From Anthoceros angustus (Eukaryota; Plantae; Anthocerotophyta): a DNA stretch of 64,000 bases. Shown here piece after piece: positions 1 to 64,000 of the stretch. The notes below the pieces were generated by a model. That model saw only the letters and a program-made list of their open reading frames with translations. It was not told where the DNA came from and ran no database searches. The stretch lies in contig VJWM01000003.1 in the NCBI GenBank assembly GCA_010909165.1, forward strand, positions 124,001 through 188,000. The letters are read 5' to 3'. The translations under genes were made by a program, and so were the position numbers. The first letter of the stretch is position 1; each line of letters begins with the position of its first letter.

Positions 1-202
1 ACATTGTGTGTGCATGTCTGTCATTCAATCCATGCAAAATGTCTTTAGTAGGCTTTGCATGAAAGTGATATGATGTTGATGAAGAAAACAATGTTTAAGG
101 GATCCTTTGTACAATCGATTGACTATGGGTCCCCAACTAAGTTATTCACCCTTCCGTTGCACACAAGTGCAATAGCGCTAAAAAGCGAAGTCAATTGCAC
201 AT

Positions 203-510
203 CAATCAGGTCACTCTATGGCAAATTCAAACATTGCTAGACATCATGTATCTAGTCTTTCCAGAAAGCGTCTTTTGGCTTCTGCAGTGTTTTGGCTCCT
301 CTTTTTTATGAGATGCATAGCTCTCTATAACATCAAACATTCCTCAATAATTTTACAATCAGGTCACTCTACGGCAAATTCTAAACATTGCTAGACATCA
401 TGTATCTAGTCTTTCTAGAAAGCGTCTTGTGGCTTCTGCAGTGTTTTGGCTCCTCTTCCTTATGAGATGCATAGCTCTCTATAACATCAAACATTCCTCA
501 ATAATTTTAC
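203..510. repeat. Tandem duplication, two units of about 153 bp
   Basis: caatcaggtcactct...cctcaataattttac occurs at 203-355 and 356-510 with few substitutions. Confidence 0.9.
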
Positions 511-2589
511 GTACTTTTTTAGGGTCAATTTTTTGTGCAATGAACTAGGTGTAGGGTGATGAGTGTCTATTACCAGAAATGAGTTGATTAAATCGTCCTC
601 GAGCAGATTTGGCATGAATATTAAAATGGTGCAACCAATAGCCTTGACCTAAGAAATAGTGGAACTAAGATAAACAAAATGATACAATAGAGGATTTGTT
701 TTCACACATATTGATATTTATAGAGATGGTTAAATCAGTCGGTGCTATTTGATAAATTGCACACCAGATGAAGATAGCAATGTGGATAACAATAGTTGAT
801 AAAAACTCAAAAAGCAAAAGAAAGGCTGGATAGACTTGCAATTAGCTACTTAAGTACTTAGATTTTGCTTTTTCCATGAAGAATAAAGGTGTCGTTGTGC
901 GGCAAGATTTTATTTTACATAAAACGCAAGCGCCACACCCCACAGGCGCATGCGCTCGCAAGCAAGATTGTGGTAACAGAGTTGTTGAGAGATCAAAGGA
1001 TTTAGGGATGAAACTTTGAGATGTGCTTAGCAACTTGACCTGTTCCTTTTAAAGAACTTGTGCAAAGGACACCCGGTAGGACGAAGCCTAACATCACTTA
1101 ATGGATCCCTTTGCAGAGCATTTTGAGAGTTAAGCTAGGGAGAATGGGCTAGAAAGTTGAAGTAAGTGCTATATATTGCATGCATCAAGATAGTCCCTCC
1201 AAAAAGACACATGTACCCGAAAGGCTCTCACATCTTAACATGCATTGTAAATTTTGCTGGAATTGGAAGATAGCTTGTCACAGCCTACCTAATGGTCACG
1301 TCATGTAGAAATCAGTGAAAACGAGAAATCTCCAAGACAATCTACATATGGAGTTGGTTTGTCGGACAAGGCCATCATCCACTAGCTAACCTTCATTTAG
1401 AACCATCATTGTCGAGAAAGTCTAGCTTTTTTATTGTTGTGCCAACAAGCGGTAAGGTCGAGACACAACTCCTTATACCCTTAGCAAATCCGTATATCCA
1501 GCTGCAGGGGAAAGGTGGATCTCGTTTACAAGATTGGATGATTGTGGGAAGTGTCGTGCAACAACATCGCTCACCTATTGTTGTGAGCAGTGATTCTAAA
1601 CCGTACGAGAGACATGTTAGGTGAGGGCGCCGACTTATGGGTGGAGCAAGTAGTTCCAACCACAACTATACTGCTTATGAGGAAGTTCAGGAGCAAACAA
1701 TTTCAGATTCAGAAGTTTTCCTCCGTTTCACTACAACCATCACTATGATCATGATCATATGCGATGGATGACCACCGCACGTGGGGAAAGAGTGCGAAGG
1801 GCAAAATCAAAATTGTGGGATAGTTGCAGCACTTTAAGGCGAGCACATAAAACAGCAGAATGAGCCTCTTACCACTTCTTTGAACATGGAAGAGAAGGTG
1901 GTAACAGATGTTGTGGAACATGGACGATTTTCAAAACGAAAAGTGCAATTGGTGGATTTTTTGGAGGAAGCTGCAAAAGAGGCATGAAGTAACTACTTGC
2001 CAAGTGGCGTACTAGTTTCGCCCAAATGAAAAAAGGTCACAGAAAGTTTTTTCTTAAACTTCTTGGTGAAGAGATCAATAGGCCATAAACTAGTGGGTAA
2101 GTTAGACATTATATTGAGCCACATTTTGTTGCATTCTCAATTGTCTTTAGATAGGAAGCAAAATGAAATCAAACTAGAGAGTCCTTCTGAAAATTATTCA
2201 CTTTTGTGTAAATCATCCACTCTTGTGTAAATTTTTCTTTATAAAGTTTTTTTTATTTTTCTAAACAAAAATGAAATCCCAACGAGAGAGATTGGGCATG
2301 CTAACGGCCCGAGGCTGTCGATGGGACACTTTAGTTTTCTAAAACGTCCCGACGGCAGCCTTAGGTTATTCGACATTGCGAGCCTTTACCCACTGGGCTG
2401 TGGAGAAAGGGAAAGAGCAGCTCGTGTATGGTAGTAGACTAGTCCACTTTCTTTCTGCTCCCATCGCCGAGCGAATGGTCTCACTCAAATCGGGAGCGAA
2501 TCGGGTGGAACCATTTTGCCCCAGGGAGTCTGCAGCGATGGCGGCCGCTGTGGCGATCGGCCTCGGCCGTGGTCAGGAGCCTGACCTGG

Positions 2590-3300
2590 AGCCTTTAGTC
2601 GCCGATCTCTGCGTGAAGCTGCTTACCCCTTCCCAAAAAACCGGGGGTCTTCACGCTTGCACGGACCTTCAACAGGCGTGCAAATGTCAGAGTGTCAGGT
2701 GCAACGTTTTCTTCTTGGATAGCACTGTAAAAGCATGAATTGCTTCCTGACCTGTTCCCTGCTGGGAATATCCTGCCATCGTGGCATTTCAAGTGGCCGC
2801 ATTTTTCTGACTAAGACTGTTCAACACACTCTGAGCATCCTGAAGAGTGCCACACTTCACATACCTACACGTTCAGCAGGGTGTAGCCGACAACCACATC
2901 CATTTGAACTTTGCGTGCCGCCATGTCTGCATGAAGCAGCATCCCCGTCTCCAAAGCCAAGGCCCCCAAAACTGGGACATGCCTGCAGAAGGCAAGCAAA
3001 TGTCATGGAATTGGGTGCAATGATGCTTTGGTCTTGCATAACACTGTAAACGTGCAGGGCTTCTTAACCCATTCCCTGCTGAGAGTATCCTGCTATCATC
3101 GCATTCCACGTTACTACATCTTTGTGACCAAGTCTGCAAGTCTATAAGCATCTTCCGAGCTGCCACACTTGCATACATGTCCACCAAACCATTACAAACA
3201 AGAGCCGACAACACCAGTGGCAACCTCATAAGCATAAGCATGTACCTACTTCCCACTTGTCAAGCCTGCTCCCCTTGCAAATTCTTGCAGATCTGCTACA
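2590..3300 (-). pseudogene. PLS-class PPR gene remnant
   Basis: Minus-strand pieces VCNGLVDMYA, (D)VVTWNAMIAGYSQQG (frameshifted), PNSMTFACLLQAC, PDTLTFARLLK and GKQLHAEI are PPR motifs, interrupted by frameshifts and stops. Boundaries approximate. Confidence 0.8.
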
Positions 3301-3439
3301 AAACCATTATCCAGCATGTATCCAAGCCTGTCTCAGGGTCAGCAGGTGTTCTACAAATTTTGCTTTCTCTCCAGGGTCCGATTTTCCTATTTGCTCTACG
3401 CAGCAAATACTTCATAACGTGCCTAAAGGGGCTTTGAGC

Positions 3440-4010
3440 GGGTCTCCATTGCATGCTCTGGAGTCAAAAAGTGTTAAACAGGCTTGTTCAGGAGGATGTT
3501 TTGACATGGACAGCTTTGATAACAGATTTTCCCAGCCAGGCATGGTCCAGAAAGCCCTTTGTCTTTACGGTGCTATGCAAGAAGAAGGCATGGCTGCACC
3601 CGTTTCTGTGACACTCGTGTGCCTCGTTCAGGCATGTGTAAGTGTGGGCGTGCTGGCTTTGGAAATTTAGGGGAAACAGTTTCATGCAAAAGTTAGGGAA
3701 CCAGGACTTGAACCTGATGTATATGTGGCCCGCAACTTGGTAAACCTGTATGCGAAGTGTGGCAGCCTAGAGACTGCACGAAATGTGTTTGACAAACTTG
3801 GGGGAAAGCATGTAGTAGCCTGGACTACTCTAATTGCAGAATATTCTCAGCAGGGAGTGGGTCAGGAAGAACTTCATGTCTGCAGTGCGATGAGAGAAGC
3901 AGGGGTTGCTCCAGCCGATTTCGTGACATTTTTGTGCCCTCCTGTAGGCATGTCCTGTGGCAGCCTCGGAGCCTGGCATTGCAGCTCTTCCGACAAGGAC
4001 ATTCCCTAAC
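3440..4010 (+). pseudogene. PLS-class PPR gene remnant
   Basis: ALCLYGAMQEEG...VTLVCLVQAC and NLVNLYAKCGSLETARNVFDKLGGKHVVAWTTLIAEYSQQG; stop at 3668-3670 and frameshifts. Confidence 0.85.
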
Positions 4011-5136
4011 CGACGTTGCATATGTGCAAATTGTTCTTGTTCTTGGGAGTATCTGGAAACTTGGTTGTGACCACCTTCTTCTCCCTGAAGAGGTAAGCCT
4101 GCAGCAAATTCATCAAGTTAGAGATGCAGGCATCTTGAGGAAGGAATGTCTTGTGGAACCTTGCTTTGGACCTGTATGAGCTGAAGTCAAGGAACGCTGT
4201 CTTGAGCAGCCTGTACTCACACTGTGAATGTAACGATGTTTGGCACTAAGTTTCTCGCACACCGGGTTCAGCAGGCTGAGGCTTAGGACTCATGCCCAGG
4301 TTCAGTGCACTAAATCGTGTGCCGTGGCTAGTCACGATGTGACTTTCTCTCGTGTGTCGTGGCCAGTCAAGATATGACAGTCTTTCACACACTTTGTTCG
4401 TGTTACAGTGGCCTGCCAAACACATACTTGGGCTTTTACAGCTAGGTCTTGTCTATAATTACAGTCACTGCCTACTGAGCAATCAGTCTGCTAACATTCA
4501 ACAGAAATGAGGTAGCGTCTACCAAGTAAGCAAACATTCTGCTAACATTCAGCACAAATGAGGTAGATGCTGTTCTCTCCGCTGTCACTCTGGTGGGCAG
4601 ACTTCTGCAATCCGAGGGGATATGCTAGCAAAGAATCATTTTTTGTATGGTGAACTGAACTGCTAGCAAAGAACCTTGGCAAGCACGTGCTTCTGGACAT
4701 TCCCAGGAATTGTGTCTTTTCGAGATTCCACGGCCGATGATTTATGTTTTCCTATTGATTGACCCCATTCTTTAGGCAGGTCATGCCTGAAGAATGGGGA
4801 GTCAATCCACAGGTTGATGTGCTCAATTCTGGCTCCTTCCCTTGGAGTTTGGACATTGAAACTTGCAAGGGCTGAAGTCAAGGAACGCAGTCTTGGGCAG
4901 TCTGCAGTCACAATATGAATGATTTCTCAGGAATCTCCCTTCAATTGCACTCTTCGACCACTTGTGTAATTCCTGATATACGCGTGATACGGCACATCAT
5001 TGCTGTAATCGGGTCCTCTTTTGCACGCACGGGATGATGATACCAACAATGCTGATCTTGATGACTCTCTCAAGGAACTTTTACCAGTCTATGGTATCGT
5101 GAGACATTCACATGTTGGTGGCCTTCAAATCTGGTA

Positions 5137-5560
5137 TTGTGGAATATCCCTTGGCGATTTGAAAAACTGGGTTGTGGCAGTTCGGCGTGCAGGGCCGAAG
5201 TAATTGAGTGGGTCCATCAAGGCTTCAATTGCCGACCTGCCATGTTTCTCTGGGGCCGTGCCTCCCGCACTGGCCAAGGCATGGCGTTTGAAGCAAGTGA
5301 ACTCGAGTTCCAACTTCTTGTCCGGCAGTATTCCTCCTCAGCTGGGAAGCCTGACTGAAGGTTGCAGTGTCTGCACCTGCAGAATTACCAACTAAGTGGA
5401 TTCATCCCGCCTCAACTAGGCAACTGCACATCTCTTGCAGTGCTCGATGTTGGGGGGCAACAGGCACATTGGTCAGTTACCACTCTTTCATGTACCGAGC
5501 TCCAGTGCTTGGCTCCTTGCGCTTTATCAACATCCAATCCATTCCTGGCTAATAGCAGCC
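5137..5560 (+). pseudogene. Plant extracellular LRR (RLK/RLP) fragment
   Basis: FSGAVPPALAKAWRLKQVN, SNFLSGSIPPQLGSL and LQNYQLSGFIPPQLGNCTSLAVLDV lie in alternating frames and fit the LxxNxLsGxIP consensus. Confidence 0.8.
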
Positions 5561-7488
5561 GCAACTTTATATCGTGAAAGGGAATTAACACAGTTTTACT
5601 GCGATGATGTGGTGGAAACCGGTATTTGCATCCCCTTCAGTTTGCATGCCATAGCTTCCAGATCGAGGACGATGACCTTGTGGCCGCAGGACACTTCAAA
5701 ATTCCAAAAGTGGCCGGAGCTGAGGATCCGTGCAGACTCCTGCCCGGCCAGCGGGAATTTCCACAAATCATGTGCAACGAAAACAGGACATGACGCAGGG
5801 CCGAGGTGCATTTGATGCGCCTTTCTCCTCATTTCATGTGAGCTTTTCTCCATTTTGATGCACGCGTATTTCTCCTAATATTCCTCATTTATGGAGTTTG
5901 GAGTGACTCCCTACTGCTCGCCTTTCATGTACATATGTATGTACCTCGATTACCAGAACTTGTAGCAAATAGAGTTGAGCAGCTTAGAACCGATTCCCCT
6001 AAAACAACTAGAGTTGAGAAAGAGTTTAGGGTAATTTCAATTCTTATTCAAACAAGGATTTAGAGGTACGAATGTCTTTAAACCATAGAATTTTAGAATA
6101 AATTAAAAAATACTCAGTGATTTTAAACCAATAAATTTTAGAAAAAAGTGAAGTAAGGAATAAATTAGATTATAAATACGAAATGGTTCTTGGATAATGT
6201 GTGTGGAATGGCTCTTGGATAATGGTTGTAGAATCGTAGTAAGATAGACAGCGGACACTTTCCATGGCTTTAGATAGTAGTTTTATAATCAAAATAAGAT
6301 AGACTATAAACATTGAACAAGATAGATAATAGACACCCAACGAATTTGGATAATGATTGTAGAGTTGTGATAAGGATATGCCATAGACACAAAATGGCTC
6401 ATAGATTATGGTTTCAGAATAGTTTCCATGAACAGATTAACTTGAAGTCAAAATCAAGTCTCCAAGTGAGCTATCTAAACCATTTCAAGGTATAGTACAC
6501 TTTATTCAATAAGAAGAAATGGGGTGAGCCCATCCACAATAAAACACCTCAAGAATGACATTCCAAGTTTTAAACTTTTGAAAAATAAGGATCAAATATT
6601 TTGCAAGCTTTTAAGAATTTTCATTCTTGGAATGGAAATGGCACATAAATGATTAATAAATACTTAAAAATATTTGATAAAAAATAATTTAAAAAACCAT
6701 GTATATGAGTGTAATAGGTACATAAATTTATGGCTCCTAGTCTCATAGTTTTTAAATTTTCATTTTATTAAGTTTTATAATAAGTTTATTAGTTAAAATC
6801 TTAATATTCTGAAACAAACAAGAACTTCTTCACTTAAAATGGGTTAAAGACCATGAGATGGTTTCAAATTTTAAAACATTTATAATACAGATTAGCTCTA
6901 CCTAAAACCTTACTTAAAATTCTAATTAACTTTTATATTTTATTTTATTATCTTTGAAATGAAGATTACTTGGAACTAAAACCTTTAGAAACGTCCCAAC
7001 CTTGCCATTGGGCTGCTTAGCAAAGTATTCATTATAAATTCGTTGAGAACATTTTTTAAAAACTCTTTCTTGGAGCAAGAAACTTTTGTGACAGTAGTGG
7101 TTTTTAAAGAACATAATACAAAGAAAAAGAAAACATTCATTGAAAAAAATAATAAAATATATTTAAATATCTTTTAATTAAGAGAGAACGTGAAGACTTT
7201 ACAAATATGTAGAGATGGGAAGTCCCATCTACATCGGGGGCAATGGGAACAATCCTCTCGAGGGGCATTCTTTTAATTATAATTTAAAACTCCATCAATA
7301 CAAGCTCAATCAATTTAATTTACAGCCCCTGGAACTACAATGTACTTATGTACCTATCTATCAAACCAATCACTTCCCTTTTCTAAATTATAACTATATA
7401 CCTACCTCATATACCTCCCATCTAGCTAACCGGGAGGTAAAGTACCTAGTGTCTTTCTTGGATATTATGCAATGATAATAATTTAGAT

Positions 7489-8154
7489 TCAAACAAAGAA
7501 AGCTGAACTTAAAACAACGCCTCCTAGTAATATCACCCATGATACCGAGTATGTAATCCCACTGTTACCTGGGGGTTGGGCTACAGGGCCAGAGGGAGGT
7601 ACAAAGCTGTCCAAAGATTTGTGGTCAGCTGAAGGATCGGTAGTGCTAGGAGATGTGAGGGAGGCAGGACCTGCAACAAGGCTGAGCTTCTGGCCCAAAG
7701 AACAATGGCCTGGTGTTCCACAAATGAAATAATAAGGCCCTGGCTCAGTTAGAGTAATGGCCGTCTTTCCACTACCATGTACTGCAATTGGGTTGTTGCT
7801 GTTGCAAGTGTCGTAGTCCTCTTGTGAGCTTACTTGCACCACATTATGTATGGCTACCGCATATGTGAATACTGCAGGCATATGAGATCGGGCAGTTTAA
7901 TAATCAGAAGCAACAATAAGGAGGTGATGTGAAAAAGAGTTGGGAAAGTTGGAATACCGACATAGTGTATCTCCTACATGGTATTTATGCTCGGAGGCCC
8001 AAGAGGTGTAGTTCACATTAGCGAGACTCGGCAAGGTCCAACCAGCCTCATCACCCACTTCAAACTGTGTTTGTGCATATACACCATGCACAAGCACAAT
8101 GTTGATTGCAAGCAAGAGGCCCAGTTCTACACAAAGCTGGCGCTTCATGTCCAT
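7489..8154 (-). CDS. Phytocyanin, stellacyanin/mavicyanin type, predicted GPI-anchored; exons 8154-7962 and 7871-7489 (191 aa)
   Basis: Signal peptide, VGDEAGW...W...VGDTL|LFTY with a 90-bp GT-AG intron at the usual position, Cu ligands H(IHNV), C and H (FICGTPGHC) and Q (LGQKL), Ser/Pro linker, hydrophobic C-terminus. Spliced length 576 nt, in frame. Confidence 0.93.
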
Positions 8155-9840
8155 GTCGCAGAGATCACAAGCTATTAGCTCGATAACACAAACTTTCTGG
8201 GTTTGCCGCTAGCTGGGAAGTGGAATCTCACGGAGATGAGCTCACAAAACTGTTGAAATGACCATCGACTTGCCACTTATGTCAAAAGAAAGGCAGCATG
8301 GCGGTTAGAGAAAGGCTCCTCAACTACCGTTTACAACGACCAGTTCATGGTGTGAGGACAGCACCCACATCTGTAACTCAGACCTAGTAGTCAATGTCTC
8401 AACCGTCGTCGAGGAAAGGTCGTGTAGGAAGCAGCGAAAGAAAAGACTATTTGCCTGCCTGAGGAAGCCACCAGATGAGTTCCGTTCAGAGTGCATGTAG
8501 GCATCGAGGTCCAAGACTTCTCGAGCAAAAGCGTGACTTTTCGGTGAAACTCGAACAGAAAAGAGCTTGACAGACAGAATTGAAATAGGTGCAAGCAACA
8601 ATTTACAAGGTGCCTACGTCTAACTGTGCAAGCGCCTTACTACGGAAATGATTGAAATGTGTGCTGCACAGAAATCTTGTGTCAAAGAATGTGCTGTCTC
8701 TGCCTACTACAACACAGCTTAGTTCAATGGCTGTTAGATCTTAAATCGTTTCGACAGTGTGCACCATCTGCCTTGAGCTTAAGCCAAAAGAGGAGCCCCT
8801 CATCGGGCAGCGCCCTTATTTCTTTGCAAAGTAGTGCTGCGCCTGAACAAAAAGAAACAGATTCAGTCTCATTGGTCAGAGATGAAAGAGATTGGACATA
8901 CACTTGTCAAAAAAACGATTTATCACTGGCATCACCTGCCTTTGGACGAGGAACAAGCACGTTACCTGTAGGAACATGGTGATATCCAGGGACACAGTCC
9001 CGAGGCTACCCAAAATCCAGGGCGCTTTGCCTACCATTTCATCCCTGCATTAGGACCAGAATGGCAACCAGATGAATAACATGTGAAGTGACGTCTTCTT
9101 GCAGTAATCGAATGCCCTTCAAGAGACATAGGAATGACAGAACAAGGTGCTTCATTACTAACCATCCATCCGTTCGCATTAGTACATGAGTTGGGCGACC
9201 CAAAATCCCAAATACAGAGCGGCCCAAGATGCCCATTTGGAAATACATGGAAAGGCTCGATATGAATGTGGTTCTGCTGTTTCCAAAATGCCAAACTTTG
9301 AGAAGAAGTCACCAAACAACACACACATTCTATTGCAATCACCAATCCTATAGCAAGTCGATGCGTCCACAGTGCATTGGTGCTGTAGCCATAGATAACG
9401 GAGTTCCCACCCCACAGAATACCCAGCTGAGATGCACCCAGGAGAAATTGGTAGGCAGCCTCTTCAGATGAGTGATTCCCTTGGATGTAAGGAATATTCA
9501 TGATCCGACAACAAATATGCAGGCCAGTGCCTTCACAACCCATGGTCTGGTGCCTACAGGTCCATTTCATGGGGAACTGAGTGGGACTGCTCTGATCAGT
9601 TAAGCTCTTGCAGCCAGCCCTCTTGCTTCCCGGCTCGGCAGTTGTCAGAAGTTAGTGAAGCACAGATGAAGTTTGAAATAGCCATTACTCATGGAGCAGG
9701 GCAGGATGTCATTCCTGGCCATTCATGCATGCTCATACCAACCAGGGGCCTGCTGTTGTTAATGAATTCTGGGACATGTTCAAGAGTCAGAGTCTTGAAC
9801 AACTAAAAAGAAGCATCCAGAGGTGGATGAAAAATGTTCA

Positions 9841-10269
9841 TTACTGAAAGCTGCGACTGGATGCAACAAGCTGGCCCAGAGCCTCGCAAGCCGCCTGCCT
9901 TCCAAAACCTTCACAGGCATCCACATACAGACGTTCCAGGGAAGGGTTGGACGCCAGGCCCCCCAACAGAACCGACACTTCATCCTCCCGAACCAAGCCG
10001 ATTTGCCACTTGTGGGAAATACACAAGCCGGGGCCGAGACTGTGGCAGTTGGCAATGGCTGTCAACACCCGCTTGCGCACTCGCCCGTGCCTCCCATGAT
10101 CAGCAATACGCGGACCTCTTCTTCGGTATCTGAAGTAGCTGCCATACTCATCAAACGCCAGGCGGGGAAGACGGGACATGGCATTCCGGCCCAGATCCAG
10201 CAGCAGCTGGTGCAGCTCGGCCGGCAGCGCGCGCCACTCCGGATCCTCCTCCTCCTTCTCCTCCGCCAT
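9841..10269 (-). pseudogene. Truncated N-terminus of a TORNADO1-like LRR-Roc-COR gene (copy A)
   Basis: MAEEKEEEDPEW...GGLASNPSLERLYV...ALGQLVASSRS closely parallels the N-terminus starting at 15632; upstream flanks are also homologous; stop right after a small deletion. Confidence 0.85.
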
Positions 10270-10429
10270 GCTCTGCTCTGCTCTGCTATGCTTTCCAGGA
10301 CAGCAAATGTGGCCCGTGTCTCATGGCTTTGCAGCACCGCAAGGCCGACAGTTATGGCTACGGATGATCATGGTGGAGACTGGAGGCTGGTGGCGGAACT
10401 TCCGGACAGATGATAGGTCTCATGGATGG

Positions 10430-10920
10430 TGTCAAGTCAAGCCCGTCCCCTTTGATTCCCTTGGCCTGCGCGGATCCCAACACCGCATCCAGAGGATGCC
10501 GAACTCTGAATATCTCTAAAACCTGATGGGAGCGCTCTTCCCGAGGCGCACGTTCCAAGAGGTTGGGCTGGATTTTGAGATAGACCACCCAGGCAGTCAG
10601 CACTCAGCACTCAACACTCAATCGGTTGCATACCCTGGGGAAAATTGTGTATGTGAATCCAAGCGGGAACCAGCCTGGTCCCCACTGTAAACGGGAGCTT
10701 GGCAAGGACCAGCCTGTTCCTCATTCCTACAGTTTGCCATGTGTGTGCTGTAGTGCTGTAGCCATGGATGACGGAGATCCCTCCCCACAGAATACCCAGC
10801 TAAGATGCTTGGAGAACGAGATGCACCCAGGAGAAATCGGTAGGCAGCCTCTTCACAAAAGTAGTTCCGTCGGATGTAAGGAATATTCATGAACCGACAA
10901 CAAATATGCAAGCCTCCATT
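10430..10920 (-). pseudogene. Roc-COR junction fragment of a third ROCO paralogue
   Basis: 10590-10640 matches 13590-13640 of copy B (cccaggcagtca...ctcaatcggttgcatac); translation VLTAWV parallels VLTAWVSQH. Confidence 0.6.
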
Positions 10921-11431
10921 TCATGGGGAGCTGAGTGGGACTGGTCTGATCCGTTAAGCTCTTGCAGCCAGGCCTCTTGCTTGTCCCCCGGCTTGGCCGT
11001 TGTTAGAAGATACTGATGCACAGATGAAGTTTGAAATAGCCATTACTCATGGAGCAGGGCAGGATGTCATTCCTGGCCATTCATGCATGCTCAGACCGGA
11101 GTATCCCTCCCTTTACCAACCAGGGGCCTGCTGTTGTTAATGAATTCTGGAACATGTTCAAGAGTCACAATCTTGAACAACTAAAAAGATAAATTCAGAG
11201 GTGGCGTTCAGCAAAGACTGATGTGAAACAAATCAGGATTGGGCTACACATCCTTATACTACTACCCAATCACGTGGTACAGATCGTTCCTACAGTCATG
11301 TAGCAAATCCCGGGGTGATGCTGCAACACACGTCGTTTGAGTAGCTCCCATCACAGTTTCTGATAAACGCGTCTGTCAATTCCCCTCTGTATATACATGT
11401 TAGGCAAACCCATGCGACTTCTCGTTTTGCC

Positions 11432-14400
11432 TTAAGGCTTTTCGAGAGTTTGCACCTTATGGAGTTGGAATATCTCGCCGATCTGATCCTTTACCAACGG
11501 CTTGACCAGATCCCTCAGGGTAATCCATGCCTCCTTCACGGGAATGTCCTGGTCCGCCGATGGACCTGTCAGGTTGACATCTAACCTGGACAGGTCTGCG
11601 GCCAGAGAGGCCGCAGTGAGATGCAGCGCTCCATCCAAGTTGGTGAAGGGTCGAGAACCGCATTCCCAATGCCGTCAGCCAGGTGTAGGCCAGCTTTCAC
11701 TAGGAAAACTAAAACCTTGATATCAACCTCTGATTGCTATGGGCCTGATCCACCTCCACTTCGCATCCTCCATTATCAATTCACATCCAGTTTGGCCCTC
11801 CACGATGTGATTCCCAAAGATGTTTTCGCACATGAAGTGGAGCTTAGCCGCTTTGCCCACACGCACCCCTGCAATCAATCTCTGTACGAGACCCACGTCT
11901 GCAGTGGTAATGTAGGGACGTCTGGGTATCTGACTGCTTTCTAATTCTGCAGAGAAATTCATAATCTCATCCATCTTAGAAAGCAAGAATTGTTGAGTAT
12001 CTTCCTGCCCGGCCTTGATAGCGCTAATCTCATATTGGATAAGTTGCAAAGTCTCGCCAATTCTATCCACTTTGACTCCCACTGCTTTTACCTGTCTCCA
12101 CCATATTGACGTTGTGCTTCAAATCTCCTATCCCTTGACTGATGGTTTGCAACAGTTGCTCCCCCATCTCCGAGTGAGTTGTTCCGGGAAGGAATACAGT
12201 ACGTCGGATGTTGACAAACCGAGACGTTTGAACTGCTTTCACTTTTGTCTCCACCATTTTCACGTTGTGCTTCAAATCTCTTATCCCTTGATTGATGGTT
12301 TGCAACAGTTGCTCCCCCATCTCCGGGTGAGTTATTCCAGGGAGGGATATAGTACGTCGGATGTTGACAAACCGAGACGTTTGAACTGGTGCGTCTTACT
12401 GTGCGAGCACCCCTTTCTCTGTAGGCAGGACTTCCTCTACAGCTGGATCTACGTTGGAGATGGTTTGAAGGAGACCTGTTCGTCGCCTTTGCAAGACCGT
12501 CTAGATTTCACCAGCACTTAAGAGCTCTTTACCTCCCTCAAAGGCACTCTCCAACAAGGCTTCAGGACATGCTGGCCAAGACCATCTGTAGTCGGCCAGA
12601 TCCAATGAGGAGAAAATCTCCCCTGTAGAGTCGTTTTGGTCTGCAAAAATACACTTGAGCAAATCCTGCGTTAGCACTGACTGGTTATGCCGGTAGATAT
12701 AGAGTGTGAGGTTTTCTACACACTCGGTCCTGATAATTCCTTCCACAAGCTCGACTCCCGGACTGCCTTCAGGGGAAGCACAAAAAGGTTTCAACTTTGC
12801 AATCACCTGTTCGTGGAGAAGCTCGATAGTTTGATCTGCGTTCCAGAAACACAACCATACCATCACACAAGAAGTTTATGAGGTTGCGTTCAATACGAGA
12901 TTGATGAGGTTGCATGCCGAGGAATCCGGTAAACAAGTCCGTCCGGAGGCAGCCCTGCAATACGCAAACCTCCACAATGTCAGTATACAGGATGAAAACA
13001 CACACACCATCAAAACAAAGACATCTTCTTAGTTATCGTGCCTGGAATCTTGGAAAAAAGCCTGGACCAAGAAACGTCTTCGTCTTGTAACCAAGGCACT
13101 CCTTCCGAGGTAGTTGTAATTGCTTGCTGTATCAACAGTTTTCCAGGGCAACTGTCGTCTCCCATGAAGAGCGTTACCATTACCGTCGTCCAAGGTGAAG
13201 GGAACAAAGAATCCGACACCTCGAGTCACATCCTCTTCGTAGCATAACTAGAGAGTGGTCATCAATGATACCAGATTTTGCCAATCAATCCCCTTTGCTT
13301 GCGTGCCTTTGAGAATCTCATCCAAGGAGACTTCCATCTGAGGTATGTGACAAACTACCAGTAGACGGGCGACATTCTCCGGTTAGAAGCTGAATGAGTC
13401 GCCCTAAAAAATTATGACTCAGAGTGGATTTATGACCACAACATTCATTTCTTGAAAACAGGTGATACTACCCACATCTTGCAAATAATCGTTCCCCCTC
13501 ATCTTGAACCCCACCTTTGCGGAAACTCCGTAGCTCGTTTTGAAACGAAGTTTGGAATTGCTGTTTCCTAATAAGAGGTTGAGAATGTTGGGATACCCAG
13601 GCAGTCAAAACAGAGCTCAATCGGTTGCATACCTCGGGTACCCAAAAGAGTCTCGTTGCAAATAGCGCTCGAAACGATTCCGTGACTGCGTCCAGCAAGA
13701 GCTTCACACTCTTGGCAGATCGAGCGTCCATGGAGAAGAGTGGTGTTGTTTGCACGTGAACAACCTGCTCAAGCTCGGCATCAGAAGCCTTCATCTGATC
13801 CACATGAGTTGCCACCACAAATATTTGGGGCCACGTAGAGCCCACGTTGCGACAATTTGAGTTGATGAACCTAAGCCAGTACGCCAAGCTTCTTCTGAAC
13901 CTGTCCTGCAGGATGTGAGGCATATGAGGCGGATGCAGCTGGGGAGGTTTTCGAGCATCAAATGCGCTGAACGCAAACAGGAAGACACATGCTTGGTTGA
14001 AGGTCGGAAAGAGGTAGTCTTGCAGAGCTCGGTACTGAGCTTGTCCAGCCAGATCCCAGATGGTAACTTGCATATCATGGTCGTTGCGCAACACCTCGAT
14101 TTCTATGCCTTCCGTGCTGGTACAGGTGCCGGAAGACATCCATCGCCGAGCATGAGCCATTTTTTCCTTCGATCGAGCTGGAACTTGGCCGAGCTGGAAC
14201 GTGGGTGATGCGGCTGTGTGTCGTTTCCATGCGCGAATCATGGTGGTGCGGAGAGTGGTCTTCCGGGCACCGCACAGGAAGAGGCGCCCAGCCTTGGGCA
14301 TCACAGGCGCTTGCCCGTCCAAGAGCAAAGGCCAGTAAGCCTTTTGAGTAGAATCGCGTGCCAAGGCTGCATTGATGATTGCGTCCTTTCCTTCCGCTTC

Positions 14401-15632
14401 CCATGTTGTCCCCTGATGTTGATCTCCGTAACGTCTTGTTGACTTGAATACAGTTCATCAAGTCTCTAAACATGTCATGATCCAGGGCGTCCCAGAAATG
14501 TCGAGCTTTTCAGAGATGCGTTGTCCTCCAAGGATCTCAGCAACTGTTTCTTGAAAGAGGCATGGCCAATGACCCTCTACACGCGCAGGACACGCAGTGC
14601 TTTGCATTCCTGCAGCAACTGGACAAGGCGCATCCACACATCCGTCGATGGTCTGATAGTCCCGAGACGAAGTTCAGATATGGTGGAGTTGTGGCGCAAC
14701 TCGTCCAGGCCGTGGATGAGAGCATACGGGTGGTGACAAGCTTCTGGACACAATCGTTTGAGCGCAGAATTCCGGCCAGGGCGTCTGCTAGGCCGGCCTC
14801 CCCCTTCTCCAAGATATCCAAACTAAGCTCTGTGACACCAGCGACGAGGCATTCTCATCAGCGCGGTGAAAGCAAGTTCGAGCACAGTGCTCAAGGGCCC
14901 GAGGCCGCCGGGAATGGAACCCCCCAACGCAACGCCATGACCCAACTCCAGTTTCCGGAGCGTGGCACAGAGCGGAAGAGCAATTGCAATATACCGGGCT
15001 CCCGCCACATCCATGCTGATGTCAACCAGTCGCAGTTTCTTGAATCGGGGAGCAGTGGCCAGAATACGGGCCAGGTGCTGTGCCCTTTCAGCACCTTCCA
15101 CCTTGTTCCCTAGTAAGTACAATTCCTCCAAGATAGAATCCTTGTTGAAGCCTTTGGCCAGGGCACCCAGTCCCGCGGCATCAAGCCCAACACTGGATAC
15201 TGAAAGGACTTGTAAGCTGCGACTGGATGCAACAAGCTGGCCCAGAGCCTCGCAAGCCGCCTGCCTTCCAAAACCTTCACAGGTATACACATACAGACGT
15301 TCCAGGGAAGGGTTGGATGCCAGGCCTCCCAACAGAATCGACACTTCATCCTCACGATCCAAGCCGATGTGCAACGCGGGGTGAATGTACATGTCGGGGC
15401 CGAGACTGCGGCAGTTGGCAATGGCTGTCAACACCCGCTTGCGCACTCGCCAGTGCCTTCCCTCATCACCATTACGTGGACCACGAATTCGATATGTGAA
15501 GTAGCCGCCATGCTCTCCATCATTCGCCAGGTCGGGTAGATCGGACAAGGCATTCCGGCCCAGATCTACAAGCAGCTGCTGCAGCTGAGCCGGCAGGGCG
15601 CCCCAATCCTCCTCCTCATGCTCTTCCGCCAT
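11432..15632 (-). pseudogene. TORNADO1-like LRR-Roc-COR (ROCO) gene, full span but multiply frameshifted (copy B)
   Basis: RI-type LRRs (15632-14540); Roc motifs RLFLCGARKTTL, STEGIEIE, IWDLAGQAQY, FVVATH; COR pieces (FFVPFTL, YLGR, frameshifted PGFFPRFQ); C-terminal IPRRPYIT...LHFMCE...HIVEGQTG typical of plant TRN1-like proteins. Confidence 0.85.
12093..12388 (-). repeat. In-frame 153-bp (51-codon) tandem duplication inside the ROCO C-terminal region
   Basis: tgtctccacca... starts at 12093 and 12246; translation repeats MGEQLLQTI(N/S)QGI(R/G)DLKHNV(K/N)MVET. Confidence 0.9.
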
Positions 15633-16269
15633 GCTATGCTATGCTTCCCAGGACAGCAAAGCAAATATGATGTATGATCTCTTTGCAGCGGGGCAGCGAG
15701 TAACAGGTTCACAGCTCACGACACACACACTCGTGGCTTGGGATAAGGTCTCCAGGAGACTGGAGGCGGGTGGCCGGACAGATGATAGGGCTCATAGTCA
15801 TGGCTTGTTTTTCCACAATAGCTGCAACGCCATCCTCCATGAATGAGCCATTTGGATGGTCTGAAATAACAAGTGGCTGCGCGGAGTGGCTGGTGCTTTT
15901 TTTATAGTGGATTGGTCTCCGTACTCAAAGCATATATCAAGTGCCTCGTCAGGCCCTGACGAAATCAAAAGCTGCGCAAAGGTATCCTATGCACACCATC
16001 TGGACGAGCACCTCCTTGAGTGCTTTTCCGGCAACACCCTGCCAGGCCTAAGTAATATTCCGGTAACAAATGCGTGTTCTGAAGGGAAACATCTTTTCTC
16101 CTTCCCCATGCACCAACACTGTAACATCAACTTCTAATAGCGACGAGGGCGAAAAGCTATGAGGGCTGCACCCCTATGCCATCAAAAAAGCCTTCTAAGC
16201 CAGTTGAGGCCCATCAAAACCCTTCATCTTCTTCAAGCCAGATGTTTTTGCAAAAACTCCAAGTTGCTC

Positions 16270-17144
16270 AGATATTCATGGAGGACAACACATCCACACG
16301 CTTCAGCCCGAGGTCCTTGAGAACTGAGATGGACTTGCATTTCCTGAGAAACACTGTACAGGAGAAGCCAGGAGTGTAACATATCCCTACACAGTACATC
16401 CAGTCTACAGGAGAATGCAACAGCTTCGCGAACTTGAGCAGACAACCCACACGTGTAGACATACTAACTGCTCCAGGATAGAATCGAAGTGTGCCATCCA
16501 CAATTCCAAATTAAAAGCTGGAAGATACACCGTCGGAGGAATTCTGATAGGCTGCTGCGAACGTTTGATCCAGCATTCGATGTGCACAAACTGCCGAAAC
16601 CCTTTTCATTCTCAGACTGGTGGCGATCCGGAACCAGGTACTCTGCAAACGGATCAGGTCTTCCATAAGCACCTATGACCTGACTGTGAAGGCTCTCGAT
16701 AACCTGGATGGACTACGGACCCAGCCCGTACCCGTGCTGACCTGACATAGCTCCCCGTTGCAATATCCCTGCCCGCTAGGAGCAGCGCAATTCGAGTTTT
16801 GACACACATATGTGCACTGGTAGTCGTGATTATCCTCAAGCCGACTACTGCAGGCAGCCCTAGTGCAAGCCGATGCAGTACAGTTGCGCAAAAGATCTGC
16901 ACACCAATGCATGCATATTGGCAACCTGCTGCAACCAGCTGCAACTTCCTACGCCACAGCTCCACAACATACCGCAACTGGCCGCATCATTCAGCACAGC
17001 TTGCTGCACAATGGCCCGCACCTCGCTCTCCCTCTGCAACACGTATGTGTCACCGGCCGATTGCGCACTCACAGCGCACCATTTCCTGACGCTGGCAAGC
17101 AGGCATCAAAGCAGAATCCGACGAAACCGCCAGTCCTCCGCCAT
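16270..17144 (-). pseudogene. alpha2delta/CACHD1-like gene, 5' part only (array copy 0)
   Basis: Homologous to exons 1-3 of copy 1; TGA at codon 13 (MAEDWRFRRILL*); homology ends shortly after ISVLKDL...VDVLSSM. Confidence 0.85.
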
Positions 17145-17855
17145 TCTCCAAGACTTCATATCTCTTCAGGACAGCTTTACCCGGGTGAATCTCCTCGCAT
17201 TCTCAGAGACTGTGTTCCAGAGAGGACGGGTCCTCCAATGTGCCATAGCCACCCGAGGCAACAGAAAGCAGGATCGCTGAACCTCCGTCCACATTTAACA
17301 TTCAACATGAAGCAAATTGACAGAGTCTCATCACCCCTGGAGCGGGGCAGTCGGGTTAGGTTAACCCGAACCCCGGTTTCTTGGAACGATTCAAGGCTCT
17401 CCGACGCGGGAGAGCTTCCCATGATCGTTGCCCTGGCAGAAGCAGCAGCAAATTCTGCGTGCATTTGCTGAACTTGCAAGGACGGTGCGCTGCAGGCGTG
17501 AGTCGGGCGCGCACACACGGAGAGAGCTTGCTTGCCGAGATCGCGGCTTCAAATGCTCTACATCGCATCGATATGGGAGCAGGTTGGTACGCGATCACTT
17601 GGCAAGCTTCACGTGTTTTCGGAGCACATCTGTATGTTTGTGCATTTCGGAGCGCTTGGGCCTTTTCTGGCGGGCATGTACCTCCAATTCTCCATCCGTG
17701 CCTGTTGCTGGAATCCTGCACAGGACTGCAGGCACAGGCTAGGGATGGACCGTGTCACATGGGGAGGAGTCTCCTCGATTGAAGGCAGCACACCCACTAC
17801 TTCAAGTCACAGATACTCCCAGCCTCCGGGTCCTTCTAGACAATAGATGTCCACT

Positions 17856-20328
17856 TCATATCTTTGGCTTGGGAGATGGTGGAGAATTCAGGGTGGTGTC
17901 GACGGAGAGACCGGGTGGATCGGCGGGATTTCCGGTGGCTGTATAGGTGGGCTTCTCGCTGGCTGTTTTCTTCCAGAGGAAATAGGCTACGACACCGACG
18001 CCCACAGCAGCAGCAGCAGCTACAAGTATGATCCACCGGAGGAAGGAAGAGTGCGAGCCAGAGAGACTGACACCTCCGCATCCAGGGCAGCATAACAGGT
18101 CCGTGTAGTTGTGAACATTATCGGTCTGCTTGCACACTGCAGTGAGAGCGGCATTGGCAGTAGTGGTACCGTTGCAGAGCTTGGTACCCCCCTGCACTGT
18201 CTGCGGCCAGATGCACTGTTATGAGCCTAGCTAGCCTCGTGCATACGCAGGGTGACTGGAGTTGGAGAGAGACTACTCACAGGACAAGGGGAGACCGACG
18301 GCGCGCCCGATGGGTAAGTTAGTGGTGACCCAGGAATCCTGTTGTTTGTGAGGAAGTCGGTGATCTGGGATTGGAGGGTTGTGGTGATCTGCGCCACCTG
18401 CATGTCGAGTCCGACCACTCCAATGAGCTGCTGACTGTCAGCAGAAAATGCTGCAAGTTCATCATCACCAAGTTCAGTGAGCACCAGGACGTGGTGGACA
18501 GTTACAAGTCAGCACCGGTTACAAGTCAGCAGACGATGATCTATACATACCCGGATATGCGACGGTGATAACCTGTCCTAGAAAACCATAATCTTCGTAA
18601 GGCAGCTGCCAAAATGCCGGCGTTGTGAGGTTCTGGGTGGCCAGGTTCCGGGATTGAGCCAAGAAGGTGAAGTATGACTTGATGGCAAATAGGGAATTTG
18701 CCAAAGAGTTGATGTCAATGGTCTCGATGTGCCCATGCTTCACCTGGCAAGCAACAGAACCCAGCGTGGGTTCCGTATCCTTGACCTCATAGACGAACAA
18801 GGCGATGTTGCTGTCATTGAGCTGTTGCAGGAGAGGAGATAGCTCCTGAGTAGAGGCAGGGGACTTGCCATCTGTGAGCACAAGTACAATCTGCGATTCA
18901 TGACACATGTCAAAAACATTTGCCCTGCGAACGTGGGGTCCCAACATTTGTCCTCCAGTCATCAGGGAATGCACCTTTGAAACTGTTTCAGCAGTCATTA
19001 CAATAGCATGTACCTTGAGCGCCCCATCGGGTGACCCTTTGCTAAAGACCTGGAGAGCTCCTGATATACCGGTCGTCAAGTTAGAAACACTTGCAGACGC
19101 ATTCACAGTCAGTTCCGGAATTCTTTGAAAGATCGGATCAGTCTTGTTAACTCCATCCGTTCCTGTGACAAGAAGCTGCAAGACAAACATAAGCATTTGA
19201 GAACTCAATCGTAGGACAAATACATAGTCTTCAAGGAGCTGACCCCAAGTATTTCTGCTCGGCACAGGGCTCGTAGACTCCAAAAGTAGTCTACCTGAAC
19301 TAACAAGTTGGCTGTGGAAGCAGTGCTGTAGGACAAGACTGTAGCACGGTCGTCTTTTGTCAGTGTAAGCAGCAGCTGCCCGGTGATGTTCTTTGCACCT
19401 TGTAAGGCAGTTGTTAAATGAAAAACTCCAAACTGCTCGTCCATTGAGGACGCCACATCCACGAGCACCACCAGGTCCTTGAGAACTGAGATGGCCCCGA
19501 CGTACCATGGTCTGACCCTTGGATCGAAACCGTCGCAGTCTCGCACTTCCTGAGAATCACAGGAGACGGCAAAGCAGTGTAACAGATTCCTACAGAGTAT
19601 AAAGGAAGCCACAGGTTCGCGAACTCTACTCACTGTTCCAGGATAGAAGCGAAAGGTGCCATCCACAGTTCCGAAATAGAAGTTGTAGTACACACCGTCG
19701 GAGGAGCTTTGATGGGCTGCTGCGAACGTTGGATCCAGCATTCGCTGTGCACAGATTGCCGACACCCTTTCCACACTCAGGCTGTTGCTCGAGAAACCCG
19801 GTACTCTGCAAACGGATCAGGCATTCCATGAGCACCTATGACCTGGCTGTAAAGGGCCCTCGTTAACCTTGATTGAGATCAGAATCCAGCCCGTGCTCAC
19901 CTGACATAGCTCCTCTTGTAGTCTGCCCTCAGGCTGTTGCAGTATCCCTGGCCGCTAGTAGCAGCGCAATCCGAGTTATGCAACACATCCACGCACTCGT
20001 AGTCCTCATTATCCTCTAGCCGCCTGCTGCAGGCAGCTCTGGAGCAAGCCGATGCGATGCAGTTGCTCACAAGATCTACACACCAAGGCATGATAGTCTA
20101 AATCCGAACCTGCACGCCCTGGCTGCAACAGCCTACTCCAAAGCTCCACAACCTACCGCAACTGGCCTCATCATTCAGCACAGCTTGCTGCACAATGGCG
20201 TGCACCTCGCTCTCCCGCTGCAACACATATGTCTCACCGGCCGATTGCGCACTCACAGCGCACTTTTTCCTGACGCTTGCAAGCAGGCAACAAAGCAGAA
20301 TCCAGCGAAACCGCCAGTCCTCCTCCAT
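17856..20328 (-). CDS. alpha2delta/CACHD1-like VWA+dCache_1 single-pass membrane protein (array copy 1), predicted intact, 8 exons, 601 aa
   Basis: Exons 20328-20157, 20075-19901, 19805-19634, 19549-19295, 19175-19014, 18890-18551, 18450-18281, 18215-17856; all introns GT-AG; 1806 nt in frame. Signal peptide; YFGTVDGTFRFYPG; FDPRVRPWYVGAISVLKDLVVLVDVASSM; LTDG; FWQLPYEDY..VITVAYP; LIGVVGLD; Cys-rich stalk; TM; about 40-aa tail. Confidence 0.85.
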
Positions 20329-21243
20329 TCTCCAAGACCTCATCATCTCTTCAGGACAGCTTTAACCGACTGAATCTCCTCGCATCCTTGGAGAGCGCGT
20401 TCCAGAAAGGACGGGTCCTCCTATGTCCCATTTCCACTGAAGGCAACCGCATGCAGGACCGCTGAATTTCCGTCCACCCACATTCAACATTCAACAGATT
20501 CAACTTGAAGCAACTTGACCGGGTCTCGCGCAACCGTGTCGGGTTAGGTTAACCCGGGCCCCGGTTTCATTAGACGATTTACAATACACATACACCGGCA
20601 GATCATCTTGCCATGATCGTTCCCCTGGCAGAAAGGCAGAAACAGCAGCAAATTCTGCGTGCATTTGCTGCGCTTGCAAGGACTGTGCACTGCAGGCGTG
20701 ACTCGCATACACCCGGACAGAGATTGCCGCCATCTCGGCTTCAAATGCTCTACGTAGCATCGATATCGGAGCAGGTGGTCTCAAATTCACCAGCTGCTGC
20801 GCACAGTGGGGCACTCGCTTCCGGTATCCTCCGATTCCACCCACCCAGCAGGACGGCCATGGCTTTCGCGGTGTCCCGCAGCTGGCTTTCAATTCGGCTT
20901 CTGGTCGTGCTGCTCATCGGCAGCCCACAACGACGCAAACGAAGACGCACGTGCCTGGCGGCGGAGGAGAATTTGGCAAAACAGATGCAGACGGCAGGCT
21001 GGTGCGCATTCACATGGCAAGCTTGTCAAACGATTTCGCTGGGGCTTTTTAAGATGTACTGGCTAGCAATCATCCGTAGCTTTGGGGCGTGGACATTTGT
21101 GGGGGAACTTAGATTCTCCATCCATATCTGTTCCTGGAATCTTGCACAGAATTCCAGGCACGGCGATGGACAAGACAACGGATTGATTGAAGTACTAAGT
21201 ACTCCCAGGTCCTGAACGTCCTACTAAGGTACCCAAGGAAGCT

Positions 21244-23717
21244 TCATATCTTTCGCTTGGAAGGACCTGGAGACTGGAGGCTGGTGTCCAAGAGGCGATC
21301 GGGTCCATAGTCTGTCACAGTGGCTGCATTGGTGTCAAGTTCGTCAATTCTGTAGCCTTCGCACGGACCCCAACACCACATCCAAAGGAAGTAGGCTACG
21401 ACACCGACGACCACAGCACCTCCAGCAGCCACAGGTATGATCCACCGAAGCTTAAGGCGGAAAGACTGCGAGCCAGATAGATTGACACCCCCGCATTCAG
21501 GGCAGCATAACAGATCCGTGTAGTTGTGAACATAATCGGTCTGCTTGCACACTGGAGTGGCAGCGGCCGCGGCACTGTTGCAGAGCTTGGTACCCGTCCC
21601 CACGGTCTGCGACCAAGTGCACTGTTGTGAGCCTAGGTAGCCTGATGCATACGCAGGGAGATTGAGTGGGAGAGTGGACACTCACAGGACAAGGGGAGAC
21701 CGACGGTGCGCCCAATGAGTAAGCTATTGGGGACACAGGAATCCTGTTGTTTGTCAGGAACTCGGTGATCTCGGACTGGAGGGCTGGGGTGATTAGATCC
21801 ACCTGCATGTCGAGTCCGGCTACTCCAATGAGCTGACCGTCCGCAGAAATTGCTGCAAGTTCATCACCAACAAGTTCTATCAACATCAGGACGTGGTGAA
21901 CAGTTGTCAGCAGCGATAAAGCAAACGATGATAGTTACCAGGCTGTGCGACGGTGATGACCTGCCCTCGGAAACTGTAATCTTCGTAAGGCAGTTGCCAA
22001 AATGTCTGCTGTTGAGGCGTAGACAGGTTTCGGGATTGAGCCAAGAACGTGAAATAAGACTTGATGGCAAAGAGCGAATTCTGCAAGGAGTTGATGTCAA
22101 CAGTCTCGACGTGCCCATTCTTAACCTGGCAAGCAACCGCAGCCAGCGTGGAATCCGTGTCCTTGATCTCGTAGACGAACAAGGCGATGTTGCTGTCATT
22201 AAATTGTTGCAGGAGAGAAGAGAGCTCCTCAGCAGCAGCTGGGGACTGGCCATTTGTGAGCACAAGTACAATCTGCAAGCAAGGATTAATGTCACACATC
22301 AAGGAATTTGACCCCAGTTATCAAGGAATGCACGTTTGAAACTGTTTCAGCAGTCATTACAATAGCACATACCTTGAGCGCCCCAACAGCTGATCCAGTT
22401 TTAAAGACTTGGAGAGCTTGTGATATCCCAGTCGTCAAGTTTGAAACTTTTGCCGAAGCATTAACAGTCAGCTCCAGAATTTGTTGGAAAATTGGATCAC
22501 TAATGTTCACTCCATCTGTTACCAGAAGCTGCAAGGCAAAGATGCGCATTTGAGGACTCAATCGTAGAACAAATATCTAGTCTTCAAGGACCTCACCTAA
22601 GTGTTTCTGCTCCGGACAGGGCTCGTACACTCCAAAACAAGCCTACCTGACCTAATGGGTTGGTTGTGGGAGGACTGCTGTAGGAGAGGACTGTAGCACG
22701 GTCGTCTTGCGTTAGTGTACGCAGCAGCTGCTCCGTGATGCGCTTTGCACCTGCTAAGGCAGTTGTTATCTGAAAAACTCCAAACTGCTGATCCATGGAG
22801 GACGACACATCCACAAGCACCACAAGGTCCTTGAGAACTGAGATGGCCCCTGTGTACCATGGTCTGATCCTTGGATCGTAACCGTTGCAGTCTTGCACTT
22901 CCTGGGAATCACAGGAGAAGCCAGAGCAGTGTCACAGATCCCTCCAGAGTACATACAGTCTACTAGAGAATACAACAGATTCGCGAACTTGAGCAAAAAT
23001 GCCACACCTGCAGACATACTCACTGTTCCAGGATAGAAGCGAAAGGTACCATCCACAGTGCCGAAGTAGAAGTTGTAATAATTACCATCGGAATTCTGAG
23101 AGGCTGCTGCAGCGAACGTGTGGTCCAGCATTCGATGTGCACAGATTGCAAAACTCCTTTCAATACTCACACTGCTGGTGTTCAGCAAGCCAGGTACTCT
23201 GCAAACGGATCAGGCATTGAATAAGCACCTGTGACCTCACTGTAAAGGCTCGCCAACCTTGAGATAACGCAGCAACCTGAGATAGCTCCTCTGGTAGTTT
23301 GCCCTCAGGCTGTTGCAGGCCCCCTGCCCGCCAGGAGCAGAGCAATTCAAGTTTTGCCACACATCCACGCACTGGTACTGTTGATTATCTTCAAGCAGCC
23401 TGTAGCAGGCAGCCCGGGAGCAAGCCGATGCGGAGCAGTTGCTCACAAGATCTGCACACCACGGCATGCTAGTCCAATTCCGGAACTTGACAACTTGGCT
23501 GCAAGCAGCTGCAACAGCCTACTCCACACTCCACAGCTCCACAACCTACCGCAACTGTACGCATCATTCACCACAGCCTGTTGCACAATGGCTCGCACCT
23601 CGCTCTCCCGCTGCAACACATATTGCTCACCAACCGATTGCGCACCACAGCGCACTTCCTGACGCTTGCAAGCAGGCAACAAAGCAGAATCCAGCGAAAC
23701 CGCCAGTCCTCCTCCAT
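21244..23717 (-). pseudogene. alpha2delta-like gene (array copy 2); exons 2-8 open, exon 1 frameshifted as assembled
   Basis: YDPRIRPWYTGA, DVSSSM, LTNG, FWQLPYEDY, LIGVAGLD, TM. The start of exon 1 (23640-23830) switches to copy-1 sequence with a 4-nt loss, while an intact version of this exon is at 25133-25423, so the lesion may be an assembly chimera. Confidence 0.7.
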
Positions 23718-23829
23718 TCTCCAAGACCTCATCATCTCTTCAGGACAGCTTTAACCGACTGAATCTCCTCGCATCCTTGGAGGCGCGTTCCAGAAAGGAC
23801 GGGTCCTCCTATGTCCCATTTCCACTGAA

Positions 23830-26800
23830 GGCAACCGCAGCCAGCGTGGAATCCGTGTCCTTGATCTCGTAGACGAACAAGGCGATGTTGCTGTCATTAA
23901 ATTGTTGCAGGAGAGAAGAGAGCTCCTCAGCAGCAGCTGGGGACTGGCCATTTGTGAGCACAAGTACAATCTGCAAGCAAGGATTAATGTCACACATCAA
24001 GGAATTTGACCCCAGTTATCAAGGAATGCACGTTTGAAACTGTTTCAGCAGTCATTACAATAGCACATACCTTGAGCGCCCCAACAGCTGATCCAGTTTT
24101 AAAGACTTGGAGAGCTTGTGATATCCCAGTCGTCAAGTTTGAAACTTTTGCCGAAGCATTAACAGTCAGCTCCAGAATTTGTTGGAAAATTGGATCACTA
24201 ATGTTCACTCCATCTGTTACCAGAAGCTGCAAGGCAAAGATGCGCATTTGAGGACTCAATCGTAGAACAAATATCTAGTCTTCAAGGACCTCACCTAAGT
24301 GTTTCTGCTCCGGACAGGGCTCGTACACTCCAAAACAAGCCTACCTGACCTAATGGGTTGGTTGTGGGAGGACTGCTGTAGGAGAGGACTGTAGCACGGT
24401 CGTCTTGCGTTAGTGTACGCAGCAGCTGCTCCGTGATGCGCACCTGCTAAGGCAGTTGTTATCTGAAAACTCCAAACTGCTGATCCATGGAGGACGACAC
24501 ATCCACAAGCACCACAAGGTCCTTGAGAACTGAGATGGCCCCTGTGTACCATGGTCTGATCCTTGGATCGTAACCGTTGCAGTCTTGCACTTCCTGGGAA
24601 TCACAGGAGAAGCCAGAGCAGTGTCACAGATCCCTCCAGAGTACATACAGTCTACTAGAGAATACAACAGATTCGCGAACTTGAGCAAAAATGCCACACC
24701 TGCAGACATACTCACTGTTCCAGGATAGAAGCGAAAGGTACCATCCACAGTGCCGAAGTAGAAGTTGTAATAATTACCATCGGAATTCTGAGAGGCTGCA
24801 GCGAACGTGTGGTCCAGCATTCGATGTGCACAGATTGCAAAACTCCTTTCAATACTCACACTGCTGGTGTTCAGCAAGCCAGGTACTCTGCAAACGGATC
24901 AGGCATTGAATAAGCACCTGTGACCTCACTGTAAAGGCTCGCCAACCTTGAGATAACGCAGCAACCTGAGATAGCTCCTCCTGGTAGTTTGCCCTCAGGC
25001 TGTTGCAGGCCCCCTGCCCGCTAGGAGCAGAGCAATTCAAGTTTTGCCACACATCCACGCACTGGTACTGTTGATTATCTTCAAGCAGCCTGTAGCAGGC
25101 AGCCCGGGAGCAAGCCGATGCGGAGCAGTTGCTCACAAGATCTGCACACCACGGCATGCTAGTCCAATTCCGGAACTTGACAACTTGGCTGCAAGCAGCT
25201 GCAACAGCCTACTCCACACTCCACAGCTCCACAACCTACCGCAACTGTACGCATCATTCACCACAGCCTGTTGCACAATGGCTCGCACCTCGCTCTCCTT
25301 CTGCAACACATATTGCTCACCAACCGATTGCGCATTCACAAAGCACCATTTTGTGCTTGCAAGCAGGCAACAAAGCAGAATCCAACGAAACCGCCAGTCC
25401 TCCTCCATTTCCCAAGACCTCATCCTCTCTTCCCGACCGCTTTAACCGGCTGAATATCCTGACGTCCTTCGAAAGGCCGGGTGCTCCAGTCTCCCATCGC
25501 CGCCGAAGCCGACGAAACGCAGGATCGAAGAACCTCCGTTCAGATCCACGTGTGGCAAATGGACCGGGTCTCCCGACCGCGAGTCGCCTGACCGGGCAGT
25601 CGGGTTAGGTTAAAACCAGAACCCCGGTTTCGTGAAACGATTTATACACATACACCGGCAGATCATCTTGCCATGATCGTTCCCCTGGCAGAAAGGCAGA
25701 AACAGCAGCAAATTCTACGGCAGCCCACAACGACGCAAACGAAGACGCACGTGCCTGGCGGCGGAGGAGAATTTGGCAAAACAGATGCAGACGGCAGGCT
25801 GGTGCGCATTCACAAGCACCATTTGTGCTTGCAAGCAGGCAACAAAGCAGAATCCAACGAAACCGCCAGTCCTCCTCCATTTCCCAAGACCTCATCCTCT
25901 CTTCCCGACCGCTTTAACCGGCTGAATATCCTGACGTCCTTCGAAAGGCCGGGTGCTCCAGTCTCCCATCGCCGCCGAAGCCGACGAAACGCAGGATCGA
26001 AGAACCTCCGTTCAGATCCACGTGTGGCAAATGGACCGGGTCTCCCGACCGCGAGTCGCCTGACCGGGCAGTCGGGTTAGGTTAAAACCAGAACCCCGGT
26101 TTCGTGAAACGATTTCGCTGGGGCTTTTAAGATGTACTGGCAATCATCATCCGTAGCTTTGGGGCGTGGACATTTGTGGGGAACTTAGATTCTCCATCCA
26201 TATCTGTTCCTGGAATCTTGCACAGAATTCCAGGCACGGCGATGGACAAGACAACGGATTGATTGAAGTACTAAGTACTCCCAGGTCCTGAACGTCCTAC
26301 TAAATTACCCAAGGAAGCTTCATATCTTTCGCTTGGAAGGACCTGGAGATGGGAGGCTGGTGTCCAAGAGGCGATCGGGTCCATAGTCTGTCACAGTGGC
26401 TGCATTGGTGTCAAGTTCGTCAATTCTGTGGCCTTCGCACGGACCCCAACACCACATCCAAAGGAAGCAGGCTACGACACCGACGACCACAGCACCTCCA
26501 GCAGCCACAGGTATGATGATCCACTGAAGCTTAAGGCGGAAAGACTGCGAGCCAGATAGATTGACACCCCGCATTCAGGGCAGCATAACAGATCCGTGTA
26601 GTTGTGAACATAATCGGTCTGCTTGCACACTGCTATGGCAGCGGCCTCTACACCGTAGCAGAGCGTGGAATCCGCCTTCAAGGTCTGCGGCCAAGTTGTG
26701 AGCCTAGGTAGCCTCGTGCATGCATACGCAGGGAGATTGGAGAGGGAGAGGGCACTCACAGGACAAGGGGAGACCGACGGCGCGCCCGACAGGTTAGTTA

Positions 26801-29800
26801 GTATTGACCCAGGATTCCTGTTCTTTCTCAGGAATTCCCTGATCTCAGGCTTGAGGGCTGGGGTGATTAGATCCACCTGCATGTCGAGTCCGGCTACTCC
26901 AATGAGCTGACCGTCCGCAGAAATTGCTGCAAGTTCATCACCAACAAGTTCTATCAACATCAGGACGTGGTGAACAGTTGTCAGCAGCGATAAAGCAAAC
27001 GATGATAGTTACCAGGCTGTGCGACGGTGATGACCTGCCCTCGGAAACTGTAATCTTCGTAAGGCAGTTGCCAAAATGTCTGCTGTTGAGGCGTAGACAG
27101 GTTTCGGGATTGAGCCAAGAAGGTGAAATATGACTTGATAGCAAATAGCGGATTCTGCAAGGAGTTGATGTCAACAGTCTCGACGTGCCCATTCTTAACC
27201 TGGCAAGCAACCGCAGCCAGCGTGGAATCCGCCTTCAAGGTCTGCGGCCAAGTTGTGAGCCTAGGTAGCCTCGTGCATGCATACGCAGGGAGATTGGAGA
27301 GGGAGAGGGCACTCACAGGACAAGGGGAGACCGACGGCGCGCCCGACGGGTTAGTTAGTATTGACCCAGGATTCCTGTTCTTTCTCAGGAATTCTGATCT
27401 CAGGCTTGAGGGCTGGGGTGATTTGCCCACCATGTCGAGTCCGGCTACTCCAATAAGCTGACCGTCCACAGATATTGCTGCAAATTCACCACCAACACGT
27501 TCCGTGAGCATCCAGGACAGTTGTCACCGGCGGTAAGGAGACGGATGACAGATGCATACCCGGATAAGCCACGGTGATGACCTCCCCTCGGAAATTGGAA
27601 TCGTTGTAAGGCAGTTGCCAAAATGCCAGTTGATGAGGCGTTGCCAGGTTTCGGGATTGAGCCAAGAAGGTGAAATATGACTTGATAGCAAATAGCGGAT
27701 TCTGCAAGGAGCTGATGTCAACAGTCTCGATGTGCCTTGCTTCACCTGGCAAGCCACACCAGCCAGCGTGGGATCCGTGTCCTTGATCGTTGCCGTAGCA
27801 GAAACAGCAGCAAATTCTACGGCAGCCCGATCCACCAACAAGGCGAAGTGCACGCTGGCGGAGAATTCCGCAAAACAGGTGCAGACCGCAGGCTGTCACG
27901 CAATCACACAGCAAGCTTCTCAGATGATTCCGCTTCCCTTCATATCCTGCGCCGGGAGAACCTGGAGATGGGAGGCTGGTTTCGCCGGAGATCGGATTCA
28001 AAGCTTTTCGCACTGGTTGCATTGGTGTCAAGCTCGTAACGTTTGATGGATTTGCGTGACGGATCCCGACACCACATCCAAAGGAAGCAGGCTACGACAC
28101 CGACCGCCAGAGCACCTCAGCAGCTGCAGGTATGATGATCCACTTCAGGCGGGAAGAGTGCGAGGTACTTATAGAGACACCTCCGCATTCAGGACAGCAT
28201 AACAGATCCGTGTAGTTGTGAACATTATCGGTCTGCTTGCACACTGCTATGGCAGCGGCCTCTACACCGTAGCAGAGCGTGGAATCCGCCTTCAAGGTCT
28301 GCGGCCAAGTTGTGAGCCTAGGTAGCCTCGTGCATGCATACGCAGGGAGATTGGAGAGGGAGAGGGCACTCACAGGACAAGGGGAGACCGACGGCGCGCC
28401 CGACAGGTTAGTTAGTATTGACCCAGGATTCCTGTTCTTTCTCAGGAATTCCCTGATCTCAGGCTTGAGGGCTGGGGTGATTTGCCCCACCTGCATGTCG
28501 AGTCCGGCTACTCCAATAAGCTGACCGTCCACAGATATTGCTGCAAATTCACCACCAACACGTTCCGTGAGCATCCAGGACAGTTGTCACCGGCGGTAAG
28601 GAGACGGATGACAGATGCATACCCGGATAAGCCACGGTGATGACCTCCCTCGGAAATTGGAATCGTTGTAAGGCAGTTGCCAAAATGCCAGTTGATGAGG
28701 CGTTGCCAGGTTTCGGGATTGAGCCAAGAAGGTGAAATATGACTTGATAGCAAATAGCGGATTCTGCAAGGAGCTGATGTCAACAGTCTCGATGTGCCTT
28801 GCTTCACCTGGCAAGCCACACCAGCCAGCGTGGGATCCGTGTCCTCCATCTCGTAGACGAACAAGGCGATGTTGCTGTCATTAAATTGTTGCAGGAGAGG
28901 ATAGAGCTCCTCAGCAGCAGCTGCAGGTATGATGATCCACTTCAGGCGGGAAGAGTGCGAGGTACTTATAGAGACACCTCCGCATTCAGGACAGCATAAC
29001 AGATCCGTGTAGTTGTGAACATTATCGGTCTGCTTGCACACTGCTATGGCAGCGGCCTCTACACCGTAGCAGAGCGTGGAATCCGCCTTCAAGGTCTGCG
29101 GCCAAGTTGTGAGCCTAGGTAGCCTCGTGCATGCATACGCAGGGAGATTGGAGAGGGAGAGGGCACTCACAGGACAAGGGGAGACCGACGGCGCGCCCGA
29201 CGGGTTAGTTAGTATTGACCCAGGATTCCTGTTCTTTCTCAGGAATTCCCTGATCTCAGGCTTGAGGGCTGGGGTGATTAGATCCACCTGCATGTCGAGT
29301 CCGGCTACTCCAATGAGCTGACCGTCCGCAGAAATTGCTGCAAGTTCATCACCAACAAGTTCTATCAACATCAGGACGTGGTGAACAGTTGTCAGCAGCG
29401 ATAAAGCAAACGATGATAGTTACCAGGCTGTGCGACGGTGATGACCTGCCCTCGGAAACTGTAATCTTCGTAAGGCAGTTGCCAAAATGTCTGCTGTTGA
29501 GGCGTAGACAGGTTTCGGGATTGAGCCAAGAAGGTGAAATATGACTTGATAGCAAATAGCGGATTCTGCAAGGAGTTGATGTCAACAGTCTCGACGTGCC
29601 CATTCTTAACCTGGCAAGCAACCGCAGCCAGCGTGGAATCCGCCTTCAAGGTCTGCGGCCAAGTTGTGAGCCTAGGTAGCCTCGTGCATGCATACGCAGG
29701 GAGATTGGAGAGGGAGAGGGCACTCACAGGACAAGGGGAGACCGACGGCGCGCCCGACGGGTTAGTTAGTATTGACCCAGGATTCCTGTTCTTTCTCAGG

Positions 29801-32800
29801 AATTCTGATCTCAGGCTTGAGGGCTGGGGTGATTTGCCCACCATGTCGAGTCCGGCTACTCCAATAAGCTGACCGTCCACAGATATTGCTGCAAATTCAC
29901 CACCAACACGTTCCGTGAGCATCCAGGACAGTTGTCACCGGCGGTAAGGAGACGGATGACAGATGCATACCCGGATAAGCCACGGTGATGACCTCCCCTC
30001 GGAAATTGGAATCGTTGTAAGGCAGTTGCCAAAATGCCAGTTGATGAGGCGTTGCCAGGTTTCGGGATTGAGCCAAGAAGGTGAAATATGACTTGATAGC
30101 AAATAGCGGATTCTGCAAGGAGCTGATGTCAACAGTCTCGATGTGCCTTGCTTCACCTGGCAAGCCACACCAGCCAGCGTGGGATCCGTGTCCTTGATCT
30201 CGTAGACGAACAAGGCGATGTTGCTGTCATTAAATTGTTGCAGGAGAGGATAGAGCTCCTCAGCAGCAGCTGGGGACTGGCCATTGTGAGCACAAGTACA
30301 ATCTGCAAGGATAAATGTCACTCGTCAAAGAATTTGGCCTCCGGCCATCAAGGAATGCATGTTTCAGCAGTCATGACGACAGCCCACGGGTACCTTGAGC
30401 GCCCCAGCGGCTGACCCGTTGTTGAAGACTTGGAGAGCTTGTGATATCCCAGTCGTCAAATTAGAAACGTTTGCAGAAGCATTAACAGTCAGCTCCAGAA
30501 TTTGTTGGAAATTGGATCACTAATGTTCACTCCATCTGTTACCAGAAGCTGCAAGGCAAAGATGCGCATTTGAGGACTCAATCGTAGAACAAATATGTTG
30601 TCGTCTTGAAAGGAGCTCACATAAGTAGCTTTTCTGCTCCGGACAGGGCTCATTACACTCCAAAACAAGCCTACCTGACCTAATGGGTTGGTTGTGGGAG
30701 GACTGCTGTAGGAGAGGACTGTAGCACGGTCGTCTTGCGTTAGTGTACGCAGCAGCTGCTCCGTGATGCGCTTTGCACCTGCTAAGGCAGTTGTTATCTG
30801 AAAAACTCCAAACTGCTGATCCATGGAGGACGACACATCCACAAGCACCACAAGGTCCTTGAGAACTGAGATGGCCCCTGTGTACCATGGTCTGATCCTT
30901 GGATCGTAACGGTTGCACTCTTGGACTTCCTGAGAATCACAAGAGAAGCCAGAGCACCTCCAGCAGCTGCAGGTATGATGATCCACTTCAGGCGGGAAGA
31001 GTGCGAGGTACTTATAGAGACACCTCCGCATTCAGGACAGCATAACAGATCCGTGTAGTTGTGAACATTATCGGTCTTGCACACTGCTATGGCAGCGGCC
31101 TCTACACCGTAGCAGAGCGTGGAATCCGCCTTCAAGGTCTGCGGCCAAGTTGTGAGCCTAGGTAGCCTCGTGCATGCATACGCAGGGAGATTGGAGAGGG
31201 AGAGGGCACTCACAGGACAAGGGGAGACCGACGGCGCGCCCGACAGGTTAGTTAGTATTGACCCAGGATTCCTGTTCTTTCTCAGGAATTCCCTGATCTC
31301 AGGCTTGAGGGCTGGGGTGATTTGCCCCACCTGCATGTCGAGTCCGGCTACTCCAATAAGCTGACCGTCCACAGATATTGCTGCAAATTCACCACCAACA
31401 CGTTCCGTGAGCATCCAGGACAGTTGTCACCGGCGGTAAGGAGACGGATGACAGATGCATACCCGGATAAGCCACGGTGATGACCTCCCTCGGAAATTGG
31501 AATCGTTGTAAGGCAGTTGCCAAAATGCCAGTTGATGAGGCGTTGCCAGGTTTCGGGATTGAGCCAAGAAGGTGAAATATGACTTGATAGCAAATAGCGG
31601 ATTCTGCAAGGAGCTGATGTCAACAGTCTCGATGTGCCTTGCTTCACCTGGCAAGCCACACCAGCCAGCGTGGGATCCGTGTCCTCCATCTCGTAGACGA
31701 ACAAGGCGATGTTGCTGTCATTGAATTGTTGCAGGAGAGGATAGAGCTCCTCGGAAGAGGCAGGGGACTTGCCATTTGTGAGCACAAGTACAATCTGCAA
31801 GGATAAATGTCACTCGTCAAAGAATTTGGCCTCCGGCCATCAAGGAATGCATGTTTCAGCAGTCATGACGACAGCCCACGGGTACCTTGAGCGCCCCAGC
31901 GGCTGACCCGTTGTTGAAGACTTGGAGAGCTTGTGATATACCAGTCGTCAAATTAGAAACGTTTGCAGAAGCATTAACAGTCAGTTTCTGAATTTGTTGG
32001 AATATCGGATCTGTACTAGCGTCCACCTGATCTGTTACCCGAAGCTGCAAGACAGGGATACGCAGTTGAGAAGTCAATCATAGAACAAATATGTTGTCGT
32101 CTTGAAAGGAGCTCACATAAGTAGCTTTTCTGCTCAAGATACGGCTTGTAGACTACGAAACAAACCATACCTGACCTAACAGGTTGGCTGTGGGAGGCTG
32201 TAGGACAAGACTGTAGCACGGTCGTCTTGTGTCAGTGTAAGCAGCAGCTGCTCTGTGATGCTCTGGGCACCTGCTAAGGCAGTTGTTATTTCGAAAACTC
32301 CTAATCTCTCATTCATGGACGACGCCACATCCACAAGCACCACAAGGTCCTTGAGAACTGAAATGGCCCCTTTGTACCATGGTCTGATCCTTGGATCGTA
32401 ACGGTTGCACTCTTGGACTTCCTGAGAATCACAAGAGAAGCCAGGGCCGTGTAACACATCTCCACAAGTACATACAGTCTACTAGAGAATACAACAGATT
32501 GCGAACTTGAGCAAAATGCCAGTTGATGAGGCGTTGCCAGGTTTCGGGATTGAGCCAAGAAGGTGAAATATGACTTGATAGCAAATAGCGGATTCTGCAA
32601 GGAGCTGATGTCAACAGTCTCGATGTGCCTTGCTTCACCTGGCAAGCCACACCAGCCAGCGTGGGATCCGTGTCCTCCATCTCGTAGACGAACAAGGCGA
32701 TGTTGCTGTCATTGAATTGTTGCAGGAGAGGATAGAGCTCCTCGGAAGAGGCAGGGGACTTGCCATTTGTGAGCACAAGTACAATCTGCAAGGATAAATG

Positions 32801-34420
32801 TCACTCGTCAAAGAATTTGGCCTCCGGCCATCAAGGAATGCATGTTTCAGCAGTCATGACGACAGCCCACGGGTACCTTGAGCGCGGCTGACCCGTTGTT
32901 GAAGACTTGGAGAGCTTGTGATATACCAGTCGTCAAATTAGAAACGTTTGCAGAAGCATTAACAGTCAGTTTCTGAATTTGTTGGAATATCGGATCTGTA
33001 CTAGCGTCCACCTGATCTGTTACCCGAAGCTGCAAGACAGGGATACGCAGTTGAGAAGTCAATCATAGAACAAATATGTTGTCGTCTTGAAAGGAGCTCA
33101 CATAAGTAGCTTTTCTGCTCAAGATACGGCTTGTAGACTACGAAACAAACCATACCTGACCTAACAGGTTGGCTGTGGGAGGAGCTGTAGGACAAGACTG
33201 TAGCACGGTCGTCTTGTGTCAGTGTAAGCAGCAGCTGCTCTGTGATGCTCTGGGCACCTGCTAAGGCAGTTGTTATTTCGAAAACTCCTAATCTCTCATT
33301 CATGGACGACGCCACATCCACAAGCACCACAAGGTCCTTGAGAACTGAAATGGCCCCTTTGTACCATGGTCTGATCCTTGGATCGTAACGGTTGCACTCT
33401 TGGACTTCCTGAGAATCACAAGAGAAGCCAGGGCCGTGTAACACATCTCCACAAAGTACATACAGTCCACTGGAGAATGCAAGATACTCACTGTTCCAGG
33501 ATAGAAGCGAAAGGTACCATCCACAGTGCCGAAGTAGAAGTTGTAATAATTACCATCGGAATTCTGAGAGGCTGCTGCAGCGAACGTGTGGTCCAGCATT
33601 CGATGTGCACAGATTGCAAAACTCCTTTCAATACTCACACTGCTGGTGTTCAGCAAGCCAGGTACTCTGCAAACGGATCAGGCATTGAATAAGCACCTGT
33701 GACCTCACTGTAAAGGCTCTCGCCAACCTTGAGATAACGCAGCAACCTGAGATAGCTCCTCTGGTAGTTTGCCCTCAGGCTGTTGCAGGCCCCCTGCCCG
33801 CTAGGAGCAGAGCAATTCAAGTTTTGCCACACATCCACGCACTGGTACTGTTGATTATCTTCAAGCAGCCTGTAGCAGGCAGCCCGGGAGCAAGCCGATG
33901 CGGAGCAGTTGCTCACAAGATCTGCACACCACGGCATGCTAGTCCAATTCCGGAACTTGACAACGGCTGCAAGCAGCTGCAACGGCCTACTACTCCACAC
34001 TCCACAGCTCCACAACCTACCGCAACTGTACGCATCATTCACCACAGCCTGTTGCACAATGGCTCGCACCTCGCTCTCCTTCTGCAACACATATTGCTCA
34101 CCAACCGATTGCGCATTCACAAAGCACCATTTTGTGCTTGCAAGCAGGCAACAAAGCAGAATCCAACGAAACCGCCAGTCCTCCTCCATTTCCCAAGACC
34201 TCATCCTCTTCCTGACCGCTTTAACCGGCTGAATATCCTGACGTCCTTCGAAAGGCCGGGTGCTCCAGTCTCCCATCGCCGCCGAAGCCGACGAAACGCA
34301 GGATCGAAGAACCTCCGTTCAGATCCACGTGTGGCAAATGGACCGGGTCTCCCGACCGCGAGTCGCCTGACCGGGCAGTCGGGTTAGGTTAAAACCAGAA
34401 CCCCGGTTTCGTGAAACGAT
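23830..34420 (-). repeat. Scrambled mosaic of near-identical fragments of alpha2delta-like copies 1-3 and their upstream regions
   Basis: Identical ORFs recur at offsets of 2411 bp (26665/29076, 27123/29534), 2840 bp (28279/31119) and about 990 bp (31856/32847). Non-collinear joins fall on short shared words. Confidence 0.9.
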
Positions 34421-34616
34421 TTGAAGTATATTGGGGGCCATCTTGCTTTGATCCTTGATCGTTGCCGTAGCAGAAACAGCAGCAAATTCTACGGCAGCCC
34501 ACAACGATCCACCAACAAGGCGAAGTGCACGCTGGCGGAGAATTCCGCAAAACAGGTGCAGACCGCAGGCTGTCACGCAATCACACAGCAAGCTTCTCAG
34601 ATGATTCCGCTTCCCT

Positions 34617-37085
34617 TCATATCCTGCGCCCGGGAGAACCTGGAGATGGGAGGCTGGTTTCGCCGGAGAGATCGGATTCAAAGCTTTTCGCACTGGTTGC
34701 ATTGGTGTCAAGCTCGTAACGTTTGATGGATTTGCGTGACGGATCCCGACACCACATCCAAAGGAAGCAGGCTACGACACCGACCGCCAGAGCACCTCCA
34801 GCAGCTGCAGGTATGATGATCCACTTCAGGCGGGAAGAGTGCGAGGTACTTATAGAGACACCTCCGCATTCAGGACAGCATAACAGATCCGTGTAGTTGT
34901 GAACATTATCGGTCTGCTTGCACACTGCTATGGCAGCGGCCTCTACACCGTAGCAGAGCGTGGAATCCGCCTTCAAGGTCTGCGGCCAAGTTGTGAGCCT
35001 AGGTAGCCTCGTGCATGCATACGCAGGGAGATTGGAGAGGGAGAGGCACTCACAGGACAAGGGAGACCGACGGCGCGCCCGACAGGTTAGTTAGTATTGA
35101 CCCAGGATTCCTGTTCTTTCTCAGGAATTCCCTGATCTCAGGCTTGAGGGCTGGGGTGATTTGCCCCACCTGCATGTCGAGTCCGGCTACTCCAATAAGC
35201 TGACCGTCCACAGATATTGCTGCAAATTCACCACCAACACGTTCCGTGAGCATCCAGGACAGTTGTCACCGGCGGTAAGGAGACGGATGACAGATGCATA
35301 CCCGGATAAGCCACGGTGATGACCTCCCCTCGGAAATTGGAATCGTTGTAAGGCAGTTGCCAAAATGCCAGTTGATGAGGCGTTGCCAGGTTTCGGGATT
35401 GAGCCAAGAAGGTGAAATATGACTTGATAGCAAATAGCGGATTCTGCAAGGAGCTGATGTCAACAGTCTCGATGTGCCCTTGCTTCACCTGGCAAGCCAC
35501 ACCAGCCAGCGTGGGATCCGTGTCCTCCATCTCGTAGACGAACAAGGCGATGTTGCTGTCATTGAATTGTTGCAGGAGAGGATAGAGCTCCTCGGAAGAG
35601 GCAGGGGACTTGCCATTTGTGAGCACAAGTACAATCTGCAAGGATAAATGTCACTCGTCAAAGAATTTGGCCTCCGGCCATCAAGGAATGCATGTTTCAG
35701 CAGTCATGACGACAGCCCACGGTACCTTGAGGCCCCAGCGGCTGACCCGTTGTTGAAGACTTGGAGAGCTTGTGATATACCAGTCGTCAAATTAGAAACG
35801 TTTGCAGAAGCATTAACAGTCAGTTTCTGAATTGTTGGAATATCGGATCTGTACTAGCGTCCACCTGATCTGTTACCCGAAGCTGCAAGACAGGGATACG
35901 CAGTTGAGAAGTCAATCATAGAACAAATATGTTGTCGTCTTGAAAGGAGCTCACATAAGTAGCTTTTCTGCTCAAGATACGGCTTGTAGACTACGAAACA
36001 AACCATACCTGACCTAACAGGTTGGCTGTGGGAGGAGCTGTAGGACAAGACTGTAGCACGGTCGTCTTGTGTCAGTGTAAGCAGCAGCTGCTCTGTGATG
36101 CTCTGGGCACCTGCTAAGGCAGTTGTTATTTCGAAAACTCCTAATCTCTCATTCATGGACGACGCCACATCCACAAGCACCACAAGGTCCTTGAGAACTG
36201 AAATGGCCCCTTTGTACCATGGTCTGATCCTTGGATCGTAACGGTTGCACTCTTGGACTTCCTGAGAATCACAAGAGAAGCCAGGGCCGTGTAACACATC
36301 TCCACAAAGTACATACAGTCCACTGGAGAATGCAAGATACTCACTGTTCCAGGATAGAAGCGAAGAGTGCCGTCCACAGTTCCGAAGAACGAGTGGTAAT
36401 ATGCACCGTCGGTGGAATTTTGATGGGCTGCTTTGAACGTTTTGTCCAGCATTCGATGTGCACAGATTGCAAAAATCCTTTCATTGCTCAGGCTGCTGGG
36501 GGTGTTCAGGAAGCCAGGTAGTCTGCAAACAGATCAAGCATTCGATAAGCGCCTATGACCTGAATGTAAGGGCCCTCGTTAACCTTCACATTCCCGGATC
36601 CAGCCCGTGCTAACCTGACATAGCTCCTCTTGTAGTTTGCCCTAACTCTGTTGCAGTAGCCTTGCCCGCTAGGAGCAGGGCAAAGCGAGTTTTGCGACAC
36701 ATCTATGCACTCGTAGTTGCGATTATCCTCAAGCAGCCTATTGCAGGCAGCTCTGGAGCAAGGCGATGCGGTGCAGTTGCTCACAAGATCTGCACAGCAA
36801 GGCAGGCTAGTCCTAATCCGAACCTGCACAACCTGGCTGCAACCAGCTGCAACGGCCTACTACTCCACTCCACACTCCAGAGCTCCACAACCTACCGCAA
36901 CTGGCCGCATCATTCAGCACAGCCTGCTCCACAATGGCCTGCACTGCGCTCTCCCTCTGCAACACATAGTCCTTACCGTCCGATTCCGCATTCACAAGGC
37001 ACCATTTTCTGACGCTCGCAATCAGGCAGCAAAGCAGAATTGAACGAAACCGCCAGTCCGCCTCCTTCCCCCGAGATCCCTTCAT
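34617..37085 (-). pseudogene. alpha2delta-like gene (array copy 3); complete exon set with a few small indels (pseudogene or consensus errors)
   Basis: MKGSRGKEADWRFRSILLCC...; YDPRIRPWYKGA; DVASSM; LTNG; FWQLPYNDS; LIGVAGLD; TM. Indels near 36035 and in G-runs near 35045-35065. Confidence 0.75.
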
Positions 37086-37390
37086 CTCGTCAGGACAGCT
37101 GAATCGCCCGGCGTCCTTTCGAGGTGGTGGCAGGGAAAGGGCAAGTCCTGCAATATCCCATTGCCAGCGAAGCCACCGGAATCCGGGATCACGGAACCTC
37201 CTTCACACATCCAGCATGTTGCAACTTGAACATGGACCGGGTCTAACGGCGTTGCCTAACCGGGCAGTCGAGTTATGTTAACCCGGACCCCGGTTCCATG
37301 AGACGATTCAAGGTACACCAGCACCGGCGCGGGCGAGCCTGTCATAACGGTTTCCTTGGCAGAAGCAGCACCAAATTCTTCGCTTGCAAG

Positions 37391-37476
37391 AAGAAGAAGA
37401 GGGAGAATTTTATTGAAGTCCACTAAGGACGGATTTCCATCATGGGACTGAGATATGATAACTACATAGATTTGTG
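37391..37476 (-). mobile_element. 86-bp 5'-truncated retroposed 3' end (LINE/SINE type) with (TTC)n tail and tgcaag target-site duplication
   Basis: Reverse complement of 57869-57940; flanked by tgcaag at 37385-37390 and 37477-37482; absent from the homologous upstream region of copy 0 (about 17470). Confidence 0.75.
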
Positions 37477-38302
37477 TGCAAGGTTTGTGTGCTGCAGGCG
37501 TGACTCGGGCATTACACAGACGAAGAGAGCTTGCTTGTCGAGATCGCGGTTTCGAATGCTCCACATAGCATCGATTTCGGGGCATTCATCCGATTCTACC
37601 CACCCAGCATGACGCCGATGGCTTTCGTGTTGTCCCGAAGCTTGAGTTTTATTTCAGCTTCTAGTTTTCGGTGTGCATACAAAATACAAGGTTTTCAGTG
37701 TGCTTATAAAATTCTCTCTTCCATATGCACTTGTGTTGAAGTTTTTTATGCTAAGCAATTTAAAATTATTGGTATAGAAGAAGACGAATTTTATTTAAGT
37801 CCACTAAGGACTTGGTACTTCCGTCATGGGACTTGGTACTTGACAACTTCTACCATGGTATGCCTAAGCTACTTGCACCAAGGGCATCCATTCCCTTTAG
37901 AGACCCCATCTAAGTGCCAATCCAAGCGCAGATAAATGTGTGTCCATTTGGCCTAAGCCATTTGGACACACATGGTACAAAGGGGTTATTTGTTATTGAA
38001 ATGGCCCCTTTGTACCATGGTATAGAAGTGTGCATGCGCACTTAGGTAGACCATATTTTGTGACAAAGAAAAAATGGACTGCGTGTAGCATGTGCCTAAT
38101 ACCTTCAAATATAAAATAGTTATATAATTTCTTGTAATTACTGATAATCATCAATTTAAGCTACTAACCACAAATTGAAGTTAAGAATACTTTTTGAGTT
38201 AATTAGTTCAGTTTTGGAGTGTTGGAAATTATTTGAAATATAATGTGGAGATAATAAGTGTCTGTTTATTTGTTGCTTCCATCCCCACTTAAAATCATGC
38301 AG

Positions 38303-38378
38303 GGGGCATTTGAATTGATCAAATCACTTCATCCTACTTGGAGTGCTGCTGCTATTCAATCCACCTTGATGACCATAG
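38303..38378 (+). pseudogene. Isolated subtilase (S8) exon
   Basis: ELIKSLHPTWSAAAIQSTLMT matches the plant subtilase LKSxHPxWSPAAIxSALMT motif; bounded by cag| and |gtaagc. Confidence 0.7.
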
Positions 38379-39099
38379 GTAAGCATTTTAGGAACTATGT
38401 TAATTTCATCGGAATAGAACCTGACCTAACATACCCTATCCCAACCTCCATCTTGTTAAATTAAAAGTAAAAAACTGGAAGGAGCTTTAAAGTTTAGTAA
38501 GAAAATGCATACCAGAAAACTAGTTTAATAAGAAAATAAGAGATGAAAAGGAAATGCTTAAAACAATACTATTTGTTCCATTATCTTTTTAGGTTGTGCA
38601 TTCATTCCTTTTCATCTTGCATTTTTTTAATAAAATTTCAAAGCTTCCATTGGTTTTTCTAGTATAACAAAGTCTACTTGTTGAATTAAATAACTTGGAA
38701 AATTTTGACGCTTTGAAATGATCAGCTTTACAATCGCAACTTCAAAATTTTATAAAAAATGCAAGATGAATAGGAATGAATGTTCATAAATTTATACAAT
38801 AAAATGAATAAAATTATACAAGAAAATGCAAAGAATAATTTACCTTATACAATAAAATGCAAAGAACACTTTACCTTATGTAATAAAATGCAAAGAATAA
38901 TAAAACTTACAAGTTATTAGTTTTTCCTTTTCCAACTCCCACTATCAACATCTCATTGGTGAGGACTAATGAAATATTATATTAGGGGTATTATCTAAAT
39001 TAGGGCACCCTTCATATTGAAGGCCTAAATCTCTAATTTAAGTTATAAATTAATTTCTTAGGCTAGAATTAAATATCAGAATCTATTCCTCGTCCCGCT

Positions 39100-39770
39100 A
39101 GAGCTTGCCTTCGCTCTTGCTCAGGGAAGGGTGCAAGTTCGTGCCTCCTAGCCCGCCCTTGTCTGGTCCAACCACTAGCCTATTCTCTTCCGCCCTACTG
39201 CTGTGGGGCCTCCATCGACGATCGTGGGGCCCATTTAGCGCATTGTCCAATGGGTGGACAACGTATTGCTACACACGACGTCGTTCGAGACGTCATGTTC
39301 TCGATGGCCAAGGAGAGCGGTTTCTTCCCTTTCAAGGAGCGGCAGTATACTCTGCTCAATGGCGTCTCTATCATAGTTGACCTTTTCTTGACGCGGGGAG
39401 ACGAGGTCTTGGTTGCGGACGTGGTTGTCACTGAACCAACCAGAGATTTTGTTAGCGACCAAGTCATCATCAACCCTCCAGGTTGGGCGACGGAAGGGAG
39501 TGCAACTAAGAAAATTTACAAATACAAGCCCATGCAGCAAGGTCATATTTTCATCCCCCTTGGCATTGAAACCCTTGGGACCTTAGGTAAGGTTTCTTCT
39601 TGTTTTATCAAGGAGTGCGCAAGGGCCTACGACAACGACAGGGGTGGGGTTGGCCTCCCCCTTTCCAGTGTCGTGGCATATTTCGAGCAACGGGTTTCCA
39701 TTGCCCTGCAAAGGGCATTGGCCAATGCAATCTTTAAGACGATCACGAGTGCTGGAGACGGGGCATGAGT
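39100..39770 (+). mobile_element. 3' fragment of a restriction-like-endonuclease (RLE; CRE/R2-type) non-LTR retrotransposon
   Basis: CCGASIDDRGAHLAHC zinc finger, then ATHDVVRD, VDL, ADVVV, KIYKY, FIPLGIETLG, SIALQRA. Confidence 0.8.
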
Positions 39771-39945
39771 GGCACTAGTGGTAAGTAGGCCCTTCCCTAT
39801 CTCGAACGGCGACATCTTGGGGGCGATTGGGAGTTATAGGGTACATTAGTGCGGGTGCCTTGTCGTGGGTTGTCCCCTTTCGCCTGGGGGTAGATGGGAT
39901 TTCCCATCTCGTTTTTTTTATTAAGTCTCCACATTCCCCTATAGA

Positions 39946-39951
<6 letters not shown>

Positions 39952-40027
<76 letters not shown>
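39952..40027. repeat. (AT)n microsatellite, about 38 units
   Basis: Directly visible perfect dinucleotide run. Confidence 0.98.
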
Positions 40028-40029
<2 letters not shown>

Positions 40030-41149
40030 CATCTTGTGGACTATTATCGATATTTAACAAGATGTCGAGCAGAGGCACAACTAGGGCCTATATATCTAGG
40101 AGCTGCGATCCTAGTCTTCGTGGTCGAAATATACTACTTGTTGTACTTAACAAAGGTAACTACCTAAGGTTGTTTTCATCGTAAGTTTTCTTTTTCCAAG
40201 ATACTGTGGTTGTAATTGATCTTGAGTCTATGTGACAAAAATTTATTACTTGTTGTGCATTTTACCTTGTTTAAAAAGTGTTATTTGTTGTGTACTTTCA
40301 TGTAGGCAGATAAGGTTTTTTTTGTTACAAGTGTTTCAAGATGGGTTTCTTTGACACAAAAGAAGCAAGCGAACAACGTATAGCCACTTACAAAGCGTTT
40401 GAGGTACTTGGTAAGATAAAAGACTCGATGAGGAACAGCTTTCAATGGGTAAAAAAGAAAATGCCTCATGATCCAAGGCCAAAAATGGGAGATCCCAGAA
40501 CTCGTAGGTTCTATTTGCCTAAAAATAAGGAGTAATTAATAGATAGTAATTCGAATTCAAATTTCAAATTAAAGTATCTAGCTGGTGGAGGATGGATGTT
40601 TGGAAATGAAACACTTTAAGATATTTTCTTCTATTAAAAAATATTTAATGCTTAAAATTTTATATTATTCTAAAAGTTTTTAAAAACTATTCTTTTAATT
40701 TTTGAAGTGGTTCTTGGTTTATTGAATTTTTACATATTGGTGTCTATAAGCTGGGCGCCTGCTTCTTCTGTTGCCTCTCCGTCCTAGTCCGTCGGGCTCA
40801 ACTGGAGAGTCCGAAGTGGACCTTGTCACCACCGGGGCCACTGGTACCAGCTCCATTCCTGTCGTAGCAGCCGTTGGGGATTGCTTCTCCATTAATGGCA
40901 CCAGCAGGAGGGAATTGAGAATTTTTTCCCGGATTTCCCTTGGAGGGGAGGGAGTCCGTTCCAGACGGATGGCATCAGGGATGCCCTCCCAATCTTCCTC
41001 CTCCTGCGTGCGCCGCGTTTTGGTCCCCAGCAACATGGTCATGGGAGTCATATTCAAATTTATCATATTAATATTCTAAGTATGAAGTCTTTGTTACCAT
41101 TCTTAACCCCGAGGTTAGCTTTTATAACCTGCTGGGTTTGCGTAGGAGG

Positions 41150-42780
41150 TCTCAACTTGAAGGTAAGAAAGTGCTAGCACTATAAGAGGGCGCCGCCACA
41201 CCAAGAGCTGCAGAAGAGCCCCACACAGCATCGCGATGTGCGCGCCTATGCAAAGCCAGAGAAGAGGGGCGCGAGCTAGACAACAGAGGAGAAATAAGCA
41301 AGAAGCAAAGTAAAGGTGGAGGAAGGCAAAACAACCCTTCCCCCAAACGCCTCATTTCCGATGCAATAGACGAAGGGGTCGACTCCACTATAAGGCTGGA
41401 GTCTAGGCGATCGTCCACTGTAGGGGCCAAGGGGCACTGGCATGACGGCACCCCTCGGGAGGGTCATGCCACCACCGGCGAACCTAGGTTTCCAGCCATT
41501 GTATGGCCCCGGCATACCGACGCCCTCAACTCTAGGGCGCGGGAAAGCCGGCGCAGCGGACAATGCTGAAGTTCTATTAGGCGGTTCGCATCAGCAAGCT
41601 CCCTCTGGAGCTCCACGATGTCCAATTCTTGGCTCCGCCGATGGCTCTCCTCCACCCGAAGGCAGAGTTGGAGTCTTTCCACCTCTCGCTCATGGTCCCC
41701 AATCCGACCCTGGAGGATCCCGTTTCTTTTCTCCACCACCCGGAGCCGTAGCTCCAAGGTCTCATTTTGGCCCTCCACCATCTTGCGCGCCTCGTCCATC
41801 TCCTGGAGCTGCATCTGGAGCTCTCCCATCTCCCTCAGCTGCTCTTGCATTTCTGCCCCATGGGCCGTGTGCATTTGCTCTGCGGCCGCCTGCTCCTCCT
41901 TCAGGCAAGCTGTGGCTGCTCTAGCCGCCTCCCTCTAGTGGTTCCGGTCCTTGCGATAGTGGTCCCGGTCTGTCTTGGCGTTGGCCTCAGCTTCCTTGGC
42001 TCCTTTCAGCTGAGCCTCCAGAGCCTGGATCTCCTCCCTTCGTGTGGCCTCTTCCAAGTCGCGAGCGTCCTCCGCCTACTGACGTGCGACATCCGCTGGC
42101 ACCCTCGCTTCCTCCCTTTGCTGGCTCAAGGCCTCCGCGTGTGCCTGAGCCTCATGAGCGTGCTTCAATTGTTCACACAGCTAAAGCACCCGGGCCCGGT
42201 CCTGTTGGGCTGACCTCGCCTCCCTTTCCGCCGCCCGGCGCTTCTCCTCTTCAATCTGAGCCAGGGATTCCGCCTTCCGCCTGGCTGCCTAGGCTGCCTC
42301 CGCCTGGCCCTGGAGTTCCACCATCCACCTCCGGGTGGCTTCCACCTCCTGCATCCTCTGCAGTGCATAAAGTCCCTAGCGCCGCCAGACCCGCCGTGTC
42401 TCCTCCACGACACCGAGCGATCTCCATAAACCCGGGCGCAAGCATTTCCCGGTCCGTCAAGGACTGCCAGACCGTGCGACGGAGCAGGTCCGAGTTGGGT
42501 ACTCCGGACCCAATCAAGACCCTTAGGTCCTGCCCGTCCGGAGCAGGTCTTTCCACCTCTTTGGCCCGTTTCGCGGCCAACTCTTTCTCTGCCCTCCGAC
42601 GCTTGGGGTCCGGTGGGGGTGAAGGGTCCGGGAGCTAGCTCGCTTCCCTCTCCTCGTAAGGGAGAGAACTGGCTTTGGATGAGGCTGCTGCCAATTGCCT
42701 TCGGCGCCTTGCGCAGCGTCCCTCTCCGCCCTCCTAACAGCCACCTCTGCCTCCGCCCACTCCACGGTCATGGGAAGGGG
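41150..42780 (-). mobile_element. GC-rich degenerate coiled-coil ORF, probably retroelement-derived, unclassified
   Basis: Long heptad-rich stretch (EMQEQLREMGELQMQLQEMDEARKMVEGQNETLELRLRV...) broken by stops; no introns evident; no catalytic motif recognised. Confidence 0.4.
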
Positions 42781-43100
42781 GCACCGGTGCTGTCACTCTG
42801 GGCTATAGGTAGTTTCGAGATGAGCAATCGTAAGCATGATTGAACCTCTCATTTGAATAAAACTGGATAAAATTGTGAAGCCAAGACTGTCTGCAGTGTT
42901 TTGCACAACAGCAAATCACCACCAATTCACAACGCCGATATTGACGTTGTGCAATTTAGGCATGTCATGCAGCAGCAGCCCAGGACACGCAGCAAGGCTG
43001 GGACAGTTTCTTGAGAAGAGCTGATAACCGTCTCCCCGTTATTAACTTTATGATCACGTATGCAAGAGGTGGAAGATTTAATTCCTGGTCAAAGTTGGAT

Positions 43101-45894
43101 CTAAAGCCTGGAGCGGGCATCAGAGGCTGTACGCTGAAATGCTGTGTCCGCCTGAAAGCTGGGTTTACTGAGGGGAGACAGCCTCATGAGGGACCTTCGG
43201 GCCGAGAAGAGAATACCGAGGACTGTCGATAATGCAGCCACTGCACACACAACTACGATGATGATGATGGTTCTAGAGGGAGATGTCTTGGAACCAGCCA
43301 AAGCCAATCCGCCACACTCCTCACAGCACACCAGGTCCTTGTAGCTGTGCTTGGTGTCGGTTTGTGGGCAGATTGCAATGATGGAACTATTCCCGCAGTC
43401 TAGTTCAGTAGCTTTAGCCTGCAAAACAGAACTAGATTTTACACTGGAAAAGTCTTCAGCAAAGTGCTGGAAGAGTCTGCAACTACGGGGTGGTGTTGCC
43501 CTTACCACACTGCACTCATTTATAGTAGCTCGAGTGTTCAGAAAGGAGCCATTGCTTCTTGCTGCAAGGCTGCTTTCAACAAGCTGTTGGTAGACTCGGT
43601 CGAGGCCGGCCACTTGGACATCGATTCCTGCCACTCCAATGAGGTGCCCATCTGCGGATAAAGCTGGAATGTGGACATATGTACCCTGTGGTTAGTTAAT
43701 CTCTAGAGTCTTACGCTGTAGGATTAGGTGAGGCTAGGTGAAGAGATGTAGCAAAAGGCATGCAGTGGGTGGACGAAGGATACCAGAGGCGGCAACGGTT
43801 ATAATCTCCGTTTGAGAGTCATAATCTGTGTAGATAGGTTGCCAGAATACATTGCTTGATACGGAGATGTGAGATCGAGCCAAGAAGCTGTAATAGGATC
43901 TCAAAGCAGAGAGAGGATTTTCCACTTGCTGTAAGCTTAGCTCCTCGTAGTACCCCTCAACCTCACAAGCAACAGCACTGAGTGTTGCATCCTTGTTCCC
44001 AAGTTGGTAGACAAACAATCGAACCATGTTCCTTTGCAGCTGATCAATGACGGGAAGAAAGTCTGCTAGAGATGATGGGGACGATCCGTCTGTCAAGAAC
44101 AAAATAATCTGCAGCAGCATATGGAAACTTGGATGCTTCAGGAGGGCCACACTTCACGGCAGAAGATGGACTAGCCAGGATGAAGAGTACCTTTAGAGAC
44201 CCAGGCTTTGAACTGTTAAAAACCGGCACAGTCTGCATCAAGGCTGCTGTGGTGTTTGAGGATGCCATGATCGTAACAGTGGCATTCTGTACTGATAGAA
44301 CCAAGCCCTTGAACATAGGATCCTCTGTGTCTAAGTAATCACCCAAGACAGTATACTAGACCACCCAAAACCCCATTATAAATCAGTATGGGCAGTAGCC
44401 CCCTTCCAGGACGAGTGATGAAGCTGCCGAGAACAATATCTACGATTATCATGACCACATTTTCCAGTTGCTACGTTGAACCAGAAGCAAAATAGTTATC
44501 TCACTGATAACAGACCAAATGGACTTACCGATGTCCCGGAAAGAGATGAATCAGAAACTGTCATGACTGTTACACGATCATCTTCCGTGAGTGTGTTCAG
44601 TAGATTGACAGTGAGTTCCTGAGCACCAGCCAAAGGAGTAAGTATTTTCTGACTGACATTTGATTGATGTCCCATTGAAGGTCCATTGTCGATAAGCACA
44701 ACAATATCTTTGACCACTGATATGGCTCCACTATACCTGAACACCCCACAGTTCAAAACTTAGGCCACTGACAACTGATCTATGAAGCCCAGAGATTTAG
44801 AGTTCTCAATGCAGAACATTCTGAACATGGCCCACAACAGTATCTATGCGGCTTCAGTGAAAGCATTGGCACAAACTTATAAATCGAAGAGGTAGGTTTG
44901 CGACTTACCAAGGCCTGACACGTGGATCATAGCCCCGACAGCCTTCGGTCACCTGAAAAAGTTGGACAGACTTCCCATGAGATGACAGGAAGTCTGTTCC
45001 TTCCCAAACTCTTCAGAAAAGCTTGATCTCCACAGTATCAGGTTCTGGCCATTTCTAGCTATCCTGGAGGGTCAATGCTTGTACCAGCATCTGGATAAAG
45101 CATTCTGGCAGGGTTCTTACTTGTCCTGGATAGATCCGGGAGGAACCCTCAAAGGAGCCAAAGTAAATTGCAAAGAAATATTGCTGAAACTTTTGCTCAT
45201 TGTACACATCCAAAAATGTTCGATCCAGTAACCGCTGACTGCAAATGGAATTCCGCATCTGTATTGACAGAGGATCAGTATCATTTGTGGGAGTCCTGCA
45301 TCAACCCCAACCAGCCAGCAGAATGTTCCGCATTTAGCCAGAAGGTCTTGCTGAAGACAGAAAAGCCTCACAAACATCTCAGCAATCATAGCCATCACAG
45401 TAAAAACCTGGACAGAAGAGAGACGGCAGATGAGCCATTCCTTCGTCCACTGACCTTACAAAAGCCGTGTCCAGTAAAACTCTGTGGCTATTACAAGTTT
45501 GACTGCTGGTGGAAGTGCAGGCGGAGTTGTTGAGCAGAAAGCCACACTCATAGCTCGAGAAATCTTCGATGAGCGGAGCACAGGCCCCTCGAGAGCATTC
45601 ACAAGATGCCACCAGAGCTGCATGTTCACAAACCAGACGCAGCAGGGATCACAAGGCCCTCCTGGTGACCGACAACATCGAAGAAACCACAAGGAAACGC
45701 AAAAGGTTGAAGAAGGGACCACAACACCTACAGCAAGCCATAGCGTCATTGATCACGGCTTGGCTTGCAATGCTCAGCACCTGCCTCTCTAGCTCATCCA
45801 GAAAGACGTCCCCAGGCGTACTGCCACTCACACGAGACTTCCCAGAGACTGTGAATTGCAGCCAGTACAACAGCAGGAGCGGCCAGAGCCACAT
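43101..45894 (-). CDS. Divergent alpha2delta/CACHD1-like VWA+dCache_1 membrane protein, predicted intact, 9 exons, 572 aa
   Basis: Exons 45894-45732, 45617-45455, 45295-45121, 44952-44909, 44736-44529, 44355-44191, 44108-43784, 43663-43506, 43418-43101; GT-AG introns whose phases match the array copies; 1719 nt in frame. YFGSFEGSSRIYPG; YDPRVRPW|Y; FLTDG; FWQPIYTDY; LIGVAGID; CC..CG; TM. The last intron is in frame and less certain. Confidence 0.88.
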
Positions 45895-46675
45895 CGTTGC
45901 TGTCAGCTGCACGGATACGGATGCTCAGCAACCCGGTTCTTCATGCATGTCTAACGAAGAAACGACCTTCGACCTTGAGAGGAAGTGTGAACAGAGGTCC
46001 CGGAGCCGTCGGCATTTCTTAGAAGTTTTCAGGACTTGGGCTGTTGCCAATGCGACTTCCGCCGAACAGGGTGGGCCAGGGCAGACCATCCGGCTAGACT
46101 CATGCGCCAGGTATCTTTCGATAGTGTCACACGGCAGTCAACGAGACGGCAGCATTTCTTGTGCAACATCCAAACACCTTGCCATGCCCACCTTTCGTAC
46201 TCTACGTGTTGTCGAATGAGAGTTAGATTGGGAGAAAGCTCCCCATGCTCAAGAAGCCATCTGTTGGGGAATTCATTTAATTGGCTCGTCTTCACAGAAA
46301 ATGTGGGGAAAAGCTTCTTTGGGTTACTGGCCAGCACCCCAAGAGGCTGTAGGTGCAGTGTTCTCTGTTGAGTCCGTCGGCTGGAAGCTTTCGTTTCCCA
46401 GTCGTCATCTCCTGAAGCGCACAAGTTTTAAGGGCATGCAAGAGTTATACAGCGAACCATGTTATGTTTACCTTCATTAACATTCAGCAAAGAAGTACAA
46501 AGTTTCCCCGTTAGAAGATTGTGTGAATTAGACTTTGGAGTTGCTTTTGACGTTTATCATAAGTCTTTCAGGGACAACCTAGTGTCTCACATGGTGTACT
46601 TATCAGCGAAATGTGTAGGCTAGTAGGTGTCACACAGGTGCCATATTTAATTCAATTTCCCCGGTACAGTAACCT

Positions 46676-47887
46676 TCAAAACGTTTCAGAAGAATCTAGG
46701 GATGAAGCTGCTCTGAACTCATTGACTAGTTCCAGCATGTCCACCACTTGTGCCATGGTAGGCCTCTTAGAAGGCAGCTCCATGGTGCATATTAGAGCCA
46801 CTTTGAGAACATATAGAATCCCGCACTCTTGATCTTCAAGCGAAAGCTGAGAGTCTACACATCTTCTAACCCTGCCTTGCCCCATTCTCACTCTCACGTA
46901 ATGAGATAGTTTAATCACCCGTGTCCCTATTTGCATCACAGCTTGTTGGCCTGATACCATCTCCATCAGCAAAACTCCAAAAGCATAAACATCACATTCC
47001 TCGCTCAGCCGCGTAGGATGCCTCTCAAGCTCAGGAGCCAGATAGCCTAAGGCTGTGTGAAACGGTTGATCAGAAACCCGTAGTCCCATCAGAGGCAAGA
47101 GCTTCAGAAGCCCATAGTCTGAGAGATACGGGTAAAAGCTCTCACCTAGCAGGATATTGGTGGCTTTGACATTGCAATGCAGAAGTCGAGGCTTGCACCC
47201 GTGATGCAGATAGGCAAGGGCTTTAGCAATACCTAGGGCAATACGGCATCTTCGTGACCAACTCAAATGAACGCATGGGCGTCTTTCGTGTAGGTGATGG
47301 TGAAGACTGCCATTAGGAATGTACTCTGATAGAATAAGTTTCATCGAAGATGACCAGTAATAGCCTTGTATAGGCACCAAATTAGGATGCTTCAGCCTGC
47401 ACAGCCTGCTTATTTCGTGCTCAAACTCTCGCTGGGTGCTGATGCTTCCTAAGGTCTGAAGCTTCTTCACAACAACAAACTTGCCTCTCTGAAAACTGGC
47501 TTTGTAGGCTGCTCCCAAAGGCCCATGACCGATAAAGCAGTCCTTGTGAATTAAAGTCTTAGTCCCTTTTCCCAAATCGTCGAGGCGGTCGGGAAGACGA
47601 TTCAAGTTGAAGAGGACCAATTTGCCTACGACTGAATGGGAGGAAGGAGATGCTTCAGGTGTTGATCCATGATGCATAAGAAACCTTGTTTGTGGGGCCT
47701 TTCTTTTCTCTCGCAGGCTAATTACTGCGACCAGGACCACACCTATAAACAAAAGGCCAACAACAGAAATGGCCACGATGGCTGATACACTCAATGCATG
47801 TATCCCGGTGACACCTGAAGTAGGAGGGAAAGCCGTGATTAGTTCCTGACCTTGGTATTGCCCCTGATAGCTCGTTGTAGGATCCAT
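46676..47887 (-). CDS. TM + kinase ORF of LRR-VII (IRK/PXC2/At1g12460-like) type lacking the catalytic Asp, 403 aa
   Basis: ATG at 47887; TM helix; GKLVLF juxtamembrane motif; GHGPLG; VVKKL; HCNVKATNILL (HRD absent); SDYGL; GYLAPE; DVYAFG; RPTMAQVV. Uninterrupted. Confidence 0.85.
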   Translation of the reverse strand: MDPTTSYQGQYQGQELITAFPPTSGVTGIHALSVSAIVAISVVGLLFIGVVLVAVISLREKRKAPQTRFLMHHGSTPEASPSSHSVVGKLVLFNLNRLPDRLDDLGKGTKTLIHKDCFIGHGPLGAAYKASFQRGKFVVVKKLQTLGSISTQREFEHEISRLCRLKHPNLVPIQGYYWSSSMKLILSEYIPNGSLHHHLHERRPCVHLSWSRRCRIALGIAKALAYLHHGCKPRLLHCNVKATNILLGESFYPYLSDYGLLKLLPLMGLRVSDQPFHTALGYLAPELERHPTRLSEECDVYAFGVLLMEMVSGQQAVMQIGTRVIKLSHYVRVRMGQGRVRRCVDSQLSLEDQECGILYVLKVALICTMELPSKRPTMAQVVDMLELVNEFRAASSLDSSETF

Positions 47888-48830
47888 CCTGCATGTCCCG
47901 GTTCGAGTTGTTAGTCAGGTGGCATTCCTCTGAGGTCATTGCCCGCTACATCTATCTCTGGAGGGAAGGAAACATGCCCAATAGTGGCAACCAGCCTGAC
48001 AATTTGTTGTTGGAGAAAGCAGTCCATGACACGAGGGTACAATTAGCCAGGGTTTGAAAAAGAAAATGCAGAAACAGCGTTTTCAGACGTCAACAACACG
48101 AGCAAATTAGCTTACATTTGCTTTACTGGAAGTCTGAGGATACTCGGTATGGCAGCACAAAGACCAAAATCTGGAGGAATCACCTGACATTGTTATACGA
48201 GATATCATAAATGAAGAGCAGAGCAATTTTTAAATGGAAAGGAAGGAAGAGATCAGTCCAGAGAGTTGATTGAAGCAGAAGGACGTCATGCAACATGTTG
48301 CATTGAAAGATAACCTGCGGATGGAGACTGCCAGACGACAAGGCGTTGATACTGGCATCCAATAGGGCCGATTAAGTCAGGTAGGAGATGAATACGGGAG
48401 ATGTCCATGTACCAGCTGGTAACTCGTTTTTAGGGACAATAGTGAGTAGCAGAAGACGATCCCAGCAGGAATACCACTTGTCGAAAAAGTGTCTCGCAGG
48501 GTAAGAACTACCTAGTACTGCAGAAACGTGAGATTGCCGATGCTTTCAGGTATGTCATCCTGGAGGTAGTTGGATCCAAGTCGATAACCTCCAGACTGGC
48601 GTACGTACAGTACATGGCTATGGATGCCCGTGTTAATCTGTTTCTAGGACATCATGAGATAGATCAGATTTGCTGCAATCGTACTCCAACATTCTAGTAG
48701 CTTCTAGTCCTACGAGCCCATCTAAGTATAAACTCCCAATACAGCCGGAATTTCTTCTGTGAATGCTCGATTCCTACTCAGATTCAAATAATGTAGGTCT
48801 CCGAAAACCTTTCCGGCTTCTTACGACTGT
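47888..48830 (-). pseudogene. Decayed LRR ectodomain of the same RLK
   Basis: LHYLNLSRN, LEVIDLGSNYLQDDIPESIGNLTFLQY*, LLDASINAL, YDISYNN, FSNNKLSGWLP, SYNELSGAIP in shifting frames with stops; cut off by AT-rich DNA at about 48835. Confidence 0.8.
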
Positions 48831-49049
48831 GACAGGTAATAATGTTTAATAAATATGAGAAATTATATATTATATTATAAGTATATTTATTTAGAAATAT
48901 ATAAATAAATAAAATTCTACATTTATCTTGATTTTTTTTCATTAATATATGTGAGATTTACTGCATATCTTGTAGGAATTTTTGTATGGTTAAGTGCTAA
49001 GGGCTGTCCGCATCGGGAAAAAAAAGGTGCTAAGGGCTGATTTTATGTA

Positions 49050-49480
49050 AATGAAAGTGAGTAAGCTCTACTACTCATCTTCATGAGAGTATGGGTTTAG
49101 GGTTTAAGCTTAATGTATTGATGAAAGTGAGTTTGTCTTAATTACTCAACTTCATGTAAGCATAAGTTTAGGGTTTAAGCTTAGAGTACATTGACAAAAG
49201 TGAGTTTGTTTTCGACTACTCTTTACCTCTAGAGTAAAGTGAGTTTATCTTCGACTACTCCTTAGCTCTAGAGTGAGTACAAGTTTAGTGTTAAAGCTTT
49301 CAATGTGCTAATTGAAGTAAGTAAAATGAGAGTTTGTCTCTCAACCTCTCACCTCTATAATGAGTATGGGTTTAGAGTTTAAGCTTTGAGTATATGTTAA
49401 CGAAAATGAGTAAAAAAAAAGTTTATCTCGATCTTTAGAATCAGATTGGGTTTAGGATTTAAGCTTTGAATGTGCTAAAA
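49050..49480. repeat. Degenerate tandem repeat (about 70-80 bp) carrying gggtttagggtttaagctt
   Basis: Variants of (g)ggtttag(g/a)gtttaagctt and aaagtgagtttgt recur about 5 times. Confidence 0.65.
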
Positions 49481-49740
49481 AGTGAGAAAAATAGAAAGCG
49501 CAATGGATAAGGGAACAACTATCATGCATCAGAATTAATTTATAAAGTATATGAAGGGGTAATTTATAATAGTGAATGGTAATTTATACTTTGCAAAAGG
49601 GGTAACAATGGTAAGCAAGGACACCAGTTTCAGGTTGGCCCCAAGTAGTGCATCCTAGAGAAGAAATGTTCAGCAGCCTTGTATGTCGAAGGATGGACAA
49701 TAGTCACTCACACAAACACTCCCAATGTACTGCATCATGA

Positions 49741-49998
49741 TGGCATCTTCGATCAATCCACAACCAAGATGTAGGACATGGTGGCATCTTCGATCAATCC
49801 ACAACCAAGATGTAGGACATGGTGGCATCTTCGATCAATCCACAACCAAGATGTAGGACATGGTGGCATCTTCGATCAATCCACCACCAAGATGTAGGAC
49901 ATTGGAAATGTGCAGGGAAATTCACAACCAAGATGTAGGACATTGGAAATGTGCAGGGAAATTCACAACCAAGATGTAGGACATTGGAAATGTGTAGG
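49741..49998. repeat. 41-bp-period minisatellite with a constant 21-bp core and two alternative 20-bp halves
   Basis: Core cacaaccaagatgtaggacat at 49759, 49800, 49841, 49882 (one mismatch), 49923, 49964. Confidence 0.95.
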
Positions 49999-50305
49999 GA
50001 TAGGTGCTGCAAAGAGACAGATATTCCATGCCCCTCAGGACCTCCCATTGCTAGCAACACATTTACCATCAGCTCCTTACATCATTTATCCACAATGTCC
50101 CACTGCATGGGACTTAACTTGTGCCTTCTCCTGAAGACCGGCTCGCTGGTGGTGGTGACAATCTTGAACTTTATATGGTCATTTCTTCCTAGCTCTTTCC
50201 AACTGAACGCCAAGGTGTTTCGGTTTCACTCCAGCATGTCTCGAATCCTCTGCTGATCCAACTCATCCACATCCTTGCATATCTGCCAAAAACACGGTAT
50301 CTTTT

Positions 50306-50566
50306 GAAGGGGGTGAATATTCACGAAGGGGGTTTTCTGAAATTTATCTTCTGAAGGGGGTTTGACATGGATCTTGAACTGGTGGTTTTTGGGGTATGAA
50401 TAAATGTAAGGCCGAAAAGAAGGGTGGAAATTCCTATGAACCAGTGATACAAGGTCCATTTCATGCCAGCGGAGGGTTATGGTGCAAGAGGTAACCCTAT
50501 TTGGGATGCATTTAAGACCCATGACAAGGGCCATTCTTTGTCGATCCTGCGGTCTTTCTCGCAACA
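50306..50566 (+). mobile_element. Putative PPT + 3' LTR (GAAGGGGG|TGAATAT...CGCAACA)
   Basis: Polypurine tract at 50306-50313 followed by TG; ends CA at 50566; start and end resemble the element at 52486-52637. Confidence 0.45.
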
Positions 50567-51569
50567 ACCCTAAAGATTCGTAAAAGCACGGTGATCAAAA
50601 TTGGATGAGAGGCGAACCCGATGGCGGGAGCAAAGCATGTCGAGGAGTAGGCGCCGGCCGTGGCGCTCTCCCGCGATGATGCCTTGCGAGAGAGCGAGCC
50701 ATAATGGGATGTGTGTACAAAAGACTTTGGGTGTGGGTGGGTGGGTGGCTTCGCACACCCTCAATTGTGCCCGCAAATATAATCACATGGTTCGATCCCC
50801 ATTCGATGAATGAAGAAAAGTGTGGGGCAACGGTTCCCGCCAACATATCGCAGAAAAACATGCATGCTCATCGTGTGTTACTGTTAGTATGCCGCAATGC
50901 CGAGCGCAACTACCACCACACTCCCACATGTCCTTCCGCATGTAATGGAAAAAGGCTTGAACATTGGAAGTTATTAAGCATGGGAAGTCTACAACGGCAC
51001 ACGAGCCACAACCAAATTCCTATCATGGGCCTAGACTCTTTTCGAAATATGTCTGCGCTTGAAAATGTGCACTCCAAACTACGAATTGAGCTTCACGCAT
51101 AACCTCACCAATTGCCGTTGAAGATGACCTAACATTCGGAGGGTTTCCTACTCTTCGACTCCACGCCATCATCTTTGTTGGGCACGGCATCATGACCATC
51201 ATCTTCACTATCCTCGGTGGCACTTTGACTCATTGGTTGAATAAAGCCTCGCAATTCAATTAAGTTATTCTTGATTGCCTTCTTATCCACAGTACAAATG
51301 TTTCCGCCGTCAAGTTGAACTCATAATAGAGGATGACCGTTTGGTGAACAAAAACCTCTACTTACACGACAGTCTATTTCTACGATCTCAAAGTAATGCT
51401 ATGCTTCACGTTTTGGCGGGTACCTGAACATGCCCATATATTCTTCGAGAACGAAGCTGCACATAGTATAGAATGAATGAATGAATGAAAATAGGTCCAT
51501 AGGTGTTTTTGAAAATGTGTGCAACCATGGCATGAGAGGAGTTTCAATATACACATCCATAAAAGACTG

Positions 51570-51705
51570 GCCGGCGCCCTTCAACAAGCCTTGTACATGG
51601 GCGCCGGCCGGCCGGCGCCCTTCCCCAACAAGCCTTGTACATGGGCACCGGCCGGCCGGCGCCCTTCCCCAGCAAGCCTTGTACATGGGCGCCGGCCGGC
51701 GCCCT
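51570..51705. repeat. GC-rich 44-bp tandem repeat (3 units) with palindromic ccggccgg cores
   Basis: aagccttgtacatggg at 51586, 51630, 51674; perfect 18-bp palindrome gggcgccggccggcgccc at 51687-51704; related motif at 52445-52464. Confidence 0.9.
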
Positions 51706-52485
51706 CCCCGTGTATGTTCTCCTCATGGGCTGCCATTTATAAAATAAATAAATAGTGCTTCTCATATGTTTTAACCTAGGATAGTTACTCAAGTGGTTTG
51801 GAAATAGTTTGTACATGATTAGGTCATGGGTTCGAGTCTTGTAGAGGTGTGAAAAACTAGTCTTGTTGATTTTATGGGCGCATGGGCACGGCCATTTAAG
51901 GGCGCTAGCATGCCCCTCTATTGAGGCTGACTTGAGATGTGCAGGATATATTCCACAACGGATCCATGGGTATGAGGTTTTGCCAGATGCTGACGAAGAA
52001 TTGACATTAGAGGCCCACCGCAGAGGACTTGCGCAATTCTGGGCAAAGGAGGTGTGTATCAGCGAGAAGGACTCCCTGCAAGCGCAGGTGGTTTCCTTAA
52101 ACGCTAGGCGGCTGAAGACCAAAACTGGAGCCCTTTTGACAGAGGGACAGCAATCCTTGGATAGTGTTTGGCAGCCTTCCACGACCCCTGATGACGACGA
52201 CACACGACTAAACGAAGACACAAGGGCCTTGGGGAGAAGAGGAAGTGGGCGCATTCAATCAGCTATTGTGATGGATTGAGTTTGCTCTAGCCCGTCTGAG
52301 TCCCAAGTTAGCCCTAGGGAGTAGGCTTAGTGTTCTCATGTCATGTGCATCTGCTGCTTCTCTTAGTTCGCAATCACTTATGGACCCGTTGCATTGAGGC
52401 AATTGATGTCTTCAGTTTTCCTTGTTCCAAAGAAACAATGAAAAGGCGCCAGCCGGCCGGCGCCCTCTTGCCGTTTTGATTTCTA

Positions 52486-52637
52486 TGTTGTGCGAATACA
52501 GTTTTTCTCAATACCTACTCGTTGGAACATGGTCGACCTTTCTTTAAAAAGAGATAAAATGCATATTTCGGGACTGTGTGTAATGTGTGAAGAGGGTTTT
52601 CATTTCACGGAAGGGGGTTCGGATATTCACCCCCTTC
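52486..52637 (-). mobile_element. Putative PPT (52637-52630) + 144-bp 3' LTR (52629-52486)
   Basis: Minus strand reads GAAGGGGG TGAATATCCG...CGCACAACA, about 150 bp after the stop of the DNMT-like fragment. Confidence 0.55.
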
Positions 52638-52789
52638 ACAAGATATCGTGTTCAAACATGCGCAGGTTTCACATCCTTCCCTTCTGGCTGCAGCGGAGCC
52701 GTCTTTGCACTATTTGCAACGTGACTTCCTTTGTCCTGCTTTGCTGGAAAGTCACTCCCTTCATCAAGCATCTACAGATGGCTCCTACC

Positions 52790-53078
52790 TTATGCACGAC
52801 ATGCAACCAACTTCGTGGCCAGCCCAATGCCCACCAGCCATTGCAAACAGGTCAAGTCAAAAGCCTGTTCGATAAGCTTGCATCTATATGCTTCGAACAC
52901 GCCTCGTGTAAAAGTGCTGCCAACACCGAACCCCATAGCCCGTTCACGTTCCGATATTGTGGGATCTTCCACTTCGTCTCCATTTAGGTTCAGCACCATG
53001 CCATCACCTCCCCGTCAAAATGCAAATGACTGCGCGGTACTGACAAGTGTAGGCTCTTGTGAAGCAGGGTGGCAAGGG
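52790..53078 (-). pseudogene. C-terminal fragment of a DNMT3-like C5-cytosine methyltransferase
   Basis: PTLVSTAQSFAF*RGGDGMV...EDPTISERERAMGFGVGSTFTRGVFEAYRCKLIEQAFDLTCLQWL aligns by eye with DNMT3A motifs IX-X ([31 protein letters not shown]). TGA at 53015-53017. Confidence 0.65.
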
Positions 53079-53079
53079 T

Positions 53080-54529
53080 TCCCTGTGGCAAGATTGCTTT
53101 GACATATCTATCAGCTTGTGGCGGTTAGCATGCCCTAAGCGTGCATGCCACAGTGATGCCAACTGCTAGAATTCTAGGCGCGCTGTAGAATAAGCGGTGG
53201 CGGGCTGCTGACTAGCACATGCAGGTCATGTTCCGGCACACCCTTGAAGACACACACTGCAGGGTGGCCAACCTTGTAAAAGCAGCAACCCTCACTGTCA
53301 ACACGCATCTCATAGATACGGGATTGCATGAGTTTGCTCAAGGACAACAGGTTCTTGGCCATATCCGGAACAAAGAGTACACCATGGACAACAAAGGTCG
53401 AACCATCGTCAAGGAGAAAGGTACAGGTACCATGACCCTCAACTCGCAGGCTTGTATCACTCCGTTCATCCCTTAGCAGCACCTTGTCTTTCATGTTACA
53501 TAGAATTAGGTTCGAAAACAAGTGCTGATCATTGCAGATGTGTGTGGTAGCGCCTGAATCCAAGTACCAGCATCCAGCATCGTGCAAAGAGCTTGTGAGG
53601 CAAACGGTAAGGATTTTTACAGTCCCTTTTGAGCTGTCGCCCTTTTCCTTCACTGCAACGTGTGCTGACTGCTTTTGGACTTTCTGCGGCTCGCCGGCCT
53701 TCTTCTTCCGGCAGTCACGGGCCCAATGGCCAGCCACACCACACCAGTTGCAAGTTCCAGTTCGCTTGAGGGGGGGAGACGAACCAGAAGATGTATTTGT
53801 TCGACCTCCAGGCGGTTTTCCAGGTACTTTCTGAGTTCTGAATTTTGCAGCAAGGACTCTGTCACCTTTGGACTTGTGTCCCCCTACAGAGTTAATACGA
53901 CCCTGTTCTTCTTGAAACAGGGCACCTATGATTTCTTCCACCGTGATGGGAGGAGAAGCACTAGCTTGCTGGGTCTGGCGGATAGGACCTTTGAAACTAC
54001 TGATAAAGGTTTGATATGAGGGTGGCAGGGAAGTCAACAACTGTGCTGCAACCTCAACTTCATCAGTCTTGGATCCAAAAGCCTTCATCTGGGCTCGCAG
54101 CTGTCTGAATTTTGTGACGTGAGGAGCAACTCTCTCACCTTCACGCAAGCGAAGTGAGTAGAACTCCATACGCACAGCATTATACGCATGCATGTTCTGT
54201 ACATCATACGTTGCTGCGAGTTGATCCCAGATGCCCTTCCCAGTAGTATGGTACTCAACATCAGGTACGAGAACCTCATCTAGACCATGGACCAATACTG
54301 CTGATGCTTTGGAATTTAAACGATCCCATTTTTCTATGTCTGCTGCAGAGGGGGGAGGGCTGGCATTAGGATCTGGCTTTGGGGATATCCCATCTACCAC
54401 TTCCCACACCCCTCTACCAATGAGGGTGGTTTTCATGCGGACCTTCCAAACAGCATATTTGGTCCCATTGAACCGATCCTTTTCCTTCAATTCTGAGGTA
54501 AATGTAGGATTCAGTAGTTGGGTGGCCAT
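53080..54529 (-). mobile_element. Ty1/copia gag-protease-GAG-pre-integrase, truncated before integrase
   Basis: RFNGTKYAVWKVRM, UBN2-type gag, CNWCGVAGHWARDC zinc knuckle, WYLDSGATTHIC protease, VLFVPDMAKNLLSLSKL, then frameshifted LWHARLGH (53153-53130) and NLATG. Confidence 0.95.
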
Positions 54530-55059
54530 CTGAACTACAAGGTAAAGTTGAAGAAACTACTTAATGTTCTTTCTAGATGCTTTGACTGCTGACAAGAGCA
54601 GGACAGGCTAGCACACACTCGTGATTATGATCAGAGTTAGTTGATAGCCTTCAGGCTCTTATGCAGACAATACGATTGGAGTAAAGATGCCTCACTTGTT
54701 ACTAACCTAGGTGATGCAGGAAGGAGCACGCGGGGCGGTGCTGGTGTGGGTCCAAAACATGATCATGTGGGCTGCTCGCTCATCGTCTCCCTCTCCGGCA
54801 TGCAAGGGGTTAGTCGGCATGTCTGAGGCATATGCTCGTTCATATGCTATCTCGAGTTCGCTAACCGCTGTGTGTTCCTCTCCTTGGACGAAGCACACAG
54901 GATGGAGAGGCTGAATACGGAAGGCTTGAAGAATCGCAAGGAGGTGCCGGTGTCTGTTGGGGTGGTGAAGCGGTGAGGACCCTTCACACCCGTCTCTTCA
55001 CACGAACAGCACCGCTTCGATTCTCCCTCGCGCCGTTTCAGCTTTCTGCAGCGGAAGTT

Positions 55060-55720
55060 TCACAAGAGAACTGATTCTTGGCGCTCTGGGGCCAAGGCTC
55101 GGCTCAATTCACACACTTTGAAGTTCAATTGGGTCATCATTTCTGCCAAGCTACTGATTTCCTGTGTAAAATCGGTGTTGGTAGCCAGGCGGCTGATGTC
55201 AATCTTCAAATCTGTGTATGTTTCGTCGATTCTTTGCCCAAGGCTCTCATCAGTTTCTTGGATGTCGTTCTTAAGAGATTCCTGCCGTGACAGCAACAGG
55301 GTAAGTGTCTTCTCAACTCTCGTGGCCACTGCCAGTGATTGAAGCGCAACGCCCGATCATGCTCACGGCCTCGGTTGATCGCTTTTGTTCATGTAGACCG
55401 AAGCTTGAAGAATTGATTCGACTCCAGGAATTTCCGGCCTTCTGCAGAACAGTTCTGGATTTTGTCCTTTCTGTATACAGCGTGCCGAACAAAACGTCTG
55501 TACGCTGATTTGGAAAGGGAAATCTACGCTGTTGAGAGGGGTTTGGACCAGAATGCCTATTGGCTAGGTTTTTGAGCCAGAGACGCGAGTAATCCTGCTC
55601 GTAGAGATCTAGCACTGTCTCCGTAGGTAGGTATTGTGGATTTTGTGGGTAGGTGCCCTCAACGCGTCCACGAACACTTCTACGGTTGCTCCTCGTACGG
55701 CGATTACCCGATCTCGGCAT
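55060..55720 (-). mobile_element. Additional ORF(s) between the PBS and copia gag (Arg-rich N-terminus, coiled coil)
   Basis: ATG about 30 nt after the PBS (MPRSGNRRTRSNRR...); overlapping ORF 55329-55060 is heptad-rich (LKNDIQETDESLGQRIDETYTDLKIDISRL). Confidence 0.5.
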
Positions 55721-55752
55721 TTTCTATAAATGTAAATGGTAGATCAAGCGGA

Positions 55753-55764
55753 GCTCTGATACCA
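55753..55764 (-). promoter_or_regulatory. Primer-binding site for tRNA-iMet
   Basis: TGGTATCAGAGC immediately after the LTR end ...AAACA. Confidence 0.92.
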
Positions 55765-55924
55765 TGTTTCTTTTGTAAGCTGACGAGCGTACAAGATAAA
55801 CTTTCATCAAAACAAATAATGAATACAAAAAGTGTTTGAGTTGTGTCTTTTATACTTGACTAGATAACGCTTCACTTAACCCTAACGACCGTTACTTAAC
55901 TAGAGGTTGGCTTTATCTCCAACA
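55765..55924 (-). mobile_element. 5' LTR, 160 bp, TGTT...AACA
   Basis: Begins TGTTGGAG, contains TATAAAA, ends AAACA next to the PBS; no matching 3' LTR seen in the window. Confidence 0.85.
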
Positions 55925-56370
55925 GGGGGCTATCAAAGTCAGGAAATATAGCAGGATGCAAGCAGGTCACCAATTCATTCCGCTCGCCCTTGAAACATAT
56001 GGGGCGTTGGCTAAGGACTTCGATATTTTTCTCAAGTCTTGCACTAAGGCTTATCATGCCCGCAGACACGGAGCGGGGCTGTCCAACCTCCTATTTGACT
56101 GTATTCTTCAGACTGCAAGTGTCAATTGCTCTTCAACGAGCCCTCTCTACGGTGATCATCCACAAAGCAGCGACAACATGTGACGCATCTTCCTCTACCT
56201 CCGTAGTTTGTAGGCCGTTTTCTCTTCCCGCGTATGACATTGTAGGCGCAGTCAGTAACTTCCGGTAGGTAGCTTTGTTATTCCTTTTCACCTCGACCCT
56301 CGTATGACGTCGCAGGCACAGTCGGTAACTTCCGATAGGTAGCTTTGTTATTCCTTTTCACCTCGACCCT
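55925..56370 (+). mobile_element. Second RLE non-LTR 3' fragment, cut by the LTR insertion, with a 70-bp duplicated 3' region (56231-56300/56301-56370)
   Basis: KVRKYSRMQAGHQFIPLALETYG and SIALQRA parallel the 39.5-kb copy. Confidence 0.75.
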
Positions 56371-56658
56371 CATGGTCCCCCTTGGTTGTCCTTTGCTGGA
56401 TGGTCTTCTCCCATCAAAATTTTTCCCTCAATAAACGGTCTAATATATAATAAATATGGTCTAATATATAATAAATATGATGAAGCCCAGTCCTGAAGTA
56501 TGTGCCATCATCAACAACTCGGTAGTCTAACACATATGATAACTACGGTCATCAACAACTTGATAGTCTAACATATAATAACTACAGGGACATGGGACTC
56601 GGAGAACGAGGGGGGTGAGGAGGGCCAAGAGGACGAGGGGGATGAGTCCAATTCTGTA

Positions 56659-57940
56659 ATGGATGATCTTATAGATAAGAGATTTAATAGTCAAGATGTT
56701 ATCATTAGAGAATTGCAAAAGGATCTTGAATCGGCAAGCTCATGGGCTAAAGATTTTGAGGCATCTTTCCAGGTCCAGTTTGATTCATTGCTTTTACAAG
56801 TCAATGCCTTGCAAATTCCTGTTCCTTGTGTGGGTTGCTTGTTGAAGGCAGATTTGGCACCTAGTTTGGAAGGCTACAAGAAGGTTATTCTCGAGCTTAT
56901 TCATGCACAGAGGGAAGAAATGCATAGTTATATGGCCAAAAAGTTGCAGGGTTTAGATGACCAAGTTGAAAGACTCTCGGAAAGATTGGTGGAGCAAGGG
57001 TTACAAAATGAAGTTTCAGCTTCATACTCCGTTGTTGAACGGTTGCTTTGATGTTTAAGTGGTGTGCTCTTGTGAATCACTCGACTCTTTTGAGAATTTC
57101 TTTGTGATCCACGACGGATTGAAGCTTTAATTGGTCGAAAGTTTCCGTTTGGCAATCAAATAAAAGAGTTTCTCGATGGGTTGCCTCCCAAAATTGCAAT
57201 GAGGATGGAAATCTTGAGCAAGAGCATGAGGACTGGAAAGGGATCATAGAGGAGAAAGCCATCAATTTGGAAAATCATTTGACTTCAACGAAACAAGTTT
57301 TACCTACATATTTGGAGAAGCTTACAGGTAAAAACCTCGAGGAGAATGATCCCCTGCTCCTTCTTGTCCTAGTGGCAACATAGTATCGAAAGTTGTTTTC
57401 GAGACGGCGGATAGTGCTCGCCGTGCTTTGAACTTGAGAATTTCTGGTCTTGGTAATGACATTGTTGCACCACTTGTGGCTGTAAAGGAGTTTCTCAATA
57501 GGCTAGAGGTCGATAAGGTCGTTCCTCGAGCCTTCTGACTTGGAAAGGATCCTGGTAGGGAGCGCATATTGATTATGACTTTTCATTCTATGGATGATCG
57601 CCTCTAGGTTATGAAGGCTAGGTCTATGTTACGGACAACTCAGTTATATATCAATGAGGATCGTACACCATTGCCATGGAAGACTAAGAAGGAGAAGTTA
57701 CCCGCTTTCAGAGCAACTCGTGCTGCAAGTCAAGTGGCTTTCTTTCGTGGGCATGAATTGGTGGTGTTTGGCCCTCGTTCATGCAATTTCATAGACACTG
57801 TTGATTGATTGAAGATTATTTGTCTTGTTTGAATTTTACCTTTACATTCCTCCATACCATTTTACCGCAATCCATGTAGTTATCATATTTCAGTCCCATG
57901 ACGGATATCCGTCCTTAGTGGACTTAAATAAAATTCTTCT
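56659..57940 (+). mobile_element. LINE ORF1-like (L1 transposase-like) remnant ending in a 3' stem-loop and TTC tail
   Basis: Coiled-coil N-terminus; C-terminal LRTTQLYINEDRTP...RAASQVAFFRGHELVV resembles ORF1p C-termini; frameshifted; no RT seen. Confidence 0.55.
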
Positions 57941-58587
57941 ACAGTGACGCCGAGTCACTCTTGGAGGGTACAGTCCTTGCAATCGCAGCAAATGCAAGCA
58001 CAATAGGCAGAATAATAGAACGCATAATAGTTTATAATTGGCTACAATAATGTAAGGATATAAAAAGGAAAAACTCGGTGAATATGAACTGTGTGTATAT
58101 ATGGTGTAGTGACTTGTGGAACAGAAATCGACGCTCATCTCATAGAGATGGTTGATACCGCGTAATGTACGCGTCTCGCAGCGTTTTGCGATATAAACTC
58201 GTTCAGTCTAAGACTGCATCAGGCGTCTATATGTGTATTTCGCAGGAATGAAATGTGAGGCCTGAAACATTACCCACTCGGAACATTTGGGAACATCTGG
58301 CAACGAGATGCACAAGTGCGGCACAGTGGACTGCCGCCCATATATGTTAAGACGCATCGGAAGAGACAGAGCATCACCGCAGAAATCCGTGACGTCCCTT
58401 CCCTTCATCTCCTCAAGCACAAGTCTTACGGGGTACCGACGTGCTGATCCCGGCGTTACTGGCTTCCTGGTATAGGACCTTGCAAGAACCATTCTTAGGG
58501 TGTGGAGTTGCCTCCATCTAGCTCGTGGATTGGACACCTCCAGGAAGGCCAGGAGCTGCGAAAGCTTGGGTCGGCTGGATTTTGGAG

Positions 58588-60186
58588 ATGGAGATCAGAT
58601 GGCTGGCGGTCCTAGCGCTCTCTCTTCTTCTCATGTCATGCTCTGACGCGGTGCCGCTTATCTCCTCCAAGGACAACACAAGCACTGCCGCATTTGCTAT
58701 GGTCACGGTATGGATTTCAGCATTGTTGCGTGATCTTGGGTCGTCTTTCGATTTGCGATCACTCCCGGGTTGACTAGGTTTTGGTTCTTTCCATATGGGA
58801 GGATGCGCTGTATGGCTTGGTTTTGTCTCATCCCGCCCTGTGGAATGGTTTTTGGAGGCTTTTGCCTGTCGAAAGAGTGGGGTAGCAGCCCTCTGAATCT
58901 GCGGTGTCGTTTTTGTTTCTGTAGGATGTAGCTGGAGCCGTGTCGAAGAGACTCGGATGGAATATCGATGACGTGACTATCTCGAAGATTGATATGGTGG
59001 ATGCAAAGATAGGACAGTCAGTGGTATATGAGGTTGATATCGAAGTCGGAGGCACCGTTATACCAGTGAAGCTCTCTGAGGAGGTGACGAATTGGAAGTA
59101 TGTGGTTGAGGACCCCTATAACGAGAACACTGAAAACACAGATGGAGGGGAAGAGAGCAAGGCTCTGGATAATTGGCAGCCAGATACACCGGTGCTGTCC
59201 CCGTTCGAAATAGCAGGGCCTGTGGAGCTTTGGATTTCAGATGCAGAGCAGATGAGGCTTGCTGTACCGGTACGTCTTTGATCATGGTCCTGTAATAGCG
59301 TTGTGTTGTGTAGATCTCCCATTAAATGTGGGACACAGAGGATCTCACCACTAGTTTTCTGTTGTGCTTGCAGAACGATGTGGAGGCAGGAATCTTGAAT
59401 CGTGTGATGCTTGCTGATGGAGCCGTGGTTACAGTGGAGGGAGCCAGGGAGGTCAGTCTCACTCGTCCTCTGCAGCTCCCCTTGCCGCTTGTGGGAGCTG
59501 GTGCTGAAGGAGGGGTTGCAGCTAGTCTCATAGATCTGGCTTCTCGTCTTCGTTTTACTTCCCAAATTGGAGAAAAACCCATTCTGTCTTTGCGAATAGT
59601 TGGTCCAAGCTCACTGGTTGCAGCTGCTGTTCGTGAATCGGGTGAATCGGATGCTAGTGTTTCCAAGTTGAAGGTTAAGAGGCTTGCACCAGGGGCTGTG
59701 GAGCTCGTTTCCGGACAGCCATCACCAGCCAAGACATCTGAGCGAATTCTCTCGTCAGTTGCTGTGGGTGATTCAATGTTGTGGCCTCTTCCTTCCCTCA
59801 ACGGATCTAATGCCAAGCTTCTGCACTTGGAACGGGCATTAATGGTGTTGCTTGGCAAACAAGCCTTCAAGAGGGGCTCCTTCAAGCTTTTGGGTGCTAA
59901 GGCGTCAGCTGCAACTTTTGTGCAGTTCGAATTCGAGCTAGAGAGGAAAATAAACAAGACAGAAATGCCTGAGCTATGGCCGGAGTGGGCAACGTTTCCC
60001 TCAGTTGATAGGTATCAGTTTGAAGTTCTAGCGATGCTGGAGGGGCAGCGGTTGGTACCTGTGACTATGCACCAGCTTGAACCTGTGCACTCGACTATCA
60101 CCTTTGATAATGGCTGGGGTCGTGGTAACGTCTCCTACACGAATCTACCGATGTTTCTAGTTCCCCCAGGTGCTATGACTTTGTAG
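58588..60186 (+). CDS. TIN1: TUNICAMYCIN INDUCED 1-like secreted protein; exons 58588-58707, 58925-59269, 59374-60186 (425 aa)
   Basis: Signal peptide; PVLSPFEIAGPVELWI, LADGAVVTVEGAREVSL, LSLRIVGPSSL, KLKVKRLAPGAVEL, WPLPSLNGSN match At5g64510 motifs as I recall them; GT-AG introns in frame. Confidence 0.9.
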
Positions 60187-60673
60187 ATGTGCAGCTAATC
60201 TCCAGTCATCAACGGGCGGTGTGAGTTGTCGTTCAGTGGAGAAAGTGAGTCACCTCATTGGTTCTCCTGGAAGTGTTGGGAGCAGTTGAGAAGTATCATG
60301 CTGCCCAGAAGGAAGGGTGGGCCTTCCGGAATGAGGTGGGTCACTTTTCTTAGGGAGGCTGCATGCTTGTCGTTGTACATAGACTATTTGACATAGGACT
60401 GGAAGGAGGAGGGGTTGACAAGTATTCACCGAAGAGGATTGTGAAAAAGTAAAGAGAAGTGTGCTTCATTCATTGTTGAAGCTGGATAATTTTAGTGTAG
60501 CCTAGTTTGCAAGTTGTTTGCAGCTAGAGATCGAGGCATCACAATCGTAATTGTAATTGCGGCGAAGATGTCACAGCAGGAAAAGTCAGTCTACTTTGTA
60601 GAAGGGTGGGAATGTGGGCACCACAATCGCAATTGGAATTGCGGCAAAAATTGTCCAGCAGGAGAATGTGACA

Positions 60674-63600
60674 CTATTTCCTCCGTCTACCTCCAACTAC
60701 CCTTCGGTTTGCACTGTCTCTTCGAAAAGCACCATCTCTATTATCCCTGAATTTGGGATCACGGACTTTAGCTTCCAATTTCTCTAATCTGTCCACGATA
60801 GATGCTGTCTGCGATTCACTGACTCCTAGTAACTTCTTCACCAAAGTTTCCAGCTTCTTGTTTTCAAGAATGAGCTGACGCATCAACATCCGTTCCTCAG
60901 AATCTAGATCCTCCGCCTGGCCCGGTACCTCAGCGATTTCTCCAGGCCACTCAGATAACCTATCGGCCGGTAGAGGATTCTCCTGGAACCGGGCCCTGGA
61001 AGCTTCACTCAGAAGCATATCACGGATTTTAGGACGTTCCACAATCGAGTCCTCAGGTTCAGGTGAAGAACTGATACCAGCCTCTGGTGCTTCAACCACG
61101 TAATCCATCGTACTAGCATCCACCCTAGCAGGTGAATCAGTTACATCCTTCGGCTCCACCGCATCCTCCACTTCGTCCACTATACCGGTCACCCCGTCCG
61201 CCTCTCGGTTCATCGGCTGCTCCTCAGTACAGTTGCCAACTTGGGAAGCATTACAACGTTTGCAATGTTCCCACACTGGAAGTTGTTCCAAGGAAGGCTC
61301 CGTTGTGGTCACCACGACCATCCTACTTCCTTCGGGAACATCACTGACAAGAAGCAAATCTTTCCCAGAAGTTATATCTCCATCTTCGTCATCGACAGCA
61401 ACGGCAGTATCAGGTTCCCTCTCCACTCCGCTTACTGCAAACTCCCCCCTACCTGATACATCTGCCTCGTCCAAAGAAAAGGCAACCTTGGATCCCCCGT
61501 GCTCAACGTCACTTGTCTCAAGGATCTCTCTCAACGCACTGGTAGCAACTTCAGAGGCAGCAATATCTCCATTTTCACAAACTTCACCACTTTCAACAGA
61601 AGCTCCACTTTCAGCTTGCCTGACCACCTTGCTCCCTTGTCCTTCCTCTAGCAAGGCCCCCGTCCCAAGAGTCGTATCTTTTTTCCCCTCCCTATTCACA
61701 CTCCTGTCAATTTCCAAGGACTCGCCTGCAGGAATGTCAATCACATCCGTGTGTCCACTTTCAGGTAACATCTCTACCCCACAATCCAGCTCCCCTGCGT
61801 GGGGGACATCATCGACTGCCGCTGAAACGTTGATCGTTGGTAGAACAGGGGCCACCGAATCTGGCGTAGCTTCGTCCTGTTGCGTCTCATTAGCCACCAG
61901 ATTGACTTCCACATCCTTGGTTACATGCCTGCTTCCAGCATCACCACAGCAAGATGCTTCCACTGCTGATTCCTGAGCCTCGGCTTTGTGAACCGCGCGC
62001 TCCTCTACGACTGTCAATTCCAACATGTCCTGCAAGCCAGTCACATCCCTGGCCACGGCCTTCCGCAATTCTCGGATAATGGAGTGAACGCCCTGCAAGG
62101 AAACAGCACATTTAGCAAACCAACAATGCGCACCATTCTCCGTCACCGAGCAGGATAGCAGAATAATCTGGAAAGATCACCACAGAACAGAGGAAAAGGT
62201 ACCTGAATGGAGTCCAGACGGAGAAGCAGCTGCATGAGTTTCTCGGACACCTTTAACTTCTCCTTTGCGTCCATGGCAAGCTTGACAACAGTGTCATGAT
62301 TTGCCAGATGGGCCGCCATGGCTCGAACTTCGGATCGGACTTGTGCTATAGCCCGTGCTTTCTCAAGGGGTGCCGTGCTGCGCAGACTGTAACCTCTAAA
62401 AGCAGCCTGAATCTTTTTCGCTGCCACCTCCTCCTTCATCACATCTGCCTTAGCACATGGCTGGCTCCTCCTTGCACCGCCCTCCTCATTCTCACCAACC
62501 TTTCCCTCAGAAACAGCGCCACCATTTTCCGTCGGTCGCGTATCACACCTCTCCTCTTTCCTGACCGCAGGCTGCTCCCCACACGCAGCACCATCCTCTC
62601 CCGCAGAACTCTTGTCAGATCTCTCAGACTTCTCATCAGGTTGAGCTGAACTCCTTTCAGAATTCCCAGACTTCTCAACTGGAAGGGCTGAACTGATGTC
62701 CAAGCCCGTCTTCTGATGTTCCACCTGAACGTCCGACTGCGTACCTTTCACATCACTGCCGACTATGTGACCCTCCATCTTGGGCTGAACCGTAGTTTCG
62801 GATGCAGTCTTGCGACCATCAGAATCCACCTTCAGAGCATCCATCACTGCTTTCAAAAAAGCGTCGAAAGGTACGCTGACAGCCCCGCTCTCCTTGTCAG
62901 AATCCATCGATTCGGATCCACCTTGTGCTGCATGGCTAGCCTTCTTCACCTTATCAGCAGAAGCAGACGCCGATTCCTGAGAACCCCTCCGACTATGAGA
63001 CGGCACCAGAAACCCTTTCCGAAGCAAACCAGCCCCATCTTTCTGTCCAGAGCTAGCAGCAGACTTGGAGGCTGGAGGAGCCAGGAATCCCTTCTTCAGC
63101 AGTCCTTCCTTCTTGTCCTCGACCTTCACACCAGGGGTTCCATCGACCTTACCAGTGTGCGATCCCTCTGCATCCTTGCCCGCAACAGGGATGACTCTCA
63201 CGGATGGGGCAGCAACCTGGACGGCATCCGCATCAACCTTTTTCACATTGTCACCAAGACGGAAGACCGGAACATCATACACCCGATCAGACCGGACAGG
63301 CAAACCCTGACGGGGCACCGTCTGCCAAACGTGAAGCATATCCTCCAGCGGCTCCGCCACCCCGCCGTCCAAACCTCCATACCCCGAATCCAACACAACC
63401 GGGGGCATCCCGTCCTCATAGCCTGATCCGCGCTCGAGGCGTCCATACCTCGGCTCCATCGCCAACGGGACGAATCCACCACGATCCTTCTCCAACCCTC
63501 CATACCTCGGCTTCAATGCAACCGGGAAAGGATGCTCTGCTCCGTACCCAGTCCGGGGCTGGTACACTCCGGCTCCATGCTCCCCGGGGACATACACCGG

Positions 63601-64000
63601 CACATAAGGCTGCCTCCGGGGCATCGCACCATAACCTCCATCTCTGACCGGCACCATCTCCACCGCAGGTTGGCGGAATGCACCACCGGCTGGCGCATAA
63701 GCTTGAGTCCGCGGATACACTCCCCTGTAAGCTTGCTCTCCAGGGGAAGCCATGACAGGAACGAATTCTTCTCCTCCCCTGGGCGGCACCGGGTACATCT
63801 GCTGACTCCAGGGCTCCACCTGCACTGGCACGAATCCCCTCCCTCGGGGTCCGACTCCGTAGAATTCCGGCATGGGTTCCTGCACCGCCCGGACTGGGAC
63901 GTACGCCTGTTCTCCAGGATACTGCTCTCTCACCATCGAGGCTGGGACATACATTGGCTCTGCAGTCCTGGAGAAAGCATAAGGCAATGCATTCTCAAAC
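60674..64000 (-). CDS. BAG6: BAG6-like IQ-motif + BAG-domain co-chaperone; intron 62093-62202; 5' end may lie beyond the window
   Basis: AAKKIQAAFRGY IQ motif, then SEKLMQLLLRLDSIQ|GVHSIIRELRKAVARDVTGLQDMLE BAG domain, long acidic region, terminal coiled coil. The frame is open to base 64000 and the listed start at 63987 is TTG. Confidence 0.85.

What the first reader, a model, noticed from the sequence alone, without database searches (positions are those of the whole stretch)
16270..45894. Family of compact alpha2delta-like receptors with an intact amino-acid-binding motif in a plant
Seen: two predicted intact genes (17856-20328; 43101-45894) plus damaged copies encode signal peptide, Cys-rich N-terminus, dCache_1 interrupted by VWA, Cys-rich stalk, one TM and a short tail (about 570-600 aa, no second Cache domain visible). 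After splicing they carry YxxxxRxWY before the VWA domain, then Y and D 29-30 residues apart after it (PYEDY...GVVGLD; IYTDY...GVAGID). Established: this is the dCache_1 amino-acid-sensing motif described by Gumerov et al. 2022 (PNAS), split by VWA in animal alpha2delta/CACHD1, and land plants lack canonical CaV alpha1 partners. Inference: an expanded, channel-independent family of apoplastic amino-acid receptors behaving like receptor-like proteins. Homologues in seed-free plants may already be catalogued, but I know of no functional description.
Basis: partly seen in the sequence, partly recalled or inferred. Interest (0 to 1): 0.85.

Follow-up and report, generated by a model that had tools for sequence, protein, structure and literature searches.

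The report
Kinase-less plant receptors resembling alpha2delta
A tandem cluster in a seed-free-plant-like genome holds two intact genes, one nearly intact gene and many broken copies for membrane proteins whose outer part matches the amino-acid-binding unit of animal alpha2delta proteins; the protein type is already catalogued in plants but has never been tested.

Summary
Two clean GT-AG gene models on the minus strand (17856-20346, 602 aa; 43101-45894, 601 or 572 aa) encode a signal peptide, a Cys-rich N-terminal region, a Cache module split by a VWA domain, a Cys-rich stalk, one TM helix and a tail of about 40 aa. A third copy is intact apart from a 1-nt deletion. The rest of 16.3-37.1 kb is a mosaic of broken duplicates.

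Homology to alpha2delta is real. A profile of plant homologues hits alpha2delta-1 at E=4e-25 with the motif columns aligned. Two AlphaFold models of homologues hit alpha2delta-1 first (Foldseek E 1e-15 and 1e-21) and CACHD1 second.

Corrections:
- Gene 1 has F, not Y, at the first motif position.
- Only the distal Cache module is predicted; no proximal module and no second dCache.
- The MIDAS is non-canonical in both intact genes.

The nearest relatives are bryophyte receptor kinases (Riccia, Physcomitrium) and kinase-less proteins of hornwort, liverwort and fern. The window genes are therefore kinase-less members of a streptophyte family. Gumerov et al. 2022 already reported this family, including the kinase fusions and its absence from angiosperms, and metaRLK 2.0 lists a bryophyte 'VWA' RLK family. 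Amino-acid sensing is plausible but untested.

Verdict: new member of a known kind, moderate interest.

The parts
17856..20346 (-). Gene 1: intact 8-exon gene, 602 aa. Layout: signal peptide, Cys-rich region, Cache N-part, VWA, Cache C-part, Cys-rich stalk, TM, 38-aa tail.
   Evidence: GT-AG model with no internal stop; matches the family profile at E 6e-146; 39% identity over 570 aa to the Riccia fluitans receptor kinase ectodomain.
19502..19528 (-). Gene 1, N-terminal half of the amino-acid motif: FDPRVRPWY (residues 187-195).
   Evidence: Exon 4 alone hits alpha2delta-1 (E 1.3e-3) and a bacterial dCache chemoreceptor that carries the identical string (6pxy).
18404..18599 (-). Gene 1, C-terminal half of the motif: Y416 (18599-18597) and D447 (18406-18404), separated by intron 6.
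   Evidence: These columns align with the Y and D of alpha2delta-1 in the profile hit.
18891..19013 (-). Gene 1 intron 5: 123 nt, in frame, no stop. If retained it would insert 41 aa into the VWA domain.
   Evidence: All homologues lack these 41 residues. GT..AG borders; gene 2 and copies C, D and K have an intron at the same place.
43101..45894 (-). Gene 2: intact divergent paralogue (about 31% identity to gene 1). 601 aa, or 572 aa with an extra 87-nt intron at 43505-43419.
   Evidence: family profile E 2e-125.
44733..44931 (-). Gene 2, N-terminal half of the motif: YDPRVRPW|Y, split by a 172-nt intron between W and Y.
43620..43832 (-). Gene 2, C-terminal half of the motif: Y399 (43832-43830) and D429 (43622-43620).
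21244..23735 (-). Copy C: all 8 exons present and exons 2-8 form one open 540-aa frame. A single 1-nt deletion in exon 1 (about 23645) follows the signal peptide. Has YDPRIRPWY and a canonical DVSSS MIDAS string.
   Evidence: About 80% nucleotide identity to gene 1. dN/dS against gene 1 is 0.48.
34617..37085 (-). Copy K: full-length pseudogene with frameshifts in exons 4, 5 and 7.
16274..17159 (-). Copy A: N-terminal fragment (residues about 2-216) with a degenerate motif.
23830..25895 (-). Copy D: N-terminal two-thirds fragment, 98% identical to copy C over 1.65 kb.
26318..34590 (-). Mosaic of C-terminal and N-terminal gene fragments (copies E-J), built from nested segmental duplications of 86-99% identity.

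Best explanation
Shown. The region is a birth-and-death tandem array of a streptophyte receptor family. The ectodomain is a single PAS-like Cache module with a VWA domain inserted into it. This is the same unit that forms the gabapentin/leucine site of animal alpha2delta-1. The two intact genes and one nearly intact gene are the kinase-less form: signal peptide, glycosylated ectodomain, Cys-rich stalk, one TM helix and a tail of about 40 aa. Their closest full-length relatives include receptor kinases of liverworts and mosses that carry the same ectodomain.

Inferred. The Cache pocket keeps the carboxylate-binding R, W and Y and the amine-binding Y and D. It therefore most likely binds a free alpha-amino acid, or a close analogue such as GABA, in the apoplast. 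With no catalytic tail, the signal would pass to a partner, either a co-receptor kinase or a kinase-bearing paralogue, as with other plant receptor-like proteins. The VWA face would be available for that protein contact. No CaV channel is involved.
For: Gene models are open, and both proteins fit the family profile end to end.

Homologues:
- Riccia RLK P0003 (Pkinase 1e-46, VWA 6e-9).
- Physcomitrium RLK P0024.
- Kinase-less Nothoceros P0023, Psilotum P0038 and Marchantia P0045.
- A Ginkgo fragment.

Link to alpha2delta and bacterial sensors:
- The family profile hits alpha2delta-1 at E 4e-25 over profile positions 112-455. FDPRvRPWY aligns to YDVRRRPWY, and Y..D aligns to the Y and D of alpha2delta-1.
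- It also hits the PctA/B/C amino-acid sensor domains at about 1e-5.
- AF2 models of two homologues (pLDDT 70 and 75) hit alpha2delta-1 first (E 1e-15 and 1.5e-21, about 460-490 aligned columns), then CACHD1, then plain VWA proteins.

Motif:
- It is conserved across the plant family.
- The F variant of gene 1 is identical to the string in PDB 6pxy. PMC11487536 lists 6PXY with the CtaA complexes; CtaA is an amino-acid chemoreceptor with micromolar affinity.

Selection: dN/dS is 0.38 in the Cache+VWA core between gene 1 and copy C, and about 0.25 between genes 1 and 2.

No kinase exon lies downstream of either gene.

Land plants lack 4D-CaV channels. CACHD1 complexes with FZD5 and LRP6 show a channel-independent co-receptor role for this fold in animals.
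Against: - No ligand, transcript or partner data exist for these genes or for any plant homologue.
- The structure models are of homologues with 33-39% identity, not of the window proteins, and pocket geometry could not be measured.
- Pfam dCache_1 and VWA_N hits stay below threshold.
- The membrane-proximal module that relays the signal in bacterial dCache sensors is missing, so the transmission route is unknown.
- MIDAS is DxAxS in gene 1 and DxGxS in gene 2.
- dN/dS of 0.48 and heavy pseudogenisation show relaxed or shifting constraint in the array.
Confidence: 0.5

Rival explanations
1. The working surface is the VWA domain and the Cys-rich regions, not the Cache pocket. The proteins would bind a protein or a cell-wall polymer, acting in adhesion or wall-integrity sensing. 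The amino-acid motif would be a structural relic.
For: VWA is the only domain that passes Pfam thresholds in most homologues. The conserved TDG and SSN positions, and a canonical DxSxS in copy C, suggest metal-dependent ligand binding in some members. In alpha2delta and CACHD1 the VWA/MIDAS face makes the protein contacts (my own knowledge; the CACHD1-FZD5-LRP6 entries appear).
Against: The five or six pocket residues are kept across liverwort, moss, hornwort, fern and both window paralogues at 30-40% overall identity, which a relic would not explain. The MIDAS serine is lost in both intact window genes.
Confidence: 0.2
2. The kinase-less proteins act as decoys or modulators of the kinase-bearing paralogues. 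They would compete for ligand, or heterodimerise without signalling themselves.
For: Both kinase-bearing and kinase-less forms occur within single lineages, for example Riccia P0003 and P0009. Genes 1 and 2 sit in one clade with the Riccia receptor kinase (89/95 support), so the two forms are not separated into distinct clades there.
Against: No kinase-bearing family member is present in this window, and none from this organism could be retrieved. Whether the organism has one is unknown.
Confidence: 0.15
3. The whole array is decaying, and genes 1 and 2 are unexpressed or on the way to becoming pseudogenes.
For: Most copies are truncated or frameshifted, and copy C differs from an intact gene by one deletion. 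dN/dS in the stalk/TM/tail part is 0.91. The window's proteins were not found in the protein collections searched.
Against: Two 8-exon frames of about 1.8 kb stay open with canonical splice sites. The core dN/dS is 0.38 and 0.25. The motif is intact in both. Kinase-less homologues are transcribed in Nothoceros and Psilotum, as they come from transcriptome assemblies.
Confidence: 0.1
4. They are auxiliary subunits of some other plant ion channel, in the way alpha2delta serves CaV channels.
For: Fold homology to alpha2delta only.
Against: Land plants have lost four-domain CaV/NaV channels. The same ectodomain is fused to RLK-type kinases in bryophytes, which points to receptor signalling. The second dCache domain, which makes up much of alpha2delta, is absent.
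Confidence: 0.05

Closest known systems
Metazoan alpha2delta-1 (CACNA2D1), e.g. PDB 7mix_D, 8fd7_D, 8if3_A
   Same: Same order of elements: Cache N-part (Pfam VWA_N) carrying [Y/F]xxxxRxWY, then VWA, then Cache C-part carrying Y and D. Profile E 4e-25. It is the top Foldseek hit for two homologue models.
   Different: alpha2delta is about 1,100 aa. It has a second dCache_1 that encloses the first, a proximal module, a perfect DxSxS MIDAS, alpha2/delta cleavage and a membrane anchor without a cytosolic tail (my own knowledge), and it partners with CaV alpha1. The window proteins are about 600 aa, have one Cache module, a TM helix plus tail, and no CaV partner in land plants.
CACHD1 (PDB 8s7c_A, 9eq6_A)
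   Same: Second-best structural match (E 1e-10 to 3e-15). It is an alpha2delta-like protein that works as a co-receptor independently of channels, as shown by its FZD5/LRP6 complexes. Its non-canonical MIDAS (DxGxS, my own knowledge) matches the gene 2 string DNGPS.
   Different: CACHD1 has two dCache_1 domains and keeps the amino-acid motif in the second one (Gumerov 2022). The window proteins keep it in the VWA-split module.
Streptophyte VWA/dCache_1AA receptor kinases (Riccia fluitans KAL2612061.1, Physcomitrium patens XP_024368104.1); the 'VWA' RLK family of metaRLK 2.0
   Same: Homologous ectodomain from the N-terminal Cys-rich region to the TM helix (39% and 33% identity to gene 1), with the same motif and cysteine pattern.
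   Different: They carry a C-terminal Ser/Thr kinase domain. The window genes stop about 40 aa after the TM helix.
Kinase-less plant homologues: Nothoceros aenigmaticus P0023 (603 aa), Psilotum nudum P0038 (590 aa), Marchantia polymorpha MPTK1_7g15420 (645 aa)
   Same: Same length and architecture. Gene 1 and copy C group with the hornwort protein (support 100/99).
   Different: Only 28-36% identical to the window proteins. None has a described function. No tandem array is documented for them here.
Bacterial dCache_1AA sensor domains (PctA/B/C 5ltx, 5lt9, 5ltv; CtaA 6pxy)
   Same: The same pocket motif. The gene 1 string DGFDPRVRPWY is identical to that in 6pxy. Profile hits at about 1e-5.
   Different: The bacterial domains have no VWA insertion, have a membrane-proximal module, and are flanked by two TM helices that feed a cytoplasmic transmitter.

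Membership tests
Eukaryotic single dCache_1AA proteins with VWA insertion (Gumerov et al. 2022) | VWA domain inserted into the Cache distal module, between the two halves of the amino-acid motif | tested here: met
   Order of elements in genes 1 and 2; alignment to alpha2delta-1; secondary-structure order in two models.
Eukaryotic single dCache_1AA proteins with VWA insertion (Gumerov et al. 2022) | AA_motif residues equivalent to PctA Y121, R126, W128, (Y129), Y144 and D173 | tested here: met
   Gene 2 and copy C have all of them. Gene 1 has F for Y121 and keeps the rest. The F variant occurs in 6pxy.
Eukaryotic single dCache_1AA proteins with VWA insertion (Gumerov et al. 2022) | Y to D spacing of about 27-34 residues | tested here: met
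   30 residues (gene 1) and 29 residues (gene 2) between Y and D.
Eukaryotic single dCache_1AA proteins with VWA insertion (Gumerov et al. 2022) | Complete double-module dCache_1: distal plus membrane-proximal PAS-like modules | tested here: not met
   Models of P0023 and P0003 show one five-stranded module, then a helix and about 60 low-confidence Cys-rich residues before the TM helix. In gene 1 only 93 residues lie between D447 and the TM helix, and about 30 of them are a P/S/T-rich linker. Caveat: the models are of homologues, and that stretch has low confidence.
Eukaryotic single dCache_1AA proteins with VWA insertion (Gumerov et al. 2022) | Binds amino acids | not testable with these tools
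   Needs ITC or thermal shift on the ectodomain.
Metazoan alpha2delta / CACHD1 | Sequence and fold homology across VWA_N, VWA and Cache | tested here: met
   Profile E 4e-25; exon 4 alone E 1.3e-3; Foldseek E 1e-15 and 1.5e-21.
Metazoan alpha2delta / CACHD1 | Two dCache_1 domains, one nested in the other | tested here: not met
   The proteins are about 600 aa. No further Cache module appears in the models or in the profile alignment.
Metazoan alpha2delta / CACHD1 | Canonical DxSxS MIDAS (alpha2delta) | tested here: not met
   Gene 1 has DVASS and gene 2 has DNGPS. Copy C and some fragments have DVSSS.
Metazoan alpha2delta / CACHD1 | Association with a CaV alpha1 subunit | not testable with these tools
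   Land plants are reported to have lost 4D-CaV/NaV channels (PMC6509283).
Streptophyte VWA receptor-like kinases (Lehti-Shiu and Shiu 2012 as cited in metaRLK 2.0) | Homologous VWA-containing ectodomain | tested here: met
   Gene 1 against Riccia RLK: 39% identity over 570 aa, E 3e-112. Gene 2: 36%, E 7e-99.
Streptophyte VWA receptor-like kinases (Lehti-Shiu and Shiu 2012 as cited in metaRLK 2.0) | Intracellular protein kinase domain | tested here: not met
   Stop codons come 38-40 aa after the TM helix. The only kinase-coding DNA in the window (46679-47887) lies upstream of gene 2 and belongs to an LRR-RLK-type gene.
Plant receptor-like proteins (operational class) | Signal peptide, ectodomain, single TM helix, short cytosolic tail without a catalytic domain | tested here: met
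Plant receptor-like proteins (operational class) | Signals through a partner receptor kinase | not testable with these tools
   Needs co-immunoprecipitation or genetics.

The most novel reading that the evidence does not exclude
Seed-free land plants sense free amino acids (or GABA-like molecules) in the apoplast through an alpha2delta-type Cache pocket. The pocket is carried on kinase-bearing and kinase-less receptors that evolve by rapid birth and death, like immune-receptor clusters. If so, ligand sensing rather than channel regulation would be the ancestral job of the alpha2delta fold. The minimal plant form (distal module plus VWA, no proximal module) would transmit the signal by a route unlike bacterial dCache sensors.
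Probability: 0.25. Interest if true: 0.75.

Novelty: new member of a known kind. Interest (0 to 1): 0.42.

Why it matters
Plants are known to sense extracellular amino acids mainly through glutamate-receptor-like channels. A second, unrelated receptor class, using the same pocket that binds leucine and gabapentin in human alpha2delta-1, would open a tractable question in bryophyte and fern models. It would also bear on what alpha2delta proteins did before they became channel subunits.

This locus adds three things:
- a compact kinase-less form;
- evidence of purifying selection on the pocket-bearing core;
- a picture of rapid local turnover of the gene family.

The protein class and its presence in streptophytes are already published, so the value lies in pointing to an untested hypothesis rather than in discovery.

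Tried and rejected
1. My first gene 1 model read a 123-nt in-frame intron as coding (643 aa). Alignment with homologues exposed it. As a result, the single exhaustive search used a query that was partly intron, and only residues 95-208 matched.
2. My first gene 2 model used a 49-nt intron. I replaced it with an 82-nt intron at the conserved position.
3. Single exons against Pfam or PDB were mostly uninformative.
4. A word-indexed search for the window's own annotated proteins found nothing. The profile word search returned only 7 hits.
5. I looked for intact models of copies C and K by moving every splice site up to 15 nt either way. There were none.
6. The supplementary datasets of Gumerov et al. 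are not held, so I could not check whether these exact proteins are listed there.
7. Organism identity could not be established. The best relatives are only 36-50% identical. Gene 1 grouping with a hornwort protein, the G+C content of about 50% and the 80-170-nt introns are compatible with a hornwort, but this is a guess.
8. Rfam and tRNA scans of the window found nothing.
9. The spliced window proteins have no reference form, so I did not submit them to Pfam, PDB or structure prediction. Homologues and single exons stood in for them.


Full report
**What is there**

The window has about 50% G+C and short GT-AG introns, so it is eukaryotic. A tblastn search with a first gene model showed a minus-strand tandem array from 16.3 to 37.1 kb, plus a divergent copy at 43.1-45.9 kb.

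After correction against homologues, gene 1 (20346-17856) has 8 exons and encodes 602 aa. Gene 2 (45894-43101) has 8 exons and encodes 601 aa. All introns are GT-AG and 80-173 nt long. Gene 2 may lose a further in-frame 87-nt intron, which would give 572 aa.

Two of my early model errors are instructive:
- In gene 1, a 123-nt intron is in frame and has no stop codon.
- In gene 2, the matching intron is 82 nt, not the 49 nt I first assumed. Only the alignment with homologues revealed both errors.

Each protein has the following features:
- an N-terminal hydrophobic leader;
- seven to eight cysteines in the first 110 residues;
- eight N-glycosylation sequons;
- six cysteines just before a single TM helix;
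- a tail of about 40 residues.

**The other copies**

- Copy C (23735-21244) has all eight exons with conserved splice sites and an uninterrupted 540-aa frame through exons 2-8. A 1-nt deletion in exon 1, just after the leader, breaks the frame.
- Copy K has frameshifts in exons 4, 5 and 7.
- No choice of splice sites within 15 nt rescues either copy.
- The remaining copies are N- or C-terminal pieces. They sit in nested segmental duplications of 73-99% identity, the pattern expected from repeated unequal crossing-over.

The 'family' here therefore consists of two intact genes, one nearly intact gene and debris.

**Homology**

An exhaustive HMMER search of 1.84 billion representative proteins, using exon 5/6 of gene 1, found only 20 clusters. 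The named ones are plant proteins:
- Riccia fluitans: a 912-aa protein with a Pkinase domain, and a 507-aa protein;
- Physcomitrium patens: 966-975-aa proteins annotated as receptor-like kinases;
- Nothoceros: 603 aa;
- Psilotum: 590 aa;
- Marchantia: 645 aa, 'VWFA domain-containing';
- a Ginkgo fragment.

Genes 1 and 2 align with these proteins from the Cys-rich N-terminus to the TM helix. Identity to the Riccia receptor kinase is 39% for gene 1 and 36% for gene 2 (E 3e-112 and 7e-99). Both window proteins match a five-member family profile at E 6e-146 and 2e-125.

**Link to alpha2delta**

- The family profile hits alpha2delta-1 chains in the PDB at E about 4e-25 over profile positions 112-455. 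In that alignment the plant FDPRvRPWY lines up with YDVRRRPWY, and the plant Y...D lines up with the corresponding Y and D of alpha2delta-1.
- The same profile hits the amino-acid-binding sensor domains of PctA, PctB and PctC at about 1e-5.
- Exon 4 of gene 1 alone reaches alpha2delta-1 at E 1.3e-3. It also matches a bacterial chemoreceptor (6pxy) that carries the identical DGFDPRVRPWY string.
- Both window proteins give significant pairwise hits to an insect alpha2delta-like protein that has Pfam VWA_N and dCache_1 (E 4e-9 and 4e-10).
- AlphaFold models of the Nothoceros protein (pLDDT 70, pTM 0.69) and the Riccia ectodomain (pLDDT 75, pTM 0.76) retrieve alpha2delta-1 as their twelve best PDB matches (E down to 1e-15 and 1.5e-21, about 460-490 aligned columns). 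CACHD1 comes next, and generic VWA proteins only after that.

1. Gene 1 has F, not Y, at the first motif position, as do the Riccia and Physcomitrium kinases. Gene 2, copy C and the hornwort and fern proteins have Y. The F form is the one in 6pxy. PMC11487536 lists 6PXY among the complexes of CtaA, a Pseudomonas fluorescens amino-acid chemoreceptor with micromolar affinities. The substitution is therefore probably tolerated.
2. Both models show a single five-stranded PAS-like module split by the VWA domain. After it come one helix and a low-confidence Cys-rich stretch of about 60 residues before the TM helix. No membrane-proximal module is predicted, so 'dCache' in the strict double-module sense is not met.
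3. The MIDAS string is DVASS in gene 1 and DNGPS in gene 2. The frameshifted copy C has the canonical DVSSS.
4. By Pfam thresholds, only VWA and, in some homologues, the first-PDC sensor model are significant. dCache_1 and VWA_N stay below their cut-offs. This explains why databases call these proteins 'VWA'.

**Selection and phylogeny**

- dN/dS between gene 1 and copy C is 0.48 overall. It is 0.38 in the Cache+VWA core and 0.91 in the stalk, TM and tail.
- dN/dS between genes 1 and 2 is about 0.25, with saturated dS.
- In a maximum-likelihood tree of ectodomains, gene 1 and copy C group with the hornwort protein (support 100/99).
- Gene 2 joins that group and the Riccia kinase in a moderately supported clade (89/95) whose internal order is unresolved.
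- Genes 1 and 2 are therefore old paralogues, and kinase-bearing and kinase-less forms occur together within that clade. The tree has few taxa and long branches.

**What is already known**

Gumerov et al. 2022 (PMC8915833) state the following:
- dCache_1AA proteins occur in Archaeplastida but were not detected in angiosperms;
- proteins with a single dCache_1 carrying the VWA insertion occur in diverse eukaryotes;

metaRLK 2.0 (PMC13174206) lists a 'VWA' RLK family found only in bryophytes and cites Lehti-Shiu and Shiu 2012. I found no paper that tests a plant member. Land plants are reported to have lost four-domain CaV/NaV channels (PMC6509283).

**Mechanism**

Shown: the architecture, the homology, conservation of the pocket residues, the absence of a kinase, and purifying selection on the core.

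Inferred: the pocket binds an alpha-amino acid or a close analogue in the apoplast. Because the tail is short, the signal would pass to a partner kinase, or the protein would modulate a kinase-bearing paralogue. The VWA face would be available for that contact.

The CACHD1 complexes with FZD5 and LRP6 among the structural matches show that this fold works as a channel-independent co-receptor in animals.

The rivals are VWA-centred binding of a protein or wall component, a decoy role, a decaying locus, and an auxiliary subunit of some other channel. They are weighed in the rival-explanations section.

**Verdict**

These are new, kinase-less, tandemly arrayed members of a family that has been catalogued but never functionally studied.

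**Limits**

- The splice models rest on homology only.
- The window's spliced proteins could not be submitted to the structure or family tools, because they have no reference form.
- The source organism is unknown. The data are compatible with a hornwort, but that is a guess.

Noticed in passing
window 46679-47887 (-): A single exon encodes a TM helix plus a protein kinase domain (Pfam E 7e-32), immediately upstream of gene 2. Its best relatives are LRR receptor kinases at about 50% identity. The catalytic loop reads HCNVK, with Asn where the HRD Asp should be, and DYG replaces DFG, so it may be an atypical or inactive kinase. No LRR-coding exons upstream were found by tblastn.
   Followed up: partly
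window 53177-54556 (-): A 460-aa open frame with copia-type gag, zinc knuckle and Pol beta-barrel domains: a fragment of an LTR retrotransposon.
   Followed up: partly
window 26318-35593: Nested segmental duplications of gene fragments at 98-99% identity (for example 27780-28912 against 34452-35593, and 30948-32494 against 34786-36335). These indicate very recent unequal recombination or gene conversion inside the array.
   Followed up: partly
window 22880-22866 (copy C), 24572-24558 and 30908-30894: The frameshifted or fragmentary copies keep a canonical DVSSS MIDAS string, while both intact genes have lost the middle serine (DVASS, DNGPS).
   Followed up: no
window 60677-63999 (-): Two long open frames (500 and 618 aa, the second running off the window end) in a stretch of strongly negative GC skew. 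There is no significant Pfam match apart from a sub-threshold BAG-domain hit. Identity unknown.
   Followed up: no
L001:495-5399 (Logan SRR33208280 contig): A contig from an unidentified sequencing run carries exons of a related ectodomain (47% identity in the conserved part), followed within 1 kb by a 415-aa kinase-domain product. This is a further kinase-bearing family member from an unknown organism.
   Followed up: no
window 13471-14454 (-): A 328-aa open frame with a weak, sub-threshold Roc/Ras-like GTPase hit (E 2e-5). It is probably part of a neighbouring gene.
   Followed up: no
window 6001-8000, 38001-40000, 48001-50000: Three stretches with markedly lower G+C (33-39%, against about 50% elsewhere). 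They were not examined and may be intergenic or repeat-derived.
   Followed up: no
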